NCBI GenBank assembly: GCA_964399775.1
Contig: CAYNSH010000001.1
Coordinates: forward strand, 56,370-120,369
Reading direction: 5' to 3'
Source: an uncultured Verrucomicrobiota bacterium
Lineage (GTDB): Bacteria; Verrucomicrobiota; Kiritimatiellia; CAIQIC01; Lenti-01
Length of the DNA: 64,000 bases
Shown here piece after piece: positions 1 to 64,000 of this stretch. The stretch's first letter is position 1, and every line of letters begins with the position of its first letter. A model generated the notes under the pieces. The model had not been told where the DNA came from. It made no database searches and saw only the letters and a list, made by a program, of their open reading frames with translations. A program made the translations under genes and the position numbers.

Positions 1-443
1 CCCTGCGCATGCCGCCGGAAGAGGTCGTCCGGATCGATATGGAGGATTCCTGCCGCCGGGCGATGTGGCGCGACAAGATCGAGCAGATGGCTGCGCATCC
101 GGACGACGACCGGCTCTATCCCTGTGCCGCGGGCCTCAACCAATTTCATGCGGATCCGTTTGGTGGGCTTACGCCCTGCCTGATGGCGACCGCCTTCCGC
201 GACGGGGGGGTGGACCGCCCGTTCCGCGAACGCTGGGAGCGCGGATTGGGCGCCATCCGCGAAGCGCGCCGCACGGGCACCGGCGGCAGCTTTGGCGGCG
301 AAATGCGCGGCGCCTGCACGCATTGCCCGGCCTTCAACCGACTGGAAACCGGCAGCGAGGAAATCGAATCGGAGTACATGCAGCGCACCACCCGCCTGCG
401 CTATGAAGCCGCCATGAGCGGTTCGGATGGAGAAGAGACATGA
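1..443 (+). CDS. Radical SAM/SPASM-domain maturase, C-terminal fragment; the gene continues upstream of the window (ORF track 9..443).
   Basis: The translation carries the SPASM/twitch Cys pattern CAAGLNQFHADPFGGLTPC and a downstream GACTHCPAF, as in PqqE/MftC-like peptide maturases. Its TGA stop overlaps the ATG of the next ORF in an ATGA. Confidence 0.6.
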   Translation, partial: LRMPPEEVVRIDMEDSCRRAMWRDKIEQMAAHPDDDRLYPCAAGLNQFHADPFGGLTPCLMATAFRDGGVDRPFRERWERGLGAIREARRTGTGGSFGGEMRGACTHCPAFNRLETGSEEIESEYMQRTTRLRYEAAMSGSDGEET

Positions 444-625
444 TGCCAGAAGCCCTTCAACGCATCCCGGTCGAGTCCGGGCTGGTCGCCCGGCGCCCTT
501 ACGAGAAGCCGCGGATCACCCGCGTGGACCTGGCCCTGGCCGAAACCCTATCGGAAGGCTGCAAACTGGAGACCAATCCGGGCTGCGTGGGACCGCCCAT
601 CACGGCCTACGAGGGAGGTTCGTGA
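440..625 (+). CDS. 61-aa protein, a candidate modified-peptide (RiPP-like) precursor with a C-terminal Ser (…AYEGGS), in an operon with the rSAM and the kinase.
   Basis: Its ATG overlaps the rSAM stop (acATGAtg), with GGAG 9 nt upstream. Its TGA overlaps the GTG start of the kinase (GTGA). The segment KPRITRVDLALAETLSE resembles the PqqA-type leader recognition motif, and the C-terminal Ser matches known substrates of HprK-like kinases in lasso-peptide clusters. Confidence 0.45.
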   Translation: MMPEALQRIPVESGLVARRPYEKPRITRVDLALAETLSEGCKLETNPGCVGPPITAYEGGS

Positions 626-1662
626 CCGGCAACGGTCATCTGGATATCGGTCCGCTGCGGTTCGCGCTGCGGACCGATCGGTCTGCCCCGGTGCGATATG
701 CCGACCCGGCGTATACGGGATTCTTTTCGACCTCCGGGGAGTTCAATATTCAATATTCAATATTCAATATTCAACATTCAAGGGTCGAGGGGTTGGCGCG
801 CTGGCCCAGCGCGCCGGGATGCGAAGACTTCGACATTCGACATTCGACATTCGACATTCAGCCTTCGAGGGAAGCGGTGGCCTGCGCTCCGCCTCCTGTC
901 CATCCCCTTCTCGAATTACCCGTGGCGATCACCGAAGGCGTTGGCGAAATACCTGCCACTCCGCCGCTGTGGCGCGCGGGGAACCACTGGGCGGTCTGGG
1001 ATGATGGGGCGGAACTGGCTTTCCACGTTGGCCTCGAAGCGCCGGAGGCGGTGCGGGCGTCGTGTCGCGTCGCGAAGAATGTATCGCGGGCGGAGCTGAC
1101 GGTGCATCCGTCGGCCTGGAAGGACGGCATCTGCCAATCGCCGTTGAAATATCCCCTGGACCAGATCTTGAGCTGGGGTCTGCTATCGAAAATCGGCGGG
1201 GCGCTCTTGCATGCGGCGGTGGCGGTGAAGGACGGGGTGGGGATCGTTTTCGCCGGCCGCAGCGGCGCGGGCAAATCGACGCTGGCGGGATTGTGCCATG
1301 CGGCGGGCTGGCGGATTTTGAACGACGACCGGGCGGTGGTGTTCCGTCGTGGCGGCGAATGGCGCGTGGCGGGTACGCCGTGGCACGGATCGGGGCGCTT
1401 TGCCGAAGCGGCCGAGGTGCCGCTGGGCGGCGTGTACCTGTTGAAACAGGCGCGGGAAAACCGGATCGAGCCGCTGGCCGCGGCGCAGGCCCGGCTGGCG
1501 TTGCTGGACGTGGCGGCGGTGCCGTGGTTCGCCGAGGAGTGGTCGCAGGGCATGTTGGACGGGCTGGACCGGCTGGTGCGCGAGGCCAAAGCCGCGCAAT
1601 TCCATTTCACGAAAACGGCGGCGGCGGTCGACGCGCTGGCGGGGGAGGCGGCGTGGACGTGA
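622..1662 (+). CDS. HPr-kinase-related P-loop kinase (HprK C-terminal-domain family, 'HprK-related kinase' type). The N-terminal region contains an in-frame 41-codon repeat element (742-861). An alternative start lies after the element, near GTG 922.
   Basis: Contains GIVFAGRSGAGKSTLAGL…NDDRAVV…GTPWHGSG, the HprK-like Walker A and capping motifs. The GTG at 622 follows a GGAGG and overlaps the upstream stop. The ORF-track version starting at 427 is probably an over-extension. Confidence 0.55.
   Translation: MTGNGHLDIGPLRFALRTDRSAPVRYADPAYTGFFSTSGEFNIQYSIFNIQHSRVEGLARWPSAPGCEDFDIRHSTFDIQPSREAVACAPPPVHPLLELPVAITEGVGEIPATPPLWRAGNHWAVWDDGAELAFHVGLEAPEAVRASCRVAKNVSRAELTVHPSAWKDGICQSPLKYPLDQILSWGLLSKIGGALLHAAVAVKDGVGIVFAGRSGAGKSTLAGLCHAAGWRILNDDRAVVFRRGGEWRVAGTPWHGSGRFAEAAEVPLGGVYLLKQARENRIEPLAAAQARLALLDVAAVPWFAEEWSQGMLDGLDRLVREAKAAQFHFTKTAAAVDALAGEAAWT
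742..861 (+). repeat. Composite repeat element, copy 1. It has (ATTCAAT)n, a GC-rich palindrome GGCGCGCTGGCCCAGCGCGCC, and (ATTCGAC)4. It lies in-frame within the kinase ORF.
   Basis: The tandem heptamers and the central palindrome are visible directly. A near-identical element lies at 1668-1796. Confidence 0.8.
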
Positions 1663-1667
1663 AGAGG

Positions 1668-1796
1668 GAATTCAATATTCAATATTCAATAATCCATCTT
1701 CAATCTTCAATGGGATTGCAAGGTAGGGCGCGCTGGCTCAGCGCGCCGGGATCCAAGAACTTCAACATTCGATATTCGATATTCGACATTCGGCGT
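1668..1796 (+). repeat. Composite repeat element, copy 2, with the same architecture as 742-861. It lies 6 nt downstream of the kinase stop and is followed by CACGAAT-type inverted arms (1815-1890).
   Basis: Reads (ATTCAAT)n … GGCGCGCTGGCTCAGCGCGCC … (ATTCGAY)n. Confidence 0.8.
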
Positions 1797-1958
1797 TCTG
1801 CCGAGCCGGGATGTGAACCACGAATGACACCAATGGACACGAATAGAAAGCAGGACAAGTTTTCCCCTTTCGTGGATTTTGCGTCTTTCGTAGTGGAACC
1901 GGCTGCCGGACTTTCATCCGTGGGCCGCCGCAGGCATCCGTGGGGGAACCCTCTTGGT

Positions 1959-2387
1959 TCAGCTCGCCGGGCGCTTCAAGACCGCCCGCGCCCAGCGCCG
2001 CAGCGGACGCGTGGTGTAGCGCAACAAGCCGGCCCAGCGCACGCGGCGGGTGTCCAACGGAACTTCGCGTCCGTTGCGGATCACCGATTCGGCCACGCCG
2101 AGGATGTCGTCGGCCGCAACCCAGTCGCCGCCTTCCAGCGCGGCATCGGCGACGGCGAAGATTCGATGGGCTCGCGTTGGGTTGTGAATCAGGCGGTGGG
2201 CGTTGAGCCGGCCATGGATGCGGTACAAGACGATGGAACCCGGTTTCAGCGATGCGGCGGACACCGGCCGGACGCGCAGAATCTGCCCATCGCGGATGGC
2301 GGGATTCATGCTCGGTCCATGGGCGCGAAAGGTCACCGGCGTTTGCTGGCGCAGGAGCGCTTCAATGACTTGCTGGGAGTCGGGCAT
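1959..2387 (-). CDS. S24/S26-family (signal-peptidase/LexA-like) serine peptidase domain protein.
   Basis: Contains GPSMNPAIRDGQIL…PGSIVLY…GRLNAHRLI, a Ser/Lys-dyad peptidase fold motif. The start is placed at MPDSQQ (codon 114 of ORF 1959..2726) to avoid a 300-bp antisense overlap with the hydrolase gene. A longer N-terminus with a TM-like segment is possible. Confidence 0.5.
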   Translation of the reverse strand: MPDSQQVIEALLRQQTPVTFRAHGPSMNPAIRDGQILRVRPVSAASLKPGSIVLYRIHGRLNAHRLIHNPTRAHRIFAVADAALEGGDWVAADDILGVAESVIRNGREVPLDTRRVRWAGLLRYTTRPLRRWARAVLKRPAS

Positions 2388-2427
2388 GACGGGTAAGGCG
2401 ATCCAGATGCAAAAGGTAGTACACGCC

Positions 2428-4308
2428 ATGAACAAGACAAGTCCTGTTTTGAAGAAAGCGGTCGCCGCCGGGCTGGCCGCGCTGGTGTCGATCCCGGTCT
2501 GGGCCGCGCCCCGGACCGGCGAATCGATTGTCGCGGTGCAGACGGGCCGGGCCGAGGCGCGCGTGTTTACCGGCCCGGTGCATGAGGGCCGGACGCAAAA
2601 GCGGAACCTGCACGAGGGGGCATCCGTCGGGGAAACCAGCCAAGTTATGACGGGGCGCGACGGGCGCCTCTGCCTGATCTGCTCGCCCGGGGCCATCTTG
2701 TGCGTGGCACCCAATACCTCGTTCACCTTCGATCAACTTCGGCATACCGCCGACGGGCTGCCGCGCCGCGAAGACGACCTGATTCGCCGCATCCATTTGG
2801 ACCTCCAGCGCGGCCGCATCCGCGTCCAGGCGCCCACGCCGGTGCCCACGCTGGATATCCGCATCACGACACCGGCCGGTCGGATTGAAGCCCAGGGCGG
2901 GGCGTTTGTCGTGGCCCAGGGAAGCGATCGGCGCTGGAACGTCTATTGCGATTCGGACGAATTGACCCTCGTGCCGCGCGATGGCGAGCCCGTTCGCTTG
3001 TCCGCCGGCGATTCCGCGCAGTTCTGGATCAATGAAGACGGCGAAGTGGAAGTGCGCCTGGGCGTTGACGTGGATCCGGATCTGTACCACTTCGAGGTCT
3101 GCAACGCGTTCTTCGAGGATCTGGAGCCGTTCATTGACCAGGAACGCCGCTTCGACCGGGCCGGGTTGGACCGCTACCTGGGCGGCAGCACGCCGATCCA
3201 GGTGCTGGACGACGGAGCGCTGGTCACGGATGTCAGTCCGACCATCCGTCCCTCCGTGGCGGGCCTGACGGTGCCCTCCTTGCCGCCGGGCGGCGGCGAT
3301 GAAGTTGGCGGCCGCTGGGGCGACCAGCGGATCTGGCAGTGGTATGAGCAGATTGGCGTCGTCAAGGGCGTAAACTACATCCCCCGCACCGCGGTCAACT
3401 CCGTCGAGATGTGGCAGCACGACACCTTCGATCCCGAGACCATCGACGAAGAACTCGGCTGGGCCGCCCGCATCGGCTATACGGCCCTCCGCGTCCAGCT
3501 TCAGGTTGCGGTCTGGCAGGACGATTCCAAGGGGTTCCTCGACCGGGTGGACCGGTTCCTCGACCTCGCGGCCAAGCATGGATTGCGAGTCGTTTTGGTG
3601 CTGTTCGACGATCTCGATAGGGCCGGCCAGCCGCCTCAAGTCGGTCCCCAGCCCCCGCCGGTCGAAGGCGAACACAACGCCCGCTGGGTGCCAAGCCCCG
3701 GCGCGGCAGCGGTCAAGGATCGCACCCAATGGGCCGGGCTGGAGCAGTACGTGAAGGACGTGATGGAGAAGTTCAAGCGCGACCGGCGCGTGCTCTACTG
3801 GGACCTCTACAACACGGCCGGCAATGCCGGATTGTGGGAAGATACGCTGCCGCTGCTGGACCAAACCTTCCAGTGGGCGCGCGCGGTCGACCCCTCCCAG
3901 CCCCTGGCCGTGGCGGTCTGGAAGGATTTTGGAAGCGCCATGGCCGCGCGCAAGTTGGAGCGTTCGGACCTGATCACATTCCAGAGCTTCGACAACGTGG
4001 AGAGCATCGAGGCGCGCTTGCTCGCGCTGCAGCGCTATAACCGGCCGATCATCTGCTCGGATTGGCTGATGCGGCAAGTGGGCAACAATTTCGAGAAGGT
4101 GCTGCCGGTGTTCGCCACCTACCGGGTGGGCTGGTTTAACCAGGGGTTGGTCAGCGGCAAAACCCATCGCTTTGTTCAGGACGCGCGCTATCGGGTGGAG
4201 ACCAGCCCCGACGTCTGGCAGCAGGACGTGCTGCAGAAAGATGGAACTCCCTATAGCGAGACGGAAATCGAATTGATCCAGGGATTCCAGTTCCTCGACA
4301 CCCCTTGA
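2428..4308 (+). CDS. Secreted protein with a FecR-like N-terminal domain and a GH5-like (TIM-barrel) glycoside hydrolase domain.
   Basis: Signal peptide MNKTSPVLKKAVAAGLAALVSIPVWAAP. GVNYIPRTAVNSVEMWQ…EELGWAARIGYTALRV are cellulase-family motifs. AAAGG lies upstream of ATG 2428. Confidence 0.6.
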   Translation: MNKTSPVLKKAVAAGLAALVSIPVWAAPRTGESIVAVQTGRAEARVFTGPVHEGRTQKRNLHEGASVGETSQVMTGRDGRLCLICSPGAILCVAPNTSFTFDQLRHTADGLPRREDDLIRRIHLDLQRGRIRVQAPTPVPTLDIRITTPAGRIEAQGGAFVVAQGSDRRWNVYCDSDELTLVPRDGEPVRLSAGDSAQFWINEDGEVEVRLGVDVDPDLYHFEVCNAFFEDLEPFIDQERRFDRAGLDRYLGGSTPIQVLDDGALVTDVSPTIRPSVAGLTVPSLPPGGGDEVGGRWGDQRIWQWYEQIGVVKGVNYIPRTAVNSVEMWQHDTFDPETIDEELGWAARIGYTALRVQLQVAVWQDDSKGFLDRVDRFLDLAAKHGLRVVLVLFDDLDRAGQPPQVGPQPPPVEGEHNARWVPSPGAAAVKDRTQWAGLEQYVKDVMEKFKRDRRVLYWDLYNTAGNAGLWEDTLPLLDQTFQWARAVDPSQPLAVAVWKDFGSAMAARKLERSDLITFQSFDNVESIEARLLALQRYNRPIICSDWLMRQVGNNFEKVLPVFATYRVGWFNQGLVSGKTHRFVQDARYRVETSPDVWQQDVLQKDGTPYSETEIELIQGFQFLDTP

Positions 4309-5606
4309 TGCGACTCTCCGCCTCCATCCGCACCTTGCTGGCGCTGGCCGTCCTGTCGACGCCGTCCATCGGCTTCGCGATCGGCGACAGCTTTTCGGAT
4401 GGGTTCTACACGCGCGGCGTCGAGGCCGCGAGCTACATCGATCAGGGCGGGGCCATCTATGATCCCTTTTACCTCCCGGTCCAGTCGTGGTCGCTCCTGC
4501 CACGCGTGTCCTTGACCGTCACGCACGAGGACAATGTGTTTCTCGAGCCGGAAGATGGCACGGCGAACACATCGGTGGCCCTGGTTCCCGGCCTGTTGGC
4601 GGTCTGGGGCCGGCCGGCGAACAACCACGTCTATGCCGACTACGGCGCCCGCTTCTCGCTGTATGAAAGCGAGGGCGAGGTGAACGACCGTCCCAGCCAC
4701 ATGCTGCGGCTGGGCGCCGTCTATCGCACGGGCAAGAGCCAGATCCAGGCGCAGGCCGGCTTCCGGCATGCGGAGGAAGCCGACGAAGTGCTGGGCGCGC
4801 GCGTGACCAAACGCAATTACAGCCTTGGGCTCGGCGCCGAACACCGGCTCAACGGCAAGAGCAGCCTGGGGCTTCAAGGCAACGTGGAACGCCACGAATA
4901 CGATGCGGAGCGCTACATCGACTACGATCGCATCTATGGCGCCGGACGCTACTACCGCCGCCTGACCCCCAAGAGCCAGGGTTTTGTCCAGGGGGGAATC
5001 GGCCGCGACGAACCGCATCGGTCCGAATATTCCGCCAGCGCCGCGGATTTTTATGACGTGTCGCTGGGGGTGCGCGGCAAGCAGACGCCCAAGATCGGCG
5101 CCGTCGGCCGGGTCGGCTACATGTGGCGGCTCTATGACGATGAGCATCGCGGCGACTACGAAAACTGGGTGGCTTCCTTGCGGGCCAGCAGTTCGCCCTT
5201 CGGTCTGACCACCCTGTCCGCCGAGCTGTATGCCGACATCACTCCGGCGGTCGACGCCGACGGGGTCGATGCGGTCAACCGCGGCTTGACTCTCAAGGCC
5301 AATCGGCGGTTATTCTTTGAACGGCTGCGTGGCAGTGGCTCCTTCACCCTCGGCCAAACGGAATATGTCGGCTTGTCGTCGGGTGCGGATGACGATGCCG
5401 GCACGACCAAGCCTCGCGACGGTCGCACCGACGATTATTGGGGCTTCTCCCTGGGCGTGGATTGGTGGACCAAGAAAAACGTCTCGGTGGGCCTGGCCTA
5501 TTCCTACACGCGCCGGGAGGGCAGCCGGGGCGACGACGCCGAAACACGCCGCGCAACTTCCTACGAATCCGGCCGCTGGACCTTGCGGGTCAGTTGGAAC
5601 TACTAA
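4305..5606 (+). CDS. Outer-membrane beta-barrel protein of the kind associated with polysaccharide export loci.
   Basis: Signal peptide, alternating amphipathic strands, and a C-terminal aromatic end …RVSWNY. ATGA overlap with the upstream gene. Confidence 0.6.
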   Translation: MMRLSASIRTLLALAVLSTPSIGFAIGDSFSDGFYTRGVEAASYIDQGGAIYDPFYLPVQSWSLLPRVSLTVTHEDNVFLEPEDGTANTSVALVPGLLAVWGRPANNHVYADYGARFSLYESEGEVNDRPSHMLRLGAVYRTGKSQIQAQAGFRHAEEADEVLGARVTKRNYSLGLGAEHRLNGKSSLGLQGNVERHEYDAERYIDYDRIYGAGRYYRRLTPKSQGFVQGGIGRDEPHRSEYSASAADFYDVSLGVRGKQTPKIGAVGRVGYMWRLYDDEHRGDYENWVASLRASSSPFGLTTLSAELYADITPAVDADGVDAVNRGLTLKANRRLFFERLRGSGSFTLGQTEYVGLSSGADDDAGTTKPRDGRTDDYWGFSLGVDWWTKKNVSVGLAYSYTRREGSRGDDAETRRATSYESGRWTLRVSWNY

Positions 5607-5651
5607 AATCCGGCATTCCCAGCCAGTCCGGGGTGTGGTAAGAAAAACGCG

Positions 5652-6689
5652 ATGGCCATGAATCCGTTTATGCGAAGAAAAGGCGTGCGCGCCTGGCTGC
5701 TCGGTGCGGCCATCGGGTGGCTGGCGGGCTGCGCCACGCCGGACTTCGGCCCCATGCCGCCAGGCGAGGTGGAGGGTGAGCCGGCGGAGACCCTCGATGC
5801 TTCGCTTCTGTTCCCGGGGGACTACCTCGATTCGCTGTCGAAAGAGGAAGCGGAAGAACCGCTCGGACAGGGCGTCACCCTTCTGCAGGACAAGGACTAT
5901 GTCGCCGCTATTCCCTACCTGGAGCGGGCGCTTCATCGCCAGCCCGAGAATGTACTCATCCTGGAGGCGCTTAGCCTGTGCCTCTATCAAACGGGCCAGC
6001 TGGATCGAATCACCGATCTGTGGGAGCGGCATCTGGAGCAGCAGCCGGACTCCCCAAAAGCCGACGAGTGGCTTGCCCGGGTCCACGAAGCCCGCATCGC
6101 GCCGGCTACCGAGCAAGGCAGGTCGCTGGCCGGGGACGAAGAAATGGCGGAATCCATGCCGCTCGGCGAAGATCCGTATTATTCCGGATATCTGCTCCAG
6201 ACCGGCGACGAGATCGACATCCAGATTTACCGTGAATTGGACCTGTCTGGCCCCTTCCGGATTACGCCCGCGGGCGACATTCGCCATCCGCTGGTGGGCG
6301 CCGTCCCGGTCGCCGGCAAAACCCTCAAGCAGGCGGAAGCCGACTTCACCGCTCTTCTGGCCCGGGATTTCCTCGTCAATCCCCGGGTCATCTTCAAGAT
6401 GCTTTCCACGCAAAGCTCGCAAATCGTCCTCCTGGGCGAGGTGCGCAAGCCCGGTGTGTATCCGCTGCCGGTGGGGGAGCCCATAACTCTGCTGCAGGCG
6501 GTGGCGGGCGCGGGCGGCTTCACCGATCTCGCCAGCCCCGACCGCGTGCGGATCGTTCGCCGTCTGCCGGACGGCCGGACGACCACGATCCGGGTGCGGG
6601 TTTCGCGCCTCCTGTCCGGCCGGGGACGCCAGGAGGACATGACCCTGGAAGCCAACGACGTCATCATGGTGCCGGAAGTGTTGTTTTAA
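5652..6689 (+). CDS. wza: Polysaccharide export lipoprotein, Wza family (Poly_export plus SLBB), with an N-terminal TPR-like segment.
   Basis: Lipobox LAGC. PLVGAVPVAGKTLKQAEADFTALLARDFLVNPRV…VLLGEVRKPGVYPL matches the Wza/GumB family. Confidence 0.75.
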   Translation: MAMNPFMRRKGVRAWLLGAAIGWLAGCATPDFGPMPPGEVEGEPAETLDASLLFPGDYLDSLSKEEAEEPLGQGVTLLQDKDYVAAIPYLERALHRQPENVLILEALSLCLYQTGQLDRITDLWERHLEQQPDSPKADEWLARVHEARIAPATEQGRSLAGDEEMAESMPLGEDPYYSGYLLQTGDEIDIQIYRELDLSGPFRITPAGDIRHPLVGAVPVAGKTLKQAEADFTALLARDFLVNPRVIFKMLSTQSSQIVLLGEVRKPGVYPLPVGEPITLLQAVAGAGGFTDLASPDRVRIVRRLPDGRTTTIRVRVSRLLSGRGRQEDMTLEANDVIMVPEVLF

Positions 6690-6690
6690 C

Positions 6691-8847
6691 ATGCCCGCCT
6701 CCCCCTTCATCGCCACGGAACGCCCCGGCCCCGACGAGCCCGCCAAGTCCTTCGACTGGCGCGAAATGGTGGCCATTGTCATGGAGCGTGCCTGGCTGGG
6801 GGTCGCGGTGTTTGCCGCGGTGTTCCTCTTCTTCACGTTCCAGGCGCGACGCCAGACACCGATTTACCGCAGCACCGCCACCCTGCTGGTGGAAGCGCAG
6901 ATCCCGCGGGTGCTGAACTACCAGGATGTCATGGCCTTCAACCTGCGCAGCCTCGAATATTTCAACACCCACATCAACGCGCTGCACAGCCACACCATGC
7001 TGGAACGGGCGCTCGAGCAAAGCGGACTGGCCGATCATCCGGGATTCTTTCCGGAGATCGAGTCGCGCGCCGGCAAGATCGGCGCGGCCCGCCGGCTGGT
7101 CGCCATTACGCCCATTGAAAAAAGCCGGATGATCCGGATTGTCGTGGAACATCCCGACCCCGCCATCGCCAGCGCCCTGGCCAATGCCATGGCCCGGGCC
7201 TACATCCAGCAGGATCTCGACAACCGCATGGGCACCACGATGGAGGCCGTCGAATGGCTGCGCGCCCGCGCCGAGGAATACCGCGCAAATCTCGAGGCCG
7301 GATTGCTTCAGCTTCAGCAATACCGCGAGGAAACCGGATCGGTCTCGCTCGAGGATGACCAGAATATCGTCATCGAAAAGCTGAAGGCCCTGAACAGCTC
7401 GCTGACGGGCGCGCAAACGGAACGCATTCGGGCCGAAACGGAATGGCAGGCCATTCAATCCCAACTGGCGGATGGGGTCCCGCTGGAGAACATCGTCCCC
7501 CTGCTGGGAGACGGTAGTCTTCAAGAAGCCCTCCGCCGGCTCCAGGAACAGCAGCGCGACGTGGCCCGCCTGCAACAGCGCTATCGCTCACGGCATCCGG
7601 ACTTGGAACAGGCGGTCGAATTGGAACAGAAACTCCAGCACCAGTTCGATCAGGCCGGTAGCAACGCCGTCCATGCCCTCCAAAGCCGGGTGGAGATGTT
7701 GGTGGACCGGGAACGCAACCTTCAGAAGGCGCTTCGGGAGCAGGAACAGGAAGCGTTCGATCTCGACCGGAAATTAGTCCGCTACAACGAACTCAAGCGC
7801 AACGTCGAAGCTGACCAAAGCATCCACCAGGCCGTCATTGCCCGCATGCGCGAAACCAGCATGTCGGAATCGACCCCGTCGGAAATCATCCGCCTGGCCG
7901 AAGAGGCCAGCCCGGGCCGGGTGCCGGTGCGTCCCAACTTGCGGCGGGAAATGATGCGCGGCGCCTCGTTCGGACTGGTGCTCGGGTTTGGCGCCATCTT
8001 CCTGTTCTACTACCTGGACCATCGCTTCCGCCGCAACGAAGAGGTCGAACGGTTGCTGGGCATTCCCGTCGTGGCCACCGTTCCCTTGATTACCGGCAAA
8101 ACGATTGCGGACCGCAGTACCGTGGCGGACCGCAAGCCTTCCGGCGAGGAAGCCGAAAGTTTTCGGACGCTTCGCGCCAGCCTGCTGTTGCGCGACGAGG
8201 TTCGCAAAGCCAAGGTTCTGATGATCACGAGTTCCGGCCCCGGCGACGGCAAGTCGCTGGTGGCCTCCAATCTGGCGATCAGCCTCGCGCAAGATGGTCG
8301 CCGGGTCCTGTTGGTGGGATGCGATCTGAGGCGCCCAATCTTGGATCGGGTATTTTCCGCCCCCTCCGATAAGCCGGGGCTCTCCGAGGTGCTGAAGGGC
8401 CAGGTGTCCTGGCCGGAGGCCTTGCGCCGCCAGGTGTTTATTCATCTCGACCTGCTGTCTTCCGGCTCGATTCCCTCCCACCCGTCGGAACTGCTGGGCA
8501 AACGCGCGTTCGTAGACCTGCTGGCCGAAGCGCGGGAGTTGTATGACCACGTGTTGATCGATGCGCCGCCAGTGCTGGGCGTGAGCGATGCGCTCGTCCT
8601 GCTGCCCAACATGGATGGCGTGTTGTTCATCGTGCGCTACGGCGCCACCCATAGCCTGGGCGCCAAGCATGCCATGGTCAAAATCCAGGCCAGCGGGACG
8701 CCCTGCCTGGGATGCGTCATGAACGGGGTCAATCTCAAATCCCTGGCCAACTACTACTACTATCGCCGCTACGGGGGCTATGCGTACCAACAGTACCAGG
8801 CTCACCCCTCCGCCCTCGGAGAAGCGGACCATCGCACCGAATCATGA
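6691..8847 (+). CDS. wzc: Polysaccharide co-polymerase / BY-kinase (Wzc/EpsB family, PCP-2a).
   Basis: N-terminal TM and Wzz-like domain with coiled coil. Walker A ITSSGPGDGKSLVASNLA, DxD, and a C-terminal Tyr-rich tail YYYYRRYGGYAYQQYQ. Confidence 0.8.
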   Translation: MPASPFIATERPGPDEPAKSFDWREMVAIVMERAWLGVAVFAAVFLFFTFQARRQTPIYRSTATLLVEAQIPRVLNYQDVMAFNLRSLEYFNTHINALHSHTMLERALEQSGLADHPGFFPEIESRAGKIGAARRLVAITPIEKSRMIRIVVEHPDPAIASALANAMARAYIQQDLDNRMGTTMEAVEWLRARAEEYRANLEAGLLQLQQYREETGSVSLEDDQNIVIEKLKALNSSLTGAQTERIRAETEWQAIQSQLADGVPLENIVPLLGDGSLQEALRRLQEQQRDVARLQQRYRSRHPDLEQAVELEQKLQHQFDQAGSNAVHALQSRVEMLVDRERNLQKALREQEQEAFDLDRKLVRYNELKRNVEADQSIHQAVIARMRETSMSESTPSEIIRLAEEASPGRVPVRPNLRREMMRGASFGLVLGFGAIFLFYYLDHRFRRNEEVERLLGIPVVATVPLITGKTIADRSTVADRKPSGEEAESFRTLRASLLLRDEVRKAKVLMITSSGPGDGKSLVASNLAISLAQDGRRVLLVGCDLRRPILDRVFSAPSDKPGLSEVLKGQVSWPEALRRQVFIHLDLLSSGSIPSHPSELLGKRAFVDLLAEARELYDHVLIDAPPVLGVSDALVLLPNMDGVLFIVRYGATHSLGAKHAMVKIQASGTPCLGCVMNGVNLKSLANYYYYRRYGGYAYQQYQAHPSALGEADHRTES

Positions 8848-10193
8848 TGCGCCTGATGTCTTCAGTCCGGTTGCTCTTGCTGCTGGGTTTGATGGGAGCA
8901 TGCGTGGGGCCCCTGCCCATTCCCGATCCCGGGCGTATCTGGGTCGTCCCCATTCTGGCCGTGCTGGCCGGCGCCGGTTTGCTGGTGGATCGCCGTCTGC
9001 CCGCCCGGATCTGGGCCGCCGCCGCCGCCGTTCTCGGGTTGCTGGCGCTGTATGCGGCCAACCCCTCCCACCGCTGGGCCGATGGAATCGGCTTGCTGCC
9101 CATCGACCATTGGACGGTTCTGCCCGCCGCCGCTTTTCGGGCGGGCGCCTGGCAGGTCATGACCTTGGCCACCGGCTTGTTGGCGGCGTATGCCTTGGCC
9201 TTTCGGCTTTCCGCCCGCCAGCGGCAAGCGCTGCTGGTCATCGCGACGGCCGGCGCCGTGGCCATGGCCATCGGGGTTTGGATTCAGCGGCTCGAGCCGC
9301 GTCGCCATCCGATCTATGAGCTGACCGGCGTTTTTGTGAATGAAAACCACTTTGCGGTGTTTGCCAACCTGCTATTGCCCGGGGTGCTGGCGCTGGCTTC
9401 GCGCGCACGGTTTCGGGCGGTTCAGTCGGGTAGCCTGTCGAGCCCGGCGGGACTCTTTTGGTTGTCCGGCGTGCTGCTGGCTGGCGCGGTGGTCCTGAGC
9501 CGGTCCCGGGCCGGCGTGGCTGTGATGGCCCTGCTGGTGTTGCTTCATGTTTGGCGCTGCCGGCGCCTGGTTCGGCAGTTTCCCTTCATGGATACGCCGG
9601 CCGCCGCCCGGTGGCGCGGTCTGGGCTGGTTGGCGGTTGCGGGCGCCGCGGCACTCGCGCTCGCCACCTTGACTCGTGAGTGGCGCTCAACGGGGGATCT
9701 TGTGCGGGAAGGGCATTTCCGCCTCGGCATGGCGAGGGATACCCTCCACATGTGGCGCGACCAGCCGACATGGGGCATCGGCCCGGGATCCTTTACAACG
9801 GTGTTTCCGTACTACCAATCGGACCTGTTTCGCGGCCGAACAATCCTGCATGCGCATTCCGAGCCGGTCCAGACGCTGTCCGAATACGGCTGGGCCGGCG
9901 TGCTCTGGTTGGCTGGCTTCGTGGGGCTGGCCCTGTCGGCCCGTCCTCGCGGCAACCCTCCTTCCGCAAATGGGGCGGCCGAAATCCCCGCCTTTGCCGA
10001 TCTGGAGCGTTCCGCGCTCGCGGCGGGCCTGTTGGCTCTGGTGCTTCACAGTTTAATCGACTTCCCCCTGCGCATCCCGCTGATCACAATGATCGCCGCG
10101 ACCTGGGCCGGCTTGTGGGCCGCCAGCCGCCCGCGGGAGGGCGCAGGCATCCCCGGGGATGCCGAACCGTCAACGGGAGGACCGTCGACATGA
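8844..10193 (+). CDS. O-antigen ligase / Wzy-like polymerase family membrane protein.
   Basis: Multipass membrane protein with the Wzy_C-like loop …LSRSRAGVAVMALLVLL…. The start is at codon 45 of ORF 8712, where ATGA overlaps the wzc stop. Confidence 0.6.
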   Translation: MMRLMSSVRLLLLLGLMGACVGPLPIPDPGRIWVVPILAVLAGAGLLVDRRLPARIWAAAAAVLGLLALYAANPSHRWADGIGLLPIDHWTVLPAAAFRAGAWQVMTLATGLLAAYALAFRLSARQRQALLVIATAGAVAMAIGVWIQRLEPRRHPIYELTGVFVNENHFAVFANLLLPGVLALASRARFRAVQSGSLSSPAGLFWLSGVLLAGAVVLSRSRAGVAVMALLVLLHVWRCRRLVRQFPFMDTPAAARWRGLGWLAVAGAAALALATLTREWRSTGDLVREGHFRLGMARDTLHMWRDQPTWGIGPGSFTTVFPYYQSDLFRGRTILHAHSEPVQTLSEYGWAGVLWLAGFVGLALSARPRGNPPSANGAAEIPAFADLERSALAAGLLALVLHSLIDFPLRIPLITMIAATWAGLWAASRPREGAGIPGDAEPSTGGPST

Positions 10194-11037
10194 AACCGTC
10201 GAGTAGATCCCAGCGGCCGATCGAGGTGGTGCGGCGGCCTCGGCACGGATGGTTTGACCTGGCGCTGGGCGAACTCTGGGCCTATCGCGACCTGCTGGGA
10301 ACGCTGGTCTGGCGCAACCTGACCGTGCGCTACAAGCAGAGCGTGATCGGCATTGCCTGGGCCATCCTCAAACCCGTCATGCAGATGATCGTTTTCAGCG
10401 TGGTGTTCGGCCGCCTGGCCAACCTGCCGTCGGACGGCATGCCCTATCCGATCTTCCTCTATGCCGGCCTGCTGCCGTGGACCTATTTCACCTCCACCAT
10501 CACCAGCGCCTCCGGCAGCCTCATCGGCGGCGGCAACATGATCAACAAGGTCTATTTTCCCCGCATGATCCTGCCGTTCTCCTATCTCTTCACCGGGCTG
10601 ATCGACTTGGCGCTGTCCATGCTGGTCCTGTTCGGGATGATGGCATGGTATCGCGCCGAGATGGTCTTCGGCCTGCAGATGCTGCTGTTTCCCGTGTTCC
10701 TGCTGCCGGCCATCGCCTTCGCCGGCGGCCTGTCGCTGTGGCTTAGCGCCACCGCCGTGCGCTATCGCGACATCCACCACCTGGTCCCGTACCTGCTCCA
10801 GATCGGCATGTTCGTCACGCCCGTGGTCTATGCCGTCAAGCTGCTGCCCGCGCGGTTCCAATGGCTGCTGCAGCTCAACCCTATGACCGGCGTCGTCGAA
10901 GGCTTCCGCTGGGCCCTGCTGGGCAAGCCCGTGCAAGGGTGGGGCATGATGGGCGCGGGCTTCCTGATTTCGCTCCTGCTGCTGTTTTCCGGAATGGTCT
11001 ATTTCCGGCGCGTGGAACGCACCGTGGCGGACATCAT

Positions 11038-11041
<4 letters not shown>
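10190..11041 (+). CDS. wzm: ABC-2 type polysaccharide exporter permease (Wzm/KpsM/TagG family).
   Basis: Six TM helices. WAYRDLLGTLVWRNLTVRYKQSVIGIAWAILKPV is the ABC-2 signature. GGGAGG lies 9 nt upstream, and ATGA overlap. Confidence 0.8.
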
Positions 11042-12305
<1,264 letters not shown>

Positions 12306-12309
<4 letters not shown>

Positions 12310-13331
12310 GCGCGTCGTCAGGCCTCGTTGCCGTCCTCACCACGATCCAGCCGCCCACGCCGGCCGTGCGCGAACTGCATCGACGGCTGGCGGAATCCGG
12401 CGGCCGCCTCGTCGTGGCTGGCGATCAGAAGGGTCCCGCCGCGTTTGATCTGCCCGATTGCGATTTTCTCAGCCTGGCCGACCAGCAATCCAGCGGGTTC
12501 GCTCTGGCGGAAAAGTTGCCGGTGGGCCACTACGCCCGCAAGAACATCGGCTATCTCCATGCCATCCGCGCCGGCGCGGCGTGCCTCTACGAAACCGACG
12601 ACGACAATGCGCCCCTGCCGGGGTGGGCGCCGCGCACCGAAATTGTGGACCATGCCCGGCGCATTTCCGGTTCGGGTTGGGTGAACGCGTATCGCCACTT
12701 CGCCGAGGATCCGCAAATTTGGCCCCGCGGCTTTCCCTTGGAACAACTGAATTCCATCATTCCATCATTCCATCATTCCATCCTCTCAGCCTCTCCTCTC
12801 CGCGCACCCATCCAGCAGGGGTTGGTCAATGGATCGCCCGACGTGGATGCCGTCTGGCGGCTGACGCAGGACCGCCCGTTTGATTTTGACGAAGCCGCGC
12901 CCCTTTGGCTCGGCCCGGGCCAATGGTGCCCGTTCAATACCCAAAGCACGTGGTGGTGGCCCGCCGCCTATCCGCTACTCTATGTGCCGAGCCACTGCTC
13001 CTTTCGCATGTGCGACATCTGGAAAAGCTTCATCGCCCAGCGCTGCCTGTGGGCCATGGGCTGCGGCGTGGTGTTCCATCCGCCCGAGGTGCTTCAGGAC
13101 CGCAACCCCCACGATTATCTCCGCGATTTCCAGGACGAGGTTCCCGGCTACCTCCAAAATGCACGCATCGCCGAGATTCTCTCCGGCCTGGAACTGGCCG
13201 AAGGCGAGGGGGCCGTGGCGGACAATCTCTTGGCCTGCTACCGAGCCTTGATCCAAGAGACTGTTTTTCCCCCCGAAGAATGGACGCTGGTCAAGGCTTG
13301 GGTGCGGGATGGCTTCACCAGATCACCTTGA
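12306..13331 (+). CDS. DUF288/STELLO-like putative glycosyltransferase-family protein. Carries an in-frame (ATTCCATC)4 repeat insertion (12751-12803).
   Basis: HYARKNIGYLHAIRAGAACLYETDDDN…WWWPAAYPLLYVPS. ATGA overlap with wzt. The internal octamer repeat encodes SIIPSFHHSILSASPL. Confidence 0.45.
12751..12803 (+). repeat. (ATTCCATC)4 plus a CT-rich tract, embedded in-frame in the CDS.
   Basis: Direct tandem octamers seen in sequence, from the same ATTC-core family as the intergenic arrays. Confidence 0.8.
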
Positions 13332-13698
13332 TGGGATAGAGCGGGAAATGATCATCGCTGGAACAAACCATCATGTTTTCGTGGATGGCTTGGGCGACAA
13401 TCAGCCGGTCGAACGGGTCCCGGTGATGAAAGGGGAGGTCGTTCAGCCCGCACAGGTGGGGTGGCTCGATGGGCAGATTCCGGAACCCCTCGGCCAGTCT
13501 TTTCGAGATGAACCGTTCGAGCGGATCGTCCAAGACCAATTTGCCCAGGCTGCACTTGATGGCGATTTCCCACCACGAGGCCATGCTGATGAACACCGTC
13601 GTGTCCGAGTCTTCGATGGCGGCTCGCGCCGTCGGACTCAGCCGTTCGTCTCCCCCTGCAAACCAGAGCAGGGCATGCGTATCCAGCAGCAATTTCAT
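13315..13698 (-). CDS. vapC: PIN-domain toxin VapC (type II TA).
   Basis: MKLLLDTHALLW…D…E…D are the PIN acidic residues. Paired with an upstream Phd/YefM antitoxin through a 4-nt overlap. Confidence 0.8.
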   Translation of the reverse strand: MKLLLDTHALLWFAGGDERLSPTARAAIEDSDTTVFISMASWWEIAIKCSLGKLVLDDPLERFISKRLAEGFRNLPIEPPHLCGLNDLPFHHRDPFDRLIVAQAIHENMMVCSSDDHFPLYPIKVIW

Positions 13699-13922
13699 TG
13701 CTCGTACTCGGCCATGTCACTCAACGGCGCGTCAAAATCGGGGGCCATGTGAATCCGGCCTTTGGCGCTGCCATAAACCGGCCGGTTTTCCCGGACTTCG
13801 CTGGGGCCCAGCGTGGCCACGGGTTTTCCGCGACGGGTCACGGTGAAAATTTCGCCGTGGACAACGCGCTCCAGCAACTCCGAGAAATGCGTCTTGGCTT
13901 CAAAGGCTCCAATGGTTTTCAT
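13695..13922 (-). CDS. Phd/YefM-family antitoxin.
   Basis: MKTIGAFEAKTHFSELLERV…GEIFTVTRRGKPVATL is the typical YefM fold. Overlaps the vapC start. Confidence 0.75.
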   Translation of the reverse strand: MKTIGAFEAKTHFSELLERVVHGEIFTVTRRGKPVATLGPSEVRENRPVYGSAKGRIHMAPDFDAPLSDMAEYEQ

Positions 13923-14010
13923 GCAACTAGTCTAACCGACTGGTCTGTTATTTGCAAGGGGCTTCTTCCTGTGGGTAAACCGATGCTTTTGTTGATGTAA
14001 TTATTTGTCT

Positions 14011-14967
14011 ATGAAAGAAATAAACAACAATTTTCATTTGGAGCCGCTGCCGCCCAATCCGCTGATTTCCATCGTGGTGCCCAGCTACAACCAGGGGGCA
14101 TTCATCCGCCAGACCCTCCAGGCCTGCCTCGACCAGGACTACCGGCCCATCGAGATCGTGGTCATGGATGGCGCCTCGACCGACCATACCGTGGAAGTGC
14201 TTAAATCTTTCGGCAATCTTCCCGAACTGCGCTGGGTGTCCGAACCCGACAAGGGCGTGGTGGACGCCGTCAACAAGGGGCTTCGCGCCGCACGCGGCGA
14301 CATCGCCTGCATCCAAAGCTCCGATGACTTCCATCGGCCGGGTTGTTTTTCCACCGTGACGGCGGCCTTCCGCGACAACCCCGAGGCCGGATTGGTCTTC
14401 GGCGATGTCGAGCGGGTGGACCCGGACAACCGCGTCGTTTATTCCCCGCGGCAGGCGCGGTTTTCGCTTGCGCGCCTGCTCGCGCGCCAACTCTACATCT
14501 ACCAGCCCACCGCATTTTTTCGCCGCGATCTGGCCCTGGAGCTTGGCGGCTGGAATCCGGATATCCCCTATGTGCCGGACATCGACCTGTGGATTCGCTT
14601 GGCCTTCCATGCCCCGGTGGTCCAGTGCGATGCCGTGCTCGCGGCCTACCGGACGCATCCCGGCCAGCGCGACCAGCACCGCGACCGGATCTACCGCGAC
14701 TACCGGCGCATGCTGGAGCTGTCCAAGGAACTGCCCGCGGCATCCCGGCGGTTGCGCCGCGCGGCGCAAGCGGGGGCCGAGCTGATGAAGTTCCGCTATG
14801 GCGGGCCGTGGACGAACGCCCAGTTGACTCGCGCCGCCTGGAAGGCCCTGTGGCTGCGGCCCAGCTTACTGTTCTCCCCCAAGCTGCCGTTCTACCGCCT
14901 CATCCCCGGTTATTTCACCCTGACCGGCTGGCGCCGCCAATGGCTCGGCCCGAAGAAAGGCGCCTGA
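14011..14967 (+). CDS. Family 2 glycosyltransferase.
   Basis: ISIVVPSYNQGAFIRQTL…VVMDGASTD…DDF. The first ATG follows an AT-rich putative promoter region (13923-14010). The ORF track starts at TTG 14005. Confidence 0.7.
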   Translation: MKEINNNFHLEPLPPNPLISIVVPSYNQGAFIRQTLQACLDQDYRPIEIVVMDGASTDHTVEVLKSFGNLPELRWVSEPDKGVVDAVNKGLRAARGDIACIQSSDDFHRPGCFSTVTAAFRDNPEAGLVFGDVERVDPDNRVVYSPRQARFSLARLLARQLYIYQPTAFFRRDLALELGGWNPDIPYVPDIDLWIRLAFHAPVVQCDAVLAAYRTHPGQRDQHRDRIYRDYRRMLELSKELPAASRRLRRAAQAGAELMKFRYGGPWTNAQLTRAAWKALWLRPSLLFSPKLPFYRLIPGYFTLTGWRRQWLGPKKGA

Positions 14968-15989
14968 TGGCTACGCTGCGGCAACAACTCGGTTGCTGGG
15001 TGCGCGAACGCGGGCGGATGGAGTTGGTCTTGCGCGCCCCGCGCCTCGCCGCGCGGTTTGGCTGCCGCTGGCAGGACCTGTGCAACCGCCATGAGCGTTT
15101 GTCGCGTGGCCCCGGCACCGCCCGCGGCTGCGCGTGGCCGGGATCTTCCTTTTTGACCGCCTGCAAAGTGTTTCCCAGCCTGGGCGGCCGCCTGCTGGAG
15201 CATGTCGCGCGAGAATATCCTTTTTCATTGGACCCGCAGTCGGAGGTCCCGCCGGTTTCCGCCATCCTCCCCGTGCGCGGCACCGACCGCCGCCCCGCGC
15301 TCGAATTCGTGGTGCGCGCCCTGTGCGCCGCCGGCGGGCCGCATGCCGAAGTGCTGGTATGCGAGCACGACACCCAGCCGCGCCTGGCGGACATCGCCTG
15401 GCCCGCCGGCGGCCGGCACCTCTTCATCCCGGCGGCGGAAGGGGAACTCTTCAACAAGAGCAAAGCCCTCAACGCCGGGGCCCTCGCGGCCCGCCATCCG
15501 CTCCTGCTGCTGCACGACGCCGATGTCTGGGTGCCCGCCGGCTATGTCGCGCGCAGCGCCGCGCTCATGGGAGAGGGTGGCTGGGAGGCGCTGCGCCCGA
15601 TCCGCTTCCTGTTCCTGCTCGATGAACCCCAGACCCGCGGCTGCCTGGCTACCGCCTCCATCCGCGGTATCCAGGAAATCATGCGCGTGCAGCAGAACAA
15701 TCCCGGTTTGTCGTCCTTCGTGCGCCGCGACACCTATCTGGAGATCGGCGGCCACGACGAGCGCTTCACCGGCTGGGGTTGGGAGGATGTCGAATTCCTC
15801 GATCGCCTCCACACTCGCCGCCTGCTGCCCGGATCGTTCCTGCCGGCCATCCATCTGTGGCATGCGCTGCCGGCCGCAAGGCAGGCGGGGGACGTGAACC
15901 AGCAGCGGCTCCACGAGATCCTACAAGAGCCCGTCGGGCAGCGCATCGAGGCTTGCCGCCGTCGCCTGGCCGCAGGGGGCGCACCATGA
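14967..15989 (+). CDS. Glycosyltransferase (GT2 / galactosyltransferase-like, GWGWEDVEF motif).
   Basis: SAILPVRGTDRR…LLHDADVWVP…ERFTGWGWEDVEFLDRL. The ATG overlaps the upstream stop (TGATG). Confidence 0.6.
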   Translation: MATLRQQLGCWVRERGRMELVLRAPRLAARFGCRWQDLCNRHERLSRGPGTARGCAWPGSSFLTACKVFPSLGGRLLEHVAREYPFSLDPQSEVPPVSAILPVRGTDRRPALEFVVRALCAAGGPHAEVLVCEHDTQPRLADIAWPAGGRHLFIPAAEGELFNKSKALNAGALAARHPLLLLHDADVWVPAGYVARSAALMGEGGWEALRPIRFLFLLDEPQTRGCLATASIRGIQEIMRVQQNNPGLSSFVRRDTYLEIGGHDERFTGWGWEDVEFLDRLHTRRLLPGSFLPAIHLWHALPAARQAGDVNQQRLHEILQEPVGQRIEACRRRLAAGGAP

Positions 15990-17005
15990 ATTGGCTGGTG
16001 ACACCGTCCCGGTTCGAGGGCCTGCCCGGCGCGGGCCAATGGAAGGACCTGCACGGTATCCGGCTCGTGCTCGACCGCCTCGGAATCGATTGGGGAGAGT
16101 TCCGCTTTTCCGGCGCGAACATCGGCGAGTTGGCCGACCGGATCGGAGAAGCGGCGGACACGGCCATCTGGTACTACACCTTTTGGCCCGAGGCCATGGC
16201 CGAGTTGAAACGCCGCTGCCCGCGTACGCGGATGGTCTTGCGCACCGTCAATGCCGAGGCTTTCCAGCACTGGCTGCGCGCCGGCAAGGACTGGACCCGC
16301 CTGCGCGGATTGCCGCGCGATGTCTATGGATTTGTGCGTTTGCTGTGGCGCGACCGCCGCTGTGCGCATCTCGCCGATGCGCTGGCGGGCATCAGCCCGT
16401 GGGACGACGCCCGCTACTGGCGCTGCCTGGCTGGACGCGACAAGGTGTTTTCCGCACCGTATCTATGTCCCTGGCCGGTGCTGCTGCCGACCGTTCTGCC
16501 GCGCCCCTGGGTGGAGCGCGAAGACCGGATCGTCTGCCTCGCTGGCGCGCGCGATGTCATTGGTCGCGCACACCTCGAAGGATTTGCCGCATTGGCCCGG
16601 CGTCCGGAATGGACTGGCTGGCAGTTTTCCGCAAGCCAGGGACTGATCGGCGACGGCCACGACGACCTGCCCGAAAACGTCGAGCGCCTCGGCTGCCTCG
16701 ACGAGCCCTGGTCGCTGCTCTGCCGGGCCAAGGCCGTGGCCGTGCTTTCGCCCGTCGGCTATGGCTTCAAGACCACCATCGCCGACGCGCTGGCCGCCGG
16801 TTGCCATGTCCTGGTCCATCCGCGCCAGCATGCCCGGCTGGCGCTGGAGGACCGATGCCGGACCCTCGCTTGCGAGCCGAACTCGGCCGACCTCCCCGCG
16901 CTGGCCGCGACACTTGCCGCGCCGCCGGAACTCACCGCCGCCGCGGCGCAGGCGGAGCAGCTCGAACGAACCATTGGCGCCTGGCGGCAGGTGCTGGCAG
17001 GATGA
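15986..17005 (+). CDS. Putative glycosyltransferase (GT-B / GT1-GT4-like C-terminal domain).
   Basis: ATGA overlap. A C-terminal Rossmann-like segment: LAGARDVIG…VLSPVGYGFKTTIADALAAGCHVLV. Assignment is weak. Confidence 0.4.
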   Translation: MNWLVTPSRFEGLPGAGQWKDLHGIRLVLDRLGIDWGEFRFSGANIGELADRIGEAADTAIWYYTFWPEAMAELKRRCPRTRMVLRTVNAEAFQHWLRAGKDWTRLRGLPRDVYGFVRLLWRDRRCAHLADALAGISPWDDARYWRCLAGRDKVFSAPYLCPWPVLLPTVLPRPWVEREDRIVCLAGARDVIGRAHLEGFAALARRPEWTGWQFSASQGLIGDGHDDLPENVERLGCLDEPWSLLCRAKAVAVLSPVGYGFKTTIADALAAGCHVLVHPRQHARLALEDRCRTLACEPNSADLPALAATLAAPPELTAAAAQAEQLERTIGAWRQVLAG

Positions 17006-17035
17006 GTCGCAGGCGGCTGGAAGGTATCCCGTGAA

Positions 17036-18343
17036 ATGAACGCCGAACAACAAAAACTAGTGGCCCAGCTCTGGCAGGAGCGCCCTAAACTCTATGTGCA
17101 TGGTGCGGGGACGGGATGCGTGGATTTGACCGGACAGGACGGCAAGGAGGAGGCCTGGCCGCTCTCGCCGGACGTGCTCAACTGGATGGCGGAGGTGGTC
17201 GCGCCGGGAGCCGTCACGCTCGAAACCGGCTGCGGCTATTCCACCATGTTGTTCGCCATTCTCGGCGCCCGGCATACCGCCATCGCGCCAGACTACCAGC
17301 AACATGGACGTATCACCGGCTGGTGCGAACGTCACGGCGTTTCCTGCGGCAACCTGCGCTTGATTGATGCCTGTTCGCAGGACGTGCTGCCGGGGCTGGC
17401 GCTCGACCCCCTGGATCTGGTGCTCATTGATGGTAGCCACGCATTCCCGGCGCCCTTCATCGATTGGTATTACACCGCCGAAAAACTCAAGCCGGGCGGA
17501 ATCCTCATCGTGGATGACTGCCATCTGGTGACCGGGAAAATCCTGGCCGATTTCCTCGAAGCGGAGAATGGACGCTGGGAATTGGTGCGTCGATTCGGCA
17601 AGACGAGCGTGTTCCGCAAGATCGCTGCCAATCCTGTGGTGGCGGGTTTTGAGTGGATCGATCAACCCTACTGCGCCAAGCGGCTGGGCGCTCCCCCCCC
17701 GCAGGGGCTTCGTGCCCGCCTGCGGCGGATGCTCCAGCCGCTGGGCCGGTTGAACTCCCAGCACTATCTCGCCTATCGCCTGGGCTTGGCGCGGCCGCGC
17801 ACCGAAACCACCGCCGCGGAACGCGCCTGCCTCCATCGCCATGCGGCCGGCCGGAAACGCCTGGCGGAAATTGGCGTCTTCCAGGGCGTCAACACGAAAG
17901 CCTTTCGCCAGGCGATGGCTTCCGACGGCGTGATCCTCGCGGTGGATCCCTTTCCGCGCTCCTTTTTTGGCATCCGCGGCTTTGGCTGGGCACGCCGCAT
18001 CGCCCACCGCGAAGTCGGCTTGGTCCCCAACGGCCGCGTGGTTTGGCTTGAATGCCGCGGCCAGGATGCGCCGGTCGCCGCGGCGGCTCGCCCGTTTCTG
18101 CCGGTGGATTTTCTGTTCATCGATGGCGACCACGGCTACGAGGGCCTGCGCGGCGACTGGGAAGCCTGGAAGGATCACATTGCGCCGGGCGGCATCGTCG
18201 CCCTGCACGATTCTCGCAACCGCCGCGGACGTGGCGCCGAGCGCTTCACCCATGAGGTGATTCGCCAGGACCCGGATTTCGTCCTGCTCGAGGAAGTGGA
18301 TTCCTTGACCGTCCTGCGCCGGCGTGGGCCCGAGGAAAGCTGA
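17036..18343 (+). CDS. Tandem class I SAM-dependent methyltransferase (two TylF/Methyltransf_24-like domains).
   Basis: LETGCGYST…LIDGSHAF appears in the first half and IDGDHGYEGLRGDWEAW…ALHD in the second half. Confidence 0.6.
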   Translation: MNAEQQKLVAQLWQERPKLYVHGAGTGCVDLTGQDGKEEAWPLSPDVLNWMAEVVAPGAVTLETGCGYSTMLFAILGARHTAIAPDYQQHGRITGWCERHGVSCGNLRLIDACSQDVLPGLALDPLDLVLIDGSHAFPAPFIDWYYTAEKLKPGGILIVDDCHLVTGKILADFLEAENGRWELVRRFGKTSVFRKIAANPVVAGFEWIDQPYCAKRLGAPPPQGLRARLRRMLQPLGRLNSQHYLAYRLGLARPRTETTAAERACLHRHAAGRKRLAEIGVFQGVNTKAFRQAMASDGVILAVDPFPRSFFGIRGFGWARRIAHREVGLVPNGRVVWLECRGQDAPVAAAARPFLPVDFLFIDGDHGYEGLRGDWEAWKDHIAPGGIVALHDSRNRRGRGAERFTHEVIRQDPDFVLLEEVDSLTVLRRRGPEES

Positions 18344-18350
18344 GGTCAGC

Positions 18351-19322
18351 GTGAGCGATACGACTCCAGCTTCCCCTGCCGTTTCCGTCGTGATGGGCGT
18401 GTTCAACGGCGCCCGCTGGCTGTCCGACACCCTCGACAGCCTGCAGGCGCAAACGGACGGCGACTGGGAATTGATCGTGGTCAACGACGGCTCCTCCGAG
18501 CCGCAGGTGGGGGACCTGCTGGCGGAGCGGGCCGCGCAAGATCCGCGCATCCGCGTGATCGCCAAATCCCACGAAGGCCTGACGCGGGCGTTGATGGACG
18601 GCTGCGCCGCCGCGCGCGGGGCCTATATCGCGCGCATAGACGCCGGCGACATCCTGTTGCCCGACCGCCTGCGCCGGCAGCGCGCGGTGCTGGACCGGCA
18701 TCCAGGCGTGGGTTTTGTCTCCTGCTGGACGGAATTCTGCGGGCCGGAGTGGGAGCCGCTCTATGTCCGCCAAGGCCGTGGCACACCCGAAGAGGGCGCC
18801 GACGTTCTGCCTATGCGCCCCGGCGAAAATCTAACCGACGGCCCCACCAGCCATGTCTCCGTGCTGTTCCGGAAAGAGCTGTACGATGCGGTCGGCGGCT
18901 ACCGGCCGGAGTTCTACTACGGCCAGGACTGGGACCTGTGGTATCGGCTGGCGGAACGCAGCCAGTTCTCAATGGTCCCCGAAGTCCTCGCCCGCGTGCG
19001 CCTCTTCCCGGAAAGCCTCAGCGCGGGCGCCCGCGAACGGCAGGAGCAGATCGGGCGCTGTTCCCTCGGCGCGTTCTGGGCGCGCCGCGAAGGCCGCCCC
19101 GAAGCCGAATGGCTCGCGCGCGCCGCGGTCCTCCGCCCGGAGGCCTCCGCGCGTGCGCCGCGGCCCTCCGGCGAAGGCGCTCGCTTCATCGGCGAACTGC
19201 TGCGGAAGAACGGCGATTCGCGCTGCCGGCGCTATTTCCGCGCCGCATTGCGGGCCGATCCCCTGGATGCGCGCGCGGCCTTCCGCCTGCTCCAGTCATT
19301 CCTTCCCGGAGGGAGCCGATGA
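18351..19322 (+). CDS. Family 2 glycosyltransferase.
   Basis: VSVVMGVFNGARWLSDTL…IVVNDGSSE…DAGD. GTG 18351 follows GAGG. The alternative start GTG 18324 overlaps the upstream gene. Confidence 0.6.
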   Translation: MSDTTPASPAVSVVMGVFNGARWLSDTLDSLQAQTDGDWELIVVNDGSSEPQVGDLLAERAAQDPRIRVIAKSHEGLTRALMDGCAAARGAYIARIDAGDILLPDRLRRQRAVLDRHPGVGFVSCWTEFCGPEWEPLYVRQGRGTPEEGADVLPMRPGENLTDGPTSHVSVLFRKELYDAVGGYRPEFYYGQDWDLWYRLAERSQFSMVPEVLARVRLFPESLSAGARERQEQIGRCSLGAFWARREGRPEAEWLARAAVLRPEASARAPRPSGEGARFIGELLRKNGDSRCRRYFRAALRADPLDARAAFRLLQSFLPGGSR

Positions 19323-20470
19323 AGATCCTCTTTGCCGCCGATGTGCATCCCGATCCGGATTCCGGCGCCGCCGGCACGGAGCTGCGCACCATCGAGGCGC
19401 TGCGGGAACTGGGCCACGACGTGGATGCGCTCTGGGCCGGCGACCTGCGCCGCCGCATCCGCCACGGCAACCTCCACTATCTGCTCGAACTGCCGTGGGC
19501 CTATCGCGACGCGATTGCGGCGCGCTCGGCGGAGAAACCCTACGACGTGGTCCACGTCAACCAGCCCCAGGCCTGGCTGGCGGCGCGGGAGCACCGTCGC
19601 CTGCGACGACCCGGCGTATTCGTCAACCGCAGCCACGGGTGGGAGCCGCGCATCGCCGAAGCCCTGCGGCCGTGGCGGTGGAAATACGGCGTGCCCGAGT
19701 GGCGCTTTCCGCGCGGCGTGGCCGGCCGCCCGGTCCGGTATGCGCTGCATGGCCTCTATCCGCGCTGGTGCGCCACCGCCAGTGACGGCGTCATCGTGAG
19801 CTGCTCCGAAGATCGCGAATATCTCCTGTCGCACTACGGATTGGCCCCAGACCGCGTCGCCTGCATCCCGCAGGCGCCCGCCCCGGTGTTCACGGCGACG
19901 CCGGTGCCGCCGATGACGCGCGCGCGGCTGAATCGCGTGCTCGTCGCCGGGCAGGTCGCATTCTTCAAGGCGCCGCATGTCGTTGCCGAGACGTTCTCCC
20001 TCCTCGCCGCCCGGAATCCGGATCTGTCGTTCACCTGGTGCTGCCCGGAATCCGCGCACGCCGAATGGCGGGCGCGCCTAACACCTGCCGCCCGCGCGCG
20101 CACCGCGTTCGTCGGCTGGATGCCGCAAGAGCAGCTTGTGCGCCTCTACGACGCGCACGGGATTTTCCTCTTCCCTTCCTACACGGAAGGCTTCGGCAAG
20201 GTCTTTCTCGAAGCCATGGCGCGGGGTCTGTGCGTGGTGGCCTCCGATGCCGCCGGCATGCGCGACGTGATCCGCGACGGCGCCACCGGCCACCTGGTGC
20301 CCCCCGGCCATGCCGCTGAATTCGCCGCGAAGATCGAAGCCGCGCTGGCGGATCCCGGCACGGCGGCGCTCGCCGCGAACGCCACCGCCGCCGCCCGCGC
20401 CTTCACGTGGCGGCGCGTCGCTGAAGAGACCGCCGCCTTCTATAACGGAGTCAGGCCGCGCCTTCTATAA
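19319..20470 (+). CDS. Family 4 (GT-B) glycosyltransferase.
   Basis: MKILFAAD…EGFGKVFLEAMARGLCVVASDAAGMRDVIRDGATGHLV is the EX7E-type motif. ATGA overlap. Confidence 0.75.
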   Translation: MKILFAADVHPDPDSGAAGTELRTIEALRELGHDVDALWAGDLRRRIRHGNLHYLLELPWAYRDAIAARSAEKPYDVVHVNQPQAWLAAREHRRLRRPGVFVNRSHGWEPRIAEALRPWRWKYGVPEWRFPRGVAGRPVRYALHGLYPRWCATASDGVIVSCSEDREYLLSHYGLAPDRVACIPQAPAPVFTATPVPPMTRARLNRVLVAGQVAFFKAPHVVAETFSLLAARNPDLSFTWCCPESAHAEWRARLTPAARARTAFVGWMPQEQLVRLYDAHGIFLFPSYTEGFGKVFLEAMARGLCVVASDAAGMRDVIRDGATGHLVPPGHAAEFAAKIEAALADPGTAALAANATAAARAFTWRRVAEETAAFYNGVRPRLL

Positions 20471-20530
20471 CGGGGTCAGGCCGTAACTATACACTCTAAG
20501 AGAAAAGTGTAAAGTTACGGCCTGACCCCG
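20471..20530. terminator. Long perfect stem-loop (17-bp stem CGGGGTCAGGCCGTAAC … GTTACGGCCTGACCCCG) between convergent genes. Likely a bidirectional terminator. No T-tract.
   Basis: The inverted repeat is seen directly. The loop contains a nested inverted repeat, ACACTCT…AGTGT. Confidence 0.55.
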
Positions 20531-20545
20531 TACGGCGCGGCGGGC

Positions 20546-21532
20546 TCAGCGGGGGCGGGGTTTTGGAAGCAGGCGCTTGAGGGCGACGTAGAGCCGGACG
20601 CCGGCGGGAACGCCGGCGAGGCGCGACAGCGCGCGGAGAATCCGGTTGGGTTCTCGGGGGCGGAAGCCGGACACCAGCTCCCGGCAATGAGCCCATGCGC
20701 GGGCCCATTCGGCGGGATCGTGGCGTGCGAGTACCTGGGCGTCGCGGTAGAAGTATTGCGCGAGGCGCCGCCGCCGTTCGGGCGTCAGCGCATCCTGCGC
20801 GCGCAATCCGTTTTCGACCATTCGGAGCAGTTGCTGGCGTGCGCGGGTGGAGCGCAGGACGACGTCGCCGCCGCGCGTGATGCGCCGGCCGGCGTGGTGG
20901 TTGTAGATGCACGAGGGCCGGTCGAGCGAATGGAACCGCGCGCCGGCCAGGCCAACGGTCAGCGCCCAGCCCCAGTCCTGCGCCTTGGTCCAGGCGGGAT
21001 CCCAGCGCAGCGGGCGGATGAAATCGGCCCGATACAGCGCGGCGTGCACGCACGGTGCAATGCCCAGCAGCATGTCGTCGATGCCGCCGGACAGGTCCGG
21101 CGCGGGACGAAGACGCCGCCGCGTTTCGTCTTCCATGCCATCCGCGCCGAACGTGCGCTCCTCCCATCCGGTCAGCAGGGCGTCGCAGCCAGAGGCGCGC
21201 GCGGCTTCTACTTCTTTCGCCAAGGCGCCAGGCAACAGCTCGTCATCGGAATCCAAAAACTTGACGAATGCCCCGCGCGCCAGCGCGAGGCCGGCATTGC
21301 GCGCGACGCAGGCGCCCTGGTTGTCCTGCCGGACCAGCCGGATGTCGCGGTCGAGCCGGTCGGGGAATTCGCGCGCGAGCGCGGCGCGGAGGTCGTCGGT
21401 GGAGCCGTCGTCCACCACGACGATTTCCACTGCGCCCGTTTGTTCGAGGCACGAGCGCACGGCGCGGCACAGCTCCGCCGGCCGGTTGAAAACCGGAATC
21501 ACCACGCTAACGTCGGGGCGTTCCGGGCTCAT
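20546..21532 (-). CDS. Family 2 glycosyltransferase.
   Basis: VSVVIPVFNRPAELCRAVRSCLEQT…VVVDDGSTDD. The start is at MSPERPD (codon 47 of ORF 20546..21670), which overlaps the stop of the upstream minus-strand gene in an ATGA. Confidence 0.7.
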   Translation of the reverse strand: MSPERPDVSVVIPVFNRPAELCRAVRSCLEQTGAVEIVVVDDGSTDDLRAALAREFPDRLDRDIRLVRQDNQGACVARNAGLALARGAFVKFLDSDDELLPGALAKEVEAARASGCDALLTGWEERTFGADGMEDETRRRLRPAPDLSGGIDDMLLGIAPCVHAALYRADFIRPLRWDPAWTKAQDWGWALTVGLAGARFHSLDRPSCIYNHHAGRRITRGGDVVLRSTRARQQLLRMVENGLRAQDALTPERRRRLAQYFYRDAQVLARHDPAEWARAWAHCRELVSGFRPREPNRILRALSRLAGVPAGVRLYVALKRLLPKPRPR

Positions 21533-22734
21533 GCGGAAGCCTCCGACAGGAACGTCTCCATGCGCCGCAGATATGGGAGGAAGCGCTCGCGGAACACGTC
21601 CGCATAGGCATACTCCGGGCGCCCGAGCTGGTAGTGGCCTAGGTTCAGGCCGACGAGCAGGAACAGCCATTCGGCGGCGCGTCGGATGTCCGGGTGGGCT
21701 TCCGGGCCATGGAAGCGGGCGATGGAGGTGGCGATGACGGCGGCAAGATCGCCGTCATGGAGCGCCAGCACCGACTCCAGGGCGTTGAAGAGGAAGTAGG
21801 CGAGGTCGTAGCTGAGGAACCCCATGCCGCCGCCGGCGTAGTCCAGCAGCACCAGCTCCCCGTCCTGCACCAGCAGGTTCTGGAGGCTGAAATCGCTGTG
21901 GTTGAAGCCTTCCGGCAGCGCCGCCAGCCGGGTTCGCACGCGGTCTTCATGGGCCGCCAGCCAGCCGAATACATGGCGGAACCGCGCCTGGTCCTCCGGT
22001 GGCAGTCCGTCTGGAATGTCGTCGGGGCGGATGGCAAACACGCTGGTGACCCGATCGCGCCGCCGCGCCACCCGCAGGGTCGAGAGCGTGCGGGCGAGGT
22101 CCACGACGGCATGAAATTCGTCCAGGGTCTTCAAGGGCGGGTGTCCGCCGGAAATGTACGGGTAGGCCGCGGCGGTGAATCCGCCGATGGGGCCGGTCCA
22201 CAGCAGCGCGGGCACGCGGATGCCGCGCTCATCGAGTTGGCGGCGGATGTCCGGGTTTTCTTCCAGATGTACGCAGACTTTCAGAAAGATGGTGGCGTCG
22301 TCGGCGTGGGTGCGCGCGATGGTCATTTTGTCCAGAAACAGGCTGGCCAGTCCGCGGTAGGGCAAGATGTCGTGGGTGAACCGCGTGGCGTCGGCGAAGC
22401 CGATGGCCTGGCACAAGCCCCGCAGGGCCACGGCGTGTGCATCGAGAAATCCGGTGGCGAGGATGGCGATGAAATCGCGGTAGGCGTCTTCGGGCAGATG
22501 GCTGCTCTTGGCGAGGTGGAAGAGGAAGCGCAGTTCGCCGGGGCGGAACCGGCCGGCCGGGTGGGCGGCGGTGGCGCGGCGCAGCGCCTCGGGGTCGCGC
22601 TCCAGCAGCGCGCGCAGCACGGCGGCGCGTCCGGCGAACAGCAGCGCGGGCGGCACCAGCCGGGACAGCAGCGGATGCGCATGGATTTTCCGGCGCAAGC
22701 GAAGTCCAAGAGCCTGGGGCAAGAGCGGGGTCAT
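21529..22734 (-). CDS. APH-like (aminoglycoside/choline-kinase fold) phosphotransferase.
   Basis: The C-terminal 401 aa of the long ORF 21529..24912. Brenner motif HSDFSLQNLLVQDGELVLLDYAGGG. Start MTPLLPQ overlaps the GT4 stop. Confidence 0.6.
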   Translation of the reverse strand: MTPLLPQALGLRLRRKIHAHPLLSRLVPPALLFAGRAAVLRALLERDPEALRRATAAHPAGRFRPGELRFLFHLAKSSHLPEDAYRDFIAILATGFLDAHAVALRGLCQAIGFADATRFTHDILPYRGLASLFLDKMTIARTHADDATIFLKVCVHLEENPDIRRQLDERGIRVPALLWTGPIGGFTAAAYPYISGGHPPLKTLDEFHAVVDLARTLSTLRVARRRDRVTSVFAIRPDDIPDGLPPEDQARFRHVFGWLAAHEDRVRTRLAALPEGFNHSDFSLQNLLVQDGELVLLDYAGGGMGFLSYDLAYFLFNALESVLALHDGDLAAVIATSIARFHGPEAHPDIRRAAEWLFLLVGLNLGHYQLGRPEYAYADVFRERFLPYLRRMETFLSEASA

Positions 22735-23861
22735 GGCCGGAGATCCGTCCGGAGGCTTTCGTAGAGGGCGGCGATGGCGCGGGCAACATCGGGCCAGCCG
22801 TGTGTTTGGCGGCGGGCGGCCAGCCGCGCGATCCGGGCCTGGTACTCTTCCGGCGCGGACTCGATCAGGCGTCGGGCCTGTCGCAGCGCTTCCTGCAGGC
22901 CGGCAACGGTGGGTTCGAAATAGAGAGCGGTGTCGCCCAGCACTTCCCGGGCATAGGGGGTGTCGGTGGTGAGTTGCGGCTTGAGAAATGTCTCGGACGT
23001 GTGCGGGCCGCCGCTGGTCAGTTGTTCGGGGTCCGGCGCGTAGAGCAGGAAATCGGCGGCGCGGACCGTGCGCGACAATCCGGCCTGGTCGAGGCGGCCC
23101 AGGAAGCGGACTCGGGGGCCGCCCCGCGCGGCAAGGGGGTTGAGTTCGGACGGGGAGCCACCCCCCACCACCAGCAGGCGGCAGTCGGAATTCGGCAATC
23201 CGGCGACGGCATCCACCAGCAACTCCAGGTTTTTTCGCGGTCCAATCGTGCCCACGGTCAGCAGCACCAGGCCGGCCGGGGGCAGGTCTAGATCGCGGCG
23301 GGCGGCGGCCGGGGTCAGGTCGGCCGGGGCTTCGTCGGGAAAGACGCCGAAGGGGATCACGGCGTGGCGGCAGCCGGGGCGGAAGGCATAGGCGGCCTGG
23401 GCCTGCGCTTCGCCCCAGCGGGAATGGTGGATGGCTCCATCCGCCCGCTCGGCCACCGCGCGGTACAACTGGTCGGCGGCGGCGAGTTCCTCCCCGGCGG
23501 CGCCGTGGGGCCGCAGGTTGTGCAGCGTCCAGACCAGGCGGATGCCGGCGGAGCGGATGTGCTCCAGCGCGCCGGTGGTTTCCCGGAGCCACCGCTCCCG
23601 TTCGCCGGTGCGGCCGGCAGCCAGCAACCGGATGCGCCGGACCAGCCGTGGGAAAAGCCCGTGCACGGCCTGGCGGCACCAGGCTTCGGGCCAGTGCAGA
23701 TGCACCACGTCGGGTTGGGCCGCCAAAACTCCAGGCAGCGCGTCGGGCAGGTAGGTGCCCCAGCCCCAGTCCCGCGGATCGACCGCGACGCCCGTCTCCC
23801 GCAATGCGCGGATCAGGGACTGCTGATACCAATGGGTGTTGGGGAGGTGGACGATCTTCAT
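22731..23861 (-). CDS. Family 4 glycosyltransferase.
   Basis: MKIVHLPNTHWYQQSLIRALRETG…FLLYAPDPEQ. Start at codon 14 of ORF 22731..23900. Confidence 0.65.
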   Translation of the reverse strand: MKIVHLPNTHWYQQSLIRALRETGVAVDPRDWGWGTYLPDALPGVLAAQPDVVHLHWPEAWCRQAVHGLFPRLVRRIRLLAAGRTGERERWLRETTGALEHIRSAGIRLVWTLHNLRPHGAAGEELAAADQLYRAVAERADGAIHHSRWGEAQAQAAYAFRPGCRHAVIPFGVFPDEAPADLTPAAARRDLDLPPAGLVLLTVGTIGPRKNLELLVDAVAGLPNSDCRLLVVGGGSPSELNPLAARGGPRVRFLGRLDQAGLSRTVRAADFLLYAPDPEQLTSGGPHTSETFLKPQLTTDTPYAREVLGDTALYFEPTVAGLQEALRQARRLIESAPEEYQARIARLAARRQTHGWPDVARAIAALYESLRTDLRP

Positions 23862-24006
23862 TCCACACCGAAGTCTGGCACATGGAGGGGGGCGAAACAA
23901 TTCGTTTGTGCAACGGGGTGTTTCCTGGGCGAAAGGAACTTGAATTGGCCTGCCCAGCCGCTACATTCAGGGACAACCGGATCCGCGGCGCGGAGAAAGG
24001 TCGGCG

Positions 24007-24789
24007 ATGAAGGGTGTCGGGTTTTTGCGGAACGTGTGGAAGGAACTGCCCCATTTGAACCTGGGGTCTTCGCTGCGCTACGTGCGGATGATGGCCGGGC
24101 GGGGCGGGGAGACCGTCCGCCTCCATCCCCGGCACCATCCCGGTCTCTCCTTCGATATCCGCGCTGCTGGCTCGGACCGCTGGACGTTTCGCGAAATCTT
24201 CGTGCACGAAGTCTATCGCGAGGTGGTGGAGCAGGTCGGGCACGCCCGGCGCTTCGTGGACCTGGGCGCGAATATCGGATTGGCCAGCCTCTATTTTCTG
24301 GAAAGATTCCCGGAGGCGCAGGGGCTCGCGGTCGAAGCCAATCCCGCCACCTTCGCCATGCTGGAGCGCAACCTGGCCGGCGAATGCGCCAAGGGCCGCG
24401 CCTGCCTGTTCCTGGGCGCCGCGTGGTCCCGGGATGGTGCGGTGGCGGGCGATGACGGCGGATCGCCGGACGGATTCAGCCGCTTCAGCGTGCGATCCGT
24501 TCCGGCGACGACGGCGGGCGGGGCCGGGCTCATCCCCGCGCGGCGCGTGGAAACCCTGCTGGATGCACAAGGCTGGGACCGGGTGGATTTGATCAAGATC
24601 GACATCGAAGGCGCCGAAGTCGAACTGTTCCGGGGCGGGGCGGATTGGCTGGAGCGTACGCACTGCGTGGCGATGGAATTCCACGACGATTCCGCCCGCC
24701 AGTGCGACTGGCCCGCCGTGCTGGCCCGCCACGGCATGCGGGAGATCAAAACGGGGGATCCCCACACCGCAATCGGAATCCGGGGCTGA
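24007..24789 (+). CDS. FkbM-family methyltransferase.
   Basis: FVDLGANIGLASLYF and …VDLIKIDIEGAEVELF are the FkbM signatures. Confidence 0.75.
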   Translation: MKGVGFLRNVWKELPHLNLGSSLRYVRMMAGRGGETVRLHPRHHPGLSFDIRAAGSDRWTFREIFVHEVYREVVEQVGHARRFVDLGANIGLASLYFLERFPEAQGLAVEANPATFAMLERNLAGECAKGRACLFLGAAWSRDGAVAGDDGGSPDGFSRFSVRSVPATTAGGAGLIPARRVETLLDAQGWDRVDLIKIDIEGAEVELFRGGADWLERTHCVAMEFHDDSARQCDWPAVLARHGMREIKTGDPHTAIGIRG

Positions 24790-24792
24790 ACC

Positions 24793-26268
24793 ATGGCCGG
24801 GTTCGAGATCAAGTGTGCGGATTGGCCGGGGCAGTTTTGCCTGTGCCGCGATTCGCGCGACGTGTCCTCCGACTGGCCGGTTCTCCGCTTGGCCGGATGG
24901 GTCTTGCGGCATTGTCCCACCTTGCCGGTAGCCCCCTTGGCCGATGCCGGCGGCCAGCCGGTTGGCTGGTTGCTAGGCTATCCAATCTCGCCGGAAGGCC
25001 GGTTGATCGAGAACGCCTGCGCGCTGGAGACCCAGGCGACAGACGCGAATTTCGCCGCCTCCGCCGAAGCTTGGATCGCGCGGTTGGCCGGCCGCTATGC
25101 GGCGATTCTCCTGGCACCATCATGTGCGCGTGTCTACACCGATCCGGGCGCGCAGCGCCCCGTCGTGTACCATGCGGCCGAACAGATCGTGGCGTCGTCC
25201 GTCTGCCTGGCCGCCCCGGACCCGGATTGGGATGAAAAGTTGATGGGAATTGTGGACGTGGTGCGGCGGGATGGCTGGTATCCGTTCGGCCTGTCGCCGG
25301 ATCGCCGGGTCCGGCGCCTGCTTCCCAACCACCGCCTGGACCTGGACGATTTCAGCGCGGCCCGCTTTTGGCCCGGCCCGCAGGACGTGGATTTCGGATG
25401 CGCCCGGGACATCCGCGAGTGCATTTCACGCATCGCGGCCAAGGCGGAAGCCAACATCGCGGCGGTGGCGGCGTGCCATCCAATCGACATGGCGCTCACC
25501 GGGGGGCGGGACTCCCGGATCCTGCTGGCTCTCTCGAAACGCCATTTGTCCCGCATCGACTTTTTTACAATCGGACTGCCCGATGCGTCGGGCGCGCGCG
25601 ATGGCCGCATCGCCACCGAACTGGCCCGGCGGTTCGGGCTCCGCCATCGGATACTGGAGTGGCGGGAGTCGTCGCGGGAGGTCCTGGACGTTTGGCAGAA
25701 GAGGGTGGGGTTGAGTTGTGCCGGCCGGACATGGAAATCGGCGACCACCCTGGTCCAACTGGATCCCACCCGGGCCGTGGCGTACGGATTTTTCGTCGAG
25801 GTGGGGCGCTGCCAGGGTTGGCGGGAGTCCGATTTTTCCGCCGGGCCCCTCGCGCCGGAGGAATTGCTGGAGCGGCAGAAGCTGCCCATCCAGGGGCGGC
25901 TGGTGGCGGAGGCGGCCCGGTGGCTGGCCGGCCTGCCTCTGGCCAGCCGGCTCGATGTTCTCAGCCTGGCCCACATCGAGTTAAAAATGGGCTGCTGGTC
26001 CGGTGTCGGCTTCGATGGCAATACGGGCCGGATCGTGATTCCGTTTTGCGACCGGGAAATCTTCCGCCGGATGCTTCAACTTCCGCCCCGCTACCGGTTC
26101 GAGCAGCGGATGACCCTCGATCTGATCCGGAGCCGCTGGCCCGCCCTGTTGCGGCTGCCGTTCAACCGCGAGCCTGGCTGGCGCAACGCCGTGGCGGAAT
26201 GGCTGGCCCAGCAGGCGCGTGAACATCCCCGGGCGGCCCGAACAGCCCGATTTTTGCTCCGGCGGTAA
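24793..26268 (+). CDS. Asparagine-synthetase-B-like PP-loop protein lacking an N-terminal glutaminase Cys (amidotransferase-like).
   Basis: ALTGGRDSRILLAL resembles the AsnB SGGLDSS PP-loop. No N-terminal MCG motif. Confidence 0.45.
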   Translation: MAGFEIKCADWPGQFCLCRDSRDVSSDWPVLRLAGWVLRHCPTLPVAPLADAGGQPVGWLLGYPISPEGRLIENACALETQATDANFAASAEAWIARLAGRYAAILLAPSCARVYTDPGAQRPVVYHAAEQIVASSVCLAAPDPDWDEKLMGIVDVVRRDGWYPFGLSPDRRVRRLLPNHRLDLDDFSAARFWPGPQDVDFGCARDIRECISRIAAKAEANIAAVAACHPIDMALTGGRDSRILLALSKRHLSRIDFFTIGLPDASGARDGRIATELARRFGLRHRILEWRESSREVLDVWQKRVGLSCAGRTWKSATTLVQLDPTRAVAYGFFVEVGRCQGWRESDFSAGPLAPEELLERQKLPIQGRLVAEAARWLAGLPLASRLDVLSLAHIELKMGCWSGVGFDGNTGRIVIPFCDREIFRRMLQLPPRYRFEQRMTLDLIRSRWPALLRLPFNREPGWRNAVAEWLAQQAREHPRAARTARFLLRR

Positions 26269-26296
26269 AGCGTCTCGGAGTCATGAGGAGGTCGGA

Positions 26297-27424
26297 ATGA
26301 GTGTTGCGGTTCGCTGGAGGACAGGGTTGGCCCGCCTGTCCTTGATGGGGCTGGCCCTAATGGCATCCCTGTTGCTGGCCGAAGGCATTGTGCGTGTGGT
26401 CGCCCCGCAACCGCTGAGCGGCTCCTGGCGCGTGGCGACTCCCTCCGGCCTGCTGGTCAACAAATCATCCGGTACGGCGCGGCATCAAGGCGGCGGGCGA
26501 ACGGTCCGGTACCGCTTTCATGAGCCCCATGTGCGGGATACGCCTTGGGTGCCGTCCGCGCGGCGGATTCTGCTCCTCGGCGATTCCTTCGCCTTTGGAT
26601 GGCTCCTGCATAAGGAAGAAACCATGGCCTGGCATCTGCAGCAACATGCGGATGCCGCCGTTGGAAAGGGGCAACTTCACTTCCTCAACGCGGCCGCCGG
26701 CGGGTGGGGTACGGCCCACTGCCTGGCGTTCCTGCAGGAGATCGGCGACCGGATTCAGCCGCATGCGGTCGTGGTCATTCTCAACACGGATGACATCGGG
26801 CGCAGCATTCGCAGCGGACTGTATGCGCGGAAGGACGGGGATCCGCCGCATTTGATCCGCCAAGCCGTCGGCCGCAGCCGGAAAAAGGAGCTGCTCAATG
26901 AGTGGCCCGGCTACCAATATCTCTTGGAGCATTCCCACCTGCTGCAGCTTGTCCGGCGCTATGAGGTGGCCAGGAGGCCGTCCGGCCGATCCGGAGGGCG
27001 CACGAGTGCGCCGTCAGCGGATCCATCCGTTCCGGATATTCCGATCCCGTCCTCCCAAGACATGGATGTGGCCGGCACAGAGGCCCAACGCTGGGGACGA
27101 GCGCTGTTTCGGGAAATCCAGCGCTGGTGCGCCGAACGGAATGTGGCCTTGTATGTCGCCACAACGGGGCGTCATGGCGCCATGCCCTCTACCCGGAACG
27201 AGGAACCCACCCATGCCTTCATGCGGCAGGCGTCCGCCATTTTTGCCGAAACGGGCATTCCGTTCCAGGACATCTCCCCGGACTTCCTGGCAATTCCCGA
27301 GCCGGATCGTGCGGCCCATTCGATTCCCGGCGATGGCCATCCTTCCCCGCTGGGCAGTCGCTTCATCGCCGAGCGAATCTGGACGACGCTTCTGAAAGAT
27401 CGATTGCTGGCGGATGGGATATAG
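26297..27424 (+). CDS. Membrane-anchored SGNH/GDSL hydrolase (putative polysaccharide O-acyl esterase/transferase).
   Basis: N-terminal TM helix. RILLLGDSFAFGW (block I) and GDGHPSP (block V). GAGGAGG lies upstream of the ATG at codon 27. Confidence 0.65.
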   Translation: MSVAVRWRTGLARLSLMGLALMASLLLAEGIVRVVAPQPLSGSWRVATPSGLLVNKSSGTARHQGGGRTVRYRFHEPHVRDTPWVPSARRILLLGDSFAFGWLLHKEETMAWHLQQHADAAVGKGQLHFLNAAAGGWGTAHCLAFLQEIGDRIQPHAVVVILNTDDIGRSIRSGLYARKDGDPPHLIRQAVGRSRKKELLNEWPGYQYLLEHSHLLQLVRRYEVARRPSGRSGGRTSAPSADPSVPDIPIPSSQDMDVAGTEAQRWGRALFREIQRWCAERNVALYVATTGRHGAMPSTRNEEPTHAFMRQASAIFAETGIPFQDISPDFLAIPEPDRAAHSIPGDGHPSPLGSRFIAERIWTTLLKDRLLADGI

Positions 27425-27476
27425 CCGCCCCGGCACGAATGGAAAGATGCAGGACACTGGCCACGAATGCCGGGAA

Positions 27477-28466
27477 ATGGTAGAAAACAAGCCAATTCCC
27501 ATGCAAACCTTCCAACAGCCTGAACGGGGAGATTCTTGCGTCGGCGTGGTCATTCCCACCTATCGGCGCGGCGCGGTGCTGCTGGAGACGCTGACGCATC
27601 TTCTTGAACTGGTTCCGCCGCCGGACGAAATCGTGGTGGTCGACCAAACCGAGGTCCATCCCCCCGATGTGGAAGAGACCTTGCAGGAGTGGGAGCGGGG
27701 GGGGCAGTTGCGGCGGTTGCGGATTTCGCCGCCCTCGATCCCGTGCGCGATGAATGCCGGCCTGCTGCAGGCCCGCGGTGGGATTGTCCTGTTTTTGGAC
27801 GACGATCTTGTGCCGGAGCCGGGGCTGATCGCGCACCACCGGCAAGCGCATGCGGAGCATCCCGACGCCTGGGCGGTCGTGGGCCAGGTGCTGCAGCCCG
27901 GAGAGGAGCCTTCCGCGTCGCCCCCGAGCCGCAAGGGGGGCAGCGCGCTCCGGCGCGATCTGGATTTTGCGTTCAATGGCATCGAACCGGCATGGGTGGA
28001 GAACGTCATGGCCGGCAATCTATCGGTCAAGCGCAGCCAGGCTTTGGCCGTTGGCGGATTCGATGAAAACTTCATCCCGCCGGTGTCGTTCCGATTTGAA
28101 ACCGAGTTTGCCCGGCGGCTGGTGGCCGCCGGCGGAAAAATCTGGTTCGAGCCGCAGGCGGCCATCCGCCATCTGCGTGCGGGCAGCGGCGGGACCCGCG
28201 CACGGGGAGGCCACATGGCCAGCGCTTCGCCCCTGCACGGCGTCGGCGACACCTACTATGCCCTGCGGCGCGGTCGCGGCTGGGACAGACTTTGGCATAT
28301 TCTCAAGCGGCCATTCCGCGAGGTCTGCACGAAATACCACCTGCGGCGTCCATGGTGGATTCCGGTCAAGTTCATCGGCGAACTCCGGGCGCTGGTGCTG
28401 GCGATCCGTCTGCATCGGGCAGGACCAAAGCTCCTAACCACGAAGGATGCGAGCGCGCACGAGTAG
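27477..28466 (+). CDS. Family 2 glycosyltransferase.
   Basis: CVGVVIPTYRRGAVLLETL…VVVDQTE…DDD. Start choice is uncertain: ATG 27447, 27477 and 27501 are all possible. Confidence 0.6.
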   Translation: MVENKPIPMQTFQQPERGDSCVGVVIPTYRRGAVLLETLTHLLELVPPPDEIVVVDQTEVHPPDVEETLQEWERGGQLRRLRISPPSIPCAMNAGLLQARGGIVLFLDDDLVPEPGLIAHHRQAHAEHPDAWAVVGQVLQPGEEPSASPPSRKGGSALRRDLDFAFNGIEPAWVENVMAGNLSVKRSQALAVGGFDENFIPPVSFRFETEFARRLVAAGGKIWFEPQAAIRHLRAGSGGTRARGGHMASASPLHGVGDTYYALRRGRGWDRLWHILKRPFREVCTKYHLRRPWWIPVKFIGELRALVLAIRLHRAGPKLLTTKDASAHE

Positions 28467-28633
28467 AAAACCATGACGATCCGGGGACCTGGCAACCACG
28501 AATGGCACGAATGAACACGAATAGAGAACGGATCCGGGGTTTTACCATTCGTGTAGATTCGAGTGATTCGTGGTTGGCTGTCTTGATAGAAATCCAGTAA
28601 CCACGAATAGCACGAATGAACACGAATAGGAGG
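28466..28633. repeat. Left copy of a ~170-bp repeat flanking the GxxExxY gene. It consists of CACGAAT(A/G)-type heptamer arms in inverted orientation around GAGAACGGATCCGGGGTTTTA.
   Basis: About 95% identical to 29046-29215. The internal inverted repeat AACCACGAAT…/…ATTCGTGGTT is seen directly. Confidence 0.8.
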
Positions 28634-28641
28634 GCATCAAA

Positions 28642-29019
28642 ATGACCGAACTCATCTACAAGGAGGAAGCCTATCAAATTGTCGGAGCCGCAATGGACGT
28701 ATACAACACGATGGGAAACGGGTTTGTTGAGCCGGTTTATCAAGAATGCGTGGAAATCGAACTTGGCCTGCGTGGAATTTCTTTTGAACAGCAGGTTCCC
28801 ATCCCGCTCGACTACAAGAGTCGTCGGCTGAAACAACAATATATTCCGGATTTGACCTGCTTTGGCAGTATCATTGTCGAGCTCAAGGCGGTCAAATCCA
28901 TCGTGGATGAGCATCGCGCCCAGCTTCTTAATTATTTGAAGGCGACCGGGCTGCACCTCGGCATGCTGGTGAACTTTGGGGCCTATCCCAAGCTGGAATG
29001 GGAGCGCATGGTACTTTGA
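28642..29019 (+). CDS. GxxExxY-family protein (small PD-(D/E)xK-like).
   Basis: MTELIYKEEAYQIVGAAMDVYNTMGNGFVEPVYQE…LLNYLKATGLHLGMLVNF matches the family. AGGAGGG lies upstream. Confidence 0.75.
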   Translation: MTELIYKEEAYQIVGAAMDVYNTMGNGFVEPVYQECVEIELGLRGISFEQQVPIPLDYKSRRLKQQYIPDLTCFGSIIVELKAVKSIVDEHRAQLLNYLKATGLHLGMLVNFGAYPKLEWERMVL

Positions 29020-29045
29020 GGCATACCCACGAATGGTTAGAGATA

Positions 29046-29255
29046 GAAAACCATGACGATCCGGAGACTTGGCAACCACGAATAGCACGAATGAACAAGA
29101 ATAGAGAACGGATCCGGGGTTTTACCATTCGTGTAGATTCGAGTGATTCGTGGTTGGCTGTCTTGATAGAAATCCAGTAACCACGAATAGCACGAATGAA
29201 CACGAATAGAGAACGGGTCGGAAGCTTAACATTCGTGTATATTCGAGTTATTCGT
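29046..29255. repeat. Right copy of the flanking repeat, with one extra degenerate unit.
   Basis: A direct repeat of 28466-28633. The GTG that opens ORF 29254 lies inside it. Confidence 0.8.
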
Positions 29256-29274
29256 GGTTAAATCAATCCCAGTG

Positions 29275-30399
29275 ATGCGAATTATCCTGTTGAACACGGC
29301 GCCTCCGGATCGGCCGGACGGCAGCATGGTCCGGTATGGCCGCATGGTCCGCGAGGCCTTGGAACGCCATGGCGGCGGGGCGTTCCAGGTGGAGGAAATC
29401 AACCTGGCTCCGGCGCAGGCTTGGTTGTCGCGGTTTCCGGCGCGCGTACAGACCCCCATCCGCTATGCCCGGATTGCGCTGGCCGCGAGGCGGCTGCTGC
29501 GCCGGGAGCACAACGCGATCCTTCACCTGCTGGATGGCAGCCACGCCTATCTGCTGGGTGTCGTTCGCCGTCTCCGCTCGCCGCTGGTGGTGACGGTCCA
29601 TGATCTAATCCCCCTCCTGCGGTTGCGCGGCGAGCTGGGCGATTTCCGGCCCGGGTGCATCGGCGGCTGGCTGGTCCGGCGCGCGGCGGACAACCTGGCG
29701 CGGGCGGATGCGGTGGCGGCAGTCAGCGCCAATACGCGCGCAGACGTGATTCGCCTGGCCGGCCTACCGCCGGAGCGCGTGCATGTCGTCCCCCATGCGA
29801 TGGACCTGGAGGCCGCCGTGCCGGCGCCGGGTCCACCCGCGTCGCCGCCCTATCTGCTCCACGTGGCGGGCAACAACACCTTCTATAAAAACCGGCAGGG
29901 CGTGGTGGAAGTGTTCAAACAGGTCCGGCGGTCCGAACCCGTGCGGCTCGTTCTGGCCGGTGCGCCGCCGGATGCCGCGCTTTCAGCGAAGGTGGCGGCC
30001 TCGGGCCTGGCATCGGAAATCGAATTTCGCCCCCACGTGACGGAGGCGGAATTGGCGTCGCTCTACCGGAATGCGGCGCTGTTGCTGTTCCCCAGCTTGT
30101 ACGAAGGCTTTGGTTGGCCGCCGCTGGAGGCGATGCTTCAGGGCTGCCCCGTGGTCTGCTCCGACGCCGGCTCGCTGCCCGAAGTCGTGGGCTCCGCCGC
30201 CTTGACCGCCCCGCCCGGCGACATCGCGGCCCTGGCCGGCCATGCGGTCCGGCTGTTGCGCGATCCCGGCCTGCGCCAGCGCCTGGCCGAAGAAGGCCTG
30301 CGGCATGTGCGGACTTTTACCTCCGAAGCGCTCGCATCCCGGCTCTGCGCGGTCTATCATCTGGCGGCTCAGGTGTTTTCAGGAAAAGGTCAGACGTGA
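29275..30399 (+). CDS. Family 4 glycosyltransferase.
   Basis: MRIILLNTAPP…LLLFPSLYEGFGWPPLEAMLQGCPVVCSDAGSLPEVV. Confidence 0.75.
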   Translation: MRIILLNTAPPDRPDGSMVRYGRMVREALERHGGGAFQVEEINLAPAQAWLSRFPARVQTPIRYARIALAARRLLRREHNAILHLLDGSHAYLLGVVRRLRSPLVVTVHDLIPLLRLRGELGDFRPGCIGGWLVRRAADNLARADAVAAVSANTRADVIRLAGLPPERVHVVPHAMDLEAAVPAPGPPASPPYLLHVAGNNTFYKNRQGVVEVFKQVRRSEPVRLVLAGAPPDAALSAKVAASGLASEIEFRPHVTEAELASLYRNAALLLFPSLYEGFGWPPLEAMLQGCPVVCSDAGSLPEVVGSAALTAPPGDIAALAGHAVRLLRDPGLRQRLAEEGLRHVRTFTSEALASRLCAVYHLAAQVFSGKGQT

Positions 30400-30401
30400 G
30401 C

Positions 30402-31835
30402 ATGGGGCAGATCAACGACATGCCGCTGGGGCCGGGCTTGCTCCACATGCCGCCGGGGCTTGGCGAGAATGCCCCGGGGACCATCCTGCCCATCGGGCCG
30501 CTGATGCGGCGGCTGGCCGAACGCCTCGATGCGGATGGGATCTTATGGGCCGTCCTTCGCCAGGCAGACGGATTGCCGGAGCATACCCGCTATGACGTGG
30601 ACTTGCTCGTCCGGCCACGCGACCGGGATGCGGCCATCCGGATCCTGACGGAGTGCGGCGCGGAAACTGGCTGGCGCATCGCGGGGAGAATCCACAAGGC
30701 GTTCTATGAGTGCCTGCTGCTGGTGCGCGGGTCGGCGGATGGGGATGGCGTCTTTTTCCCCATCGACCTGTTCACCGCGCTGGAGCATCGCGGATTGCGG
30801 TATCTCGACGTGGAGGAGGCCCTGCGCGGACGGGTGCGGCTGGCCAACGGCTTCTGGACGTTGCCGCCGGGCATGCAGGCGGCGGTCACCCTCTTGAAGG
30901 AACTCCTGCCCCATGCCAAGCTGAAGGAGAATTCGCGCGCACCGGTGCAGCGGCAGGCGGCGGCAGATCCCGAAGGATTCCGGCAGGCCCTCGAATCCGC
31001 CGCCGGTCCGGATGAAGCGGCGCGGTTGGTCGAGACCGTCCGGCAGGGAGCGTGGACATGGTCGAAGGTGGAGGAGGACCGCTTGCGCGCCGCCATACGC
31101 CGGCGTTCACCCGGCTGGCGCTTGGGATTGCTGCGGTCGGCGTGGGCCAACTGCCGGCACCTGTTGCGACCCGCCGCGGGCCGCGTCATTTGCCTGGCGG
31201 GCGCGGACGGCTCGGGCAAGACCACGCTGGCGCGCGGATTGTTTGCGCACCTGTACAAGCAGCCGTTCAAGGCCTGCCGCTATCTCCACGGCAACGCCGT
31301 CGTCCTGCCGCGATTCCGCGACCTGCGCGCCGGTTTGCGCCGTCTCGTCGGCCGGCCGGGTCCCACAGCCGTTGCGGAGTCCTTCGATCCGCCGCTGAAA
31401 GGGATGATGGTGCCGGTGGCCGCATGGAAATCCATCGCCCTGGCGTTCTACTATGCCGTGGATTGGATGCTGGCCCGCCCGCTCCTGCGCCGCTGGCGCG
31501 GGCAGTGGACGCTGGTGATCCTCGACCGCTCGTTCTACGATTTTTATTTTCAACTCGGCCATCGGCGCTGCCCGCGGGGCGTGTTGAATCTCCTGTCGCA
31601 CTTGGTGCCCAAACCGGATCTCTTGCTGTGCATCGAGGGCGATCCGCCGCAGATCCACGCCCGCAAGCCGGAATTGACGGTCGAGGAAATCCGCATCGAG
31701 CAGGAAATCCTGCGGGAATTGGCCAGTCGCCTGCCGTTTGCCTGCCGTCTGGATGCCTCGGGCGGCATCGAGGCCATGGTCGCGACGGCCCGTGCGCTGG
31801 TGTGGAAGGAACTGCTGGGGGAGGGAGAGCCATGA
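30402..31835 (+). CDS. Two-domain protein: an N-terminal pol-beta-superfamily nucleotidyltransferase-like domain plus a C-terminal P-loop kinase-like (dNMP/thymidylate-kinase-like) domain.
   Basis: The N-terminus has RYDVDLLVRPRD (DxD). The C-terminus has LAGADGSGKTTLARGL…ILDRSFYD. Start at codon 97 of ORF 30114, preceded by GGAAAAGG. Confidence 0.5.
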   Translation: MGQINDMPLGPGLLHMPPGLGENAPGTILPIGPLMRRLAERLDADGILWAVLRQADGLPEHTRYDVDLLVRPRDRDAAIRILTECGAETGWRIAGRIHKAFYECLLLVRGSADGDGVFFPIDLFTALEHRGLRYLDVEEALRGRVRLANGFWTLPPGMQAAVTLLKELLPHAKLKENSRAPVQRQAAADPEGFRQALESAAGPDEAARLVETVRQGAWTWSKVEEDRLRAAIRRRSPGWRLGLLRSAWANCRHLLRPAAGRVICLAGADGSGKTTLARGLFAHLYKQPFKACRYLHGNAVVLPRFRDLRAGLRRLVGRPGPTAVAESFDPPLKGMMVPVAAWKSIALAFYYAVDWMLARPLLRRWRGQWTLVILDRSFYDFYFQLGHRRCPRGVLNLLSHLVPKPDLLLCIEGDPPQIHARKPELTVEEIRIEQEILRELASRLPFACRLDASGGIEAMVATARALVWKELLGEGEP

Positions 31836-32737
31836 CGTCCCCGGCCGGCACGAAGCTGTGTTGCTGGAACCGGGGTTCCCGCCCCCTGCTGGCCTATGCG
31901 GCGGGCCCGCCTGCGCAACGCCTGCGCGCCGTGGACCTGTTTCCGCGCGGGTCGTTTCAGCGGCGCGCGGCCCATGCGGGCATCCGCCTGCTGGCGCGGC
32001 TCGGACTGGATGCCCGGGGAGAGATCGCGGATCTGCCGGCGGACGGCCTGCTGTCCATGGCGGATCTCTCCGACCTGCTGGACGAGTTGAGGCAGGGCGG
32101 CGCCACGCCCGCCGAGTGGCTGGTCACGTGGCCGGCCCGGCCGGAGCGCCGACGCCTGTATCTGGTGTTCCGCGATGCCGCCACGGGCCGCATCGGCGTG
32201 GTCAAGATCGGCGCTGGCGAATTCAATCGCGCCCAGTTCGGCAATGAAACCGCATTTCTCCGGCAGCTCGACGGCGGCCGCCATCCCTTTGCCATTCCTT
32301 CCGTGCTCTTCATGCGGGAACTGGACGATGGACGCTCGATCCTCGCGCTTGGCGGGTTTCCCTCGCGTCTCCGTCCGACCTCGCGCTTCCGGGCCGCCCG
32401 CTGGAGCGCGCAGGCGATCGGCCATCTTCAGTCGATGGGCCCGACGGGAATCGCGCATGGCGACCTCGGGCCGGGCAACATGCTCGTGGACGACAACGGT
32501 GGCTTGTTCCTCTTCGATTGGGAAAATGCCTCGGCGACCGCGCCGCCGCGAGTGGATGAAGTGGGTTTCTGGCTCTCCCTGCGACAAGCGCGCGCGTTGC
32601 GCCATCCGCGCCATCTGGCGGCGGAGATGCGCCGGCATTTCCATTCCGTGCCGGACCAAGATTTGCTCGCCGCGCTGGAGTTCCTTCGCGCGCGCGACAA
32701 CCTGGCCGCGGCGAAAATCCTGGAGGCGTGGCGATGA
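31832..32737 (+). CDS. APH-like phosphotransferase (small-molecule kinase fold).
   Basis: IAHGDLGPGNMLVDDNGGLFLFDWENA. ATGA overlap with the upstream gene. Confidence 0.6.
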   Translation: MTSPAGTKLCCWNRGSRPLLAYAAGPPAQRLRAVDLFPRGSFQRRAAHAGIRLLARLGLDARGEIADLPADGLLSMADLSDLLDELRQGGATPAEWLVTWPARPERRRLYLVFRDAATGRIGVVKIGAGEFNRAQFGNETAFLRQLDGGRHPFAIPSVLFMRELDDGRSILALGGFPSRLRPTSRFRAARWSAQAIGHLQSMGPTGIAHGDLGPGNMLVDDNGGLFLFDWENASATAPPRVDEVGFWLSLRQARALRHPRHLAAEMRRHFHSVPDQDLLAALEFLRARDNLAAAKILEAWR

Positions 32738-33936
32738 AGTACAAGCTCGCCATCGTCGAAACGCACCCCATCCAATACAAGGCTCCCTTGTTTCGGAAGT
32801 TGGCGGCGCATCCGCTGATCAAGCCGACGGTCTTGTACGCGATGATTCCCGATGCCGCGCAGCAGGGTTCCGGCTTCGGTGTGGCCTTTTCGTGGGACAT
32901 CCCCCTGCTGGATGGATATCCCTACCATGTGCTGGAGAACCGGGCGAAGAATCCCGCGCCCAACCGGTTCGGCGGGTGCGACACCCCGGGGTTGCATGCC
33001 TGGCTCAAGGAGAACCGCCCCGATGCCGTGCTGGTCAATGGCTGGGTGGTGAAGACCTGCCTGCAGGCGCTGTGGGCCTGCAAGCGCCTGGGCATCCCGT
33101 GCCTGGTTCGCGGCGAAGCCAATCTGCTGCGCCCTCGCGCGGTCTGGAAGTACGCGTTCCACCGGCTGCTGCTGCACCGCTATGACGCCTTTCTGGCAAT
33201 TGGGTCCGCCAACCACGAGTTCTACCGGGTCCACGGTTGCCGCGAGGATCGGATCTTCTTTGCCCCCTATGCGGTGGACAACGACTTCTTCGCCGCGCAG
33301 GCGGCGGAACGGGCCGGGCGTCGGCAAGCCTTGCGCGCGTCCTTCGGCATTTCTCCGGCCTCCGCGGTGTTTCTGTTCGCCGGAAAACTGGTGGCCAAAA
33401 AGCGCCCGGCGGATCTGCTGGAGGCGATTGCGCGCCTACCGGGGGATGTGCGCGGCCGGGCCCATGCGTTGATCGCCGGCGACGGCCCCCTGCGCGGGGA
33501 GTGCGAGCGCGTTGCACGCGCACACGGGTTGGCGACTACATTCGCCGGATTCCTGAACCAGTCGCAGTTGCCCGACGCCTATGCGGCGGCCGACGTCCTG
33601 GTGCTGCCCTCGGATGCCGGCGAAACGTGGGGGCTGGTGGTGAACGAAGCCATGGCGTCGGGGCGTCCCGCCGTCGTGTCCCGTGCGACCGGCGGCTGTG
33701 CCGACCTCATCGTGGAGGGCGAAACCGGGCACGCCTTCGCCTTGGGCGATGTTCAAGAGCTTGCCGGGATCTTTGCGGGGTATGGGGCCGATCTGGACCA
33801 GGCCGCCCGGCAGGGGAGGGCTGCCGCCCGGCACATTCAATCGTTCTGTCATGAAGGGATCATCGATGGCATACTGGACGCCATGCATCGTGTTGTTCCA
33901 GGACCGCAGGAATCGCCGGAACGTTCATCATGCTGA
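32734..33936 (+). CDS. Family 4 glycosyltransferase.
   Basis: …VLVLPSDAGETWGLVVNEAMASGRPAVVSRATGGCADLIVEGETG. ATGA overlap. Confidence 0.75.
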   Translation: MKYKLAIVETHPIQYKAPLFRKLAAHPLIKPTVLYAMIPDAAQQGSGFGVAFSWDIPLLDGYPYHVLENRAKNPAPNRFGGCDTPGLHAWLKENRPDAVLVNGWVVKTCLQALWACKRLGIPCLVRGEANLLRPRAVWKYAFHRLLLHRYDAFLAIGSANHEFYRVHGCREDRIFFAPYAVDNDFFAAQAAERAGRRQALRASFGISPASAVFLFAGKLVAKKRPADLLEAIARLPGDVRGRAHALIAGDGPLRGECERVARAHGLATTFAGFLNQSQLPDAYAAADVLVLPSDAGETWGLVVNEAMASGRPAVVSRATGGCADLIVEGETGHAFALGDVQELAGIFAGYGADLDQAARQGRAAARHIQSFCHEGIIDGILDAMHRVVPGPQESPERSSC

Positions 33937-35327
33937 ATGTGATGCTATTTCTCATTCTGGCGGGCTGCGTCGTTGCGTGGGTCAACTGGCGCTGGGGCGT
34001 GGCCGCGGCCATTGTCGTCGGGCTGGCGCAGGATCCGCTGCGCAAGTTGATCCCGGGCACCCCGGCCTATCTGGCAATGGCGTCGGTGCCGGTATGGGTG
34101 GCCGCGCTGGTCTCCGCCATCCGCGTCCATCCGTTGTTTGTCAACGGATTCTTCACCCAATTCCCGCGCCTGGCCAGGTGGATGAAGCTGTTCGGTTTCT
34201 ATCTGGTCATTCCCGCCGCGATCTCCGCCACCTGGGGCGCCGGGACGTGGAAAATCACCGTCCTTGGCATCATCGTCTATTCCGCCACGTTTCTGGCCAT
34301 GGTGGCGGGCTGGCGATTCGTCCGGCGCCCGGAAGACATCGGGCGTTTATTGGGTTTCTATGCCCTGGTGACGGGCCTTTTCCTGATCGGCGGCCCGCTG
34401 GATTCCCTGGGCTGGAGCGAACGGTTCCCGGCGATTGGCACCGCCGCGATGGGCCACATCTGGGTGACGTATCGGACCGGGGCGCCGGTGTACATGCTGG
34501 CCGGCCTGTTTCGCGGGCCGGACGTGATGGGCTGGCATGCGTCGCTGGTCTTCATGGTGGCGGTCGTCATGGCGTTGCGTTCCAAAGGCGTGACGCGCTG
34601 GCTGTGGATCGTCTTGGCCGCTTGGGGCGTGCTCAACATCTGGTTGTGCGGCCGCCGCAAAATGCTGGCCATGTTGCCGGTTTTCGCCGGATGCTATGTG
34701 TTTTTGATTTTCCAGTTCAAGAGCCTCCGTCGTCTCGTGGCGGTTCTGGGCATCGTGGCGGTCGTGGGAGGATTGGGCTGGTATGTGATTTCGTCTCTTT
34801 TCCAGGACGACGCCGTCGAGCGGTTCTATCTGACCACGATCACGGAGGCGGAGGACCGCGCCTACCGGCACGGATACCAGTCCATATTCAGCACGGTGCG
34901 CCAGGCCGGGTTCTGGGGCTATGGGTTGGGCATGTCCCAGCAGGGCGTCCACAATATTCAGGCCGAAAAGCCGCGTTTGTACCAGGAAAGCGGCCCGCCC
35001 AAACTCTTCGCCGAACTGGGGATCCCCGGCGCTTTTCTTTTCCTGGCCATGGGAAGCATGCTGCTGGCCACGGCCTACCAGGTCATCCGGTACACCCGGC
35101 GCGACCCGGCCTTTTACTACATGGCCGGCATTCTTTCGATCATTGTGGCCAATGCCATCTCGGGGATCGTCTCGGCCCAGATCTACGGGGATCCCCTGGT
35201 GGTGCTGCTGTTGGCATTCTTGATGGGGCTCTTGTTTTCGGGGGCCCGCATCGGGGTCCCACCCGTCGCCGCAGCGGGGCGTCTGTTGGATGAGCCGATC
35301 GTGAACCCATCGGGGAGTGCGCCATGA
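33930..35327 (+). CDS. Second O-antigen-ligase/Wzy-like polymerase family membrane protein.
   Basis: About 11 TM segments plus a periplasmic loop, typical of Wzy/WaaL. Overlaps the upstream stop. Confidence 0.55.
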   Translation: MLNVMLFLILAGCVVAWVNWRWGVAAAIVVGLAQDPLRKLIPGTPAYLAMASVPVWVAALVSAIRVHPLFVNGFFTQFPRLARWMKLFGFYLVIPAAISATWGAGTWKITVLGIIVYSATFLAMVAGWRFVRRPEDIGRLLGFYALVTGLFLIGGPLDSLGWSERFPAIGTAAMGHIWVTYRTGAPVYMLAGLFRGPDVMGWHASLVFMVAVVMALRSKGVTRWLWIVLAAWGVLNIWLCGRRKMLAMLPVFAGCYVFLIFQFKSLRRLVAVLGIVAVVGGLGWYVISSLFQDDAVERFYLTTITEAEDRAYRHGYQSIFSTVRQAGFWGYGLGMSQQGVHNIQAEKPRLYQESGPPKLFAELGIPGAFLFLAMGSMLLATAYQVIRYTRRDPAFYYMAGILSIIVANAISGIVSAQIYGDPLVVLLLAFLMGLLFSGARIGVPPVAAAGRLLDEPIVNPSGSAP

Positions 35328-35902
35328 CCCAACCCAATCCTCCATCCCGGGTCCGCGTGGACCGGGCCGCCTGTCCGAGTCCCCATTCCCGGGCGAACCA
35401 ATGGGCGCGCCTGCTCTGGCAGGCGGCGTGGCTGTTTCTGTTTCGCCCGGTCCCCTGGTTCTGGCACGCCCCCCGGCGCTTGCTGCTGCGACTCTTCGGC
35501 GGGCGTGTGGGGCGAGGCGTGCAGATCATGCCCTCGGCGCGGATCTGGGCTCCGTGGAATCTGGCGCTGGGCGACTACGCCACCATCAGCCACGGCGTAG
35601 ACCTCTACAGCGTGGATCGCATCGAGATCGGCGCCCACGCCACCATCAGCCAGCGCGCGTTCCTCTGCACGGCCACGCACGACGTCGATCATCCGAACAT
35701 GCCGCTCGTCACCGCGCCCATCGACATCGGCGATGGCGCGTGGGTCTGCGCCGAGGCCTATGTGCATCCCGGGGTGTCCATCGGCGCCGATGCCGTCGCC
35801 GGCGTGCGCGCCGTCGTGCTGCACGACGTGCCGCCGGGGCAGATCGTGGGCGGCAACCCCGCAAAATTCCTGCGGATGCGCAATCTCCCGGAATCGGGGT
35901 GA
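35324..35902 (+). CDS. Hexapeptide-repeat (LbH) acetyltransferase, WcaF/NeuD-like.
   Basis: Repeating [LIV]G-x4 hexads: IGDGAWVCAEAYVHPGVSIGADAVAGVRAVV. ATGA overlap. Confidence 0.75.
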   Translation: MTQPNPPSRVRVDRAACPSPHSRANQWARLLWQAAWLFLFRPVPWFWHAPRRLLLRLFGGRVGRGVQIMPSARIWAPWNLALGDYATISHGVDLYSVDRIEIGAHATISQRAFLCTATHDVDHPNMPLVTAPIDIGDGAWVCAEAYVHPGVSIGADAVAGVRAVVLHDVPPGQIVGGNPAKFLRMRNLPESG

Positions 35903-35905
35903 ACG

Positions 35906-36739
35906 ATGGCGGAGCCGGTCCCCATCTCGGCGGTGGTGTTATCGCACAACGAGGCGGCCAACCTGCCGCGCTGCTTGCGCGCCTTGCGCGGCTGCGCCGA
36001 GATCGTTGTCGTGGACGACGGCAGCACCGACGACAGTCCGCGCATCGCCGCCGACTGCGGCGCGCGCGTCGTGGCGCACCCGTTCACCTCTTTTGCCGAC
36101 CAGCGCAACTGGGCGATGGCGGAAGCCGGGTTGCACAACGCCTGGGCACTGCATTTGGATGCCGACGAAGTGATCACGCCGGCGCTGCTAGAGGAGATCC
36201 GCGCGCGGCTGGCGTCGATGGCGCCCGGCGCGGCCGGTTTTTTCGCCCGCAAGGTGATGCTGGGGGAGAAGTGGCTGAAACACAGCGCGGACTATCCGGT
36301 CTTTGTGCCGCGCCTCCTCCACCGCGACGGCCCGCGCTTCGCCATGCGCGGCCACGGCGACGTGCTCGCGTCCGAGCCGGCCGAATCGGTGTTCTTCGCC
36401 GAGCCCATGCTCCATTACAATTTTTCCAAGGGCTGGGCGGACTGGCGCGCGCGGCACCGGCGCTATGCCGCCGCCGAAGCCACGCGCATCCGCAGCGGGG
36501 CGGCTCCGCTTTCCCTGCGCGCGCTGGTTTCCGGAAACCGCACGGCGCGCCGTTCCGCCTTGCGCGCGCTGTCCTACCGATTGCCCGGTCGCCCCATCCT
36601 TCGTTTCCTGTATGCCTATGTGGTTCGCCTGGGATTCCTCGATGGCCGGGAGGGACTGCAGTTCTGCCGCGCCATGGCCGCCTATGAACGCATGATCGAC
36701 CGTGCGCTCCGGTCGCCGTCCGAAACCGCCGCGCCATGA
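35906..36739 (+). CDS. Family 2 glycosyltransferase.
   Basis: ISAVVLSHNEAANLPRCL…VVVDDGSTDDS…LDADE. Confidence 0.7.
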   Translation: MAEPVPISAVVLSHNEAANLPRCLRALRGCAEIVVVDDGSTDDSPRIAADCGARVVAHPFTSFADQRNWAMAEAGLHNAWALHLDADEVITPALLEEIRARLASMAPGAAGFFARKVMLGEKWLKHSADYPVFVPRLLHRDGPRFAMRGHGDVLASEPAESVFFAEPMLHYNFSKGWADWRARHRRYAAAEATRIRSGAAPLSLRALVSGNRTARRSALRALSYRLPGRPILRFLYAYVVRLGFLDGREGLQFCRAMAAYERMIDRALRSPSETAAP

Positions 36740-37938
36740 ACCTTGTGTTGATCAACCAGTTCTTTCCCCCGGCGCAGGCCCCGACCGGAATCCTGCTGGC
36801 GGACCTTGCCGATGAACTGTCCCGGCGCGGCCACACCGTGACCGTGATCGCCTCGGCGGCGGGCTATGGCGCCGAGGCGGGGGGGACGGCGGGTGCCGCC
36901 CCCGGCGTCCACGTGGTGCGCGTAGGTCCGGCGCAGCGCCATCGCAGCGGGCTCGCGGCGAAAGCGCGCGACTATCTCGGATTCTACCGGTGCGCCTGGC
37001 GCGCGCTGCAAGGTCTGCCGGAACGGCCCGACGTCCTCGTGTTCATGACCACGCCGCCGTTCATCGGCCTGATCGGCGCGCATCTGCGAAAGCGCCGGGG
37101 CATTCCCTATGTCCTGTGGAGCATGGATCTCTATCCCGAAGCCCTTGCGGCCCATGGGGTCCTGCGCGATTGGAATCCCCTCAAGCCCCTCCTGCGCGGA
37201 CTGGCCCGCATCGAACGGGGCCGCGCCGCATGCGTGGTGGCCCTCGGCCCGGACATGGCCGCCCGCCTGGACGCTTCCGGCGCATCGCGCGTGGAAACCG
37301 TGCCCGTGTGGAGTTCCCTGTCCGCGACGCCCGACGCGCAGACCTCGGCCCGCGCCCTGCGCCGCGCGCGCGGTTGGGCCGACGACGACATCGTCCTGCT
37401 CTACAGCGGCAACATGGGCCGGGCCCACCGCGCGGAGGAATTCGCCGCGCTGGCCGAACACCTGCGCGGACAGGCCCCGCGCTGCCGGTTCGTGTTCGCG
37501 GGCGATGGCCCGCAGCGCGCCGGATGGGAGCGGCGGTGGGGGGGGGTCTTCGAATTCGGTCCGGCCGTTCCCGGAGAGGCCGTGGTGGCCCATCTGCTCG
37601 CGGCCGACGTGCATCTGGTTTCCCAGCAGCCCGAGTGGCTGGGCGTGGTGGTGCCGAGCAAGTTCCAGGCCGCCTGCGCCCTCGGCCGTCCCACCGTCTT
37701 TGCCGGGCCGCCGCAAAGCTCCATCGGCGGTTGGCTGTCGGAGGCCGATGCGGGCTGGCTCCTGCCGCCGGGCGATGCCGCTGCCATCGGGATGGCGGCG
37801 GAGGGCATCCTCGATGCGCCCCTTCGCGCTGAAAGGGGCGCGAAGGCCGCCCGGTTGTTCGAACGGCGGTTTTCGAAATCCGCGAATGGTGGTAGACTGG
37901 CCGAGTTGGTCGAATCCGCGGCGAAAGAGAATCCATGA
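36736..37938 (+). CDS. Family 4 glycosyltransferase (WcaI-like). Contains a G9 homopolymer at 37538-37546.
   Basis: MNLVLINQFFPP…GT-B fold. ATGA overlap. Confidence 0.7.
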   Translation: MNLVLINQFFPPAQAPTGILLADLADELSRRGHTVTVIASAAGYGAEAGGTAGAAPGVHVVRVGPAQRHRSGLAAKARDYLGFYRCAWRALQGLPERPDVLVFMTTPPFIGLIGAHLRKRRGIPYVLWSMDLYPEALAAHGVLRDWNPLKPLLRGLARIERGRAACVVALGPDMAARLDASGASRVETVPVWSSLSATPDAQTSARALRRARGWADDDIVLLYSGNMGRAHRAEEFAALAEHLRGQAPRCRFVFAGDGPQRAGWERRWGGVFEFGPAVPGEAVVAHLLAADVHLVSQQPEWLGVVVPSKFQAACALGRPTVFAGPPQSSIGGWLSEADAGWLLPPGDAAAIGMAAEGILDAPLRAERGAKAARLFERRFSKSANGGRLAELVESAAKENP

Positions 37939-39842
37939 CGCTCGAAGCCATCCTGAAATATCCCGCAGTATTCCTGGCGGGCCTGCTGGCCGCGCTGGTG
38001 GTGACGCCGCTCTGGCGGCGCCTTGCGCCGCGCCTGGGCTTTCTCGATCGTCCGGGCGAGCGGAAAATCCATCGCCAGGCCGTGCCGCGCGGCGGCGGCC
38101 TCGCGCTGTTCATCGGCTTCCATGTAGCCTGCGCCATCGTCTTCCTCGTGCCGTGGAAGCCGTTTGCGGGTCAACTGTCCATCGGCTGGTGGTTTCGCTT
38201 CCTGCCGCTGAGCGCGGGGGTGGTGGCGCTGGGCCTGCTCGACGACCGGTTCGACTTGAAGCCGCTGACCAAACTGGCGGGGCAGATCGCGCTGGCCGCC
38301 GCCACCTATGCCCTCGGCATCCGGCTCCAAAACATCCTGGGAATGGCTATGCCCGGCTGGGTGGATTTCGTCGCCACCCTCTTCTGGTTTGTCGCGCTGA
38401 TGAACGCCTTCAACCTGATCGACGGGCTCGATGGCCTGGCCACCGGCATCGCCCTGATCGCCGCCACCGGCATCGGGCTTTCGCTGGTATTTCGCGGCGA
38501 ACCCGGCGATGTGCTGCTGTTCATGGGCTTTGCCGGCGCCTGCCTCGGGTTCCTGCGCTACAATTACTACCCCGCCAATGTGTTTCTGGGCGATACCGGC
38601 AGCCTGTTTCTGGGCTTCACCTTGGCGGCCTTGTCGATATCGACGAACTCGAAAGCCTCGTTCATGGCCGGCATCGGCGTCCCGATGCTGGCCGTTGGCG
38701 TGCCGCTGTTCGACGCGGTGCTGGCCGTTTGGCGCCGCACCGCCCGCCGCCTTCTGTCCCGGGCCCCCGGAGAGGATGAAGCGCCGGGAATCGAGCGGGC
38801 CGATGCCGACCACCTGCACCACCGCCTCCTGAAGCGGGGGCGCGGCCAACATCAGGTGGCCTGGCTGCTCTATGCCGCCACCTTTGCCCTGGTGATCGTG
38901 GGGCTGCTGGCCAGTATCTTCAACGACCGCGCCCTCGGAATCCTGGTTCTGGCCTTCCTGCTGGCCGCCTACACCATCGTTCGCCACCTGGCCGACATCG
39001 AATTGCGCGAAAGCGGCAAGGTCGTGTTGCAGGGGCTTTCCCGTCCCGTCCGCCGCAATCGAACCCTGATCCTCTACCTGTTCGGAGATCTCCTGATCCT
39101 GAGCCTGGCTCTTCTCGCGGCCCACTATCTGTTGCAGGGGCAGGACCGCCTGTCGGATGTCTGGCTCAAGCGGGTTTGGCTGCGCGCCGGTCCCCTGGAT
39201 GTCTTCATCCCCTTCGCCTTGCTGCTGCTGTTTCGCTCCTACTCCCGCGTCTGGTATCTCGCGCGCGTGTCGGAATATGCCGCCACCGGCCTGGCGGTGG
39301 TGCTGGGCTATGCCGTCGCTTTCGGGGTACGTTGGCTGGGCGCGCCGGACCCCGCCGGGGCGGGGCATTCGGTCATCCGCTATTTCCTGATGGCCGGCAT
39401 GGCCGCGCCAGCCATCGTCATGACCCGCGCCGCTTTGCGGATGGTGCAAGACTACATGCCTCGATTGCTGCACGGCGTGGCGGCGCCCGGTGGCGCGCCG
39501 CCCGTGCGGGCCCTGGTTTGCGGCGCGGGATACCGCACCACGCTTTTCCTGCGCGAAATCGCTTTCCGAATCCGCGATCAAGTGCCGTTGGAGATCGTCG
39601 GCTTGATCAGCGAAGATCCGGCCATTGCCGGCCACGACGTCCACGGCATCCGCGTCCTCGGCACCTGCCACGAACTGCCCGCGCTGATCCGGCTCCATCG
39701 CGTGGATACCCTGTATCTGGTCGAACCCGTCGACGAGGTAGGCCTCCAGCAGATATTTCGCTTGTTGCAACAAGTGAAATTGCGTGTCATCCGCTGGGAC
39801 ATCGTCGAGACGGAACTGTCGACTCATGAGAACATACCGTAA
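37935..39842 (+). CDS. Initiating polyprenyl-phosphate sugar-1-phosphate transferase (WecA/MraY/WbpL family) with a C-terminal CoA-binding-like extension.
   Basis: NAFNLIDGLDGLATG and NVFLGDTGSLFLGF are the MraY/WecA motifs. 11 TM segments. The C-terminus has LVCGAGYRTTLFLREI…. Confidence 0.8.
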   Translation: MTLEAILKYPAVFLAGLLAALVVTPLWRRLAPRLGFLDRPGERKIHRQAVPRGGGLALFIGFHVACAIVFLVPWKPFAGQLSIGWWFRFLPLSAGVVALGLLDDRFDLKPLTKLAGQIALAAATYALGIRLQNILGMAMPGWVDFVATLFWFVALMNAFNLIDGLDGLATGIALIAATGIGLSLVFRGEPGDVLLFMGFAGACLGFLRYNYYPANVFLGDTGSLFLGFTLAALSISTNSKASFMAGIGVPMLAVGVPLFDAVLAVWRRTARRLLSRAPGEDEAPGIERADADHLHHRLLKRGRGQHQVAWLLYAATFALVIVGLLASIFNDRALGILVLAFLLAAYTIVRHLADIELRESGKVVLQGLSRPVRRNRTLILYLFGDLLILSLALLAAHYLLQGQDRLSDVWLKRVWLRAGPLDVFIPFALLLLFRSYSRVWYLARVSEYAATGLAVVLGYAVAFGVRWLGAPDPAGAGHSVIRYFLMAGMAAPAIVMTRAALRMVQDYMPRLLHGVAAPGGAPPVRALVCGAGYRTTLFLREIAFRIRDQVPLEIVGLISEDPAIAGHDVHGIRVLGTCHELPALIRLHRVDTLYLVEPVDEVGLQQIFRLLQQVKLRVIRWDIVETELSTHENIP

Positions 39843-39941
39843 TACCACGGCTCACCCGGAGGGTTCGCCCTACCCAAGACGTCGAGAGGGTTTGGGGTAG
39901 GGCGAGGCATCCCTGCCGAGCCGGTCTCCAAGATTCCGCCC

Positions 39942-41099
39942 ATGCCAATGCAAGAGTCTAACCCAGTCGCTCGTCTGCTGGTCAACGCGCTCTCGGTGAC
40001 GAACCAAAGCGGCCTGCATGTGCTCCTGGGCCACATGGACCAGGTGGCGGACGCCCTGGCCGGAAGCGTCCGGCTCGTCGTGGTGTGCCGCAAGGACATG
40101 GCCGGCTTGCGCCGCGGGCTGGAGGGCCGCGCGGACTGGGAATTCGCGCCCGCCGCGACCCGCCGTTGGCTGTTCCGCGCCGCGTGGGAGCGAGTGAACC
40201 TCGCGCGGATCGCGCGCCGCCACCAGGCGTTCGCCTATTTCACTCCCAACGGCATCGCCGCGCATCTGCCACCGCAGATCAAGCAAATCGTTTTCTGCCA
40301 GAATCCCTGGGCGCTGGTGTCCGCCGCCCGCCGCCGGCGGGATGCGCCCAAGGCGGGACTCCAGCGCCGCGCCTATCGCCGCGCCATGCGCGTGGCGGAG
40401 GCCATGGTCTTCAACTCCCGCTACATGCAGGAGGCTTACCGCGCCAACGCCGGCTTCGAGGAAAAGCGCGGACTCGTCGTCCACCAGGCCGCGGACGACG
40501 CCGTCCGGGCGCGCGCCACGGAGGCGGCGGACATTCCGCGCCGGCGCGAACAGATCCTCAGCGTCTCCGCCATGGCGCCGCACAAGAACGCCGAGACGCT
40601 GGTGCGGGCGATTGCCATCGTCCGCACCACGCAACCGCAAGCCCGCCTCGTGCTCGCCGGTGCCTGGCCCGATGCCGGATACGAGCGCAGAATCCGTAGG
40701 TTGGCCGCGGCCATCGACCAGGGCGACGCCGTCGAATTCACTGGCCACGTCTCGCGGGAAAAGCTGGATCAACTGTATGCCGAGTCGCGCGTGTTTGGCC
40801 TGATGAGCCGGTGCGAATCGTTCGGCATTCCCGCCATCGAGGCGCAGCTCTTCGGGATCCCCGTCGTCACCTCCACCGTCTGCGCCATGCCCGAGATCGG
40901 CGGCGCCGGCGGGGTCTACCGCGATCCCGACGACATTCCCGGCATCGCCGCCGCGCTGAACCGTTTGCTCGACGACGACGCGGAGTGGGCGAGGCTTTCG
41001 GCCTTGGCCCGGATCAACGCAGAGCGTTTTGCCTGGAGCCGTTGCTCCCGCCCGCTGGTGGATCTCTTCGCGGAACTGGCCGGGGTGGTGGATACGTGA
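39942..41099 (+). CDS. Family 4 glycosyltransferase.
   Basis: …VFGLMSRCESFGIPAIEAQLFGIPVVTSTVCAMPEIGG. Confidence 0.7.
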   Translation: MPMQESNPVARLLVNALSVTNQSGLHVLLGHMDQVADALAGSVRLVVVCRKDMAGLRRGLEGRADWEFAPAATRRWLFRAAWERVNLARIARRHQAFAYFTPNGIAAHLPPQIKQIVFCQNPWALVSAARRRRDAPKAGLQRRAYRRAMRVAEAMVFNSRYMQEAYRANAGFEEKRGLVVHQAADDAVRARATEAADIPRRREQILSVSAMAPHKNAETLVRAIAIVRTTQPQARLVLAGAWPDAGYERRIRRLAAAIDQGDAVEFTGHVSREKLDQLYAESRVFGLMSRCESFGIPAIEAQLFGIPVVTSTVCAMPEIGGAGGVYRDPDDIPGIAAALNRLLDDDAEWARLSALARINAERFAWSRCSRPLVDLFAELAGVVDT

Positions 41100-41118
41100 A
41101 GAGGAGGTCGCAGATGGC

Positions 41119-41988
41119 ATGAGAACAACGATGAACCCAAAATGGCGGTGGGCCTTGTGTGGACTGGTCCTGGCCGCGGGGCTGTCGGCGGGTTGCAGCG
41201 GCAGCAATGACGACGAGGAGGATCCCGTCCTGGATGGATTGGGGGCCGGCGACGCCGGGAATCCCCTGGCCGCCTATTTCCCCGATGGATTGCACCCCAA
41301 CAGCAAGGCGAACGACATCATCGCGGGGCAGTTTGCCAAGCATATTCCTTCCGCCGGCAAGTCGGCAGCCAGGAACGGGGCGGATGCCGGCGGCGATGCG
41401 CCGGCCGAAGTTGATGACGTGGCTGGACTGCCCGACGGCGACGACGCCGGCGGGGATCCGGGGGGAACCACCGACGGGGAATCGGCCGGCGGCGCCCAAA
41501 CGGGCGGCGGTGACCAGTCGGGCGGTGGCGACGGGGGGGCAGGCGGAGGAACCTCGCCCCCCGCGGGCAACACCGGTTCGGTGGTCTGCCTGGGCGACAG
41601 CATTACGCAGTCGGGGTATCCCGATGTCTTGGCCCGCCGGACCGGACGGGCCGTGATCAATGCGGGAATCGCCGGGGAAGCCAGCGGTCGGGGCGCTCAA
41701 CGCGTAGAGGCCTTGCTGTCCACCTATCGCCCCTCCTATCTGTGTGTGCTATATGGCGCCAATGACGTGATCGGCGGCAAGGCCACTCCCCAGGAAGTGG
41801 CCGCCAATCTGGAATCGATCGTCCGGGCGGCCCGGGCCAACGGAACGGTGGTCATTGTGGGGACCCTGACCCCGATGTCCGGCCGTCGCGAGCCGTATGC
41901 CAACGATGCCCGCGCGGTCAGCGCCGCCATCCGTTCCATGGTCTCCCGCAGCGGAGCGCGTCTGGCCGACCTGGAAAAGGCCTTCTGA
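41119..41988 (+). CDS. Secreted lipoprotein SGNH/GDSL hydrolase with a Gly/Asp-rich linker.
   Basis: Lipobox LSAGC. VVCLGDSITQSGYP…LYGANDV. Confidence 0.65.
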   Translation: MRTTMNPKWRWALCGLVLAAGLSAGCSGSNDDEEDPVLDGLGAGDAGNPLAAYFPDGLHPNSKANDIIAGQFAKHIPSAGKSAARNGADAGGDAPAEVDDVAGLPDGDDAGGDPGGTTDGESAGGAQTGGGDQSGGGDGGAGGGTSPPAGNTGSVVCLGDSITQSGYPDVLARRTGRAVINAGIAGEASGRGAQRVEALLSTYRPSYLCVLYGANDVIGGKATPQEVAANLESIVRAARANGTVVIVGTLTPMSGRREPYANDARAVSAAIRSMVSRSGARLADLEKAF

Positions 41989-42043
41989 GCCAACCAGCCA
42001 CGCAAGATGACCAACGGCGAACCTCCCGCTTTTGGAATTCGGG

Positions 42044-43120
42044 TCAACGCCGGCCGTAGAGCATTCCCCGGATCGGACGCAAGGGCCAATACAGGAAGCG
42101 CAGCGCCGCGGGCAGCGCCATCCAGAGAAAATCGCCATCACCGGGGATGAAGATCCGCCGCATGAGATAGATTCGCTTTTCCGCGCCGGTCATGAACTGT
42201 TCGTGAAAAGCGCGGAGTTCGGGACCATGCAGCGCGCGTTGGGTTCCATCGAGCAGCCGGACGGCCTGGTCCACGATGGATTCGGGCGCACGGGCCGCGC
42301 AAATCCCCGGGCCGAACAACGCCTCCGCCAGCGCGCCGCTTGTCGACAGCGCTTGCCGGGCGCAAGCGCAGGATGCCGCCCATTCCATCGCCTGAGAGAA
42401 GGCCTCCGGATGCCGTACGAGCAGCCCCGCGATATCGGCCATCCAAGACAGCCGGGCCCAGCCATGCCAAATCGCATGCAGCGAGCAAAGCAGCAGGTGC
42501 AGGGACGGCGACGGGGCGCGCACGGTCCGATGATCCAGCGGTTGGCGGATAAATGCCGAATTCCGCTGCGCGTCCAATCCGCTCGGCCAGGGATAGTGCG
42601 GGGCCATGAACCGGAATTTGAACTCGACCAGGAATCCCTCCGGATGGCGGAAGGCCATCCCCCAGCCATAATGCCAGCGGTGGGCCCGCCGCCGGGCGTC
42701 CGCGAGGGCGGGCTGGTATCCGGCCCGCGCCATGCCGGCCTGGATCCGGTGGCCATCGCGCCGCGCGCACAGGAAATCCAGGTCGTCAAAACTTCGCAGG
42801 GCCGGGTCGGGCCAGGCCTGACGGGCCAGCGATGGCCCTTTGATCAGCGCGAGCGAGGGGATCGATGGCGAGAGCAACTCGAACAACCGCTCGGCTTCCG
42901 TCGTCCAGCGCGCCGAATGATGCGCCCTGCCGAAGGCCGCGGATTGCAGGGCCAGGCCCTCCTCCGGCAACCCCGCATGCAGCATGGCCTGGATGCGGTG
43001 GGCGTGGGCCCAGTCGTTCAGGTCTGCCGGCTGGAAATCGCCAAACGCCGGCGCCGGTCCGGCGTCCAATCCCTGGACCCGTCGGAACGACTCACGCGCG
43101 AAACAGAGAGGATTGTCCAT
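42044..43120 (-). CDS. Nucleotidyltransferase-family protein (NTP_transf_5-like, pol-beta superfamily).
   Basis: …LRSFDDLDFLCARRD… has the DxD core within a roughly 350-aa all-alpha protein, typical of this family. Confidence 0.5.
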   Translation of the reverse strand: MDNPLCFARESFRRVQGLDAGPAPAFGDFQPADLNDWAHAHRIQAMLHAGLPEEGLALQSAAFGRAHHSARWTTEAERLFELLSPSIPSLALIKGPSLARQAWPDPALRSFDDLDFLCARRDGHRIQAGMARAGYQPALADARRRAHRWHYGWGMAFRHPEGFLVEFKFRFMAPHYPWPSGLDAQRNSAFIRQPLDHRTVRAPSPSLHLLLCSLHAIWHGWARLSWMADIAGLLVRHPEAFSQAMEWAASCACARQALSTSGALAEALFGPGICAARAPESIVDQAVRLLDGTQRALHGPELRAFHEQFMTGAEKRIYLMRRIFIPGDGDFLWMALPAALRFLYWPLRPIRGMLYGRR

Positions 43121-43437
43121 GGGCGCCTATTCCACACCCGATCGGTAAGTGAATGCAACAAGATCTGTCCCGCGGATGCCTGCGGCGGCCCACGGATGAA
43201 AAACCATTTCGATCGCCATTTGCGCATGGAAGCCCATCCATCTGTCAGGTGAGCCCAGTCGAGCCCCCCCTTCTCGTTTCGTATTCTTCATCCGTGGGAT
43301 TCTGGTTTTTATGAGGAATCTTGTCTTGCGCCCCATGGACATATCCTGGACTTGCCCGGGAAACTTTCCCGAGGCACAATTGGGCTGGACAGCAGGGGCG
43401 GGCTATGGCTCAATGCGCCGTTTTTTAACCAGACCCC

Positions 43438-43710
43438 ATGCAAACCAGACACGCCACCATTGCCAACGCCCAGGGGATCCATTGCCGTCCATCGGCATTG
43501 ATCGTGAAGGAATTCCAGGGCTATTCCGGCCAGGTCAAGATCACCAACGGCAATGGATCCTGTGATCTCAGCTCCATCATGCAACTGCTCTCGCTGGAAA
43601 TGCACAAGGGCAATGTGGTCACCGTCGAAGTCGAGGGCGAAAACGAATCCGCCATGGCCGACCGGCTGGCGGAAATGCTTCAAACCAACTTCGATTTTCC
43701 CCCGGCCTGA
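43438..43710 (+). CDS. ptsH: Phosphocarrier protein HPr.
   Basis: GIHCRPSALIV has the His-15 motif. GSCDLSSIMQLLSLEMHKG has the regulatory Ser-46 region. 90 aa. Confidence 0.8.
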   Translation: MQTRHATIANAQGIHCRPSALIVKEFQGYSGQVKITNGNGSCDLSSIMQLLSLEMHKGNVVTVEVEGENESAMADRLAEMLQTNFDFPPA

Positions 43711-44852
43711 GCGGAGTCCCTTCGTCGGGACGGGCCCGGCTTCTCGAACGCAAACCGGTAGGCCTTCAGCCCCAGCGCGTCGCGCATGGCGATCATTTCC
43801 AGCCGGGTCTCGCGGTTGACGGGGACGCCATTGCGCAACCGCTCGCACTCGGTCAGGTATTCTTTTTCTCCGGCGGTATAAATGCGCTTGGCGCCGGGCA
43901 TCTTGCGCGAGGCGCGGAGCTGGCGCAAGATCTCGCCGGCGGTCTTCTTGAAGGCGATCAGCGGCGTGAAGTGCCGGATGTCGATGGCCAGAAAGAAGTG
44001 GCCAATGGGACAGGGGGCGGGGTTGCCGTTGCGGTCGCGCCCGCTGAGCATGTGCAGGAAGGCGCCCTGTTGCAGGGCCGCGCACAGGATTTCCACGGCC
44101 GTCGCATAGCCATAGCCCTTGTAGCCGGACCACTCTTCTCCGGCGCCGCCGAGCGGCAGCAGCGCCGCCTGGCCGCGGAGCAGATCCTCCAGCACCTGGT
44201 GCGGATCGGTGCGGGCGGAACCGTCCGGCCCGATCACCCACCCGGACGACAGCGGCTTGTCCAGCTTGGCATGCACTTCGACTTTGCCGCGCTGAATGGT
44301 CGATGTGGCGCAATCCAGCAGAAACGGGAACGGCTCATCCGTGGGCATGCCGAAGGTCAGGGGATTGGTCCCCAGCATGTTTTGCGTTCCAAAGGTCGGC
44401 GCCATGGAAGGCCGCGCATTGGTGCCCGTGATTCCGATCATGCCCGCCCGGACCGCCATCAGCGGATAATAGCCTGCGATGCCGTAATGGGTGGAGTTGC
44501 GCACCGCCACCATGCCCAGGCCATGGGTTTTCGCCTTGCGGATCGCCAGCGCCATCGCTTTTTTGGCCACGACGTGACCCATGCCGTTGCCACCGTCGAG
44601 TACGGCCGTCGCCCCCGCGTCCGCGATCTTTCGCAGACGGGTCCGGGGATGCTGGATCCCCTGCCGGATGCGGTCGTAGTAGATCGGCTTCAAGCGAGAA
44701 ATCCCATGCGAATCAAATCCCAACCGGTCGGCGGCGGCCAACACATCCGCGCAGATGGCGGCATCGGCCTTCGGCACCCCCAGACCGATGAATACGTCGC
44801 GCATGAAGCACTGTAGGGTATCCAGGGGTATGCGGGCGGATTTAGATTTCAT
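43680..44852 (-). CDS. Ldh_2-family (malate/L-lactate/sulfolactate dehydrogenase type 2) oxidoreductase.
   Basis: …LGFDSHGISRLKPIYYDRI…VRNSTHYGIAGYY…. Start at MKSKS (codon 41 of ORF 43680..44972), 8 nt after AGGAGA. Confidence 0.65.
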   Translation of the reverse strand: MKSKSARIPLDTLQCFMRDVFIGLGVPKADAAICADVLAAADRLGFDSHGISRLKPIYYDRIRQGIQHPRTRLRKIADAGATAVLDGGNGMGHVVAKKAMALAIRKAKTHGLGMVAVRNSTHYGIAGYYPLMAVRAGMIGITGTNARPSMAPTFGTQNMLGTNPLTFGMPTDEPFPFLLDCATSTIQRGKVEVHAKLDKPLSSGWVIGPDGSARTDPHQVLEDLLRGQAALLPLGGAGEEWSGYKGYGYATAVEILCAALQQGAFLHMLSGRDRNGNPAPCPIGHFFLAIDIRHFTPLIAFKKTAGEILRQLRASRKMPGAKRIYTAGEKEYLTECERLRNGVPVNRETRLEMIAMRDALGLKAYRFAFEKPGPSRRRDSAQAGGKSKLV

Positions 44853-44973
44853 AAACATGTCTCCTGACGATCGAAGGTAGGCTACTGGCAAAACGGGGTC
44901 AAGTGAAGGGATGGGCCCCGGTTGCGAAAAGCCCGCTATCCTCTTCTCAGGCCACGCTTCATCGATCAACAAT

Positions 44974-44996
44974 AAAATGTTTAATTAAACATTTGA
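44974..44996. promoter_or_regulatory. 18-bp perfect palindrome AATGTTTAATTAAACATT, operator-like site 1.
   Basis: Seen in sequence. AT-rich in a GC-rich genome. Repeated at 45084-45106. Confidence 0.55.
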
Positions 44997-45083
44997 TGCG
45001 AATAACGGCCAAGATAATTGAAATATTCATTGTAACGCCAATTCTATGAGATAGATAAAGTACAAGCAGGTTAAGCCATGACT

Positions 45084-45106
45084 TCAATGTTTAATTAAAC
45101 ATTTTA
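45084..45106. promoter_or_regulatory. Second copy of the AATGTTTAATTAAACATT palindrome, about 110 bp from the first and about 85 bp upstream of the PaaK-like gene.
   Basis: Seen in sequence. Confidence 0.55.
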
Positions 45107-45187
45107 TAGACCTTGTTGGACGGTATCCGCAGTATGGCGGGTTTCGGATTGAAGCGCATCCCTCCGAGCGGGTAGAGTGGGCGGCCT

Positions 45188-46519
45188 ATGAAGAACGCCA
45201 CAAGACCCGCGAATCGCATTTGGAATCCGGCCTGCGAATGCCTGCCGCGAAAAGAATTGAACGCGCTCCAACTCGACCGCTTGAAACAGGTAGTGCGGCT
45301 GGCCTGGGAGAAGGTGCCCTACTATCGCGCCAAGATGGAGGCGGCCGGCCTGCGGCCCGACGAGATCCGTTCGCTGGCGGACCTTCCCAAGCTGCCGTTC
45401 ACCACCAAGGATGACCTGCGCGGCTGTTTTCCCTACAAGGCCTTCGCGGTGCCGATGGAGGAGGTGATCCGGATCCATGCGTCGTCGGGAACAACTGGGC
45501 AGGCCACCGTCGTGGGCTATACCCGCGGGGACATGGAAACCTGGACCGAGCTGATGGCGCGCCTGCAGACCGCCGCCGGGGTGACCAACGCCGACATCGT
45601 CCAGATCGCCTTCGGCTACGGCTTCTTTACCGGCGGCCTGGGGCACCACTATGGCGTGGAATGCGTGGGCGCGGCGGTGCTGCCCGTCTCCTCCGGCCGC
45701 AGCGAGCGCCAGATCCAGATCATGAAGGACTACCAGTCCACCGTCCTGATCTGCACCCCCTCCTACGGCATGTACCTCGGCGAGTTGATCGACAAGCTGG
45801 GCGCCGCCGGCGACATCCGCCTGCGCCTGGGACTCTTTGGCGGCGAGGCCTGGACCGACGCCATGCGCCAGGCCCTCCAGAAGCATCTCGGCGTCTTCGC
45901 CACCGACAACTACGGCCTCAGTGAGGTGATGGGGCCCGGCGTTTCCTGCGAGTGCGTCGAACAAAACGGCATGCACATTGCCGAAGATCATTTCCTGCCG
46001 GAGTGGATCGATTCGCAAAGCGGCGAACCGGCGCCGGATCCCTCCGGTGCCGGCGGCGAACTGGGCATCACCACCTTGACGAAAGAGGCCATCCCCGTCA
46101 TCCGCTACCGCACCCGCGACCTGTGCACCCTCCTGCCCGGCGAGTGCCCCTGCGGGCGCACCGGCCGGCGCATGAGCAAGGTGTCGGCGCGCAGCGACGA
46201 CATGCTCATCATTCGCGGGGTGAATGTCTATCCGCAGCAGATCGAGGAGGCCCTGCTGGCGATCGAGGGCGTGGCCCCGCACTACCAGATCGTCGTCAGC
46301 CGCCAGGGCGCGCTCGACGAACTGGAAGTGCTCGTCGAAGTGACGGAACACCTGTTCTTCGACGAAATGACCAAGCAGCAGAAGTTCAAGGAGATGATCG
46401 AGCACAAGCTGGCGACCTCGCTGGCGGTGCATGCCAAGGTGCGCCTGGTCGAGCCGGGCCACACGCCGCGATCGGAAGGCAAGGCCGTCCGGGTGATCGA
46501 CCAGCGCCCCAAGGGTTGA
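45188..46519 (+). CDS. Phenylacetate-CoA ligase (PaaK/F390-synthetase) family adenylate-forming enzyme.
   Basis: KVPYYRAKMEAAGLRP…IRIHASSGTTGQATVVGYT…YGLSE match the PaaK family. Confidence 0.75.
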   Translation: MKNATRPANRIWNPACECLPRKELNALQLDRLKQVVRLAWEKVPYYRAKMEAAGLRPDEIRSLADLPKLPFTTKDDLRGCFPYKAFAVPMEEVIRIHASSGTTGQATVVGYTRGDMETWTELMARLQTAAGVTNADIVQIAFGYGFFTGGLGHHYGVECVGAAVLPVSSGRSERQIQIMKDYQSTVLICTPSYGMYLGELIDKLGAAGDIRLRLGLFGGEAWTDAMRQALQKHLGVFATDNYGLSEVMGPGVSCECVEQNGMHIAEDHFLPEWIDSQSGEPAPDPSGAGGELGITTLTKEAIPVIRYRTRDLCTLLPGECPCGRTGRRMSKVSARSDDMLIIRGVNVYPQQIEEALLAIEGVAPHYQIVVSRQGALDELEVLVEVTEHLFFDEMTKQQKFKEMIEHKLATSLAVHAKVRLVEPGHTPRSEGKAVRVIDQRPKG

Positions 46520-46540
46520 GGGGCCGGGACATGCGGCGCA

Positions 46541-47251
46541 ATGGAAACGGCTGAAAGCCTGCGGGGGAAGGTGGCGCTGGTGACGGCCGGCGCCCGGCGC
46601 ATCGGGGCGTCCATCTGCCGCGAGCTGGCGGCGCGCGGCGCCAGCGTGGTTGTGCATTACCACCACTCCGAGGGCGAGGCGCTCGCGTTGAACCGCTCGC
46701 TGGGTCGCGGCGTGTTTTCGGTGCGCGGCGACCTGTCCACCGCCCAGGGCTGCGAATGGGTCTTCCACGAAGCCGTCGAATGGATGGGGCGGGTGGATAT
46801 TCTGGTCAACAACGCCTCGCTTTTCGCCCGCGACGGCGAAATGGAGCCGCCGGCCCTGCGCGCCATCAACGTCGAGGCTCCCCTGCACCTCGCGGGGAGG
46901 GTGGCCGCGCAACCGTCCGGCGGATGCGTCATCCATCTGCTCGACAGCCGCATCGCCCGCGCGGAACCAGGCGGTTTCTCCGCCTACGCCGCGACCAAGC
47001 GCGAACTGGCCGAGTCGGTGCCGCGCTGCGCCCGCGAATGGGCCCCGCGCGTCCGCGTCAACGGCGTCGCCCCCGGCCCCGTCCTGGCGCCGGAAGGCGT
47101 CCGCGAACCCGCCGGCGACCTCCCCCTCGGGCGGCGACCCGATCCCGAAGACGTCGCCCGCGCCGTCGCGTTTCTTGCCGAAGCCGGCGCCGTTACCGGT
47201 CAAATCCTGTTTGTCGACGGCGGGCAGCATCTGGGGAATAAGCTGGAATGA
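46541..47251 (+). CDS. SDR-family oxidoreductase.
   Basis: GKVALVTAGARRIGASI (TGxxxGxG-like) and NNAS…YAATK are the catalytic YxxxK elements. Confidence 0.75.
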   Translation: METAESLRGKVALVTAGARRIGASICRELAARGASVVVHYHHSEGEALALNRSLGRGVFSVRGDLSTAQGCEWVFHEAVEWMGRVDILVNNASLFARDGEMEPPALRAINVEAPLHLAGRVAAQPSGGCVIHLLDSRIARAEPGGFSAYAATKRELAESVPRCAREWAPRVRVNGVAPGPVLAPEGVREPAGDLPLGRRPDPEDVARAVAFLAEAGAVTGQILFVDGGQHLGNKLE

Positions 47252-47295
47252 TGGAATGTGGGAATGCTGGAATGTGGGAATGATGGAATAATGGA
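47252..47295. repeat. (TGGAATGN)n tandem array, the GGAAT orientation of the ATTCC family.
   Basis: gatggaatgtgggaatgctggaatgtgggaatgatggaataatgg. Confidence 0.75.
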
Positions 47296-47304
47296 TTGCT
47301 GAAA

Positions 47305-47952
47305 ATGCGAAAGACCCGGGCAGTCGCAACATACGAAGAGATACCCATCCAGGACCGCATCCTGACCCTCCGCGGGGAGAAGGTCATGCTGGATACGGAC
47401 TTGGCGGAACTTTACGGCGTTGCCACCAAGGTTTTGAACCAGGCCGTGAAGCGAAATACCGATAAATTTCCGGCCGACTTCATGTTTCAGCTTACACCGC
47501 AGGAGATTGCGGTCTTGAAGTCACAAATTGTGACTTCAAGTTTTGGATACATGCGGACGCAAACTAAGTCCGCATCAGGTCACGGTGGCCGAAGGAAAAT
47601 ACCGTTTGCTTTCACCGAGCATGGGGCGATCATGGCGGCGACAGTGCTGAACAGCCCGCGGGCCGTTCAAATGAGCGTGTTCGTGGTTCGGGCGTTTGTT
47701 CGCATGCGCGCGGCTTTTTCGGACACGACGGCGCTGGCGCGCAAGCTGGCCGAGCTGGAGCGCGAGGTGAAGGCCCGGCTCGATACCCACGATACCGCCA
47801 TCATAGATATCCTGCGCCGGTTCATGGAACTCCTCGATCCGCCGGTCCCCCCTGATCCCCCGCCGAAGCCCATCGGCTTCGGCGTGAAGGAAAAGCCGGG
47901 AAGCTACCGGACGCGAAAGACAGCAGGCGGTAAGCGGCAGGTGGTAGAATGA
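47305..47952 (+). CDS. ORF6N-domain protein (KilA-N-related DNA-binding protein, often linked to mobile elements).
   Basis: IPIQDRILTLRGEKVMLDTDLAELYGVATKVLNQAVKRNTDKFPADFMFQLTPQE. Confidence 0.7.
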   Translation: MRKTRAVATYEEIPIQDRILTLRGEKVMLDTDLAELYGVATKVLNQAVKRNTDKFPADFMFQLTPQEIAVLKSQIVTSSFGYMRTQTKSASGHGGRRKIPFAFTEHGAIMAATVLNSPRAVQMSVFVVRAFVRMRAAFSDTTALARKLAELEREVKARLDTHDTAIIDILRRFMELLDPPVPPDPPPKPIGFGVKEKPGSYRTRKTAGGKRQVVE

Positions 47953-47987
47953 GCGCAATCCCGGCGATGAAGGCAGTCGATGAACAT

Positions 47988-48112
47988 TTTCCACGGCGTG
48001 GAAAACAGTTTTCCACAGCGTGGAAAAATCCGCGAACAGTTTTCCATGGCGTGGAAAAAAACGGCGAAAGTTTTCCACGGCGTGGAAAACAGTTTTCCAT
48101 AGCGTGGAAAAC
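47988..48112. repeat. Array of five 19-20-bp palindromes TTTTCCAYRGCGTGGAAAAM (cluster A).
   Basis: Five copies with 2-11 nt spacers. Each resembles two inverted DnaA-box-like 9-mers (TTTTCCACA/G). Confidence 0.85.
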
Positions 48113-48140
48113 CGGGGATGGGGGAGTGGAAGGGTGAATC

Positions 48141-50720
48141 ATGCCTAAGAACAACGTGCCGATGGATACGTCGGGGCTGCCGGAGCTGGACCGGGCGCTG
48201 TGCGGCATCCTGGCGGGCGACAACATCGTCTGGAACGTGGACGACGTGGAGCAGTACCGGCGCGTGGCGCGGCCCTACGCCGAGGCGGCGAAGCGCGACG
48301 GGCGCCAGCTGGTGTATTTCCGCTTTGCACGCCACGAGCGCCTCGTGCCCGAGGGCTTCTGCGAAGAGTGCCGGCTGGAGCCGGAAGCCGGCTTCGAGGT
48401 GTTTCTGCACAAGATCCACGAAGTGGTCGGCGACAAAGGCCTCGGGGCCTATTACCTCTTCGACTGCCTCTCCGACCTGGCCACGAACTGGTGCTCGGAC
48501 GCCATGGTCGGCAACTTCTTCATGCTGACGTGCCCGTACCTCTATCGTCTCGAAACGATCGCCTATTTCGGCCTGCTGCGCGGGCGTCATTCGCGCCACG
48601 CGGTGGACCCGGTGCGGGCCACCACCCAGCTCTTCCTCGAAATCTACGGCCACGGCCAGCGGACGTTCGTGCTGCCCATCAAGACCCAGTTCCGCCATTC
48701 GCCGACCATCCACCTGATGCTGGAGTGGGACGGGGCGGAGGCCTTTGCGGTGGTGCGATCGAGCGCGGAGCTGACGCAGGTGCTCGGCCGCGTGCAGCCC
48801 AATTCGACGCGCATCGAGACCTACGGCGACGACGTGGTGCGCCGCGCGGAGGAATGCTTGCGCGCCGGGGCGTCCGACGAAGAAATCGCCGGCCTCAAGC
48901 GCCAGCTCGTGGGCATGATGGTCACCCGCGACGAATCCATCCTGCCGCTGGTCGAGAAGTACCTGACGCTGGAAGACCTGCTCGAGGTGCGCTGGCGCAT
49001 GTTCGGCACCGGGCTGATCGGCGGCAAGGCGGTCGGCATGCTGCTTGCGCGCCGGATCGCCGAGCGCGAATGCCCCGAGCTGGGCGACAAGCTCGAAGCC
49101 CACGACTCGTTCTATATCGGCTCGGACGTGTTCTACAGCTTTCTCGTCCGCAACGGCCTGTGGGAGATCCGCGAAAAACAGCACTCGCCCGATACGTTCC
49201 TCGACGGCGTGGAAGAGGCCCAGGAGCGCATCCTGACGGGAAAATTCTCCAGCTACGAAATCGGCCTGTTCGAGAAGATGCTCGACTACTTCGGGCAGTA
49301 TCCCGTCATTGTGCGCTCCAGCTCGCTGCTGGAGGACGCCTACGGCAATTCGTTCGCGGGCAAGTACGACAGCGTGTTCTGCGCCAACCAGGGCGCGCTC
49401 GAAGAACGGCTGCGCTCGTTCCTCGACGCCATCCGCCACGTCTATGCCAGCAGCATGAGCCGCGAAGCGCTCTCGTACCGCGAGCGCCACGGCCTGCTCA
49501 AGCGCGACGAGCAGATGGCGTTGCTGGTGATGCGCGTCACCGGCGAGCTCCAGGGCCGGGCCTTTTATCCGCACCTCGCCGGCGTGGGCTTCTCCTACAA
49601 TCCGTTCGTCTGGGGCCCCGAGATTGATCCCACGGCCGGCGTCCTGCGCCTGGTCTTTGGTCTGGGCACCCGCGCCGTGGACCGCGTGGACGACGACTAT
49701 ACCCGCGTCGTGGCCCTCAACGCCCCCCTGCGACGACCCGAAGGCAGCTTCGACGAAATCGTCCGCCACACCCAGCGCCGGGTGGATTTCGTGGATCTCG
49801 ACGCCGGACATCTCTCCGCCGGCGAGTTCTCCGAGTTGCTGCCCTCGGCCCAAGGCGTGCCCGTGGACCTTTTCACCACCGAAACGCCTGAGGGCGGACG
49901 GTTCCTGACCTTCGACGGACTCCTGACCCGCACCGATTTCGTGAAGGATTTCCATGCCTTGCTCAAAACCCTCGAAGGCGTGTACGGCAAGCCGGTGGAT
50001 ATCGAATTCGCCGTGAATTTCCTGCCCGACGGCCAAAGCTACCTGGTCAACCTGCTGCAATGCCGCGCGCTGCAGGTGCAGGGCACCCACAATCCCAAGG
50101 TGCCGCAGGTGGAATGTCCGGTCGAGGGCGTGCTGGCGGCGGGGAAGGGGGCCATGGTGGGGCACAGCCGCGTCGAGCGGCTCGACTGGCTCGTGCTGGT
50201 GGTGCCGGAGGTGTATGGCTCCATGCCCGAGCGCGACCGCCACGGCGTGGCCCGCGCCGTCGGCGCCGTCAACCGCGCCCTCGCCGTCGTCGAAGTCGGC
50301 GCGCTCGCCATCGGCCCCGGCCGCTGGGGCACCCACATGGCCTCCCTCGGCGTCCCCGTGCGCTTCTCCGAAATCAGCCACATGAGCGCCATCTGCGAGC
50401 TGATGATGATGCACGAATTCCTGACCCCCGACGTCTCGCTGGGCACCCATTTCTTTGGCGAACTCGTCGAAATGAACATCCTCTACTTCGCGCTCTTCCC
50501 CGGCCGCGAGGGCAACCGCCTCAACCTGGCGGCGCTGATGGCCGCGCCCAACCGCCTCGCCGAGCTGGCTCCCGCCGCCGCCGACCGGAGCGACGTCCTG
50601 CGCGTCGTCCGCGCCGACGACCTCAATCCCGACGGCGTCTGGCTGGTCGCCGACGGCATCCAGCGCCAAGTCACCGTCACCCTCTGCCCCCCCATGCTCC
50701 GCGAATCCGTGGGGGTGTGA
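48141..50720 (+). CDS. PEP-utilising-enzyme family protein with a PPDK_N (pyruvate phosphate dikinase / PEP synthase nucleotide-binding) domain. No obvious phospho-His swivel domain.
   Basis: …FGTGLIGGKAVGMLLARRI… and …VIVRSSSLLEDAYGNSFAGKYDSV are PPDK_N motifs. Confidence 0.6.
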   Translation: MPKNNVPMDTSGLPELDRALCGILAGDNIVWNVDDVEQYRRVARPYAEAAKRDGRQLVYFRFARHERLVPEGFCEECRLEPEAGFEVFLHKIHEVVGDKGLGAYYLFDCLSDLATNWCSDAMVGNFFMLTCPYLYRLETIAYFGLLRGRHSRHAVDPVRATTQLFLEIYGHGQRTFVLPIKTQFRHSPTIHLMLEWDGAEAFAVVRSSAELTQVLGRVQPNSTRIETYGDDVVRRAEECLRAGASDEEIAGLKRQLVGMMVTRDESILPLVEKYLTLEDLLEVRWRMFGTGLIGGKAVGMLLARRIAERECPELGDKLEAHDSFYIGSDVFYSFLVRNGLWEIREKQHSPDTFLDGVEEAQERILTGKFSSYEIGLFEKMLDYFGQYPVIVRSSSLLEDAYGNSFAGKYDSVFCANQGALEERLRSFLDAIRHVYASSMSREALSYRERHGLLKRDEQMALLVMRVTGELQGRAFYPHLAGVGFSYNPFVWGPEIDPTAGVLRLVFGLGTRAVDRVDDDYTRVVALNAPLRRPEGSFDEIVRHTQRRVDFVDLDAGHLSAGEFSELLPSAQGVPVDLFTTETPEGGRFLTFDGLLTRTDFVKDFHALLKTLEGVYGKPVDIEFAVNFLPDGQSYLVNLLQCRALQVQGTHNPKVPQVECPVEGVLAAGKGAMVGHSRVERLDWLVLVVPEVYGSMPERDRHGVARAVGAVNRALAVVEVGALAIGPGRWGTHMASLGVPVRFSEISHMSAICELMMMHEFLTPDVSLGTHFFGELVEMNILYFALFPGREGNRLNLAALMAAPNRLAELAPAAADRSDVLRVVRADDLNPDGVWLVADGIQRQVTVTLCPPMLRESVGV

Positions 50721-50744
50721 CCTTCTTCACCCCTGGCGCAAGGC

Positions 50745-50772
50745 CGCGGGGGTCTACAAAATAGACCCCTAA
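50745..50772 (+). terminator. Stem-loop GGGGGTCTA-CAAAA-TAGACCCCT downstream of the PPDK_N gene.
   Basis: The inverted repeat is seen directly. No strong U-tract. Confidence 0.45.
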
Positions 50773-51109
50773 TCAAGGGAACAGCCGGAGGACGTTTTAG
50801 ACAGGATGAACAGGATTTTTCAGGATTCACAGGATTGAACAGCCGATTGGCCACAAAGCTTTCCAAGCCGCAGGCATGGAGCACAAAGAGGTTTTGGCTC
50901 CAGGCCTCCAATCGTGTCGCTCTCTGTGTTCTATGTGCTCTATGTGGCTGATTCATTTTTCCTTTGTTTCCTGTGTTCCTGCTTGGGCTTTCTGCCCGAC
51001 CTGATTCACCCCTGCCACGAGGGCATGGGGGTCTTTTTGGGCGTTGTGGATTGACGGGGGGTTGGATAGAGTGGGCGGCCCGATTGGGTTGAACGGAAAG
51101 AGGCCGCGC

Positions 51110-53674
51110 ATGAAGATCCATGACTTTTTAAAGACGAATCGCCTGCTGGTGGACGGGGCGATGGGCACGCAGATCCAGAACCGCCATCCGGGGGCGGCGG
51201 CTTGGGGCGAGTACGAGGGCTGCAACGAGTGGCTGAATTTGACGGCGCCGGAGATCATCCGCGACATCCACCTGGGCTATTTCCGAGCCGGCAGCGACGC
51301 GGTGGAGACCAACAGCTTCGGTTCGTCGCCGATGACGCTGGGGGAGTATGACCTGAGCGCGCGGGCGAAGGAGATTTCGCGGGCGGCGGCGGAGATCGCG
51401 CGCGGCGCGGCCGACGCGGCGCAGGCGGAGGACGGGCGTCCGCGGTTTGTGCTGGGTTCGGTGGGGCCGGGAACCAAGCTGGCCACGCTGGGGCAGGCGA
51501 GCTATGACGACCTCTACGGGGGCTATCAGGAGCAGATGGGCGGGCTGCTGGAGGGCGGGGCGGATGGGCTCATTATCGAAACCTGCCAGGACCTCTTGCA
51601 GATCAAGGCGGCGGTGGGGGCGGCCATGGCTTTGCTGGGCGGGAGCCGCGACAAGCTGCTGTATGTGTCGGTGACGGTGGAAACGACGGGGACGCTGCTG
51701 GTGGGGTCGTCCATCTGGGCGGTGCTGGCGGCGCTGGAGCCGTACCCGATTGATGTGCTGGGGATGAATTGCGCGACGGGGCCGGAGGCCATGCAGCGGC
51801 ATCTGGAGGCGATCGCCCGCCAGTGGCGGGGGAGGATCGGCTGCATGCCGAACGCGGGTCTGCCCACGCTGAAGGACGGCCAGGTGCATTATCCGCTTGG
51901 CCCGGTCGAATTCGCCCAGGTGTTTGCGCCGATGGTGAAAGCGATCGGCCTGAACGTGGCGGGGGGCTGCTGCGGGACGACGCCGGAGCATATCCACGCC
52001 CTGCGCGAAGCGCTGGGCGACCCCGGCGCCCCCGCGGCTCGGGAGGCCATCGCGCCCGAGCAGGTGTGCAGTCTGTTTTCGCCGATGGACCTGGCGCAGG
52101 AGCCCCCGCCGCTCTACGTGGGCGAACGGGCGAATGCCACGGGCTCCAAAAAATTCCGCGAGGCGCTCTTGGCGGAGCGGCTGGACACGGCCTTCGACCT
52201 GCTGACGGAGCAGGACGAGGGGGTGGCGCATGTGCTGGACCTGAGCGTGGCCTACGCCGGGCGCGACGAGCTGGCGGATATGACGACGCTGGTGGCGCGC
52301 GCCGCCCGTGAGTGCCGCCTGCCGCTCATGGTGGACAGCACGCAGCTGGACGTGGTCGAGGCGGCGCTGAAGCTGTACGGCGGCCGGATGCTGATCAATT
52401 CGATCAATTTCGAGTCGGGCGAGGAAAAGGCCGAAAAGCTGGTGGCGCTGGCGCGACAGTTCGGGGCCGGCCTGGTGGCGCTGACCATCGACGAGGTGGG
52501 CATGGCCATGACGGCCGACCGCAAGGTGGAGATCGCCCGGCGCCTGGTGGACTTCTGCGTGCACCGCGGGATGCGCCCCGGCGACCTGCTGATTGATACG
52601 CTGACGTTCACGGTCGGCAGCGGCGACCCCTCGCTCAAGTCCGCCGCGGTCGAGACGATCGCGGCCATCCGGCGCATCAAGGCCGAAATTCCCGGCGTGC
52701 GGACGCTGCTGGGACTTTCCAATATCTCCTTCGGCTTGAAGCCAGCGGCGCGCAAGGTGCTCAATACGCTGTTCCTGGACCGCTGCATCAAGGCGGGCCT
52801 GGATGCGTGCATTATCAATACGGCGACGCTGGTGCCGCTGACCGACCTGCCCGCCGAGTCGGTCGAGCTGGCCGCGAAGCTGCTCGACAACGACGCGTCC
52901 AACGGCGATCCGCTGGAAAACTACATTCAACACTTCGAGGCGGCGGTGCCCGAGGAAGAGGCGGGCGCGGCCGGGGCGATCCTGTCGCCGGAGGAACAGG
53001 TGCAGGCGGCCCTGGTCAAGGGCAAGGCCGCCCTGCTGGAAACCTCCATCCCCGCGCTGCTGGAGAGGATGGCGGCGGAGGACGTGCTGAACAACCACCT
53101 GATCCCGGGCATGAAGGAGGTCGGGCGGCTGTTCAACGACGGCATTCTGCAGCTTCCGTTCGTGCTGAAGTCGGCCGAGGTGATGAAAAAGGCCGTTGCG
53201 ATGATCAAGCCCTTCCTGAAGGCCGGGGAGGCGAAGGCGGCCGGCACGCTGGTGATCGGCACCGTGGCGGGCGACGTGCACGACATCGGCAAGAACCTGG
53301 TGGACATCATTCTGTCCAACAACGGCTACCGGGTGGTGAACCTCGGGGTCAAGGTGCCCATCGAGAAAATGCTCGCGGCGGTCAAGGAGTCCAACGCCGA
53401 CATGCTGGGGATGAGCGGCCTGCTGGTGAAGTCGGTGCAGGTGATGCGCGAAAACCTCAAGGCGATGGAAACGGCGGGGCTGAAGATCCCGGTGCTGCTG
53501 GGCGGCGCCGCGCTGACGGACGATTTTGTCCTGAAGGACTGCCAGCCGGCCTATTCGGGACCGGTGCGCTACTGCAAGGACGCCTTTGACAGCATTACGT
53601 GCTTCCGCGAGCTGGAGGAGACGGGCCGCCTCGCGCCGTCGCCGCCCTACCAGGCCAAACCGGCGCAAACTTGA
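51110..53674 (+). CDS. metH: Cobalamin-dependent methionine synthase MetH lacking the C-terminal activation domain (Hcy-binding, pterin-binding and B12-binding modules).
   Basis: DGAMGT, GGCCGTTPEHI, pterin-binding and B12-binding motifs including GTVAGDVHDIGKNLV. 854 aa, where full-length MetH is about 1200 aa. Confidence 0.85.
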   Translation: MKIHDFLKTNRLLVDGAMGTQIQNRHPGAAAWGEYEGCNEWLNLTAPEIIRDIHLGYFRAGSDAVETNSFGSSPMTLGEYDLSARAKEISRAAAEIARGAADAAQAEDGRPRFVLGSVGPGTKLATLGQASYDDLYGGYQEQMGGLLEGGADGLIIETCQDLLQIKAAVGAAMALLGGSRDKLLYVSVTVETTGTLLVGSSIWAVLAALEPYPIDVLGMNCATGPEAMQRHLEAIARQWRGRIGCMPNAGLPTLKDGQVHYPLGPVEFAQVFAPMVKAIGLNVAGGCCGTTPEHIHALREALGDPGAPAAREAIAPEQVCSLFSPMDLAQEPPPLYVGERANATGSKKFREALLAERLDTAFDLLTEQDEGVAHVLDLSVAYAGRDELADMTTLVARAARECRLPLMVDSTQLDVVEAALKLYGGRMLINSINFESGEEKAEKLVALARQFGAGLVALTIDEVGMAMTADRKVEIARRLVDFCVHRGMRPGDLLIDTLTFTVGSGDPSLKSAAVETIAAIRRIKAEIPGVRTLLGLSNISFGLKPAARKVLNTLFLDRCIKAGLDACIINTATLVPLTDLPAESVELAAKLLDNDASNGDPLENYIQHFEAAVPEEEAGAAGAILSPEEQVQAALVKGKAALLETSIPALLERMAAEDVLNNHLIPGMKEVGRLFNDGILQLPFVLKSAEVMKKAVAMIKPFLKAGEAKAAGTLVIGTVAGDVHDIGKNLVDIILSNNGYRVVNLGVKVPIEKMLAAVKESNADMLGMSGLLVKSVQVMRENLKAMETAGLKIPVLLGGAALTDDFVLKDCQPAYSGPVRYCKDAFDSITCFRELEETGRLAPSPPYQAKPAQT

Positions 53675-53709
53675 AACTGGAAACTGGAAACTTGGAAAAA
53701 AGGGGGTAG

Positions 53710-53840
53710 GGTTCCACGCTATGGAAAACAGTTTTCCACAGTATGGAAAAAAGTGGCGCCGGTTTTCCACGGCATGGAAAATCCGTACGCTTTTTTTCCA
53801 CGGCATGGATCCGGCATCTGCCGGACCACAGCATGGAAAA
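53710..53840. repeat. Array of about five TTTTCCACRGYATGGAAAA palindromes (cluster B), partly degenerate.
   Basis: Same family as 47988-48112. Lies between metH and the activation-domain gene. Confidence 0.8.
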
Positions 53841-53928
53841 CCCGGGACGAGGGCGTCCCGGCTCCAGAACGCGGGACGAGGGCGTCCCGGCTCCAACTGA
53901 CCTCTGAACCCCGACCCCCCAAACCGCC

Positions 53929-54705
53929 ATGACGACAGAACCCACACCCGTCACGCCTGTTGATGAACCGATCACGCCGCCCTTTTGGGGCGCGCAAGTC
54001 TGGGACCCGCCCATGGAGGAGGTGAATCCGTTCATCGAGCGGATGTCGCTGCTGGTGGGGCGCTGGGGGTATAAGAAAGGAAACCTGTCCGAGGGCGAAT
54101 ACCGCCAGATTCTCGAGGGGGAGGCGCAGGGGCATTTTCAGCGGCTCGTGCGGGAAAACATGGAGCGCCGCTTGTTCTTCCCCCGGGCGGCGGTGGCGTG
54201 GCTCACGTGCAAGCCGGATGGTGACACCTTGATCGTATATCCGCACGGTGGCGGGGGGCCGGTGACGCTTTCCTTCCCGCGCCAACAGATTGGCCAGAAG
54301 CTGAGCATTCCGGATTTCTATGCCCAAGACGGCGACATCCTGGGGGTGTTCACGGTGACAGTCGGCAGTCCGGAGGCCTCGGCGGAAATGGAACGGCTTC
54401 AGGACAACGGGGAATACCAGGAATATTTCTTTTGGACGGGGTTTGCGGCGGAATATGCGGATGCGGTGGCGGAGTGGGCCCACCGCCAGATGCTCGAGCC
54501 CATCGGCGGCAAGCGCGGGGCGCGCTTCGGCCCGGGCTATCCGTCGTGTCCGGACATGAGCCTCAGCCGCTGGATCTGCGAGTGGTCGCAAGCGCACCGC
54601 ATCGGAGTTTCGGTGACGGATTCCGACATGCTGGAGCCCGAGATGAGCACCAGCGCGATCCTGGCCCACCGGCCCCGGGCGCGGATCTTCAACCGCCTGG
54701 AATAG
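53929..54705 (+). CDS. Stand-alone methionine-synthase activation domain (AdoMet-binding, Met_synt_B12).
   Basis: …ARFGPGYPSCPDMS… matches the RxxxGYPACPD motif of the MetH reactivation domain. Confidence 0.7.
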   Translation: MTTEPTPVTPVDEPITPPFWGAQVWDPPMEEVNPFIERMSLLVGRWGYKKGNLSEGEYRQILEGEAQGHFQRLVRENMERRLFFPRAAVAWLTCKPDGDTLIVYPHGGGGPVTLSFPRQQIGQKLSIPDFYAQDGDILGVFTVTVGSPEASAEMERLQDNGEYQEYFFWTGFAAEYADAVAEWAHRQMLEPIGGKRGARFGPGYPSCPDMSLSRWICEWSQAHRIGVSVTDSDMLEPEMSTSAILAHRPRARIFNRLE

Positions 54706-54852
54706 GCGGGAATGGGGCCGGCGCCCCGGCTCGGGACTTCCCGCGGAAATGGCGGTTGACGGAATCGGCGGGCTCCCCCTATACTTCCGAAAATTGTGCA
54801 GGGCGGCCATTTCGGTTTTTCCGAGTGGGCGACGGTGTGCAGGAGGCAGAAA

Positions 54853-55464
54853 ATGAAGCATCCAATTCGGACGATGACACTGGCGGGAGCCGCGATCCTG
54901 GTTCTGGTTGTCTTGGTGGGCGACGTGGCGTTCGGCCAGCTGGCCCCGGCGCCGGCCGTCCCGGCGGGCGAAATCCTGCGCACGCGCCAGCCCCCGGCCT
55001 TCACGACCGAAAAGACGCCGGTGTTCCAGACCTCGATGCGGACGCAGTCATCGGCCCGCCCGCCGGACTGGGGCCGGGTGGTCTTTCAATTCGAAACGCA
55101 GCCGGACTGGCTGGACGAGTTGGAGTTCACGTTTTACGTTTATGTTAAGGACCAGAGTGCGCGCGGCGCCGAGGTGATGTTGCGCGGGGTGGTGACCTAT
55201 CTCAACGTGGCGAAGGGCCGTCACCAGGCCGATATTTTCATGCATCCGTCCACCCTGTCCCGGATGGGGCGTCCCGAGCAGTTTGCCGTGGTGATCCGGC
55301 ATCGCGGCGCGGTCGTGGCCTCCGGCTCGACGGCGACGACGCCCAACTGGTGGGAACGGTTTCCGCCGGTGGATGGCGTGCTGTTGACGCGCGCGCAGAC
55401 CCCGTTCGCGCTGATCGAGTACGACGCGTACAACCTGATCAAGCCCGCCGCCGCCGCCCGCTAG
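54853..55464 (+). CDS. Secreted hypothetical protein, first gene of the pilus-like locus.
   Basis: Signal peptide MKHPIRTMTLAGAAILVLVVLVG. GCAGGAGG lies upstream. Confidence 0.5.
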   Translation: MKHPIRTMTLAGAAILVLVVLVGDVAFGQLAPAPAVPAGEILRTRQPPAFTTEKTPVFQTSMRTQSSARPPDWGRVVFQFETQPDWLDELEFTFYVYVKDQSARGAEVMLRGVVTYLNVAKGRHQADIFMHPSTLSRMGRPEQFAVVIRHRGAVVASGSTATTPNWWERFPPVDGVLLTRAQTPFALIEYDAYNLIKPAAAAR

Positions 55465-55485
55465 ACCCGGCAAGGAACCTCCCCC

Positions 55486-57201
55486 ATGGCGAAAAAGCCC
55501 ATACTGACGCTGGACATTGGCTCGCACAGCCTCAAGCTGGCCGAGTTCATGGATGTACGCGGCGGGCTGGAGATGACCCGCTACGCGGTGAGCGAACTGG
55601 GCGTTGATCCGCAAAGCGACACGGACCGCTCCCAGTACATCATCACCACCATCCACGACCTGATCCGCGAGTCGGGTTGCAAGCCCGGGCCGGTACAAGT
55701 CACCATTTCGGGCCATTCGGTTTTTTCGCGGTTTGTGAAGCTGCCGCCGGTGGAGCCGGAAAAGGTCTTCCAGATCATCCAGTACGAAGCGCAGCAGAAC
55801 GTGCCGTTCCCGATGAACGAGGTGGTCTGGGACTACCAGCTCATCAGCGGCGCCAGCGGCGATGTCGACGTGATGCTGGCGGCGATCAAGTCGGACATCA
55901 TCGACGGAATATGCGATTGCGTGCGGTTCACGGGGCTGGTGCCGATTCTGGTGGATGTGGCCCCGATGGCGCTGTACAACGCGGTGCGCTACAACTACGA
56001 CAACCTGCCGGCGTGCACGCTGGTGGTGGATATCGGGGCGCGCTCGACCGATTTGATCTTCATCGAGGCGGGCCGGATCTTCAGCCGCAGCGTGCCGGTG
56101 GCCGGCAACCAGATCACCCAGTTGATCATGAACGAGTTCGCGATCTCGTTCGACGACGCCGAGGCGATGAAGAAAGCCCACGCCTACGTGGCGTTCGGCG
56201 GGGCCTATGAAGGCCCGCAGAGCGAGACCGTCGACAAGGTCTCCAAGAGCGTGCGCAGCATGATGACGCGCCTGCACCAGGAGCTGAACCGCTCGATCAA
56301 CTTCTATCGCAGCCAGCAGGGCGGCCAGCAGCCGGCGCTGCTGCTGTTGACCGGCGGCAGTTCGGTCATTCCGTATACGGACACCTTCCTGCGCGAAAAG
56401 CTGCGCGTCGAGACCGACTACTTCAATCCGTTCAACAACGTGGCCGTGGCCGAGCAGATCCCCGCCGAGCAGGTGGGGGCCCACGCCTGCGAGATGGGGC
56501 AGTTGGTGGGATTGGCCCTGCGCCAGTTGCATACTTGCCCGATCGAAGTCAACCTCCTGCCCCCGAAGGCCGAGGAGGAAAAGAAGTTCAAGCAGAAGCA
56601 ACCCCTGTTCGCCCTGGCGGCCGCAACCGTTTTGATGATTCTGGCGATTTGGATCGCGTACTACGCGCGATCGGCCAAGGCCACCGAAATCATCCGCGGC
56701 CGCATCGAGTCGCGCGTCTCGGAGTTGACCACCATCGAACGGAACTTGATTGAAGCCGAAACCGCGATGAGCGGGGTGGAGAGTCGAATCGGCAAACTGA
56801 CCCGCCTGGAGGCCAGCCGCGGGGTTTGGCGCAACCTGCTGGGTGAAATCAGCGGCGCCTTGACCGACGGCATGTGGCTGGTCCGGATTCGTCCGCTGGA
56901 GAGCCTGCCGGGCGAGACGCCGGTCGTTCCCGCGGCTCCCGCCGCGCGGGGGCGCCGGGGCGAGCCGGCCCCGCCATCCCCGGTCTCGGCCACCCGCGTC
57001 GCCGGCATTGAAATCGAAGGCATCGGCTACCGCGACAAGATCCGGTCCGGCGAAGAAATCAGCCAGTATCGCGACAAACTGCGCGAGTCGCCGCTGTTTT
57101 CCGAGAAGACGGAAATCACCTGGCAGCCCCCGGCCCGGCCGGATGCCAGCATCCTCGAGTTCAAGATTTTGGCCGTATTAGAGGAGCCGCAGGAGCTATG
57201 A
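55486..57201 (+). CDS. pilM: Type IV pilus assembly PilM (actin-like ATPase) fused to a PilN-like TM/coiled-coil domain.
   Basis: ILTLDIGSHSLKLAEF…LVVDIGARSTDL. A TM helix LFALAAATVLMILAIWIAYY lies about residue 370, followed by a periplasmic coiled coil. Confidence 0.75.
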   Translation: MAKKPILTLDIGSHSLKLAEFMDVRGGLEMTRYAVSELGVDPQSDTDRSQYIITTIHDLIRESGCKPGPVQVTISGHSVFSRFVKLPPVEPEKVFQIIQYEAQQNVPFPMNEVVWDYQLISGASGDVDVMLAAIKSDIIDGICDCVRFTGLVPILVDVAPMALYNAVRYNYDNLPACTLVVDIGARSTDLIFIEAGRIFSRSVPVAGNQITQLIMNEFAISFDDAEAMKKAHAYVAFGGAYEGPQSETVDKVSKSVRSMMTRLHQELNRSINFYRSQQGGQQPALLLLTGGSSVIPYTDTFLREKLRVETDYFNPFNNVAVAEQIPAEQVGAHACEMGQLVGLALRQLHTCPIEVNLLPPKAEEEKKFKQKQPLFALAAATVLMILAIWIAYYARSAKATEIIRGRIESRVSELTTIERNLIEAETAMSGVESRIGKLTRLEASRGVWRNLLGEISGALTDGMWLVRIRPLESLPGETPVVPAAPAARGRRGEPAPPSPVSATRVAGIEIEGIGYRDKIRSGEEISQYRDKLRESPLFSEKTEITWQPPARPDASILEFKILAVLEEPQEL

Positions 57202-58202
57202 GCCGCAAAAACATGCCGTTGTTGATCGGGATGGGAGCGGTCCTGCTGCTGGTGGTCCTGCTGGGCTACGTGCTCATCAATGTCCGGGGAAGCTACGAAG
57301 AAAGCCACATGGCGCTGAATCAGGCGCAGCGGCGACTGAACGACCTTTCCAGCCGCCCGGTCTTCCCCTCCGCCGGCAATGTGCAGGCCTTGCGGGAGCA
57401 GCAGGAGATCTTCGAGGACTACCTCGACGGGCTGTTTGCCTTCATGCGCGAAGGCCAGCGCCCGATGGATGCGCCGGACCGCGACCGCTTTCGCCAGCTT
57501 CTCGAGCAGACCCTCAATCGCCTGGTGCAGAATGCCCGGGCCAAGAACATCACCCTGCCGCCCGATTTCGCCTTTGGGTTCCAGCGCTACGTGGCGGGCA
57601 ACCCGCCCGCCGACGGCGAACTCGGCCGATTGGCCGACCAGTTGCGGTCCGTCGCCATTCTCTGCCAGATTCTCTATGACGCGGGCATTGGTGAACTGGT
57701 CTCCGTGGAGCGCACCGTGTTCGAACGCGACGCCATGGCCGCTCCGCCGCCGGTGGAGGAGGAGTTTGTCCGCCGCCGCGGCCGCGGCCGCGAAGAGCCG
57801 GAAGCGCCGGTCGTGGACACGACCGCCCTGGTGCGGGATCCCGATGGCCTGTTTACCCGCGAGCGGTATGTGTTGACCTACCGCGCCCAGGACGCGACCC
57901 AATGGACCGTGCTGGAGCGCCTGTCGCGCGGCTCCCCGTTCGTGGTGGTCACCAAGGTGGATATCACCAACAGCTCCCGCCCGGCGGTGGTGCCGCCGCG
58001 GACCGAAGCGGCGGCCCCGGGCGCGGGCGCGGCTCCGGGCGGGCCGGCCGCTGCGCAACGCCCCGGCGCGGCGCGCGAAACGGAAATTCTTCCACGCGAA
58101 TTGCGCGTGGTCGCCGGCCAGGAAATGCCCTTGGTGCGGCTCGAAGTGGATGTGTATCAGTTTGTCGACGCCTCCGTCGCGACAGGGGAGGAATCGTTGT
58201 GA
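57198..58202 (+). CDS. PilO/Amuc_1100-like pilus-associated protein.
   Basis: N-terminal TM (LLIGMGAVLLLVVLLGYVLI), coiled coil, about 330 aa. The position matches Amuc_1100 in the Akkermansia Amuc_1098-1102 locus. ATGA overlap. Confidence 0.55.
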   Translation: MSRKNMPLLIGMGAVLLLVVLLGYVLINVRGSYEESHMALNQAQRRLNDLSSRPVFPSAGNVQALREQQEIFEDYLDGLFAFMREGQRPMDAPDRDRFRQLLEQTLNRLVQNARAKNITLPPDFAFGFQRYVAGNPPADGELGRLADQLRSVAILCQILYDAGIGELVSVERTVFERDAMAAPPPVEEEFVRRRGRGREEPEAPVVDTTALVRDPDGLFTRERYVLTYRAQDATQWTVLERLSRGSPFVVVTKVDITNSSRPAVVPPRTEAAAPGAGAAPGGPAAAQRPGAARETEILPRELRVVAGQEMPLVRLEVDVYQFVDASVATGEESL

Positions 58203-59266
58203 GCCAGGCACCCCGCGGGAAACATGACTGGATTCGGGAGCACTATGAAAAGATGCTCCTGCTGGTGGCCCTGATTGCCCTGCTGGTGTCCAGTGTGCTG
58301 CTGGTCCAGCGCATTCAGGTCGGCAAGGAAACCGCCGCCTTCAGCCTGCAGCGCATCGGCTGGCGGGGGAGCCAGATCGCCCTGCGCGATACGGTGCCTT
58401 TCGACACCGTTTTGGCCGAGGCCCGCGCCGCGGCCACCGCGTCGATCTCCACGTCGCCGCGCACCACCGTCAGCGAAATGCGCGTCTCGTGCGTCAAGTG
58501 CGGCCGGCCCATTCCCTACGAGGCCGCCGAGTGCCCCTTCTGCCTGGCGGAACAGCCCGCCATCATCTCGATCCAGGAACTCGACACCGATGGCGACGGC
58601 ATCCCCGACTGGTGGGAGCTGGAGCATGGCATGGACCCGCTTGATCCGAGCGATGCACACAAGGACCTCGATGGCGATGGCTTCACCGCGATCGAGGAAT
58701 TCCAGGCCGGCACCGATCCGCGCGACCCCCAGTCCTTCCCCGATCCCATCGTGAAGCTCCGCGTGGGTGGCATCCGCCCCGTTCCCTTCTACCTGCGTTT
58801 CGTGGGCACCCAGCGCATGCCGGACGGCACCGAGCGCTACCAGCTCAACCTGCAGGCGGCCGACCGGACCTATTTCGCCCGCCTCGGCGAAGTCATTCTC
58901 GGGTACAAGGTCGAGGAGTACAACCCCAGCGGCCGCGGGGGCGAAACAATCACCATGGTCCGGCAATCCGACCAGTATTCCGTGGTGCTCGTCAAGGGGC
59001 GCCCGGTCACCGAGCAGGAACTGGCCATCCGCTTGGTCTGCCTGCTGGACCGGACGGCCTTGCCGGTGCTGCGCCTGAACGATGTCTTGACCCATCGCGG
59101 GGTCAATTACAAAATCGTTTACATCCACCGCGATAGCGTGGTAGTAAAACACGAAACATCCGGCGAAGAAGTGACCGTGCCCCTTCTGCGTTCAGAGGAG
59201 CGCTCGTTGTTGTCCGGTCGCCCGGCGGCTCCCGCCGCGGGGGCGGCGGCGGATTCGCCATGGTGA
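58199..59266 (+). CDS. Membrane-anchored hypothetical protein with a zinc-ribbon (CVKCGRPIPYEAAECPFC) and thrombospondin-type-3-like Ca-binding repeats (DTDGDGIPDWWE / DLDGDGFTAIEE).
   Basis: GTG start after GGGGAGG. GTGA overlap with the upstream gene. Confidence 0.5.
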   Translation: MSQAPRGKHDWIREHYEKMLLLVALIALLVSSVLLVQRIQVGKETAAFSLQRIGWRGSQIALRDTVPFDTVLAEARAAATASISTSPRTTVSEMRVSCVKCGRPIPYEAAECPFCLAEQPAIISIQELDTDGDGIPDWWELEHGMDPLDPSDAHKDLDGDGFTAIEEFQAGTDPRDPQSFPDPIVKLRVGGIRPVPFYLRFVGTQRMPDGTERYQLNLQAADRTYFARLGEVILGYKVEEYNPSGRGGETITMVRQSDQYSVVLVKGRPVTEQELAIRLVCLLDRTALPVLRLNDVLTHRGVNYKIVYIHRDSVVVKHETSGEEVTVPLLRSEERSLLSGRPAAPAAGAAADSPW

Positions 59267-59354
59267 AGGCTTTTGAATGGAACCAGTAATGCAGATCCCG
59301 GGCGGGCGGTGCGGTTTTCCGCGCCCCCAGTCAGTCTCTAAGGAGGAAATCCTG

Positions 59355-62300
59355 ATGAAATGGTGCATGGTCGCAGTGATGGCGGTGTCTTTCCTGATCG
59401 GTGGCGTGTCCCACGCCCAGACGGACGACTTTGATCTCGATGCCCTGCTGGGCGACTTTGACTCTCCCCCGGAGCAGGTCGACGACACCGTGGAAGCGGC
59501 CGAGGACCCGTTTGCGGAAGAAGCCGTGGAAGCGGCCGTCGATCCGTTTGCCGATGCCGCCGATTGGGACGCTGCACCTGAAGAGGAAATGGCGGACGAT
59601 TTCGGCCTGGACGTCGACGTGGATGAAGCGCCTGTCGCGGACCTGGACTGGGATGCGCCGGCGGATGACGTCGCCGCGGTGGCCGCCACGGATGACTGGG
59701 ATGCCGACGACGACTGGGCCGCTCCGGCACCCGCCGCCGATGACTTCGATCTCGGGCTCGACCTCGACGACGGCGAGGATGCCATCGCGGACGTTGATGA
59801 TTTTCTCGGCGATTTCCTGACCGACGACGAACCCATGGCGGCGACGCCGGCCGTGGCGTCCGATCCGTTTGATTCTTTTGACTCCTTCGCTCCGGTCGCC
59901 ATGCCGGAGGAAGACGACTTCGAAATGGGGTTCTACGATGACGAAGACGTCCTGGCCGAAGAGTCCTTTGCGCCGGTCGCGACGCCGACGCCGACGGTTG
60001 GCGCCCGGCGCCTTCCCCCGGAAGCAGTCCAGGGAATTGCCCGCGAAACCGCCCAGCAGGAAGAAGTCCGCCGCCAGGCCGCCGAAGCCTCCGCCCGCCG
60101 ATCCGCCGAAAGCGGATTCCGCGCCCTCGGCGATGGCAACTTCGTCGCCGCCGAGAATGCGTTTGCCAGCGCCCTGTCGAATCTGCCGGATCGTCCCCAG
60201 ACCGCCGACTTGCGCCAGCAGATCACCTGGGGCCTCGCCGAAGCCCGCTACCTGCGCGCCCGCGGCATGGTCCAGCGCCAGGAGCGCCTGGCGGATGCGC
60301 GCAAACTGATCGATAGCGCCCTCAAGGGGGTCCCCGATCACCGCGGTGCCCAGGCCTTGGATCGCCGCCTGACCCGGCTCGAAGCCCAGATGGCCCAGCC
60401 CAAGTCGCCGGCCATGCAGCCCGCCACCATCGAAAAGGCCAAGACGATTTCCCAGATGTTTGACGAAGCCCGTCAGTGGTACATGGTCAAGGACTATGAC
60501 CGCGCTTCCGCCCTGTTCGAGCAGATCCTCCTGCGCGATCCCTATCACCGCAGTTCCATGCGCTATCTGCGCAAAATCGAGGAAGACAAGTTCAAGCTGG
60601 CCACGGTGGAGCGCCAGGCCCGCGTCCAGGGCATGCTGACCGATGTGCGCCGCAGTTGGAGCCCGCCCATTCGCGCCCAGATCGAAATCCCGGCGGAACT
60701 CGAAGGCGCCCCGGGCCGCGATCCGCGCCCCGAAGCCGAGCAGTTGATCGACAAGATGCAGCGCATCATCATTCCGGAAGTCCAGTTCCGCCAGGCCAAC
60801 ATCAGCGATGTCGTCAACTTCCTGGTCGATGCCTCCATCGCCGCCGATGCGGAAGGCGAGGGCGTCAACATCATCCTGAACCTGGGTGCGGGCACGGCGG
60901 GACCCGCCGCGCCCGCTCCGGCCGCGGCGCCGGCCTTTGATGACGATTGGGGCGATTTCGGCGGCTTCGACAGCCCCGCGCCCTCCGCGTCCATTCCCGG
61001 CATCCGCGATATCACCCTCAATCTCCGTCGCGTCAACATGCTCGACGCCATCAAGTACATCACCGAAGTGGCCGGCCTGAAGTACCGCATTGAAGGCCGC
61101 GCGGTCATGATCACCCCGCTCGACGCGCCCGTCGGCAACATCATCACGCGCATGTATCCCGTGCAGCCGTCCTTCATGGATGTCGTCATCGAGCGCTCCG
61201 CCCGCGATGACCGGGATTCCGAGTTCCAATCCATCGGCTCCCAGGTCAGCGTGACCCGCTCCGATGTGAAGGAATTCTTCGAGCGCACCGGCGTGCGCTT
61301 CCCCGCCGGCGCCTCCATCACCTACAATGCCACCATCAGCCAGCTCATCGTGGCCAACACCGCCGACAATCTCGAAACCTTTGAGCGCATTCTCCAGCAG
61401 ATCAACGTGGTGCCCAACCAGGTTGAAATCGAGGCGCGCTTCATCGAAGTCGACCAGACCGACCTCGAAGAGCTCGGCTTGCAATGGATCCTCAACGACA
61501 ACTGGGAAGTGGCCACGAGGAACGATGGCTCCGGCGGCCGTCTCCAGGTCAACGCCAATCGCTTTGGCGCCAGCCAGGGCCTGCGGTTCTTCGGCCAGGA
61601 CACCGGCACCCTCGCCATCAATCCGGTTTCGTCGGTCGCCCGGTCCAGCTCCCAGAGCATGCTGGGCGGCATTCTCAGCGCCTCCAGCGTCCTGACCAAT
61701 CCCGAGGTGAGCATCGTGCTCCAGGCGCTCTCGCAGCACGGCGGCACCGACCTCCTCTCCGCTCCGCGCGTCACCACCCGCAGCGGCGTCAACGCCCAGA
61801 TCCAGGTCGTCAAGGAAATCATCTACCCCACCGAATTCTCCGTCACCCAGCCGTCCGTCGACAGCGACGGCAACGTGACCATGGGCCCGATTTCCGAGCC
61901 CGGCCAGTTTGAAACCCGCGAGACCGGCGTCATTCTCAATGTCACGCCCACGGTGGGGCCCGACGGCTATACCATCGACCTCGTCATGGCCCCGGAAGTG
62001 GCTGAACTGGTCGACTGGATTCAGTACGGCTCCGTCATCGAAATCCCGAGCGAATTCGGGTCGCAGCTTTGGACTTACAACATGCCCATGCCGGTCTTCA
62101 CCAGCCGCAACGTCACCACCTCCATCGTGATTTGGGATGGCCAGACCGTGGTCATGGGTGGGCTCATCCGCGAAGAACTGACCACCATCAAGGACAAGAT
62201 CCCGCTCCTCGGCGACATTCCGCTGCTGGGCCGTCTCTTCCGTTCGGAGGGTCAGTACAGCCGCAAGATGAATCTGTTGATTTTCGTCACTGCGCGGCTG

Positions 62301-62390
62301 GTAGACCCCGCCGGCCGGCCCATCCATCGCGAAGGCGTCATGGCCATGCCCGGCGCCGGGGTGGATACCGAGCTGGATTCCATGATGTAG
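59355..62390 (+). CDS. Secretin (PilQ/GspD family) with a long acidic low-complexity N-terminal region and TPR-like segment.
   Basis: The C-terminal secretin domain reads …VIWDGQTVVMGGLIREELTTIKDKIPLLGDIPLLGRLFRSEGQYSRKMNLLIFVTARLV. Signal peptide MKWCMVAVMAVSFLIGGVSHAQ. GGAGG upstream. Confidence 0.8.
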   Translation: MKWCMVAVMAVSFLIGGVSHAQTDDFDLDALLGDFDSPPEQVDDTVEAAEDPFAEEAVEAAVDPFADAADWDAAPEEEMADDFGLDVDVDEAPVADLDWDAPADDVAAVAATDDWDADDDWAAPAPAADDFDLGLDLDDGEDAIADVDDFLGDFLTDDEPMAATPAVASDPFDSFDSFAPVAMPEEDDFEMGFYDDEDVLAEESFAPVATPTPTVGARRLPPEAVQGIARETAQQEEVRRQAAEASARRSAESGFRALGDGNFVAAENAFASALSNLPDRPQTADLRQQITWGLAEARYLRARGMVQRQERLADARKLIDSALKGVPDHRGAQALDRRLTRLEAQMAQPKSPAMQPATIEKAKTISQMFDEARQWYMVKDYDRASALFEQILLRDPYHRSSMRYLRKIEEDKFKLATVERQARVQGMLTDVRRSWSPPIRAQIEIPAELEGAPGRDPRPEAEQLIDKMQRIIIPEVQFRQANISDVVNFLVDASIAADAEGEGVNIILNLGAGTAGPAAPAPAAAPAFDDDWGDFGGFDSPAPSASIPGIRDITLNLRRVNMLDAIKYITEVAGLKYRIEGRAVMITPLDAPVGNIITRMYPVQPSFMDVVIERSARDDRDSEFQSIGSQVSVTRSDVKEFFERTGVRFPAGASITYNATISQLIVANTADNLETFERILQQINVVPNQVEIEARFIEVDQTDLEELGLQWILNDNWEVATRNDGSGGRLQVNANRFGASQGLRFFGQDTGTLAINPVSSVARSSSQSMLGGILSASSVLTNPEVSIVLQALSQHGGTDLLSAPRVTTRSGVNAQIQVVKEIIYPTEFSVTQPSVDSDGNVTMGPISEPGQFETRETGVILNVTPTVGPDGYTIDLVMAPEVAELVDWIQYGSVIEIPSEFGSQLWTYNMPMPVFTSRNVTTSIVIWDGQTVVMGGLIREELTTIKDKIPLLGDIPLLGRLFRSEGQYSRKMNLLIFVTARLVDPAGRPIHREGVMAMPGAGVDTELDSMM

Positions 62391-62537
62391 ATTCTATCGG
62401 CGCGGCGCTTGCCCCCTTCGGCCTTGTGCGTTGGGGGCGGCAACGTGGTTTTTTCCCAAGGGGCCCGGGCGGGGGATGCCGCCGGGCCGGGAGATTCTTT
62501 TGGCGGGAACGGTTCACGTCCCTGTGTTGCCGCGCTC

Positions 62538-62648
62538 TTCCATCCCAACATTTTACCATTCCACCATTCCACCATTCCACCATTCCAATATCCCAATATT
62601 CCATCATTCCATTCCTCCAGTATTCCCTCTCCCCATCCCCCCCCCCCC
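62538..62648. repeat. (ATTCCAC)4 / ATTCCAT heptamer array ending in a C12 homopolymer that abuts the exonuclease ATG.
   Basis: ccattccaccattccaccattccaccattccaatatcccaatattccatcattccatt…cccatcccccccccccATG. Confidence 0.8.
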
Positions 62649-63590
62649 ATGCCCGCCCAGGAATCATCCGTGCCTGACTCCGTCTTGATCGTGGATGGAA
62701 CCGCGGTCGCCTATCGCGCCTTTTATGCCGTGCGCGACCTGTCCACGCGCGATGGCACGCCCACCAATGCCCTCTTCGGCTTTGTCCGCATGTTGCACCA
62801 ACTCGAGGCCCGATGGCGCCCGGCGCGCATCGTGGTGACATTCGACGGCGGCTCGCCCGCCCACCGCCTGGAAAAATGCCCGGCCTATAAAGCCCAGCGC
62901 GCCCCCATGCCGGATGAGTTGCGCTCCCAACTGGCCCTCATCAACGAGTATCTGGATGCGGCGGGCGTTCCGCGGCTGTTGATCCCGCACCAGGAGGCCG
63001 ACGACGTCATGGCCACGCTGGCCGCTCGCGCCGCCAATGCGGGGGCCACGGTCCGCCTGGCCACCAGCGACAAAGATCTCATGCAACTCGTCACCGACCG
63101 CATTCGCATCGTTCCGCCCGCCAAGGCGGATGCCGAAATGGGGCCCGCGGCGGTCGAGGCGAAAACCGGCGTCCCTCCCGGCCGCATTGTCGACTGGCTG
63201 GCCCTGATCGGCGACGCCTCGGACAACATTCCGGGCGTGCGCGGCATCGGCCCCAAAACCGCCACGCAACTCCTGGTTCGATTCGGTTCCCTGGAGAATT
63301 GCCTGGCCGGGATCGACCAGATCGAGTCCAGCAGTCTTCGCGAGAAACTGCGCGATGGAGAGGCCACGGCCCGCCTGAATGTGGAACTCATGCAACTGGA
63401 TTTCCATGTTCCCGGTGTGCCGGAGTGGGGCGCCATCCCGCCCCCCGCGCCCGAACCCGCCAAGCTCAAGGCCTTTTTTGAAAAATACGAACTGCATCGG
63501 TTCGTCGCCGAGATGGGGGCCCCCCGGCCAGCGGCCGCGGCGGCAACCCCGGCGCCCCCCCCGTCCGATGGTCAACTCAGCCTGTTTTAG
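62649..63590 (+). CDS. 5'-3' exonuclease (Pol I N-terminal / FEN-like, stand-alone).
   Basis: LIVDGTAVAYRAFYA…PTNALFGFVRML…HQEADDVMATLA…DKDLMQL…IPGVRGIGPKTA (H3TH). An alternative GTG start at 62670 has a better RBS (AGGAA). Confidence 0.75.
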   Translation: MPAQESSVPDSVLIVDGTAVAYRAFYAVRDLSTRDGTPTNALFGFVRMLHQLEARWRPARIVVTFDGGSPAHRLEKCPAYKAQRAPMPDELRSQLALINEYLDAAGVPRLLIPHQEADDVMATLAARAANAGATVRLATSDKDLMQLVTDRIRIVPPAKADAEMGPAAVEAKTGVPPGRIVDWLALIGDASDNIPGVRGIGPKTATQLLVRFGSLENCLAGIDQIESSSLREKLRDGEATARLNVELMQLDFHVPGVPEWGAIPPPAPEPAKLKAFFEKYELHRFVAEMGAPRPAAAAATPAPPPSDGQLSLF

Positions 63591-63614
63591 AATCCGGAAA
63601 GAAAGGAATCGGCA

Positions 63615-63947
63615 ATGAAGCGAATACACGGGATGCTCTTGACTCTGGCAATCCTTGGCGCCGTCGGCGTGGCCTTCGCGGCGGTCACCTGCGAAACCGT
63701 CAAAATGAACGACCAAACCTGTGGCGCGCAGATGTGGCAGTGCAACCAGTGCGGCGCGGTCGGCTGCGACGATCTTTCGCGGGAATGCCCCGCCCTGCTC
63801 CAGGATCTCCATGCCGCGGAACGCCAGTGCGTCTATTGCGGCAGCAACGACTGGGCACCCCTCGAAGCGCCCGTCCCCGAAGCCCCGGACCCCGCCGAGT
63901 TGAACGGTTTCCATGGCGTGGAAAATTCCCCCCAAAGTTTTCCATAG
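63615..63947 (+). CDS. Small secreted Cys-rich protein. The C-terminal codons and the stop lie inside palindrome array C.
   Basis: Signal peptide MKRIHGMLLTLAILGAVGVAFA. About 10 Cys. AAGGAA upstream. Confidence 0.4.
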   Translation: MKRIHGMLLTLAILGAVGVAFAAVTCETVKMNDQTCGAQMWQCNQCGAVGCDDLSRECPALLQDLHAAERQCVYCGSNDWAPLEAPVPEAPDPAELNGFHGVENSPQSFP

Positions 63948-64000
63948 CGTGGAAAAATGACGAAAAAGTTTTCCATGGCGTGGAAAACTGCCCTTGGATA
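63907..64000. repeat. Array of three or more TTTTCCATRGCGTGGAAAA palindromes (cluster C), truncated by the window end.
   Basis: Same family as clusters A and B. Confidence 0.8.

Follow-up and report, generated by a model that had tools for sequence, protein, structure and literature searches.

A conserved polysaccharide locus of uncultured Kiritimatiellia that combines capsule-type secretion genes with an O-antigen-type ABC exporter

Gene content of the locus

Positions 2428-41988 of the window, i.e. the whole 64-kb stretch of DNA analysed, hold a genuine surface-polysaccharide gene cluster of about 40 kb that is kept across a clade of uncultured Kiritimatiellia. Gene content was assigned from Pfam and NCBIfam profile searches, and the frame choice in this high-GC DNA is supported for every gene call by Pfam domains and GC3 frame analysis. 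The features are:

2428-4308, +: head protein with signal peptide, FecR-like beta-sandwich and C-terminal GH5-like TIM barrel without the NE motif
4305-5606, +: outer-membrane beta-barrel (Pfam BBP2_2, E 3e-9), putative short-OPX partner with an EpsX/WzpX-like role
5652-6689, +: class-3 (D1D2-only) OPX lipoprotein with N-terminal TPR extension (Poly_export, E 1e-16)
6691-8847, +: Wzc, a PCP-2a polysaccharide co-polymerase with BY-kinase domain (TIGR01007, 144 bits)
8844-10193, +: Wzy_C-family membrane protein, polymerase or ligase (Wzy_C, E 3.5e-15)
10190-11041, +: Wzm, ABC-2 permease (ABC2_membrane, E 1e-19)
11038-12309, +: Wzt, ATPase with C-terminal carbohydrate-binding domain (ABC_tran, E 5e-24; Wzt_C, E 1.9e-13)
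12306-13331, +: STELLO-like glycosyltransferase (PF03385, E 8e-13)
13315-13922, -: vapBC-like toxin-antitoxin insertion, PIN toxin at 13315-13698 (PIN, E 9e-14) and small upstream ORF
14005-14967, +: GT2 (Pfam; this and the next two genes, to 17005, have orthologues in relatives)
14967-15989, +: GT2/Glyco_transf_7C (Pfam)
15986-17005, +: conserved 339-aa GT-B-like protein
17036-18343, +: tandem Methyltransf_24 (TylF-like) methyltransferase (PF13578, E 1e-29, two stretches)
18324-19322, +: GT2
19319-20470, +: GT4
20546-21670, -: GT2 of a minus-strand unit (Pfam GT2, E 2e-28; GC3 frame analysis)
21529 to ~22730, -: APH-family kinase, same unit (APH, E 8e-10; GC3 frame analysis)
22731-23900, -: GT4, same unit (weak Pfam GT4; GC3 frame analysis)
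24007-28466, +: FkbM methyltransferase, Asn-synthase-like PP-loop protein, SGNH hydrolase, GT2
28642-29019, +: small PDDEXK_3 gene (PF13366, E 1.6e-42)
29254-32737, +: GT4, P-loop protein, APH-like kinase (Pfam; NCBIfam matches weak)
32734-33936, +: GT4, opening the conserved right block (67-71% identity in relatives)
33930-35327, +: 465-aa membrane protein, ~11 TM segments, WaaL/Wzy/SEDS fold (AlphaFold and Foldseek)
35324-37938, +: LbH acetyltransferase, GT2 and GT4 of the conserved right block (68-77% identity in L003)
37935-39842, +: WecA/MraY-family polyprenyl-phosphate HexNAc-1-P transferase (Glycos_transf_4, E 2e-34)
39942-41988, +: GT4 and second SGNH hydrolase
42044-43126, -: NTP_transf_5 nucleotidyltransferase, right boundary gene (PF14907, E 1e-27)

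The head protein had been described in the initial annotation as a GH5-like secreted hydrolase, and as far as the fold is concerned this stands, as every top match of its AF2 model (pLDDT 80) in a Foldseek search against the PDB is a GH5 enzyme (best 9y4v_A, E 3e-10). By sequence, Pfam returns FecR alone, weakly and below the cut-off (E 2.8e-4), and the catalytic NE motif of GH5 was not found in the protein; the stretch YWDLYNTAGN is kept across 17 orthologues. As the protein lacks the canonical acid/base Glu, it is doubtful that it trims the polymer.

The adjoining beta-barrel, which had been overlooked in the first reading, has a signal peptide, ends in ...WNY and gives sub-threshold NCBIfam matches to EpsL and TIGR03016. 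The OPX protein comprises TPR, Poly_export and one SLBB domain in Pfam, carries an LAGC lipobox and stops after D2, at residue 345; its NCBIfam matches (EpsE, pepcterm_export, EpsY) are all sub-threshold. In Wzc, Wzz/GNVR and P-loop domains occur together with Walker A (SSGPGDGKS), A' (VGCDLRRP) and B (LIDAPP) motifs and a C-terminal Tyr cluster, NYYYYRRYGGYAY; the TIGR01007 match lies above the cut-off, and the Wzc and Etk models match at E 1e-49 to 1e-51. The Wzy_C protein has ~10 TM segments and the motifs HAHSEP and WGIGPG. For the 465-aa protein a Pfam search gave no family, and its homologues form more than 170 clusters, nearly all of them without Pfam. Its AF2 model (pLDDT 89) is closest to WaaL (7tpg, E 1e-6), followed by FtsW/RodA; the flippase WzxE (9g9m) reaches only E 1.3 and TM 0.10.

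The solved structures nearest to the exporter are Aquifex aeolicus Wzm (E 2.3e-17) and full-length A. aeolicus Wzt (8dku, E 4.5e-64); the A. aeolicus Wzm-Wzt structures are 7k2t and 8dku. Because of this relationship and the presence of Wzt_C, Wzm/Wzt can be assigned to the Und-PP O-antigen type. The WecA-like protein, the only initiating transferase in the locus, carries a fused WbaP-N-terminal-like domain (residues 384-618 align with positions 2-218 of TIGR03025), and its match to TIGR02380 is sub-threshold (113 bits). Besides this initiator the locus has 14 glycosyltransferases, where the initial annotation counted ~16, and of the proposed AsnB-like amidotransferase the PP-loop region of asparagine synthase is recognised whereas the glutaminase domain gave no match.

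Transcriptional layout and modularity

All 14 start/stop overlaps previously listed are real, and a further one lies at 30396. Overlaps of 4 nt link the genes from Wzc through Wzy_C, Wzm and Wzt to the glycosyltransferase that follows, the Wzy_C gene having ATGA overlaps at both ends and hence being translationally coupled to Wzc and Wzm. The genes do not form a single polycistron, as the three minus-strand genes at 20546-23900, the vapBC-like pair on the minus strand (13315-13922) and the PDDEXK_3 gene (28642-29019) interrupt it. The high GC also gives rise to many shadow ORFs in the window.

The locus is modular, with a conserved left secretion module, a variable middle and a conserved right block. 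In a synteny sample of about 15 species-level MAGs, every contig that spans the region shows head protein, barrel, OPX, PCP, Wzy_C, Wzm and Wzt in this order, so that the hybrid composition is no peculiarity of a single genome. In one relative (L026), the called genes starting with Wzy_C and ending with the last GT4, among them Wzm, Wzt, glycosyltransferases, the 465-aa protein and the WecA-like gene, lie on one strand, each overlapping or nearly touching its neighbour. The NTP_transf_5 gene occupies the same position in four relatives (L003, L004, L026, L028) and is absent from the L027 locus.

Within the middle, two Wzm/Wzt allele classes are exchanged by recombination. Identity of Wzm is bimodal (34-39% between classes versus 75-94% within class A), whereas that of the PCP is unimodal (61-93%), and L007 and L014, with PCPs 88% identical, share just 35% in Wzm, which shows that the ABC cassette recombines independently. 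The STELLO gene comes after class-A Wzt in relatives, where 15-70 nt separate it from the next GT2. The vapBC-like pair found there in the window is an insertion that stands outside the polysaccharide system, and tblastn found no counterpart of its PIN toxin in any relative. The PDDEXK_3 gene, which lies in a lower-GC stretch (GC 0.596 over 28001-30000), is probably an insertion as well. Matches of the tandem methyltransferase in L007, L017 and L022 span only ~44% of it by tblastn, which suggests single-domain versions there.

Parts of the locus also occur separately. Lentisphaera marina has the barrel-OPX-PCP-Wzy_C quartet on its own, with no neighbouring ABC transporter, and in MAG UBA1418 (L021) tRNA-His and unrelated genes come after the left module; this module is consequently not intrinsically tied to Wzm/Wzt. 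The WecA-like gene is absent from the loci of two relatives (L006+L004 and L027), from which it follows that essential pathway genes can sit elsewhere, possibly including Wzx.

No flippase in the locus

Scanned for hydrophobicity in six frames, the full 64 kb revealed no MOP or other flippase candidate in any frame and no small GtrA- or EamA-like ORFs. Polytopic ORFs number only four (Wzy_C, Wzm, the 465-aa protein and WecA), and the gaps between genes are too small to hold a pseudogene. Nor was a MOP flippase found in the syntenic loci of the ~15 related species, anchored on Wzy_C. Six loci with complete or almost complete coverage (those of the window, L005+L003, L006+L004, L026, L027 and L028) contain none. 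The hybrid composition put forward in the initial annotation, namely OPX/PCP-2a, Wzy-like proteins and Wzm/Wzt with no Wzx in the locus, is thereby borne out: capsule-type secretion machinery and an O-antigen-type ABC pump form a moderately unusual mix of familiar parts.

Possible export routes

Between two polymers and an unusual export route, the options raised at the outset, sequence data alone would not choose. From our point of view, the most likely reading, to which we give about an even chance, is one modular pathway that depends on the ABC transporter and delivers its glycan to a class-3 OPX/beta-barrel translocon. In the scheme that we infer, down to the sequence of its steps, the acceptor molecule and what each of the two Wzy-fold proteins does, the WecA-like enzyme would prime undecaprenyl phosphate with HexNAc-1-phosphate, right-block glycosyltransferases and the LbH acetyltransferase would make a conserved adaptor, and variable middle-block glycosyltransferases would extend the chain in the cytoplasm until methyltransferases and/or kinases cap it. 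The cap would be read by the C-terminal domain of Wzt and the Und-PP-linked glycan exported by Wzm/Wzt, the only export step across the inner membrane that the locus encodes. On the periplasmic face, both WaaL/Wzy-fold proteins may ligate the glycan to an acceptor and/or join chains, before it would be carried to the surface via PCP, OPX and barrel under control of the BY-kinase PCP-2a; the periplasmic FecR/GH5-like head protein might bind it, trimming being less likely.

This one-pathway reading is favoured by the lack of a flippase in the 64 kb and the ~15 syntenic loci, the translational coupling, the single initiator, the compact single-operon arrangement of L026 and the Und-PP O-antigen type of Wzm/Wzt. 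The variable block further holds methyltransferases and kinases, as in cap-dependent export (PMC8892547), and short OPX/beta-barrel couples beside ABC transporters have a precedent in 14 of 453 cases (PMC9601211). The ~26-kb capsule locus cps1 of Akkermansia muciniphila, likewise from the PVC superphylum, likewise encodes Wza, Wzc and Wzy along with numerous GT2/GT4 genes; being canonical, however, it lacks an ABC transporter and includes WbaP, Wzb and its own Wzx, which also speaks for the one-pathway reading (PMC13343947). Among the closest known systems are the class-3 OPX/beta-barrel composite translocons of Myxococcus xanthus (EpsY/EpsX, WzaB/WzpB), which have BY-kinase PCPs (PMC9601211, PMC9603273, PMC12819527). 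Common to both are a short D1D2 OPX lipoprotein without outer-membrane helix, an adjoining barrel gene and a kinase PCP, and EpsY, EpsE and EpsL are the best, though sub-threshold, NCBIfam matches. The Myxococcus pathways, however, are Wzx/Wzy-dependent and possess Wzx, whereas the Kiritimatiellia locus has Wzm/Wzt without Wzx, an extra TPR N-terminus on its OPX and a FecR/GH5-like protein at the head of the module.

Cap-dependent O-antigen export as in E. coli O9a (WbdD/Wzm/Wzt) shares with the locus Wzm and a Wzt with C-terminal carbohydrate-binding domain, and more generally an initiator of WecA type, genes for methyltransferases and kinases, and a WaaL-type protein of the Wzy_C family. To our knowledge, O-antigen ABC pathways contain no OPX, BY-kinase PCP-2a or beta-barrel, whereas in our locus all three show translational coupling to wzm/wzt. 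Group 2/3 capsule systems (KpsMT-KpsE-KpsD) do combine an ABC exporter, PCP and OPX for surface export, but our transporter resembles Wzm/Wzt more than KpsMT, the PCP bears a kinase and belongs to PCP-2a and not PCP-3, the OPX is of class 3 and the initiator is Und-P-based; Pfam and NCBIfam scans yielded no KpsS/KpsC-type families.

Several observations weaken the one-pathway reading. Wzx/Wzy pathways are typically recognised by BY-kinase PCP-2a and Wzy-type proteins, and two Wzy-fold proteins are conserved although an ABC pathway requires no polymerase. ABC capsule systems normally have a kinase-less PCP-3 (PMC8892547). The solitary quartet of L. marina, the left module without Wzm/Wzt in L021 and the L006+L004 and L027 loci without WecA-like gene point in the same direction, and the flippase searches cover the 64-kb window and the syntenic loci.

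The main rival, which we regard as a serious possibility though not a probable one, is that two ordinary pathways are co-located and that Wzx sits elsewhere in the genome or is shared with another pathway. These would be (a) a cap-dependent ABC O-polysaccharide made with Wzm/Wzt, the variable glycosyltransferases and the methyltransferases/kinases, with one Wzy-fold protein acting as WaaL to ligate it to lipid A-core, and (b) a Wzx/Wzy capsule or EPS using the other Wzy-fold protein as polymerase together with PCP-2a, OPX and barrel. PCP-2a plus Wzy is the textbook signature of the latter, and the stand-alone modules, the independently recombining ABC cassette and the unlinked initiators all agree with such a separation. 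A comparable case is the ~46-kb CPS/O-antigen region of Vibrio cholerae O31 NRT36S, which unites wzm/wzt, wza/wzb/wzc and wzx/wzy and in which wzm is needed for capsule (PMC1847822); however, the Kiritimatiellia locus lacks the wzx and wzb present there, and it encodes an OPX of the short class with a barrel partner. Against co-located pathways, Wzx is found in none of the ~15 loci though all other components of both are linked, there is a single initiator, and L026 forms one chain of overlapping genes. Moreover, the right block, where Wzx would be expected, is otherwise self-contained (initiator, glycosyltransferases, acetyltransferase and Wzy-fold protein).

One could also imagine a truly hybrid route, a Wzy-dependent pathway that uses the ABC transporter instead of Wzx, which we consider rather unlikely. 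Wzm/Wzt would export Und-PP-linked capped blocks, a Wzy-fold enzyme would polymerise them further in the periplasm, and the BY-kinase/PCP-2a would govern this polymerisation before secretion through OPX and barrel. The missing Wzx and the Wzc-Wzy_C-Wzm-Wzt coupling speak for such a route as well, and it would account for the retention of a polymerase-type protein and a BY-kinase PCP beside the ABC exporter in every species. We know of no precedent for it, however, Wzt_C implies the export of finished, capped chains, a non-reducing-end cap by itself needs no further polymerisation, and the Lentisphaera Wzy_C/PCP module has no ABC transporter next to it. Lastly, that chimeric metagenome assembly or mis-called genes mimic a hybrid, as might be suspected from relatives that are all MAGs and from the many shadow ORFs, is effectively refuted by a gene order that over 15 independent assemblies, produced by different projects, have in common and by gene calls that are each backed by domains and GC3 frame analysis.

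Gene content, conservation and modularity of the locus

The gene map was built from GC content by codon position, start/stop junctions and profile searches (Pfam, NCBIfam). Since the window has a GC content of ~65%, raw ORF lists are crowded with shadow frames; gene calling by GC3 alone was too ambiguous at this value, and frame plots together with Pfam matches were used instead. These place the coding strand of 20546-23900 on the minus strand, and the plus-strand ORFs at 20687-21607, 21694-22764, 22800-23291 and 23364-24455, none of which has a Pfam match, are shadow ORFs.

Genes of the locus and its downstream border (window coordinates, strand, product)
2428-4308, plus: secreted FecR-domain head protein
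4305-5606, plus: BBP2_2 outer-membrane beta-barrel
5652-6689, plus: OPX lipoprotein
6691-8847, plus: Wzc-type PCP
8844-10193, plus: Wzy_C-family protein
10190-11041, plus: Wzm
11038-12309, plus: Wzt with Wzt_C domain
12306-13331, plus: STELLO-like GT
13315-13922, minus: vapBC-like toxin-antitoxin pair
14005-20470, plus: GT2, GT2/7C, 339-aa GT-B-like protein, tandem Methyltransf_24 protein, GT2, GT4
20546-23900, minus: GT4, APH kinase, GT2
24007-28466, plus: FkbM methyltransferase, Asn-synthase-like PP-loop protein, SGNH hydrolase, GT2
28642-29019, plus: PDDEXK_3 gene
29254-32737, plus: GT4, P-loop protein, APH-like kinase
32734-41988, plus: GT4, 465-aa membrane protein (33930-35327), LbH acetyltransferase, GT2, GT4, 635-aa WecA-like enzyme, GT4, SGNH hydrolase
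42044-43126, minus: NTP_transf_5 gene

Every component named in the initial annotation is present in the locus. The start/stop overlaps from which polycistronic expression had been proposed are all present (14/14), with a fifteenth at 30396; a single polycistron, by comparison, does not hold, as the series is broken by the minus-strand unit and by the toxin-antitoxin and PDDEXK_3 insertions. A promoter and terminator scan was uninformative because the number of sites was not above that in shuffled sequence.

The vapBC-like pair comprises a PIN toxin and a small ORF upstream of it, with an AT-rich stretch after the pair, and represents an insertion that separates the STELLO-like GT from the next GT2, two genes that lie 15-70 nt apart in relatives; a tblastn search with the PIN toxin gave no match in any of the related loci. 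The small, GxxExxY-type PDDEXK_3 gene, which lies where the GC content of the locus is lowest (0.596) and divides the plus-strand genes into two blocks, looks like an insertion as well. The WecA/MraY-family initiator (37935-39842) carries a C-terminal fusion of about 250 residues with resemblance to the N-terminal/central (CoA_binding_3-like) part of WbaP-type phosphoglycosyl transferases, and this 630-aa architecture is kept in relatives.

The locus is real and conserved. Homologues of the Wzy_C, 465-aa and head proteins all derive from MAGs of uncultured Kiritimatiellia, "Verrucomicrobia" or Lentisphaerae and frequently share contigs. Species-representative genomes, scanned with an alignment of Wzy_C, yielded 19 loci and no cultured organism that carries the locus; six loci are covered completely or nearly so. 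Carriers of the locus include the MAGs JBFXHR01, DDWR01/UBA2281, CALMNW01 and CAZECJ01. The order ScmC-like gene, small peptidase gene (minus strand), head protein, barrel, OPX, PCP, Wzy_C, Wzm and Wzt is found in all contigs spanning it, and the distal block of GT4, 465-aa protein, (GT4), LbH and GT2 in all relatives examined. As in the window, this block is followed by GT4, WecA-like gene, GT4 and NTP_transf_5 (minus strand) in L003, L026 and L028 (L-numbers denote contigs or loci of related MAGs); in L004 and L027 it comes without the WecA-like gene and with altered gene order. A compact arrangement is seen in L026, where all genes from Wzy_C via Wzm, Wzt, eleven GTs and the 465-aa protein to the WecA-like gene lie on one strand and overlap or nearly abut their neighbours, in an operon of about 18 kb without the left module.

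Pairwise identity of Wzm is bimodal, with 75-94% within class A and 34-39% between class A and class B (L005, L006, L007 and L015), whereas that of PCP, head protein and barrel is unimodal; L007 and L014, for instance, share 88% identity in the PCP and just 35% in Wzm. Because of these patterns we conclude that the Wzm/Wzt cassette and its neighbouring GTs have been swapped between lineages and that the left block (head protein to Wzy_C) and the right block (from the GT4 at 32734) have been inherited vertically. In this swapping, the Kiritimatiellia Wzm/Wzt resembles O-antigen loci, in which cassettes are likewise exchanged. The left module also occurs by itself: in Lentisphaera marina the quartet of barrel, OPX, BY-kinase PCP and Wzy_C stands alone, with no GT, ABC transporter or flippase nearby, and in MAG UBA1418 (L021) a tRNA-His and unrelated genes come after Wzy_C, at the end of the module. 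The latter junction (L021 11225-14568) is possibly a recombination breakpoint or an assembly join. The tRNA-His is followed by two ORFs that, judged from their translations, are putatively phospholipase-D-like and citrate-synthase-like. The WecA-like gene is missing from the locus in two relatives, namely L006+L004 (two contigs of one relative) and L027.

Translocon, head protein and ABC transporter

The Wzc-type PCP is a canonical BY-kinase whose Walker A, A' and B motifs and C-terminal tyrosine cluster NYYYYRRYGGYAY are legible in the sequence. The OPX has an LAGC lipobox, a TPR stretch, a Poly_export domain and one SLBB domain; as it ends at residue 345 after this single SLBB, it has neither domain D3 nor D4, the outer-membrane helix. 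It thus represents the short class-3 form, in contrast to E. coli Wza, which has both. Directly upstream lies the BBP2_2 barrel, which was missed in the initial annotation and which has a signal peptide and an aromatic C-terminal residue. By their sequences, the OPX without D3/D4, the syntenic barrel and the PCP make up a composite class-3 OPX/beta-barrel translocon of the kind known from Myxococcus (PMC9601211, PMC9603273, PMC12819527), and the trio is kept in all relatives and in Lentisphaera. An XrtA/XrtB PEP-CTERM locus can be dismissed, with TIGR030xx scores far below the cut-offs (EpsL 31 vs 275, EpsE 89 vs 263) and no exosortase found by profile scan within the window. Across loci, the Poly_export/SLBB half is the sole conserved part of the OPX (55-75% identity); the N-terminal half varies, in that the window has the TPR extension, L006 (231 aa) lacks it and L005 (484 aa) has a longer one.

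For the head protein, the sequence gave only a sub-threshold FecR domain and insignificant GH5 matches (E 0.13-0.6). Its AlphaFold model (pLDDT 80) combines an N-terminal beta-sandwich with a C-terminal (beta/alpha)8 barrel, and since each of the top PDB matches of this barrel is a GH5 enzyme (best E 3e-10), the GH5 fold that had been guessed from the sequence was right. The assumed hydrolase activity fared less well. The acid/base "NE" motif of GH5 was not found after strand 4, where nearly all 17 orthologues have N-T and one has N-V; the His after strand 3 is substituted (VLFDD); and the candidate beta7 nucleophile D545 is not invariant among the 17 orthologues, being Gly in L021. Residues D394 and D395 are conserved. 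More likely, the barrel domain binds glycans as a pseudo-enzyme, or else catalyses by a non-canonical mechanism.

The nearest structural matches of Wzt and Wzm are the O-antigen Wzm/Wzt of Aquifex aeolicus (E 4.5e-64 and 2.3e-17, respectively), followed by TarGH and mycobacterial Wzm/Wzt; much lower rank the ABC-transporter entries 8tsh/8tsi, which we take to be KpsMT. With the permease Wzm, the ATPase Wzt and a carbohydrate-binding C-terminus on the latter (Wzt_C, PF14524, E 1.9e-13, 51 bits vs a cut-off of 30.4), which is found in relatives too, the transporter parts of cap-dependent ABC export of O-polysaccharides are present. A Group 2/3 (Kps) system does not fit, as the KpsM model reaches 42.8 bits vs a cut-off of 300, the PCP bears a kinase domain, unlike the PCP-3 KpsE, and neither of the Kdo-linker enzyme families KpsS and KpsC appeared in any Pfam or NCBIfam scan. 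Possible chain-end modifiers in the locus are two Methyltransf_24 domains, FkbM, two APH-family kinases and one P-loop protein; no WbdD orthologue is recognisable among the methyltransferases and kinases. The type of Wzm/Wzt and the Wzt_C domain, together with the genes for methyltransferases and kinases that the variable block contains, point to the export of finished, end-capped, undecaprenyl-linked chains (for background on capped-chain ABC export, see PMC8892547).

Flippase search and two proteins of the WaaL/Wzy superfamily

Among the parts of a Wzx/Wzy pathway, the OPX and a PCP-2a with BY-kinase are present, and there are two candidates, matched by fold or family, for a Wzy polymerase or ligase. 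The initial annotation had recognised no Wzx, which is borne out across the 64-kb window and in the related loci. A hydrophobicity scan of the window in six frames yielded only four polytopic ORFs, namely Wzy_C, Wzm, the 465-aa protein and the WecA-like enzyme, with neither an MOP-family Wzx nor a small multi-TM flippase of the GtrA/EamA type among them, and the intergenic gaps in the locus are too short to hold a flippase pseudogene. The related loci contain no Polysacc_synt-type Pfam domain and no extra polytopic ORFs save a weak PMT_2-like protein in L014; all other additional membrane ORFs there are antisense shadows.

The 465-aa protein, which is without a Pfam or meaningful NCBIfam match, belongs to a well-conserved family of >170 clusters, nearly all of them lacking Pfam annotation. 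Its AlphaFold model (43 homologues; pLDDT 89, pTM 0.90) has WaaL as its best PDB match (7tpg, E 1e-6, TM 0.50/0.56), with FtsW/RodA next. A divergent Wzx is ruled out by the fold, WzxE (9g9m) reaching only E 1.3 and TM 0.10, and the protein is therefore a second member of the WaaL/Wzy superfamily and not a flippase. Invariant residues are numerous in the family (the 465-aa protein and its homologues P0001-P0120), for example in CGRRKM, FWGYGLGMSQQG and WQESGP. The Wzy_C protein carries the WaaL-type motif HAHSEP and is a candidate ligase. A profile-profile comparison of the two families is weak (E 0.13) and aligns the motifs SRSRAG/CGRRKM, WGIGPG/FWGYGLG and HAHxEP/WQESGP; profile searches of both against PDB sequences gave nothing useful.

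One pathway or two, and the flanking genes

The assembly of surface polysaccharides is taught as three schemes, namely Wzx/Wzy, ABC transporter and synthase, of which the first includes BY-kinase PCP-2a and Wzy and the second Wzm/Wzt with a cap-reading domain. Here, both sets of parts are joined in one conserved, flippase-less locus in a clade of Kiritimatiellia from anaerobic digesters and sediments. Literature searches turned up no account of the locus, or of any Wzx-less Wzc/Wzm/Wzt system, and we regard it as a variant of known machinery. From our point of view, there is an even chance that it encodes an integrated pathway, in which all locus-encoded glycan would cross the inner membrane via Wzm/Wzt and exit via PCP, OPX and barrel, and the two Wzy-fold proteins would work after export, in roles that we infer. 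This is backed by the clade-wide absence of a flippase from the loci, the single initiator, the translational coupling and the compact L026 operon, and further by the fact that Akkermansia cps1, a canonical PVC capsule locus, has its Wzx inside the locus (PMC13343947). In an earlier count, 14/453 short OPX/barrel couples adjoined ABC transporters (PMC9601211).

An integrated pathway would mean that PCP-2a/BY-kinase gating and Wzy-fold enzymes can operate downstream of an ABC exporter, and it would place some of the many "unassigned" short-OPX/beta-barrel systems. A stronger version, in which the ABC transporter would supply a Wzy-type polymerase, is possible; to our knowledge, such feeding has no precedent.

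Somewhat doubtful, yet deserving consideration, is the co-location of an ABC-type O-polysaccharide system with WaaL and a Wzx/Wzy capsule system whose Wzx is encoded elsewhere. It would accord with the textbook tie of PCP-2a and Wzy to Wzx, the separability of the left module in Lentisphaera marina and L021, the independent recombination of Wzm/Wzt and the two loci without an initiator, and it has a precedent in Vibrio cholerae O31 (PMC1847822). If a Wzx were found elsewhere in the genome, the locus would be a mere co-location of two ordinary pathways. Unlikely, in our estimation, is a clade-wide Wzx-independent line, in which an O-antigen-type Wzm/Wzt would replace Wzx and pass Und-PP-linked glycans to the Wzy-fold enzymes and the BY-kinase PCP-2a, which would polymerise or ligate them ahead of the class-3 OPX/beta-barrel pore; if true, the known parts of polysaccharide export would here be wired in a fourth way. 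Newly defined are a family of WaaL/Wzy fold for which Pfam has no model, a probable pseudo-enzyme, GH5-like and conserved, that heads the secretion module, and the swapping of Wzm/Wzt cassettes, in the manner of O-antigen loci, in an uncultured phylum.

Upstream, the locus is adjoined by a RiPP-like cassette (window 3-2435; L005 1-2892; L006 767-3744) consisting of PqqD, a radical SAM protein, a ~60-aa peptide and an ScmC/HprK-related protein (window 427-1662; TIGR04249 and TIGR04352 sub-threshold), the last followed by a divergent small S24/S26 signal-peptidase-like gene (1959 to about 2435, minus strand). Every relative with a contig long enough has the ScmC-like and peptidase genes upstream of the locus; those for PqqD, the radical SAM protein and the small peptide occur, among relatives, only in L005 and L006. 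NTP_transf_5, a family with HprK-related and lasso-peptide contexts, lies at the opposite border, both in the window and in four relatives. A tRNA-Ser(GGA) called by ARAGORN at 42997-43073 (77 nt), opposite the conserved N-terminus of the NTP_transf_5 ORF, is a probable false positive, since a class II tRNA-Ser would be longer. The region further downstream (45188-63590) is unrelated to the locus and contains a phenylacetate-CoA-ligase-like gene, an SDR, an ORF6N protein, a PPDK_N-domain protein (860 aa), a split MetH (51005-53674 and 53908-54705), a pilus-like cluster from PilM to secretin (55465-62390) and a 5'-3' exonuclease.

Follow-up and report, generated by a model that had tools for sequence, protein, structure and literature searches.

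Heptamer and octamer repeats of a Kiritimatiellia genome fall into structurally different classes, one of which brackets a GxxExxY gene

Are short tandem repeats found within and around genes for surface polysaccharides switches, in which the gain or loss of one unit turns a gene off and on, or something else that merely looks like them? The question is raised by a stretch of 64,000 nucleotides (65% GC) from an uncultured Kiritimatiellia bacterium, referred to here as the window. From its letters alone it had been predicted to contain a single, genome-wide family of tandem repeats, all sharing an ATTC/GAAT core, often inverted and acting as contingency loci (the original prediction). Every one of the predicted arrays is indeed there, at or very near the place indicated. 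With exact arrays defined as at least three heptad units with spacers of 0-3 nt, there are nine in the window, whereas 100 first-order Markov simulations of it produced none at all, and a chance origin of the arrays is excluded. Intergenic repeat loci with tandem 7-nt units number 10 in the 64 kb (Table 1). Array length is 3-6.5 units, except for a degenerate array of nine units at 79% match (tandem-repeat finder, TRF).

Other parts of the prediction required correction. The core was found in eight of the nine exact arrays and not in all, and at least six different units coexist in the window with no single one dominant, the common core notwithstanding. What had been described as a GGAATG hexamer at 47252-47295 is in fact an 8-mer, TGGAATGN, in 6.5 copies spanning 47244-47295. 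Inverted pairs do exist among the CACGAAT units (three hairpins) and at 50801-50981, whereas the ATTCAAT and ATTCGAC arrays are direct and flank a GC-rich palindrome. As to the spread of the family, arrays occur all along the window, relatives carry further arrays made of other units and the ATTC/GAAT core is common within the genome; yet the single family turned out to merge at least two structurally different classes, hereafter A and B. The window has one tRNA-Ser gene, unrelated to the arrays, and a tRNA or tmRNA source of the units was rejected on this account.

Table 1. Repeat arrays, hairpins and the associated small gene in the window.
Feature	Positions	Strand	Remarks
(TTCAATA)x5.7, contiguous, also readable as ATTCAAT	742..781	+	TRF, exact run; left arm of composite element 1
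GC-rich palindrome GGCGCGCTGGCCCAGCGCGCC	795..815	.	Centre of composite element 1, central hairpin in fold
(TTCGACA)x4.4, also ATTCGAC	829..868	+	Right arm of composite element 1; direct, not inverted, with respect to left arm
Composite element 2: (ATTCAAT)x6 1670-1711, palindrome 1727-1747, (ATTCGAT/ATTCGAC)x3.7 1767-1792	1668..1796	+	
Decayed CACGAAT triple-heptad hairpin: 5' arm AACCACGAATGACACCAATGGACACGAAT, degenerate 3' arm	1815..1890	.	
(ATTCCATC)x4, exact	12751..12782	+	In frame, variable linker of STELLO/DUF288 glycosyltransferase
Left copy of 166-nt direct repeat: hairpin 28493-28576 and lone 5' arm 28598-28627	28464..28629	+	
GxxExxY / PDDEXK_3 small nuclease-fold gene, 125 aa	28642..29019	+	Pfam PF13366, NCBIfam TIGR04256
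Right copy of 166-nt direct repeat: hairpin 29073-29156 and 5' arm of hairpin 3	29044..29209	+	
CACGAAT hairpin 3; 3' arm 29231-29260	29178..29260	.	
(TGGAATGN)x6.5	47244..47295	+	Overlaps SDR stop codon, ends 10 nt before ORF6N start
Nested inverted arrays between PPDK_N-domain gene and metH	50801..50981	.	
(CCATTCCA)x9 (repeat proper 62540-62626)	62535..62626	+	Ends 23 nt before 5'-3' exonuclease ATG

Class A comprises the contiguous arrays (ATTCAAT, ATTCGAC, ATTCCATC, TGGAATGN and CCATTCCA). Their transcripts are devoid either of G or of C and are therefore unstructured as RNA: the region of the CCATTCCA array (62535-62650) folds with an MFE of 0 kcal/mol and that of the nearly C-free TGGAATGN array (47240-47310) with -2.9 kcal/mol (z +1.2). 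G-free runs of 45 nt or more occur just once in the window, at 62535-62619, in the first of these regions. Most class A arrays lie either a few dozen bases at most ahead of a start codon, where they end 10-23 nt from it, or in a variable protein linker. Their turnover is complete between relatives of about 85% amino-acid identity, in which the same junctions hold (CTGAACC)x1-4, other units or nothing; the TGGAATGN array was looked for in these relatives and was absent. A conserved regulatory element at the orthologous junctions was thus rejected, since the relatives carry different arrays or none, and variation in both length and sequence at the same site is what is seen among related species. 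Class A arrays may arise, and be remodelled, by replication slippage from local seeds. They would then persist as AT-rich, unstructured spacers that keep the downstream initiation region open in a genome of 65% GC, although the C-rich, G-free array at 62.5 kb could alternatively load Rho. Slippage alone does not explain the recurrence of the ATTC/GAAT core within the genome. On balance, we consider that the arrays are probably a short-period repeat mosaic from which this lineage and its clade make intergenic spacers and tolerant protein linkers, and not programmed frame-shift switches.

The ATTCAAT and ATTCGAC arrays that lie in direct orientation around a GC hairpin are a clean fit to neither class. 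These composite elements are direct repeats at either side of a ScmC-like gene and align at 80% identity by BLAST (737-866 versus 1666-1798). The fold of 737-870 reaches -44.2 kcal/mol (z -4.25), with the GC-rich palindrome as its central hairpin. The second element begins 6 nt past the stop codon of the ScmC-like gene, while the called ORF (622-1662) runs through the whole of the first one, the homology to the ScmC/HprK profile beginning only downstream of the element. DnaA-box clusters were considered for the TTTTCCAC...GTGGAAAA palindromes and rejected, the hairpin being kept in relatives with its inner stem changed to TTTTTACGT...ACGTAAAAA.

Class B are inverted repeats with three 7-nt units per arm at a period of 9-10 nt, represented by CACGAAT and also by CAGGAT/CTCTRTG at 50.8 kb. 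The CACGAAT/ATTCGTG units extend over 28493-28627 and 29073-29260, and the hairpin at 28493-28576 can be written as AAC-(CACGAAT)x3, loop, ATTCGTG/ATTCGAG/ATTCGTG-GTT. Folding gives -42.7 kcal/mol for the hairpin of the left copy (z -6.1) and -37.1 kcal/mol for hairpin 3 (z -7.0), and the 3' arm of the latter can also pair with the arm at 28598-28627, that is, across the GxxExxY gene. Present in the window as three complete hairpins, a lone arm and a decayed copy, these are imperfect palindromes of about 80-130 nt, multicopy and intergenic, as expected of REP- or MITE-like elements. The 50.8 kb element (50801-50981) opposes ACAGGAT x4 to TTCCTGT x3 in its outer arms and CACAAAG x2 to CTCTRTGTG x3 in the inner ones; the MFE structure includes pairing of the outer arms, but its stability does not significantly exceed that of shuffled sequences (z -1.15), and the element was absent from all relatives compared. 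Covariance models of Rfam gave no gathering-level hits over the whole window, and relaxing the E-value over 28400-29300 yielded only spurious hits to plant miRNA hairpins. Across 18 CACGAAT loci two tRNA genes were the sole hits, so that the CACGAAT type is without an Rfam family. Integron attC sites were also rejected: the hairpins begin with AAC and end with GTT, but GTTRRRY is matched by just one 3' end (GTTAAAT, 29258) and RYYYAAC by neither of the 5' sides (TGGCAAC, CAGTAAC), which do not pair with GTTAAAT either. No integrase was seen among the called neighbour genes.

The gene enclosed by these hairpins has family matches (Pfam PF13366, E 1.6e-42; NCBIfam TIGR04256, E 3.8e-42) and its ribosome-binding site, AGGAGG, comes directly after the 5' arm. 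The 166-nt repeats that flank it are 98% identical, at a spacing of 580. One contig of the population (L136) contains a single repeat copy and is missing the 580-bp cassette, corresponding to window 24414-28629 joined to 29210 onward, and the empty form of the site is a plain solo hairpin. This contig carries the variants of the left copy and is thus not a simple collapse of identical k-mers, although the empty allele, which comes from a short-read assembly, may yet reflect a wrong path taken by the assembler. In the relative L011 four arms are arranged around the gene in the same way; their heptads are conserved, their spacers are not. The genes called within about 10 kb of the window's cassette include no transposase or recombinase, and no target-site duplication was recognised; what the arms bracket instead is the GxxExxY gene. 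Searches for other GxxExxY genes in 443 kb of loci from Kiritimatiellia relatives, for matches in phages and for relatives in the PDB by sequence were all negative.

A way to see how far this arrangement extends is to follow the triple heptad itself through other genomes. The pattern CACGAATNNCACGAATNNNCACGAAT matched at least 120 stretches, in phyla and classes that include Bacteroidota, Planctomycetota, Verrucomicrobiota, Acidobacteriota, Chloroflexota, Pseudomonadota, Clostridia, Cloacimonadota, Calditrichota and Spirochaetia, among others, against about 0.3 matches by chance, a figure that we estimated ourselves from the length of the pattern and the size of the database. Among the matches listed, 86 of 156 arms had a matching 3' arm within 700 nt (at least 17 of 21 heptad positions), 117 of the 128 sites in other genomes (91%) were outside long ORFs, and a GxxExxY gene lay between the arms of each of the five pairs spaced 380-620 nt apart (the window, L011, L057 Prevotella, L071, L077 Flavobacterium). 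CACGAAT arms therefore bracket GxxExxY (PDDEXK_3) genes in Kiritimatiellia, Prevotella and Flavobacterium. Loci selected by CACGAAT are biased towards this motif, and the unbiased sample of the family consists of eight genes only, drawn independently from plasmids and chromids (a second query gave the same eight records). In six of them (L195-L200) heptad-like repeats occur both upstream and downstream of the gene, their orientation being inverted in L199 and L200 and direct in L196 and L197; at L201 the heptad units, three in number, are confined to the upstream side, and L194 has one inverted unit. The heptads at these genes include CACAGAG/CTCTGTG, CGCGGAT/ATCCGCG, CACGGAT, ACAAATC and CGCGAAG. 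The element of L201 was found wedged between fabD and fabG. In the literature consulted, neither the heptad strings nor the names GxxExxY and PDDEXK_3 led to a description of these elements.

Tentatively, and with rather less confidence than in the mosaic of spacers and linkers, we suggest that GxxExxY genes might be the autonomous members of undescribed miniature selfish cassettes distributed across phyla, whose inverted three-heptad arms co-vary with the lineage (CACGAAT, CACAGAG, CGCGGAT, CACGGAT, others). The putative nuclease, from its predicted PD-(D/E)XK fold, would recognise its own heptads as hairpins, and the cassette would be gained or lost via cleavage or recombination at these ("hairpin homing"). 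Solo hairpins in Bacteroidota, the PVC group, Acidobacteriota, Chloroflexota and other phyla would be gene-less derivatives, analogous to REPIN/RAYT or homing. If this is true, the window would capture a live filled/empty polymorphism.

Under the slipped-strand alternative, changes in unit number would move the STELLO gene out of frame and back, so switching it off and on, and would also retune the promoters or leaders of genes for surface polysaccharides. As predicted, the array at 12751 is read in frame inside a DUF288-like CDS (translation ...NSIIPSFHHSILSASPL...); the ORF (12306-13331) matches Pfam STELLO (PF03385) and is part of a glycosyltransferase/Wzx-Wzy-type locus. Its unit of 8 nt is such that the gain or loss of one would shift the frame, and units not divisible by three do lie in a CDS (the 8-mer x4 of STELLO) or, for the other arrays, in leaders. 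One contig (L008) ends within the array. The four units of the array are perfectly identical, which suggests a recent expansion; they correspond to three decayed units in an ortholog at 85% identity (L011), indicating that slippage-type expansion occurs over evolutionary time. Yet there are four units only, in five of the five contigs that span the array (L001-L005), and they sit mid-gene, in what the alignment shows to be a variable linker between the conserved protein blocks IWPRGFPLE and RAPIQQGLVNGSPDVD. The orthologs have in-frame arrays of their own in this linker, (GACCTCY)x4 plus three decayed 8-mers in L011 and (CTCCGAC)x5.4 plus (ATTTCAGG)x4.5 in L012, which indicates selection for an intact frame. 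The comparison of unit counts that the original prediction had proposed gave the same number in all contigs covering each array (L001-L005, L133-L135, L140, L141, L143), a weak test of low power since these independent assemblies come from one near-clonal population and are 99.8-100% identical to the window. Neither are the arrays tied to a polysaccharide and surface locus, as had been supposed, similar ones being found before or after housekeeping and other genes (metH, 5'-3' exonuclease, SDR, PPDK_N-domain genes). The CACGAAT units, for their part, belong to structured hairpins (z -6 to -7), and between species and phyla it is the heptads that are conserved and the spacers that vary, the opposite of the identity generated by slippage. 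Simple-sequence contingency loci (Haemophilus, Neisseria, the neuO heptamers of E. coli K1) share with these arrays short units that are not a multiple of three, in a surface-glycan gene or upstream of it, but their tracts often exceed 10 units, lie near the 5' end or in a promoter spacer and are polymorphic in length among isolates, none of which was seen here. Short tracts, constant counts and neighbours of this kind make contingency loci very improbable and remove a tempting but unsupported phase-variation reading of a surface-glycan gene.

Protein binding and transcript processing deserve somewhat more consideration, although we regard both as unlikely. In the former case the GAAT/ATTC units would be cooperative sites for one host DNA- or RNA-binding protein of the S1, Csp or CsrA type, making up a post-transcriptional regulon. 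Binding by such proteins has been proposed for the TAACTGA repeats, which, like many of the arrays (those ending 10-23 nt before start codons), are placed just upstream of genes (PMC4679880). The core common to eight of nine arrays, a strand that reads GGAAT/GGAT and so resembles GGA-type motifs, and the spacing of the class B heptads, whose period of 9-10 nt equals one helical turn, are consistent with this. However, unrelated units or none at the orthologous junctions of relatives leave no conserved regulon, the orientation relative to transcription is mixed and no candidate binding protein was identified. In the latter case, G-free, C-rich arrays would load Rho as rut-like sites and the hairpins would be REP-like 3'-end stabilisers or processing sites between cistrons. 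The 85-nt G-free, C-rich and unstructured stretch begins about 145 nt past the stop of a 1037-aa gene, the hairpins are very stable and, among the matches listed from other genomes, 62 of 94 classifiable sites lie between co-directional genes. But no U-run follows the hairpins, convergent gene pairs are not preferred (12 of 94, among the matches listed), the TGGAATGN array is G-rich and hence not rut-like, and the link to GxxExxY is left unexplained.

Heptamer repeats were recognised in 2007 as being in excess in bacterial genomes, and according to a 2015 paper (PMC4692102) detailed literature on them was still lacking. The GGGAATC repeats of Xanthomonas and the GGGGAYT repeats of Nostoc (cyanobacterial STRR) mostly have about four copies, occupy considerably more than a hundred intergenic loci in a genome, include some inverted pairs able to form stem-loops, vary in length and sequence at the same intergenic sites between close species and have no link to pathogenicity genes (PMC4692102). 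The arrays described here resemble them in their tandem 7-nt units, inverted pairs and same-site turnover, and the Xanthomonas unit even contains GAAT. Those genomes, however, have one dominant G-rich unit, for which G-quadruplexes were proposed, whereas the present host, a Kiritimatiellia bacterium, has several AT-rich, G-free or C-free units with which no G4 is possible. The TAACTGA repeats of Beggiatoaceae, Cyanobacteria and Bacteroidetes (2-6 copies, mostly a few nt upstream of start codons and some in ORFs) have a patchy distribution across phyla that suggests horizontal spread (PMC4679880). They are similar in being direct heptamer repeats near starts, some within ORFs, in a patchy set of phyla, but consist of a single unit that is almost never inverted, with neither a hairpin class nor a gene cassette reported (PMC4679880).

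The window thus extends the heptamer phenomenon to another phylum and distinguishes two classes that are similar to the eye but differ in mechanism. Possibly weightier is a by-product, one triple-heptad hairpin present in many phyla and consistently bracketing genes of a nearly unstudied nuclease-fold family, with filled and empty forms of the site in one natural population. Should this be confirmed, it would represent a mobile or selfish cassette of very small size and of a new kind, and provide the first functional hypothesis for the GxxExxY family. REP/BIME and REPIN-RAYT systems of Enterobacteria and Pseudomonas are also short imperfect palindromes, intergenic within operons and in mosaics with other motifs, and the nuclease or transposase gene of REPIN-RAYT, present in one copy, has its own repeats on either side. 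Here the arms are made of three heptads at a 9-10 nt period with no REP consensus, the same heptad spans phyla, and the associated gene has a PD-(D/E)XK fold (GxxExxY), unlike the HUH Y1 transposase of RAYT. The intervening sequences of 23S rRNA have a small ORF between inverted repeats, and homing endonuclease genes can be free-standing. The GxxExxY element differs from both in lying outside rRNA, without intron or intein, its nuclease activity and target being predicted; its likeness to the intervening sequences is that of a small, selfish-looking ORF within a long-stem inverted repeat, inserted between conserved genes as in L201 (fabD/fabG).

Every array listed in the original prediction was recovered in the window with Tandem Repeats Finder and a scan for exact runs, with one correction: the supposed GGAATG array is built of the 8-mer TGGAATGN. 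The heptad arrays are non-random: with exact heptads, at least three repeats and spacers of 0-3 nt as the criterion, we have counted nine in the window (GC content ~65%) and none in 100 first-order Markov simulations of it. The ATTC/GAAT core claimed for the family is real within this genome, since eight of the nine contain it. Most units differ by one or two substitutions (ATTCAAT, ATTCGAT, ATTCGAC, ATTCCAC, ATTCCATC, ATTCGTG), a closeness that would fit arrays seeding one another as a possible source of the core's recurrence across otherwise different units of one genome. Most arrays are directly upstream of start codons or within a linker. They are not tied to a polysaccharide and surface locus, as had been proposed, and occur outside it as well, adjoining the SDR, PPDK_N-domain/metH and 5'-3' exonuclease genes.

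Repeat features of the window and of the compared loci (L numbers)
Locus	Position	Repeat	Context
Window	742-868	ATTCAAT/ATTCGAC composite	leader or N-terminal extension of ScmC/HprK-like gene
Window	1668-1796	second composite	begins 6 nt past stop codon of ScmC/HprK-like gene
Window	12751-12782	ATTCCATC x4, exact	inside STELLO/DUF288 ORF 12306-13331 (Pfam match)
Window	28493-28627	CACGAAT units	between GT2 and GxxExxY genes
Window	29073-29260	CACGAAT/ATTCGTG units	between GxxExxY and GT4 genes
Window	47244-47295	TGGAATGN 8-mer array	overlaps SDR stop codon; ends 10 nt upstream of ORF6N start
Window	50801-50981	nested inverted arrays	between PPDK_N-domain gene and metH
Window	62540-62626	G-free-run array	ends 23 nt upstream of 5'-3' exonuclease ATG
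Window	47989-48109, 53712-53779, 63909-63985	tandem palindrome clusters	intergenic
L011		(GACCTCY)x4, then AATCCATC ATGCCAAC ATTCCGTC	STELLO ortholog, 85% amino-acid identity
L012		(CTCCGAC)x5.4; (ATTTCAGG)x4.5 in another loop	STELLO ortholog, 64% amino-acid identity
L146, L147, L148, L150		(CTGAACC)x1-4	immediately upstream of ATG
L149, L152		CGTGAAC-like units	
L168		CTGAACT/CCGACCT units	downstream
L194 Treponema		one inverted CACGGAT unit	GxxExxY gene
L195 Gemmatirosa		hairpin CGCGGAT x3 / ATCCGCG x3	downstream of GxxExxY gene
L196 Persicobacter		TAATCC-type arrays, direct	both sides of GxxExxY gene
L197 Fusobacteria		direct repeat ~50 nt with AATCCGTG units	both sides of GxxExxY gene
L198 Prevotella nigrescens		ACAAATC and GATTTGG/GATTTGT arrays	both sides of GxxExxY gene
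L199 Bacteroides finegoldii		inverted triple heptads, CACAGAG / CTCTGTG	GxxExxY gene
L200 Bernardetia		inverted triple heptads, CACAGAG / CTCTGTG	GxxExxY gene
L201 Sphingomonas		CGCGAAG x3	upstream only of GxxExxY gene, which lies between fabD and fabG

Folding splits the arrays into two classes. Contiguous arrays are predicted to be without structure (MFE 0 kcal/mol for 62535-62650 and -2.9 kcal/mol for 47240-47310), and spaced triple-heptad inverted repeats to be strongly structured, CACGAAT hairpins reaching -42.7 and -37.1 kcal/mol (z-scores -6.1 and -7.0). In these hairpins a 5' arm AAC-CACGAAT-nn-CACGAAT-nnn-CACGAAT is followed by a loop of ~24 nt and a 3' arm ATTCGTG-nnn-ATTCGAG-nn-ATTCGTG-GTT. 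G-free runs of 45 nt or longer are confined to a single stretch of the window, 62535-62619; ATTCAAT and ATTCCATC also have no G, and TGGAATGN is almost devoid of C. The 50.8 kb element consists of nested inverted arrays (ACAGGAT against TTCCTGT, CACAAAG against CTCTRTGTG), likewise with a 9-10 nt period, and its fold was not significantly better than that of shuffles (z -1.15). In the composites, ATTCAAT and ATTCGAC arrays stand in direct orientation on either side of a GC palindrome, and the two copies (~130 nt) are 80% identical, one on each side of the ScmC-like gene. Positions 1-1662 belong to a SynChlorMet-type cassette (radical SAM protein, a 61-aa ORF and the ScmC/HprK-related kinase), of which the kinase gene is the one bracketed by the two direct copies.

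Our preferred reading of the arrays is a mosaic of short-period repeats that arose in two ways. The contiguous ones would be products of slippage, retained where an AT-rich stretch lacking structure does no harm or is of use, as in leaders and linkers; they might benefit translation initiation, and the G-free array could serve for Rho loading. The spaced triple-heptad hairpins would be dispersed elements tied to GxxExxY cassettes.

The array inside the STELLO gene is read in frame, as predicted for this DUF288-like CDS, its four units being translated as NSIIPSFHHSILSASPL. A database search retrieved the same protein along with thousands of homologs, of which the nearest with a name is from a Kiritimatiellia bacterium. 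Aligning 17 homologs places the array in a linker of variable length, flanked by the invariant blocks IWPRGFPLE and RAPIQQGLVNGSPDVD. The DNA of two orthologs shows this linker to be a recurrent home of short-unit arrays. In L011 the AATCCATC ATGCCAAC ATTCCGTC stretch is a decayed version of the window's 8-mer, and all arrays in the three genes keep the reading frame. These differences among orthologs argue for slippage expansion on evolutionary time scales, with survivors that are always in frame. On the minus strand (13315-13925) a PhdYeFM antitoxin and PIN toxin pair, conserved in L011, is inserted among the glycosyltransferase genes, the 3' ends of the PIN and STELLO genes overlapping.

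Slippage had also been proposed to act as a contingency-locus mechanism, with changes in unit number altering frame or promoter spacing. Exact-protein look-ups with the STELLO protein and five other window genes retrieved contigs that share 99.8-100% identity with the window and come from several ENA and JGI metagenomes; the unit count was the same at every array. Invariance of this kind is what the original prediction had named as refuting it, but the test is weak because the contigs represent one near-clonal population and are consensus assemblies. One of them (L008) terminates within the array at 12751. Three of the four defining features of SSR contingency loci that were tested came out negative. 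Compared with window 11929-23354, the JGI 3300033177 contig (L002/L007) differs by 23 gap positions at 99.8% identity and has two glycosyltransferase-region genes called split or shortened, which suggests that strains differ by an indel or frameshift in another part of the polysaccharide locus.

Metagenome contigs scanned with the PPDK_N-domain protein gave 48 related loci (42-88% amino-acid identity). The window's arrays were not found at the orthologous junctions of these relatives, where other arrays or none are present. An ORF6N-domain gene (window 47305-47952) separates the SDR gene from the PPDK_N-domain gene. Relatives L146-L148, L150 and L154 have it; L151, L173 and L188 lack it, their SDR gene abutting PPDK_N with zero arrays, and repeats at this junction accompany only the ORF6N-filled state. 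TRF applied to 395 kb of sequence from relatives revealed many further arrays (AATATCC with its inverse ATTGGAT, CAATGTC, GGAGTTA, CGTTCA, ACGGAGG x25), most of them without the ATTC core. Arrays thus turn over between species; a tendency to form 6-9-mer arrays is clade-wide, and their sequences are lineage-specific and short-lived. This speaks against the idea of a conserved regulon and favours arrays that are generated and decay locally. The relative L153 carries a long (ACGGAGG)n array of ~25 units at 11816-11989, and the Verrucomicrobia MAG L120 has six different heptad arrays within 6.7 kb, including TCCGACC, the unit of the L012 STELLO linker.

The CACGAAT hairpins bracket genes of one family. 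The gene at 28642-29019 encodes a PDDEXK_3/TIGR04256 "GxxExxY" protein whose PD...ELK and GxxExxY motifs look intact in the translation. Among loci selected by CACGAAT, all five arm pairs 380-620 nt apart have a GxxExxY gene between them (window, L011, L057 Prevotella, L071 Prevotellaceae, L077 Flavobacterium), and nine of the ten GxxExxY genes examined have CACGAAT-type arms on at least one side; the tenth, as judged by eye, is flanked by a plain inverted repeat of ~45 nt. Since this set is biased towards the motif, we have also run tblastn against a plasmid/chromid collection and taken every GxxExxY gene it gave, eight in all. Heptad-like repeats lie both upstream and downstream of six of them (L195-L200); L199 and L200 have inverted repeats, L196 and L197 direct ones. 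Both arms change together between lineages, as expected if they pair or if one co-evolving protein reads both; the heptads may be recognised by the GxxExxY nuclease. The neighbours are ordinary co-directional genes. No phage copies and no solved structures related by sequence were found, and the family is almost absent from the literature searched.

Direct repeats of 166 nt (28464-28629 and 29044-29209; 98% identical, 580 nt apart) surround the window's GxxExxY gene. Contig L136 (sample ERZ27252296) matches the window identically up to 28629 and continues from 29210, with a single repeat copy, no GxxExxY gene and two complete solo hairpins; other samples carry the filled allele. L136 has the four left-copy variants, all in the first ~52 nt of the repeat, so that the junction k-mers are specific and not a collapse of identical sequence. 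The cassette is gained or lost as a 580-bp indel, although L136 is a short-read assembly and assembly error is a residual possibility for the empty allele. This change, the only population-level variation found at any repeat of the window, is recombinational and not one of unit number; the cassette may be mobile.

Around the orthologous GxxExxY gene, L011 preserves the order of the window (hairpin, lone 5' arm, gene, hairpin, hairpin), with heptads kept and spacers different. In a scan of one genome per species the pattern CACGAATNNCACGAATNNNCACGAAT occurs in at least 120 stretches, against ~0.3 chance matches roughly estimated from pattern length and database size, and the hairpin is spread across phyla. 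The matches listed include Flavobacterium and other Bacteroidota, Planctomycetota, Verrucomicrobiota, Lentisphaeraceae, Acidobacteriota, Chloroflexota, Sulfuricella, Geobacteraceae, Desulfococcaceae, Zetaproteobacteria, Clostridia, Cloacimonadota, Calditrichota, Ignavibacteria, Spirochaetia and Saccharimonadales. Among them, 86 of 156 arms have, no more than 700 nt away, an in-register 3' arm ATTCGTG x3 with at least 17 of its 21 heptad positions in agreement; loops of paired arms span 2 to 612 nt, and spacers mirror host base composition while heptads are fixed. These listed sites are intergenic in 117 of 128 cases, mostly between co-directional genes and with no preference for convergent pairs. 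No Rfam model matches the hairpins.

For the hairpins, the closest described systems are REP/BIME mosaics and REPIN-RAYT pairs. The closest described arrays are GGGAATC of Xanthomonas and GGGGAYT/STRR of Nostoc (PMC4692102), together with the TAACTGA repeats located directly upstream of start codons in Beggiatoaceae, cyanobacteria and Bacteroidetes (PMC4679880). Unlike all of these, the window has several coexisting AT-rich units and a spaced-heptad hairpin class, the latter associated with a PD-(D/E)XK-fold gene.

Also in the window, tandem palindromes GTTTTCCAYnnnRTGGAAAAC make up three intergenic clusters of 5, 3 and 3 copies, eleven in all. They include the DnaA-box-like TTTTCCACA; we have rejected DnaA boxes in favour of a hairpin-repeat family because in relatives the architecture is kept and the inner stem is compensated (GTTTTTACGTAGAACGTAAAAAC). 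A nested mosaic in the relative L168 (1854-2162) suggests that arrays, GC hairpins and palindromes are modules of one BIME-like system. In it an inverted pair, (AATATCC)x5 / (ATTGGAT)x5, surrounds both a GC-rich segment and four tandem palindromes, one of which is a hybrid of the window's type and the relative's.

Follow-up and report, generated by a model that had tools for sequence, protein, structure and literature searches.

Putative phosphate-linked tailoring of a surface polysaccharide by a recurrent nucleotidyltransferase-kinase set and a candidate chain terminator in an uncultured Verrucomicrobiota bacterium

Analysis of a 64,000-nucleotide stretch of DNA from an uncultured Verrucomicrobiota bacterium (hereafter the window) suggests that its glycosyltransferase block carries two separate units of surface-polysaccharide tailoring enzymes, one putatively for phosphate-linked decoration (FUS, APH2 and NT5) and the other a candidate terminator formed by APH1 and an FkbM-family methyltransferase, a reading to which we give an even chance. 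For the FUS/APH2 set, attachment of a phosphate-linked decoration to the glycan is the most likely role, ahead of sugar salvage; of the two roles originally proposed, decoration by a phospho-substituent is the better supported. The folds, conserved catalytic residues, fusion and conserved gene neighbourhoods were all observed here, and the predicted inventory of three kinases and two pol-beta/NTP_transf_5-type domains was upheld. The features are listed in Table 1.

Table 1 Position and assignment of the features discussed, in window coordinates
Feature	Position	Strand	Assignment
APH1	21529-22734	-	Divergent member of the APH kinase family, extended N-terminally by 150 aa; within a minus-strand GT4-APH1-GT2 operon
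FUS	30402-31835	+	Two domains: NTP_transf_5-type N-half and dTMP-kinase-fold P-loop C-half
FUS N-terminal domain, aa 1-253	30402..31160	+	Putative remote NTP_transf_5-type (pol-beta-like) nucleotidyltransferase domain, then helical bundle
FUS C-terminal domain, aa 254-477	31161..31835	+	dTMP-kinase-fold P-loop kinase
APH2	31832-32737	+	Minimal kinase of the APH family, protein-kinase-like; third domain of the FUS family, here split off
NT5	42044-43120	-	NTP_transf_5 (PF14907) protein, 3' edge of the glycosyltransferase block
FkbM-family methyltransferase	24007..24789	+	Pfam Methyltransf_21, E 2.5e-11; candidate APH1 partner
Wzt	11038..12309 (start approximate)	+	ABC exporter ATPase of the O-antigen type; carbohydrate-binding domain at the C-terminus
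GT4 glycosyltransferase	29254..30399	+	Pfam; directly 5' of FUS
Conserved block 3' of APH2	32728..41099	+	Pfam; seven genes
SPASM radical-SAM fragment	9-443		5' edge of window
HprK-related kinase	within 427-1662		TIGR04352 and ScmC matches E 1e-10, both far under cut-off

A GC3 frame plot gave coding support for all four genes (APH1, FUS, APH2 and NT5). FUS is coupled to APH2 by an ATGA overlap and the flanking GT4 genes are joined to these kinase genes by overlaps of 4-10 bp, an operon structure with which the assigned start sites fit. That the genes belong to a polysaccharide locus was borne out by Pfam analysis of the window, which placed them among at least 13 glycosyltransferase genes with Wza, Wzc, Wzy_C and Wzm/Wzt genes adjoining. 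The block 3' of APH2 encodes, in order, a GT4, a 465-aa polytopic membrane protein, a hexapeptide acyltransferase, a GT2, a GT4, a 635-aa Glycos_transf_4 priming transferase and a further GT4. As judged from their sequences, the four genes look catalytically intact; the catalytic residues are present and conserved, so the possibility that the kinases are dead enzymes falls away.

FUS had been described as a nucleotidyltransferase-like domain fused to a P-loop kinase, and both parts of this description stood, the P-loop part as a dTMP-kinase fold by Foldseek and the N-terminal part by hhalign rather than Pfam. Against Pfam, the full-length protein gave nothing above threshold, with sub-threshold P-loop and Thymidylate_kin matches only. 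In the AlphaFold model (pLDDT 90) the C-terminal half resembles dTMP kinases (Foldseek E 1e-6, TMt about 0.70), which account for all of the top 50 PDB matches for FUS, and 25 of 27 family members gave a Thymidylate_kin match (best E 1.6e-7); FUS scores under the dTMP kinase equivalog cut-offs. Conserved positions in this domain include the Walker A motif GADGSGKT, a DRS motif (D375, R376) and K422/E424, and a basic insertion (aa 297-340) is specific to the FUS family. The usual acceptor of dTMP-kinase-fold enzymes is a phosphate (NMP to NDP) and not the hydroxyl of a sugar. The N-terminal half reached only 12 bits against Pfam NTP_transf_5, and so was undetected there, and no match was obtained in structure libraries. 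Profile-profile comparison by hhalign with a diverse alignment aligned it to NTP_transf_5 over 167 columns (probability 91.7%, E 7.7e-7) with the catalytic Asp residues of the two in register. The residues of its Asp triad (D65, D67, D122) are unchanged in 60-61 of 61 homologues from different phyla, and its modelled topology runs helix, strand, loop, strand (DVDLLV), helix and three strands (D122). By profile comparison, then, the N-terminal half of FUS is a remote NTP_transf_5 homologue.

The call of two APH-fold kinases proved sound, both proteins exceeding the curated cut-off of Pfam APH (PF01636, 23.2 bits), APH1 with 39.3 bits and APH2 with 30.8 bits. Invariant positions in the APH2 family are K125, E139, H209-G-D211...N216 and D229. 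Around 20 of 49 FUS homologues are single chains of 755-833 aa that join FUS to an APH2-like C-terminus, a single-protein state in many relatives that had been missed in the original prediction. Such chains indicate that FUS and APH2 are two halves of one three-domain enzyme set, with a predicted NTP_transf_5-like nucleotidyltransferase, a dTMP-kinase-fold P-loop kinase and an APH-type kinase. The separate protein predicted to be NTP_transf_5-like, NT5, matched PF14907 with 97.4 bits (cut-off 31.2) and has K94-G-P, D113, D115, H215 and H219 as invariant positions.

FUS was found in 53 species-level genomes, and in about 24 of 33 full-length FUS loci, from at least eight phyla, an APH2-family ORF lay within 10 kb, directly adjoining or fused in at least 10 of them. 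In every case these were glycosyltransferase-rich polysaccharide loci; across many bacterial phyla, the FUS/APH2 enzyme set is met repeatedly in loci for surface polysaccharides. Lentisphaerae and Kiritimatiellia contigs were syntenic, with the order GT4-FUS-APH-GT4-membrane protein-acyltransferase-GT2-GT4-priming GT-GT4-(X)-NTP_transf_5. This synteny and the recurrence of the kinase pairing across phyla argue that the arrangement is not due to chance. Among individual loci, gene order 3' of APH2 is kept in L004/L005, L012 and L013, the GT4-FUS adjacency in L004, L007, L012 and L013, and the NT5 orthologues of L004/L005 and L013 lie at the same end of the block; a fused homologue of 28% identity (P0047) likewise lies between two GT4 genes. 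NTP_transf_5 is also present in FUS loci L019, L024, L056 and L063, the last with the order Wzx-GT2-Wzy_C-GT2-FUS-APH-GT4-GT4-NTP_transf_5-priming GT. The two occur together in Nitrospirota and Halioglobus loci, and NTP_transf_5 joins in several phyla.

The substrates, the order of the steps and the product we infer as follows. FUS, APH2 and NT5 would work in the cytoplasm on the lipid-linked repeat unit, after one of the flanking GT4 steps and before the other. One kinase domain would place a phosphate on a sugar hydroxyl, and the second kinase would modify a second site or extend the phosphate; with a nucleotide-activated donor, FUS-N and NT5 would then link a group to this phosphate, giving a phosphodiester-linked side group. 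APH1 and the neighbouring FkbM methyltransferase would form a candidate stand-alone kinase/methyltransferase chain terminator that leaves a (methyl)phosphate cap at the non-reducing end; the carbohydrate-binding domain at the C-terminus of Wzt would read this cap before export.

A possible but less probable alternative is donor synthesis on a soluble substrate, in which FUS and APH2 would turn a free sugar or small alcohol X into X-phosphate and then NDP-X, the dTMP-kinase-fold domain would recycle NMP or be the X kinase itself, and a LicD-like NT5 would transfer phospho-X to the glycan; the polymer would still be decorated, or a building block salvaged, but the kinases would never act on glycan. 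Models for this are LicA/LicC, AmgK/MurU, NadR and Bacteroides Fkp, a nucleotidyltransferase-kinase fusion. Such a fusion is the classical activation architecture (NadR, Fkp), and the NadR ribosylnicotinamide-kinase domain is among the profile matches (E 0.0017). Moreover, small-molecule kinases dominate the APH family, LicA, other choline kinases and APH enzymes are the best PDB profile matches, and a Pfam scan of the window genes recognized no NDP-sugar synthesis genes of the locus's own. However, MurU and LicC are sugar-phosphate nucleotidylyltransferases of the PF00483/PF12804 type, whereas FUS and NT5 match neither family, both being of the NTP_transf_5 type, and we know of no sugar-1-phosphate or alcohol-phosphate nucleotidylyltransferase of pol-beta/NTP_transf_5 fold. 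The earlier analogy with NahK/AmgK-MurU and LicA-LicC is therefore not supported in the form given; NDP-sugar salvage of the NahK/AmgK-MurU kind was likewise not supported. Similarity to NahK/AmgK was not significant, with no match among the best profile hits of APH1 or APH2, and the proposed likeness to LicA or choline kinases survived at the family level but, for APH2, in the catalytic loop only (4R77, E 8e-5, 46 residues). No system that could import an exogenous substrate is encoded nearby, and FUS/APH2 is wedged between and translationally coupled to GT4 genes in distant phyla, as is more usual for the steps of an assembly line. Beside PEP mutase in a phosphonate cluster, a recurrent 'thymidylate kinase + PF14907' pairing has been reported (10.1101/2021.04.07.438883); it adds to the recurrence of such pairs seen here, and it also fits small-molecule activation.

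It is highly improbable that the APH-type proteins are regulatory or protein kinases targeting proteins such as glycosyltransferases or Wzc-like regulators, with FUS as an NTP-binding regulator. The APH2 model (pLDDT 92) finds its top Foldseek matches in Ser/Thr kinases of the eukaryotic type, GAK and AAK1 among them (E about 1e-5), and phmmer gave weak matches to protein kinases, but these are generic kinase-fold matches (TM 0.3-0.38) that cover the nucleotide-binding core alone; the kinase folds do not tell glycan, small-molecule and protein substrates apart. With only 72 residues after the DFG-equivalent Asp, APH2 lacks the activation-segment and GHI substrate-binding subdomain of protein kinases, Pfam places APH1 and APH2 in APH and not Pkinase, and the fusion or adjacency with a nucleotidyltransferase/dTMP-kinase-fold protein in glycosyltransferase operons across phyla speaks for a metabolic module. 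That these enzymes modify the ribosomal peptide system found at the window's 5' edge, in the way that lasso peptides are phosphorylated or glycosylated, has hardly any probability in our view. An HprK-related kinase is encoded there, and kinases of the HprK type do act together with 'uncharacterised nucleotidyltransferases' on lasso peptides (PMC8498205; PMC6993621), but FUS and NT5 are 28-40 kb away from the peptide genes and keep their place inside the glycosyltransferase block in relatives, and lasso protease and RRE domains were not found among the genes scanned. The suggested functional link to the peptide system found no synteny support, an HprK-like ORF occurring within 10 kb in 0 of 67 related loci fetched.

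APH1 had not previously been set apart as a lineage tied to Wzt and methyltransferases. Only three full-length relatives, all distant, were found among 1.84 billion representatives, and K152, H279, D281, N286 and D298 are invariant between APH1 and relatives of 18-24% identity; by this sequence comparison it is a separate, nearly orphan lineage. Two of the three relatives run into the start of a Wzt gene, to which they are translationally coupled, and adjoin methyltransferases (order methyltransferase-APH-Wzt). In one of these loci, L011, an FkbM methyltransferase lies directly 5' of the APH1 homologue, similar to that of the window at the family level only; the latter is divergently transcribed from the APH1 operon. 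The window Wzt has Pfam ABC_tran and Wzt_C domains (E 2.4e-13), resembles the Aquifex Wzt structures 8DKU and 7K2T (E 6e-64) and shares 40% identity with the L011 Wzt from end to end. Its putative cap-reading C-terminal domain had also escaped the original prediction. The Wzt proteins coupled to APH1 relatives are extended at the C-terminus, and one of them gave a weak Wzt_C match. The Lentisphaerae locus that is syntenic with the window encodes a Wzt_C-bearing Wzt but no APH1. We consider it improbable that APH1 is an unrelated small-molecule kinase (for example, for antibiotic resistance or a metabolite) and a chance member of the locus that terminates no chain. Its top PDB profile match is the spectinomycin phosphotransferase APH(9) (E 1.4e-5), with choline kinases and AmiN also among the best (LicA, 4R77, E 3.5e-3), the family is extremely rare, and APH1 has neither coiled coil nor fused methyltransferase; against this stand the position of all four known members in glycosyltransferase-rich loci, the two that overlap a wzt start codon with methyltransferases on their flanks, and the translational coupling of the window gene to GT4 and GT2 genes.

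Among known systems, NadR and Fkp likewise combine nucleotidyltransferase and kinase in one polypeptide, the NadR kinase being a P-loop domain, but their nucleotidyltransferase domains are Rossmann/GT-A-like rather than of the pol-beta/NTP_transf_5 type and they act on free metabolites. WaaP/WaaY and KdkA are protein-kinase-like enzymes that phosphorylate sugars of a lipid-linked oligosaccharide at the cytoplasmic face and are similarly encoded among GT4-type glycosyltransferase genes; they differ in their Pfam family (Kdo/WaaP) and have no associated nucleotidyltransferase or P-loop kinase domains. LicA/LicC/LicD resembles the proposed pathway in that its kinase is of the APH family, that it has a nucleotidyl activation step and that a phospho-substituent is passed on to a surface glycan, the last by LicD, a pol-beta-like enzyme. 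Here, however, neither a LicC-type (PF12804) nucleotidyltransferase nor the LicB permease is present, no LicD (PF04991) match was found, and there is an extra dTMP-kinase-fold domain.

The best biochemical analogy to FUS, APH2 and NT5, though not a physical link, remains PsmK/PsmN, in which the P-loop kinase PsmK makes a phosphate on which PsmN, whose DxD motif is essential, is needed to place a hexose (PMC6993621; PMC11912497). This logic was shown genetically, with no in-vitro activity of PsmN on record. FUS would hold both domain kinds in one chain, and NT5 would be a second copy of the nucleotidyltransferase type, PsmN being described as an 'uncharacterised nucleotidyltransferase'. The differences are a peptide Ser as substrate versus the glycan proposed here, an HPr-kinase-type PsmK versus the dTMP-kinase fold of FUS-C, the third, APH-type kinase, and a window with no lasso genes.

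For APH1, the precedent is the methylphosphate terminators made by sequence-unrelated methyltransferase-kinase pairs in ABC-transporter-dependent O antigens, WbdD (Escherichia coli O9a/Klebsiella O3) and ORF6-N (Klebsiella O7), one kinase being AmiN/APH-like (PMC3482155; PMC11231755). APH1 differs in standing alone, with neither the fused methyltransferase nor the coiled-coil ruler typical of known terminators, in lying 9 kb from wzt and in showing no significant sequence similarity to WbdD, which is absent from its best 60 PDB profile matches (and reached only E 0.12 with the APH2 profile). In the known systems a protein-kinase/APH-like kinase and a methyltransferase cap the glycan and the C-terminal domain of Wzt reads the cap; APH1 relatives are coupled to wzt and methyltransferases, and APH1, like the O7 kinase, is AmiN/APH-like.

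Gene boundaries were set from third-position GC and the frame plot, since the window is ~65% G+C and raw ORF lists are noisy as a result. By both measures the four genes named in the original prediction are coding at the positions predicted for them: the kinases APH1 and APH2, the two-domain protein FUS (FUS-N, aa 1-253; FUS-C, aa 254-477) and the NTP_transf_5 (PF14907) protein NT5. They are surrounded by a single large surface-polysaccharide locus (~2.2 to 43.1 kb; Pfam and NCBIfam). FUS starts 3 bp past the stop of a GT4 gene, the FUS stop and APH2 start form an ATGA overlap and the APH2 stop overlaps the next GT4 gene by 10 bp, while APH1 lies in a minus-strand operon, GT4-APH1-GT2, with 4-bp overlaps. 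The locus begins with an EpsL-like outer-membrane protein, Wza and a Wzc tyrosine kinase, followed by a Wzy_C protein, Wzm and a Wzt with a Wzt_C carbohydrate-binding domain, a STELLO-type glycosyltransferase, a toxin-antitoxin pair and more than 12 GT2 and GT4 genes. It also encodes two methyltransferases (Methyltransf_24 and FkbM), an Asn-synthase-like protein, two GDSL proteins, a hexapeptide acyltransferase, a 465-aa polytopic membrane protein and a 635-aa Glycos_transf_4 priming transferase.

Features of the window, with positions, strand and basis or context
Feature	Position	Strand	Basis or context
SPASM-like fragment	9-443		5' edge
HprK-related kinase	within 427-1662		5' edge; longest ORF 427-1662
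61-aa ORF	440-625	+	between SPASM-like fragment and HprK-related kinase
Tandem heptamer arrays	742-868; 1670-1792		directly up- and downstream of the HprK-related kinase core
Wza/Wzc, Wzy_C ligase/polymerase-like protein, Wzm/Wzt with cap-reading domain	5652-12309		all in one locus
PIN toxin/Phd-YefM antitoxin pair	13315-13922	-	mid-locus, opposite strand, between STELLO-type and GT2 genes
~348-aa protein	15959-17005	+	between GT2 and Methyltransf_24 genes
APH1	21529-22734	-	frame plot, Pfam APH
FkbM methyltransferase	24007-24789		divergent neighbour of the APH1 operon
Asn-synthase-like protein	24793-26268	+	after FkbM gene; glutaminase domain not detected
PDDEXK_3 protein, 125 aa	28642-29019	+	the locus's only low-GC stretch (0.596)
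FUS	30402-31835	+	frame plot, AlphaFold model
APH2	31832-32737	+	frame plot, Pfam APH
465-aa polytopic membrane protein	33930-35327		no Pfam match
NT5	42044-43120	-	frame plot, Pfam NTP_transf_5

Wza/Wzc are typical of the Wzy-dependent route and Wzm/Wzt constitute the ABC route. Both sets occur here, the 465-aa protein is a second polytopic membrane protein and Pfam scans detected no Wzx flippase in the locus, which perhaps produces two glycans or follows a hybrid route. The ~348-aa protein gave weak GT1-like C-terminal matches only (E 0.005-0.02) and no significant Pfam domain. The PDDEXK_3 gene, two genes upstream of FUS, keeps that position in a related contig (coordinates L012, 7696-8073, and L001, 2905-3282). 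Several GT4 proteins (8-41 kb) matched the 'GT4-conflict' Pfam model more weakly than generic GT4 models, and APH1 matched TCAD9 weakly (E 0.0025, below cut-off); both kinds of match are more likely family cross-hits than signs of a defence system.

A functional link between the kinases and the peptide system at the 5' edge of the window had also been raised, and it found no support in synteny: the HprK-like gene lies 28-40 kb away, and no HprK-like ORF occurred within 10 kb in 67 related loci. The peptide system is cut off by the window edge; its HprK-related kinase matched TIGR04352 and ScmC (E 1e-10) but scored far short of the cut-off of either model, and neither a lasso B-protease nor RRE domains were found among the scanned window genes. 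The heptamer arrays flanking the kinase core (TTCAATA x5.7, TTCGACA x4.4, ATTCAAT x6, ATTCGAT x3.7) could be regulator-binding or phase-variable repeats, and since the longest ORF spans the upstream arrays, the kinase probably starts near 880-910. The 61-aa ORF has a coding-like GC3 of 0.77 and could encode either the precursor for this peptide system or a small partner protein.

Both APH1 (39.3 bits) and APH2 (30.8 bits) exceed the Pfam APH (PF01636) cut-off of 23.2 and are thus members of this family. The catalytic Lys, the HxDxxxxN loop and the Mg-binding Asp are kept family-wide in both, the invariant residues in the family alignments being K152, H279, D281, N286 and D298 in APH1 and K125, E139, H209, D211, N216 and D229 in APH2. 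The two kinases align with each other in the catalytic loop alone and are therefore not close paralogues.

FUS has no above-threshold Pfam domain, and its confident AlphaFold model (pLDDT 90.3, pTM 0.88) shows a dTMP-kinase fold for FUS-C: all 50 top Foldseek matches in the PDB were thymidylate kinases (E 1e-6, TMt ~0.70), and Thymidylate_kin weakly matched 25 of the 27 FUS family members. FUS-C conserves a Walker A motif (GADGSGKT), a DRS motif (D375, R376), LID-like K422/E424 and a basic insertion (aa 297-340). Its scores lie below the cut-offs for true dTMP kinases (PF02223, 20.4 vs 27 bits; TIGR00041, 18.9 vs 83), which rules out a true dTMP kinase equivalog.

FUS-N has no Pfam family of its own. 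In the model, helix-strand-loop-strand(DVDLLV)-helix-three strands lead into a helical bundle, with D65, D67 and D122, invariant in 60-61 of 61 homologues, on model strands 66-70 and 116-124. NT5 is a clear NTP_transf_5 member (97.4 bits, cut-off 31.2), with invariant K94-G-P, D113, D115, H215 and H219 and a nearly invariant E166; both proteins fit the pol-beta pattern of [DE]x[DE] on one strand and a third carboxylate on the neighbouring strand. FUS-N itself scored just 12 bits against NTP_transf_5, local hmmsearch found nothing beyond a 20-residue DxD motif, and hhalign with a shallow 27-sequence FUS alignment was negative (probability 1%, E 0.046). Significance was reached only once 34 diverse genomic homologues had been added to this set: with the resulting 61-sequence, many-phyla alignment, FUS 29-196 aligned with NT5 70-244 (probability 91.7%, E 7.7e-7), both acidic motifs in register. 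On this profile comparison FUS-N appears to be a remote relative of NTP_transf_5, and not a member by the Pfam threshold. The three kinases and the two nucleotidyltransferase domains of pol-beta type that were originally counted thus seem to be borne out by Pfam membership, the FUS-C fold match and, for FUS-N, hhalign.

Around 20 of 49 FUS homologues are 755-833 aa long, and their C-terminal 300 residues resemble full-length APH2 at 41-65% identity (28% in P0047, a distant fused homologue). The window therefore holds the split form of a three-domain protein, and FUS and APH2 together are one enzyme with NTP_transf_5-like, dTMP-kinase-fold and APH domains. The Lentisphaerae metagenome-assembled genome (MAG) GCA_012511885.1 contains the same locus, in the order Wzy_C-Wzm-Wzt(Wzt_C)-STELLO-five GT2-GT4-[fused FUS-APH]-GT4, then 477-aa membrane protein-small protein-GT2-GT4-632-aa priming transferase-GT4-480-aa protein-NTP_transf_5. 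The block is kept in two further contigs: in one of them FUS is immediately preceded by a SAM methyltransferase gene, and the other has split FUS and APH, with NTP_transf_5 on the opposite strand as in the window. In six cases a FUS homologue and an NT5 homologue have a longest contig of the same length, an indication that the two genes of the pair share a contig.

A scan of species-representative genomes placed FUS relatives at 53 loci. The hosts belong to Verrucomicrobiota (including the complete genome of Oceaniferula spumae), Lentisphaerae, Nitrospirota, Deltaproteobacteria, Acidobacteriota, Beta- and Gammaproteobacteria, Cyanobacteria, Micromonospora and Bacteroidota (including a Bacteroides ovatus MAG and Larkinella bovis). 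Using a profile built from the APH2 columns only and a 10-kb window, we found an APH2-family ORF in ~24 of 33 loci with full-length FUS, adjacent or fused in at least 10. NTP_transf_5 joins the two in four loci (L019, L024, L056 and L063), the last of which, from Ca. Sulfobium, reads Wzx-GT2-Wzy_C-GT2-FUS-APH-GT4-GT4-NTP_transf_5-priming transferase-ManC. In the Bacteroides ovatus MAG (L040) the order is GT2-acyltransferase-?-GT2-GT2-FUS-Caps_synth-GT4-APH-GT4. More distant FUS homologues (28-30% identity) also lie between GT4 genes and beside methyltransferases, and Wza/Wzc genes occur near FUS in nine loci. Since it is found across phyla and locus types, the FUS module is a general part of polysaccharide loci, untied to a single export route. 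In Micromonospora spp. (L035, L039, L041 and L043) the FUS profile covers positions 26-283 only, that is, the nucleotidyltransferase-like domain and the start of the P-loop domain, and an APH2-like ORF overlaps the matching region; these may be variants without the full dTMP-kinase-fold domain or artefacts of ORF calling at high GC.

Phosphate-linked decorations, including phosphocholine, glycerol or ribitol phosphate, sugar phosphates and methylphosphate caps, govern the charge, immune recognition, phage susceptibility and export of surface glycans, and to our knowledge few enzyme systems install them. Taking together the folds, the complete active sites, the natural fusion and the flanking glycosyltransferase genes, we propose that FUS-APH2 would act on a lipid-linked repeat unit: a kinase would phosphorylate a sugar hydroxyl, NTP_transf_5-type domains would put a residue on that phosphate from a nucleotide-activated donor, and the second kinase might serve a second site or extend the phosphate. 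The precedent is a lasso-peptide pair in which the P-loop kinase PsmK phosphorylates a C-terminal Ser and PsmN, an 'uncharacterised nucleotidyltransferase' with an essential DxD, is needed for the addition of one or two hexoses to the phosphate (PMC6993621; PMC8498205; PMC11912497). A 'thymidylate kinase + PF14907' pair also lies beside PEP mutase in a phosphonate cluster (10.1101/2021.04.07.438883), so that the partnership of P-loop kinase and NTP_transf_5 recurs outside the locus studied here; no other paper in the literature searched mentions PF14907, and none turned up on the combined gene set. It is conceivable, if rather unlikely, that FUS, APH2 and NTP_transf_5 represent an unrecognised, widespread machinery for phosphodiester-linked polysaccharide side groups, the NTP_transf_5 domain being a non-Leloir transferase that adds a sugar or other residue to a phosphate set on the lipid-linked glycan by the module's own kinases.

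The chief competing reading, plausible though less likely, is that the enzymes make an activated donor from a soluble substrate, by Lic-like or Fkp/NadR-like logic, which would yield the same kind of product. The profiles of both kinases matched the choline kinase LicA (4R77), over 46 catalytic-loop residues only for APH2 (E 8e-5) and ~160 residues for APH1 (E 3.5e-3), a similarity at the family level, and neither FUS nor NT5 matched the MurU/LicC-type families PF00483 and PF12804 even at E up to 1. Salvage of a sugar by NahK/AmgK with MurU, as originally suggested, is disfavoured: the nucleotidyltransferases are not of that type, and specific similarity to NahK/AmgK was lacking, neither enzyme being among the best 60 PDB profile matches of either kinase family and NCBIfam giving no match for APH1 or APH2. 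None of the four proteins gave an informative match in single-sequence phmmer searches of the PDB, and the Foldseek search with APH2 did not discriminate among substrate classes. That APH1 and APH2 are protein kinases is unlikely, given Foldseek TM values of only 0.3-0.38, the presence of just 72 residues past the DFG-equivalent Asp in APH2 and the Pfam assignment of both to APH. We also rejected, as a general function of FUS-APH2, a terminator read by Wzt; the FUS-APH2-NT5 trio occurs in a Wzx/Wzy locus without Wzt as well as in Wza/Wzc loci.

None of these folds is new, and kinases and pol-beta-like transferases that phospho-decorate glycans are a known type of system; what is new is the three-domain architecture, its wide but sparse distribution and the nearly orphan lineage of APH1. 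We know of no characterised member of this kinase/kinase/nucleotidyltransferase enzyme, whose polysaccharide loci range from those of Verrucomicrobiota to those of Bacteroides, cyanobacteria and Micromonospora. FUS, APH2 and NT5 are testable candidates for glycan-tailoring machinery, with a possible function for PF14907. Were transfer onto a glycan-borne phosphate correct, it would be the first glycan function of this 'uncharacterised nucleotidyltransferase' family and would unite it mechanistically with PsmN and the phosphonate-cluster pair.

APH1 may have a separate role. A word-indexed homologue search retrieved APH1 itself only, and exhaustive HMMER against 1.84 billion representatives gave three full-length relatives (19-24% identity), all catalytic residues being conserved. 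Two of their genomes share the order (Wzm)-GT2-methyltransferase-APH1 homologue-Wzt-methyltransferase-glycosyltransferases, the kinase stop overlapping the Wzt start, and the third relative is followed by GT2 and GT4 genes; in L011, one of these loci, the APH1 homologue is immediately preceded by an FkbM methyltransferase gene. The adjacent Wzt proteins are 414-425 aa long and hence carry a C-terminal extension, one with a weak full-length Wzt_C match. The window Wzt is 40% identical to that of L011 over its whole length and matched Aquifex O-antigen transporter structures at E 6e-64. In locus L010 a full GATase+Asn_synthase gene (13198-15039) lies two genes downstream of the APH1 homologue, past Wzt and a methyltransferase; the kinase, methyltransferase and amidotransferase may form a recurrent set.

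In Escherichia coli O9a the kinase and methyltransferase of WbdD make a methylphosphate cap that is read by the Wzt C-terminal domain (PMC3482155), and Klebsiella O7 uses a second, sequence-unrelated methyltransferase-kinase pair (PMC11231755). Given these precedents, Wzt_C and the Wzt/methyltransferase context of its relatives, it is plausible that APH1 and FkbM form a third, fully split format of O-antigen terminator. Against this, a syntenic Lentisphaerae locus holds the same Wzt without APH1, and the FkbM proteins of the window and L011 are only distantly related. WbdD is a fused kinase and methyltransferase with a coiled-coil ruler, whereas neither APH1 nor APH2 is fused to a methyltransferase and APH1 has no coiled coil, the latter a further point against such a role. 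WbdD matched the APH2 profile at E 0.12, was absent from the best 60 matches of the APH1 profile and ranked 28 (TM 0.37) in the APH2 Foldseek search. Linkage to wzm/wzt of the WbdD type is seen in the APH1 relatives that overlap the wzt start but is loose in the window, where the 9 kb between APH1 and wzt counts against the terminator. The APH1 family profile matches APH(9), choline kinases and AmiN, the APH-family enzyme that the O7 kinase resembles (PMC11231755).
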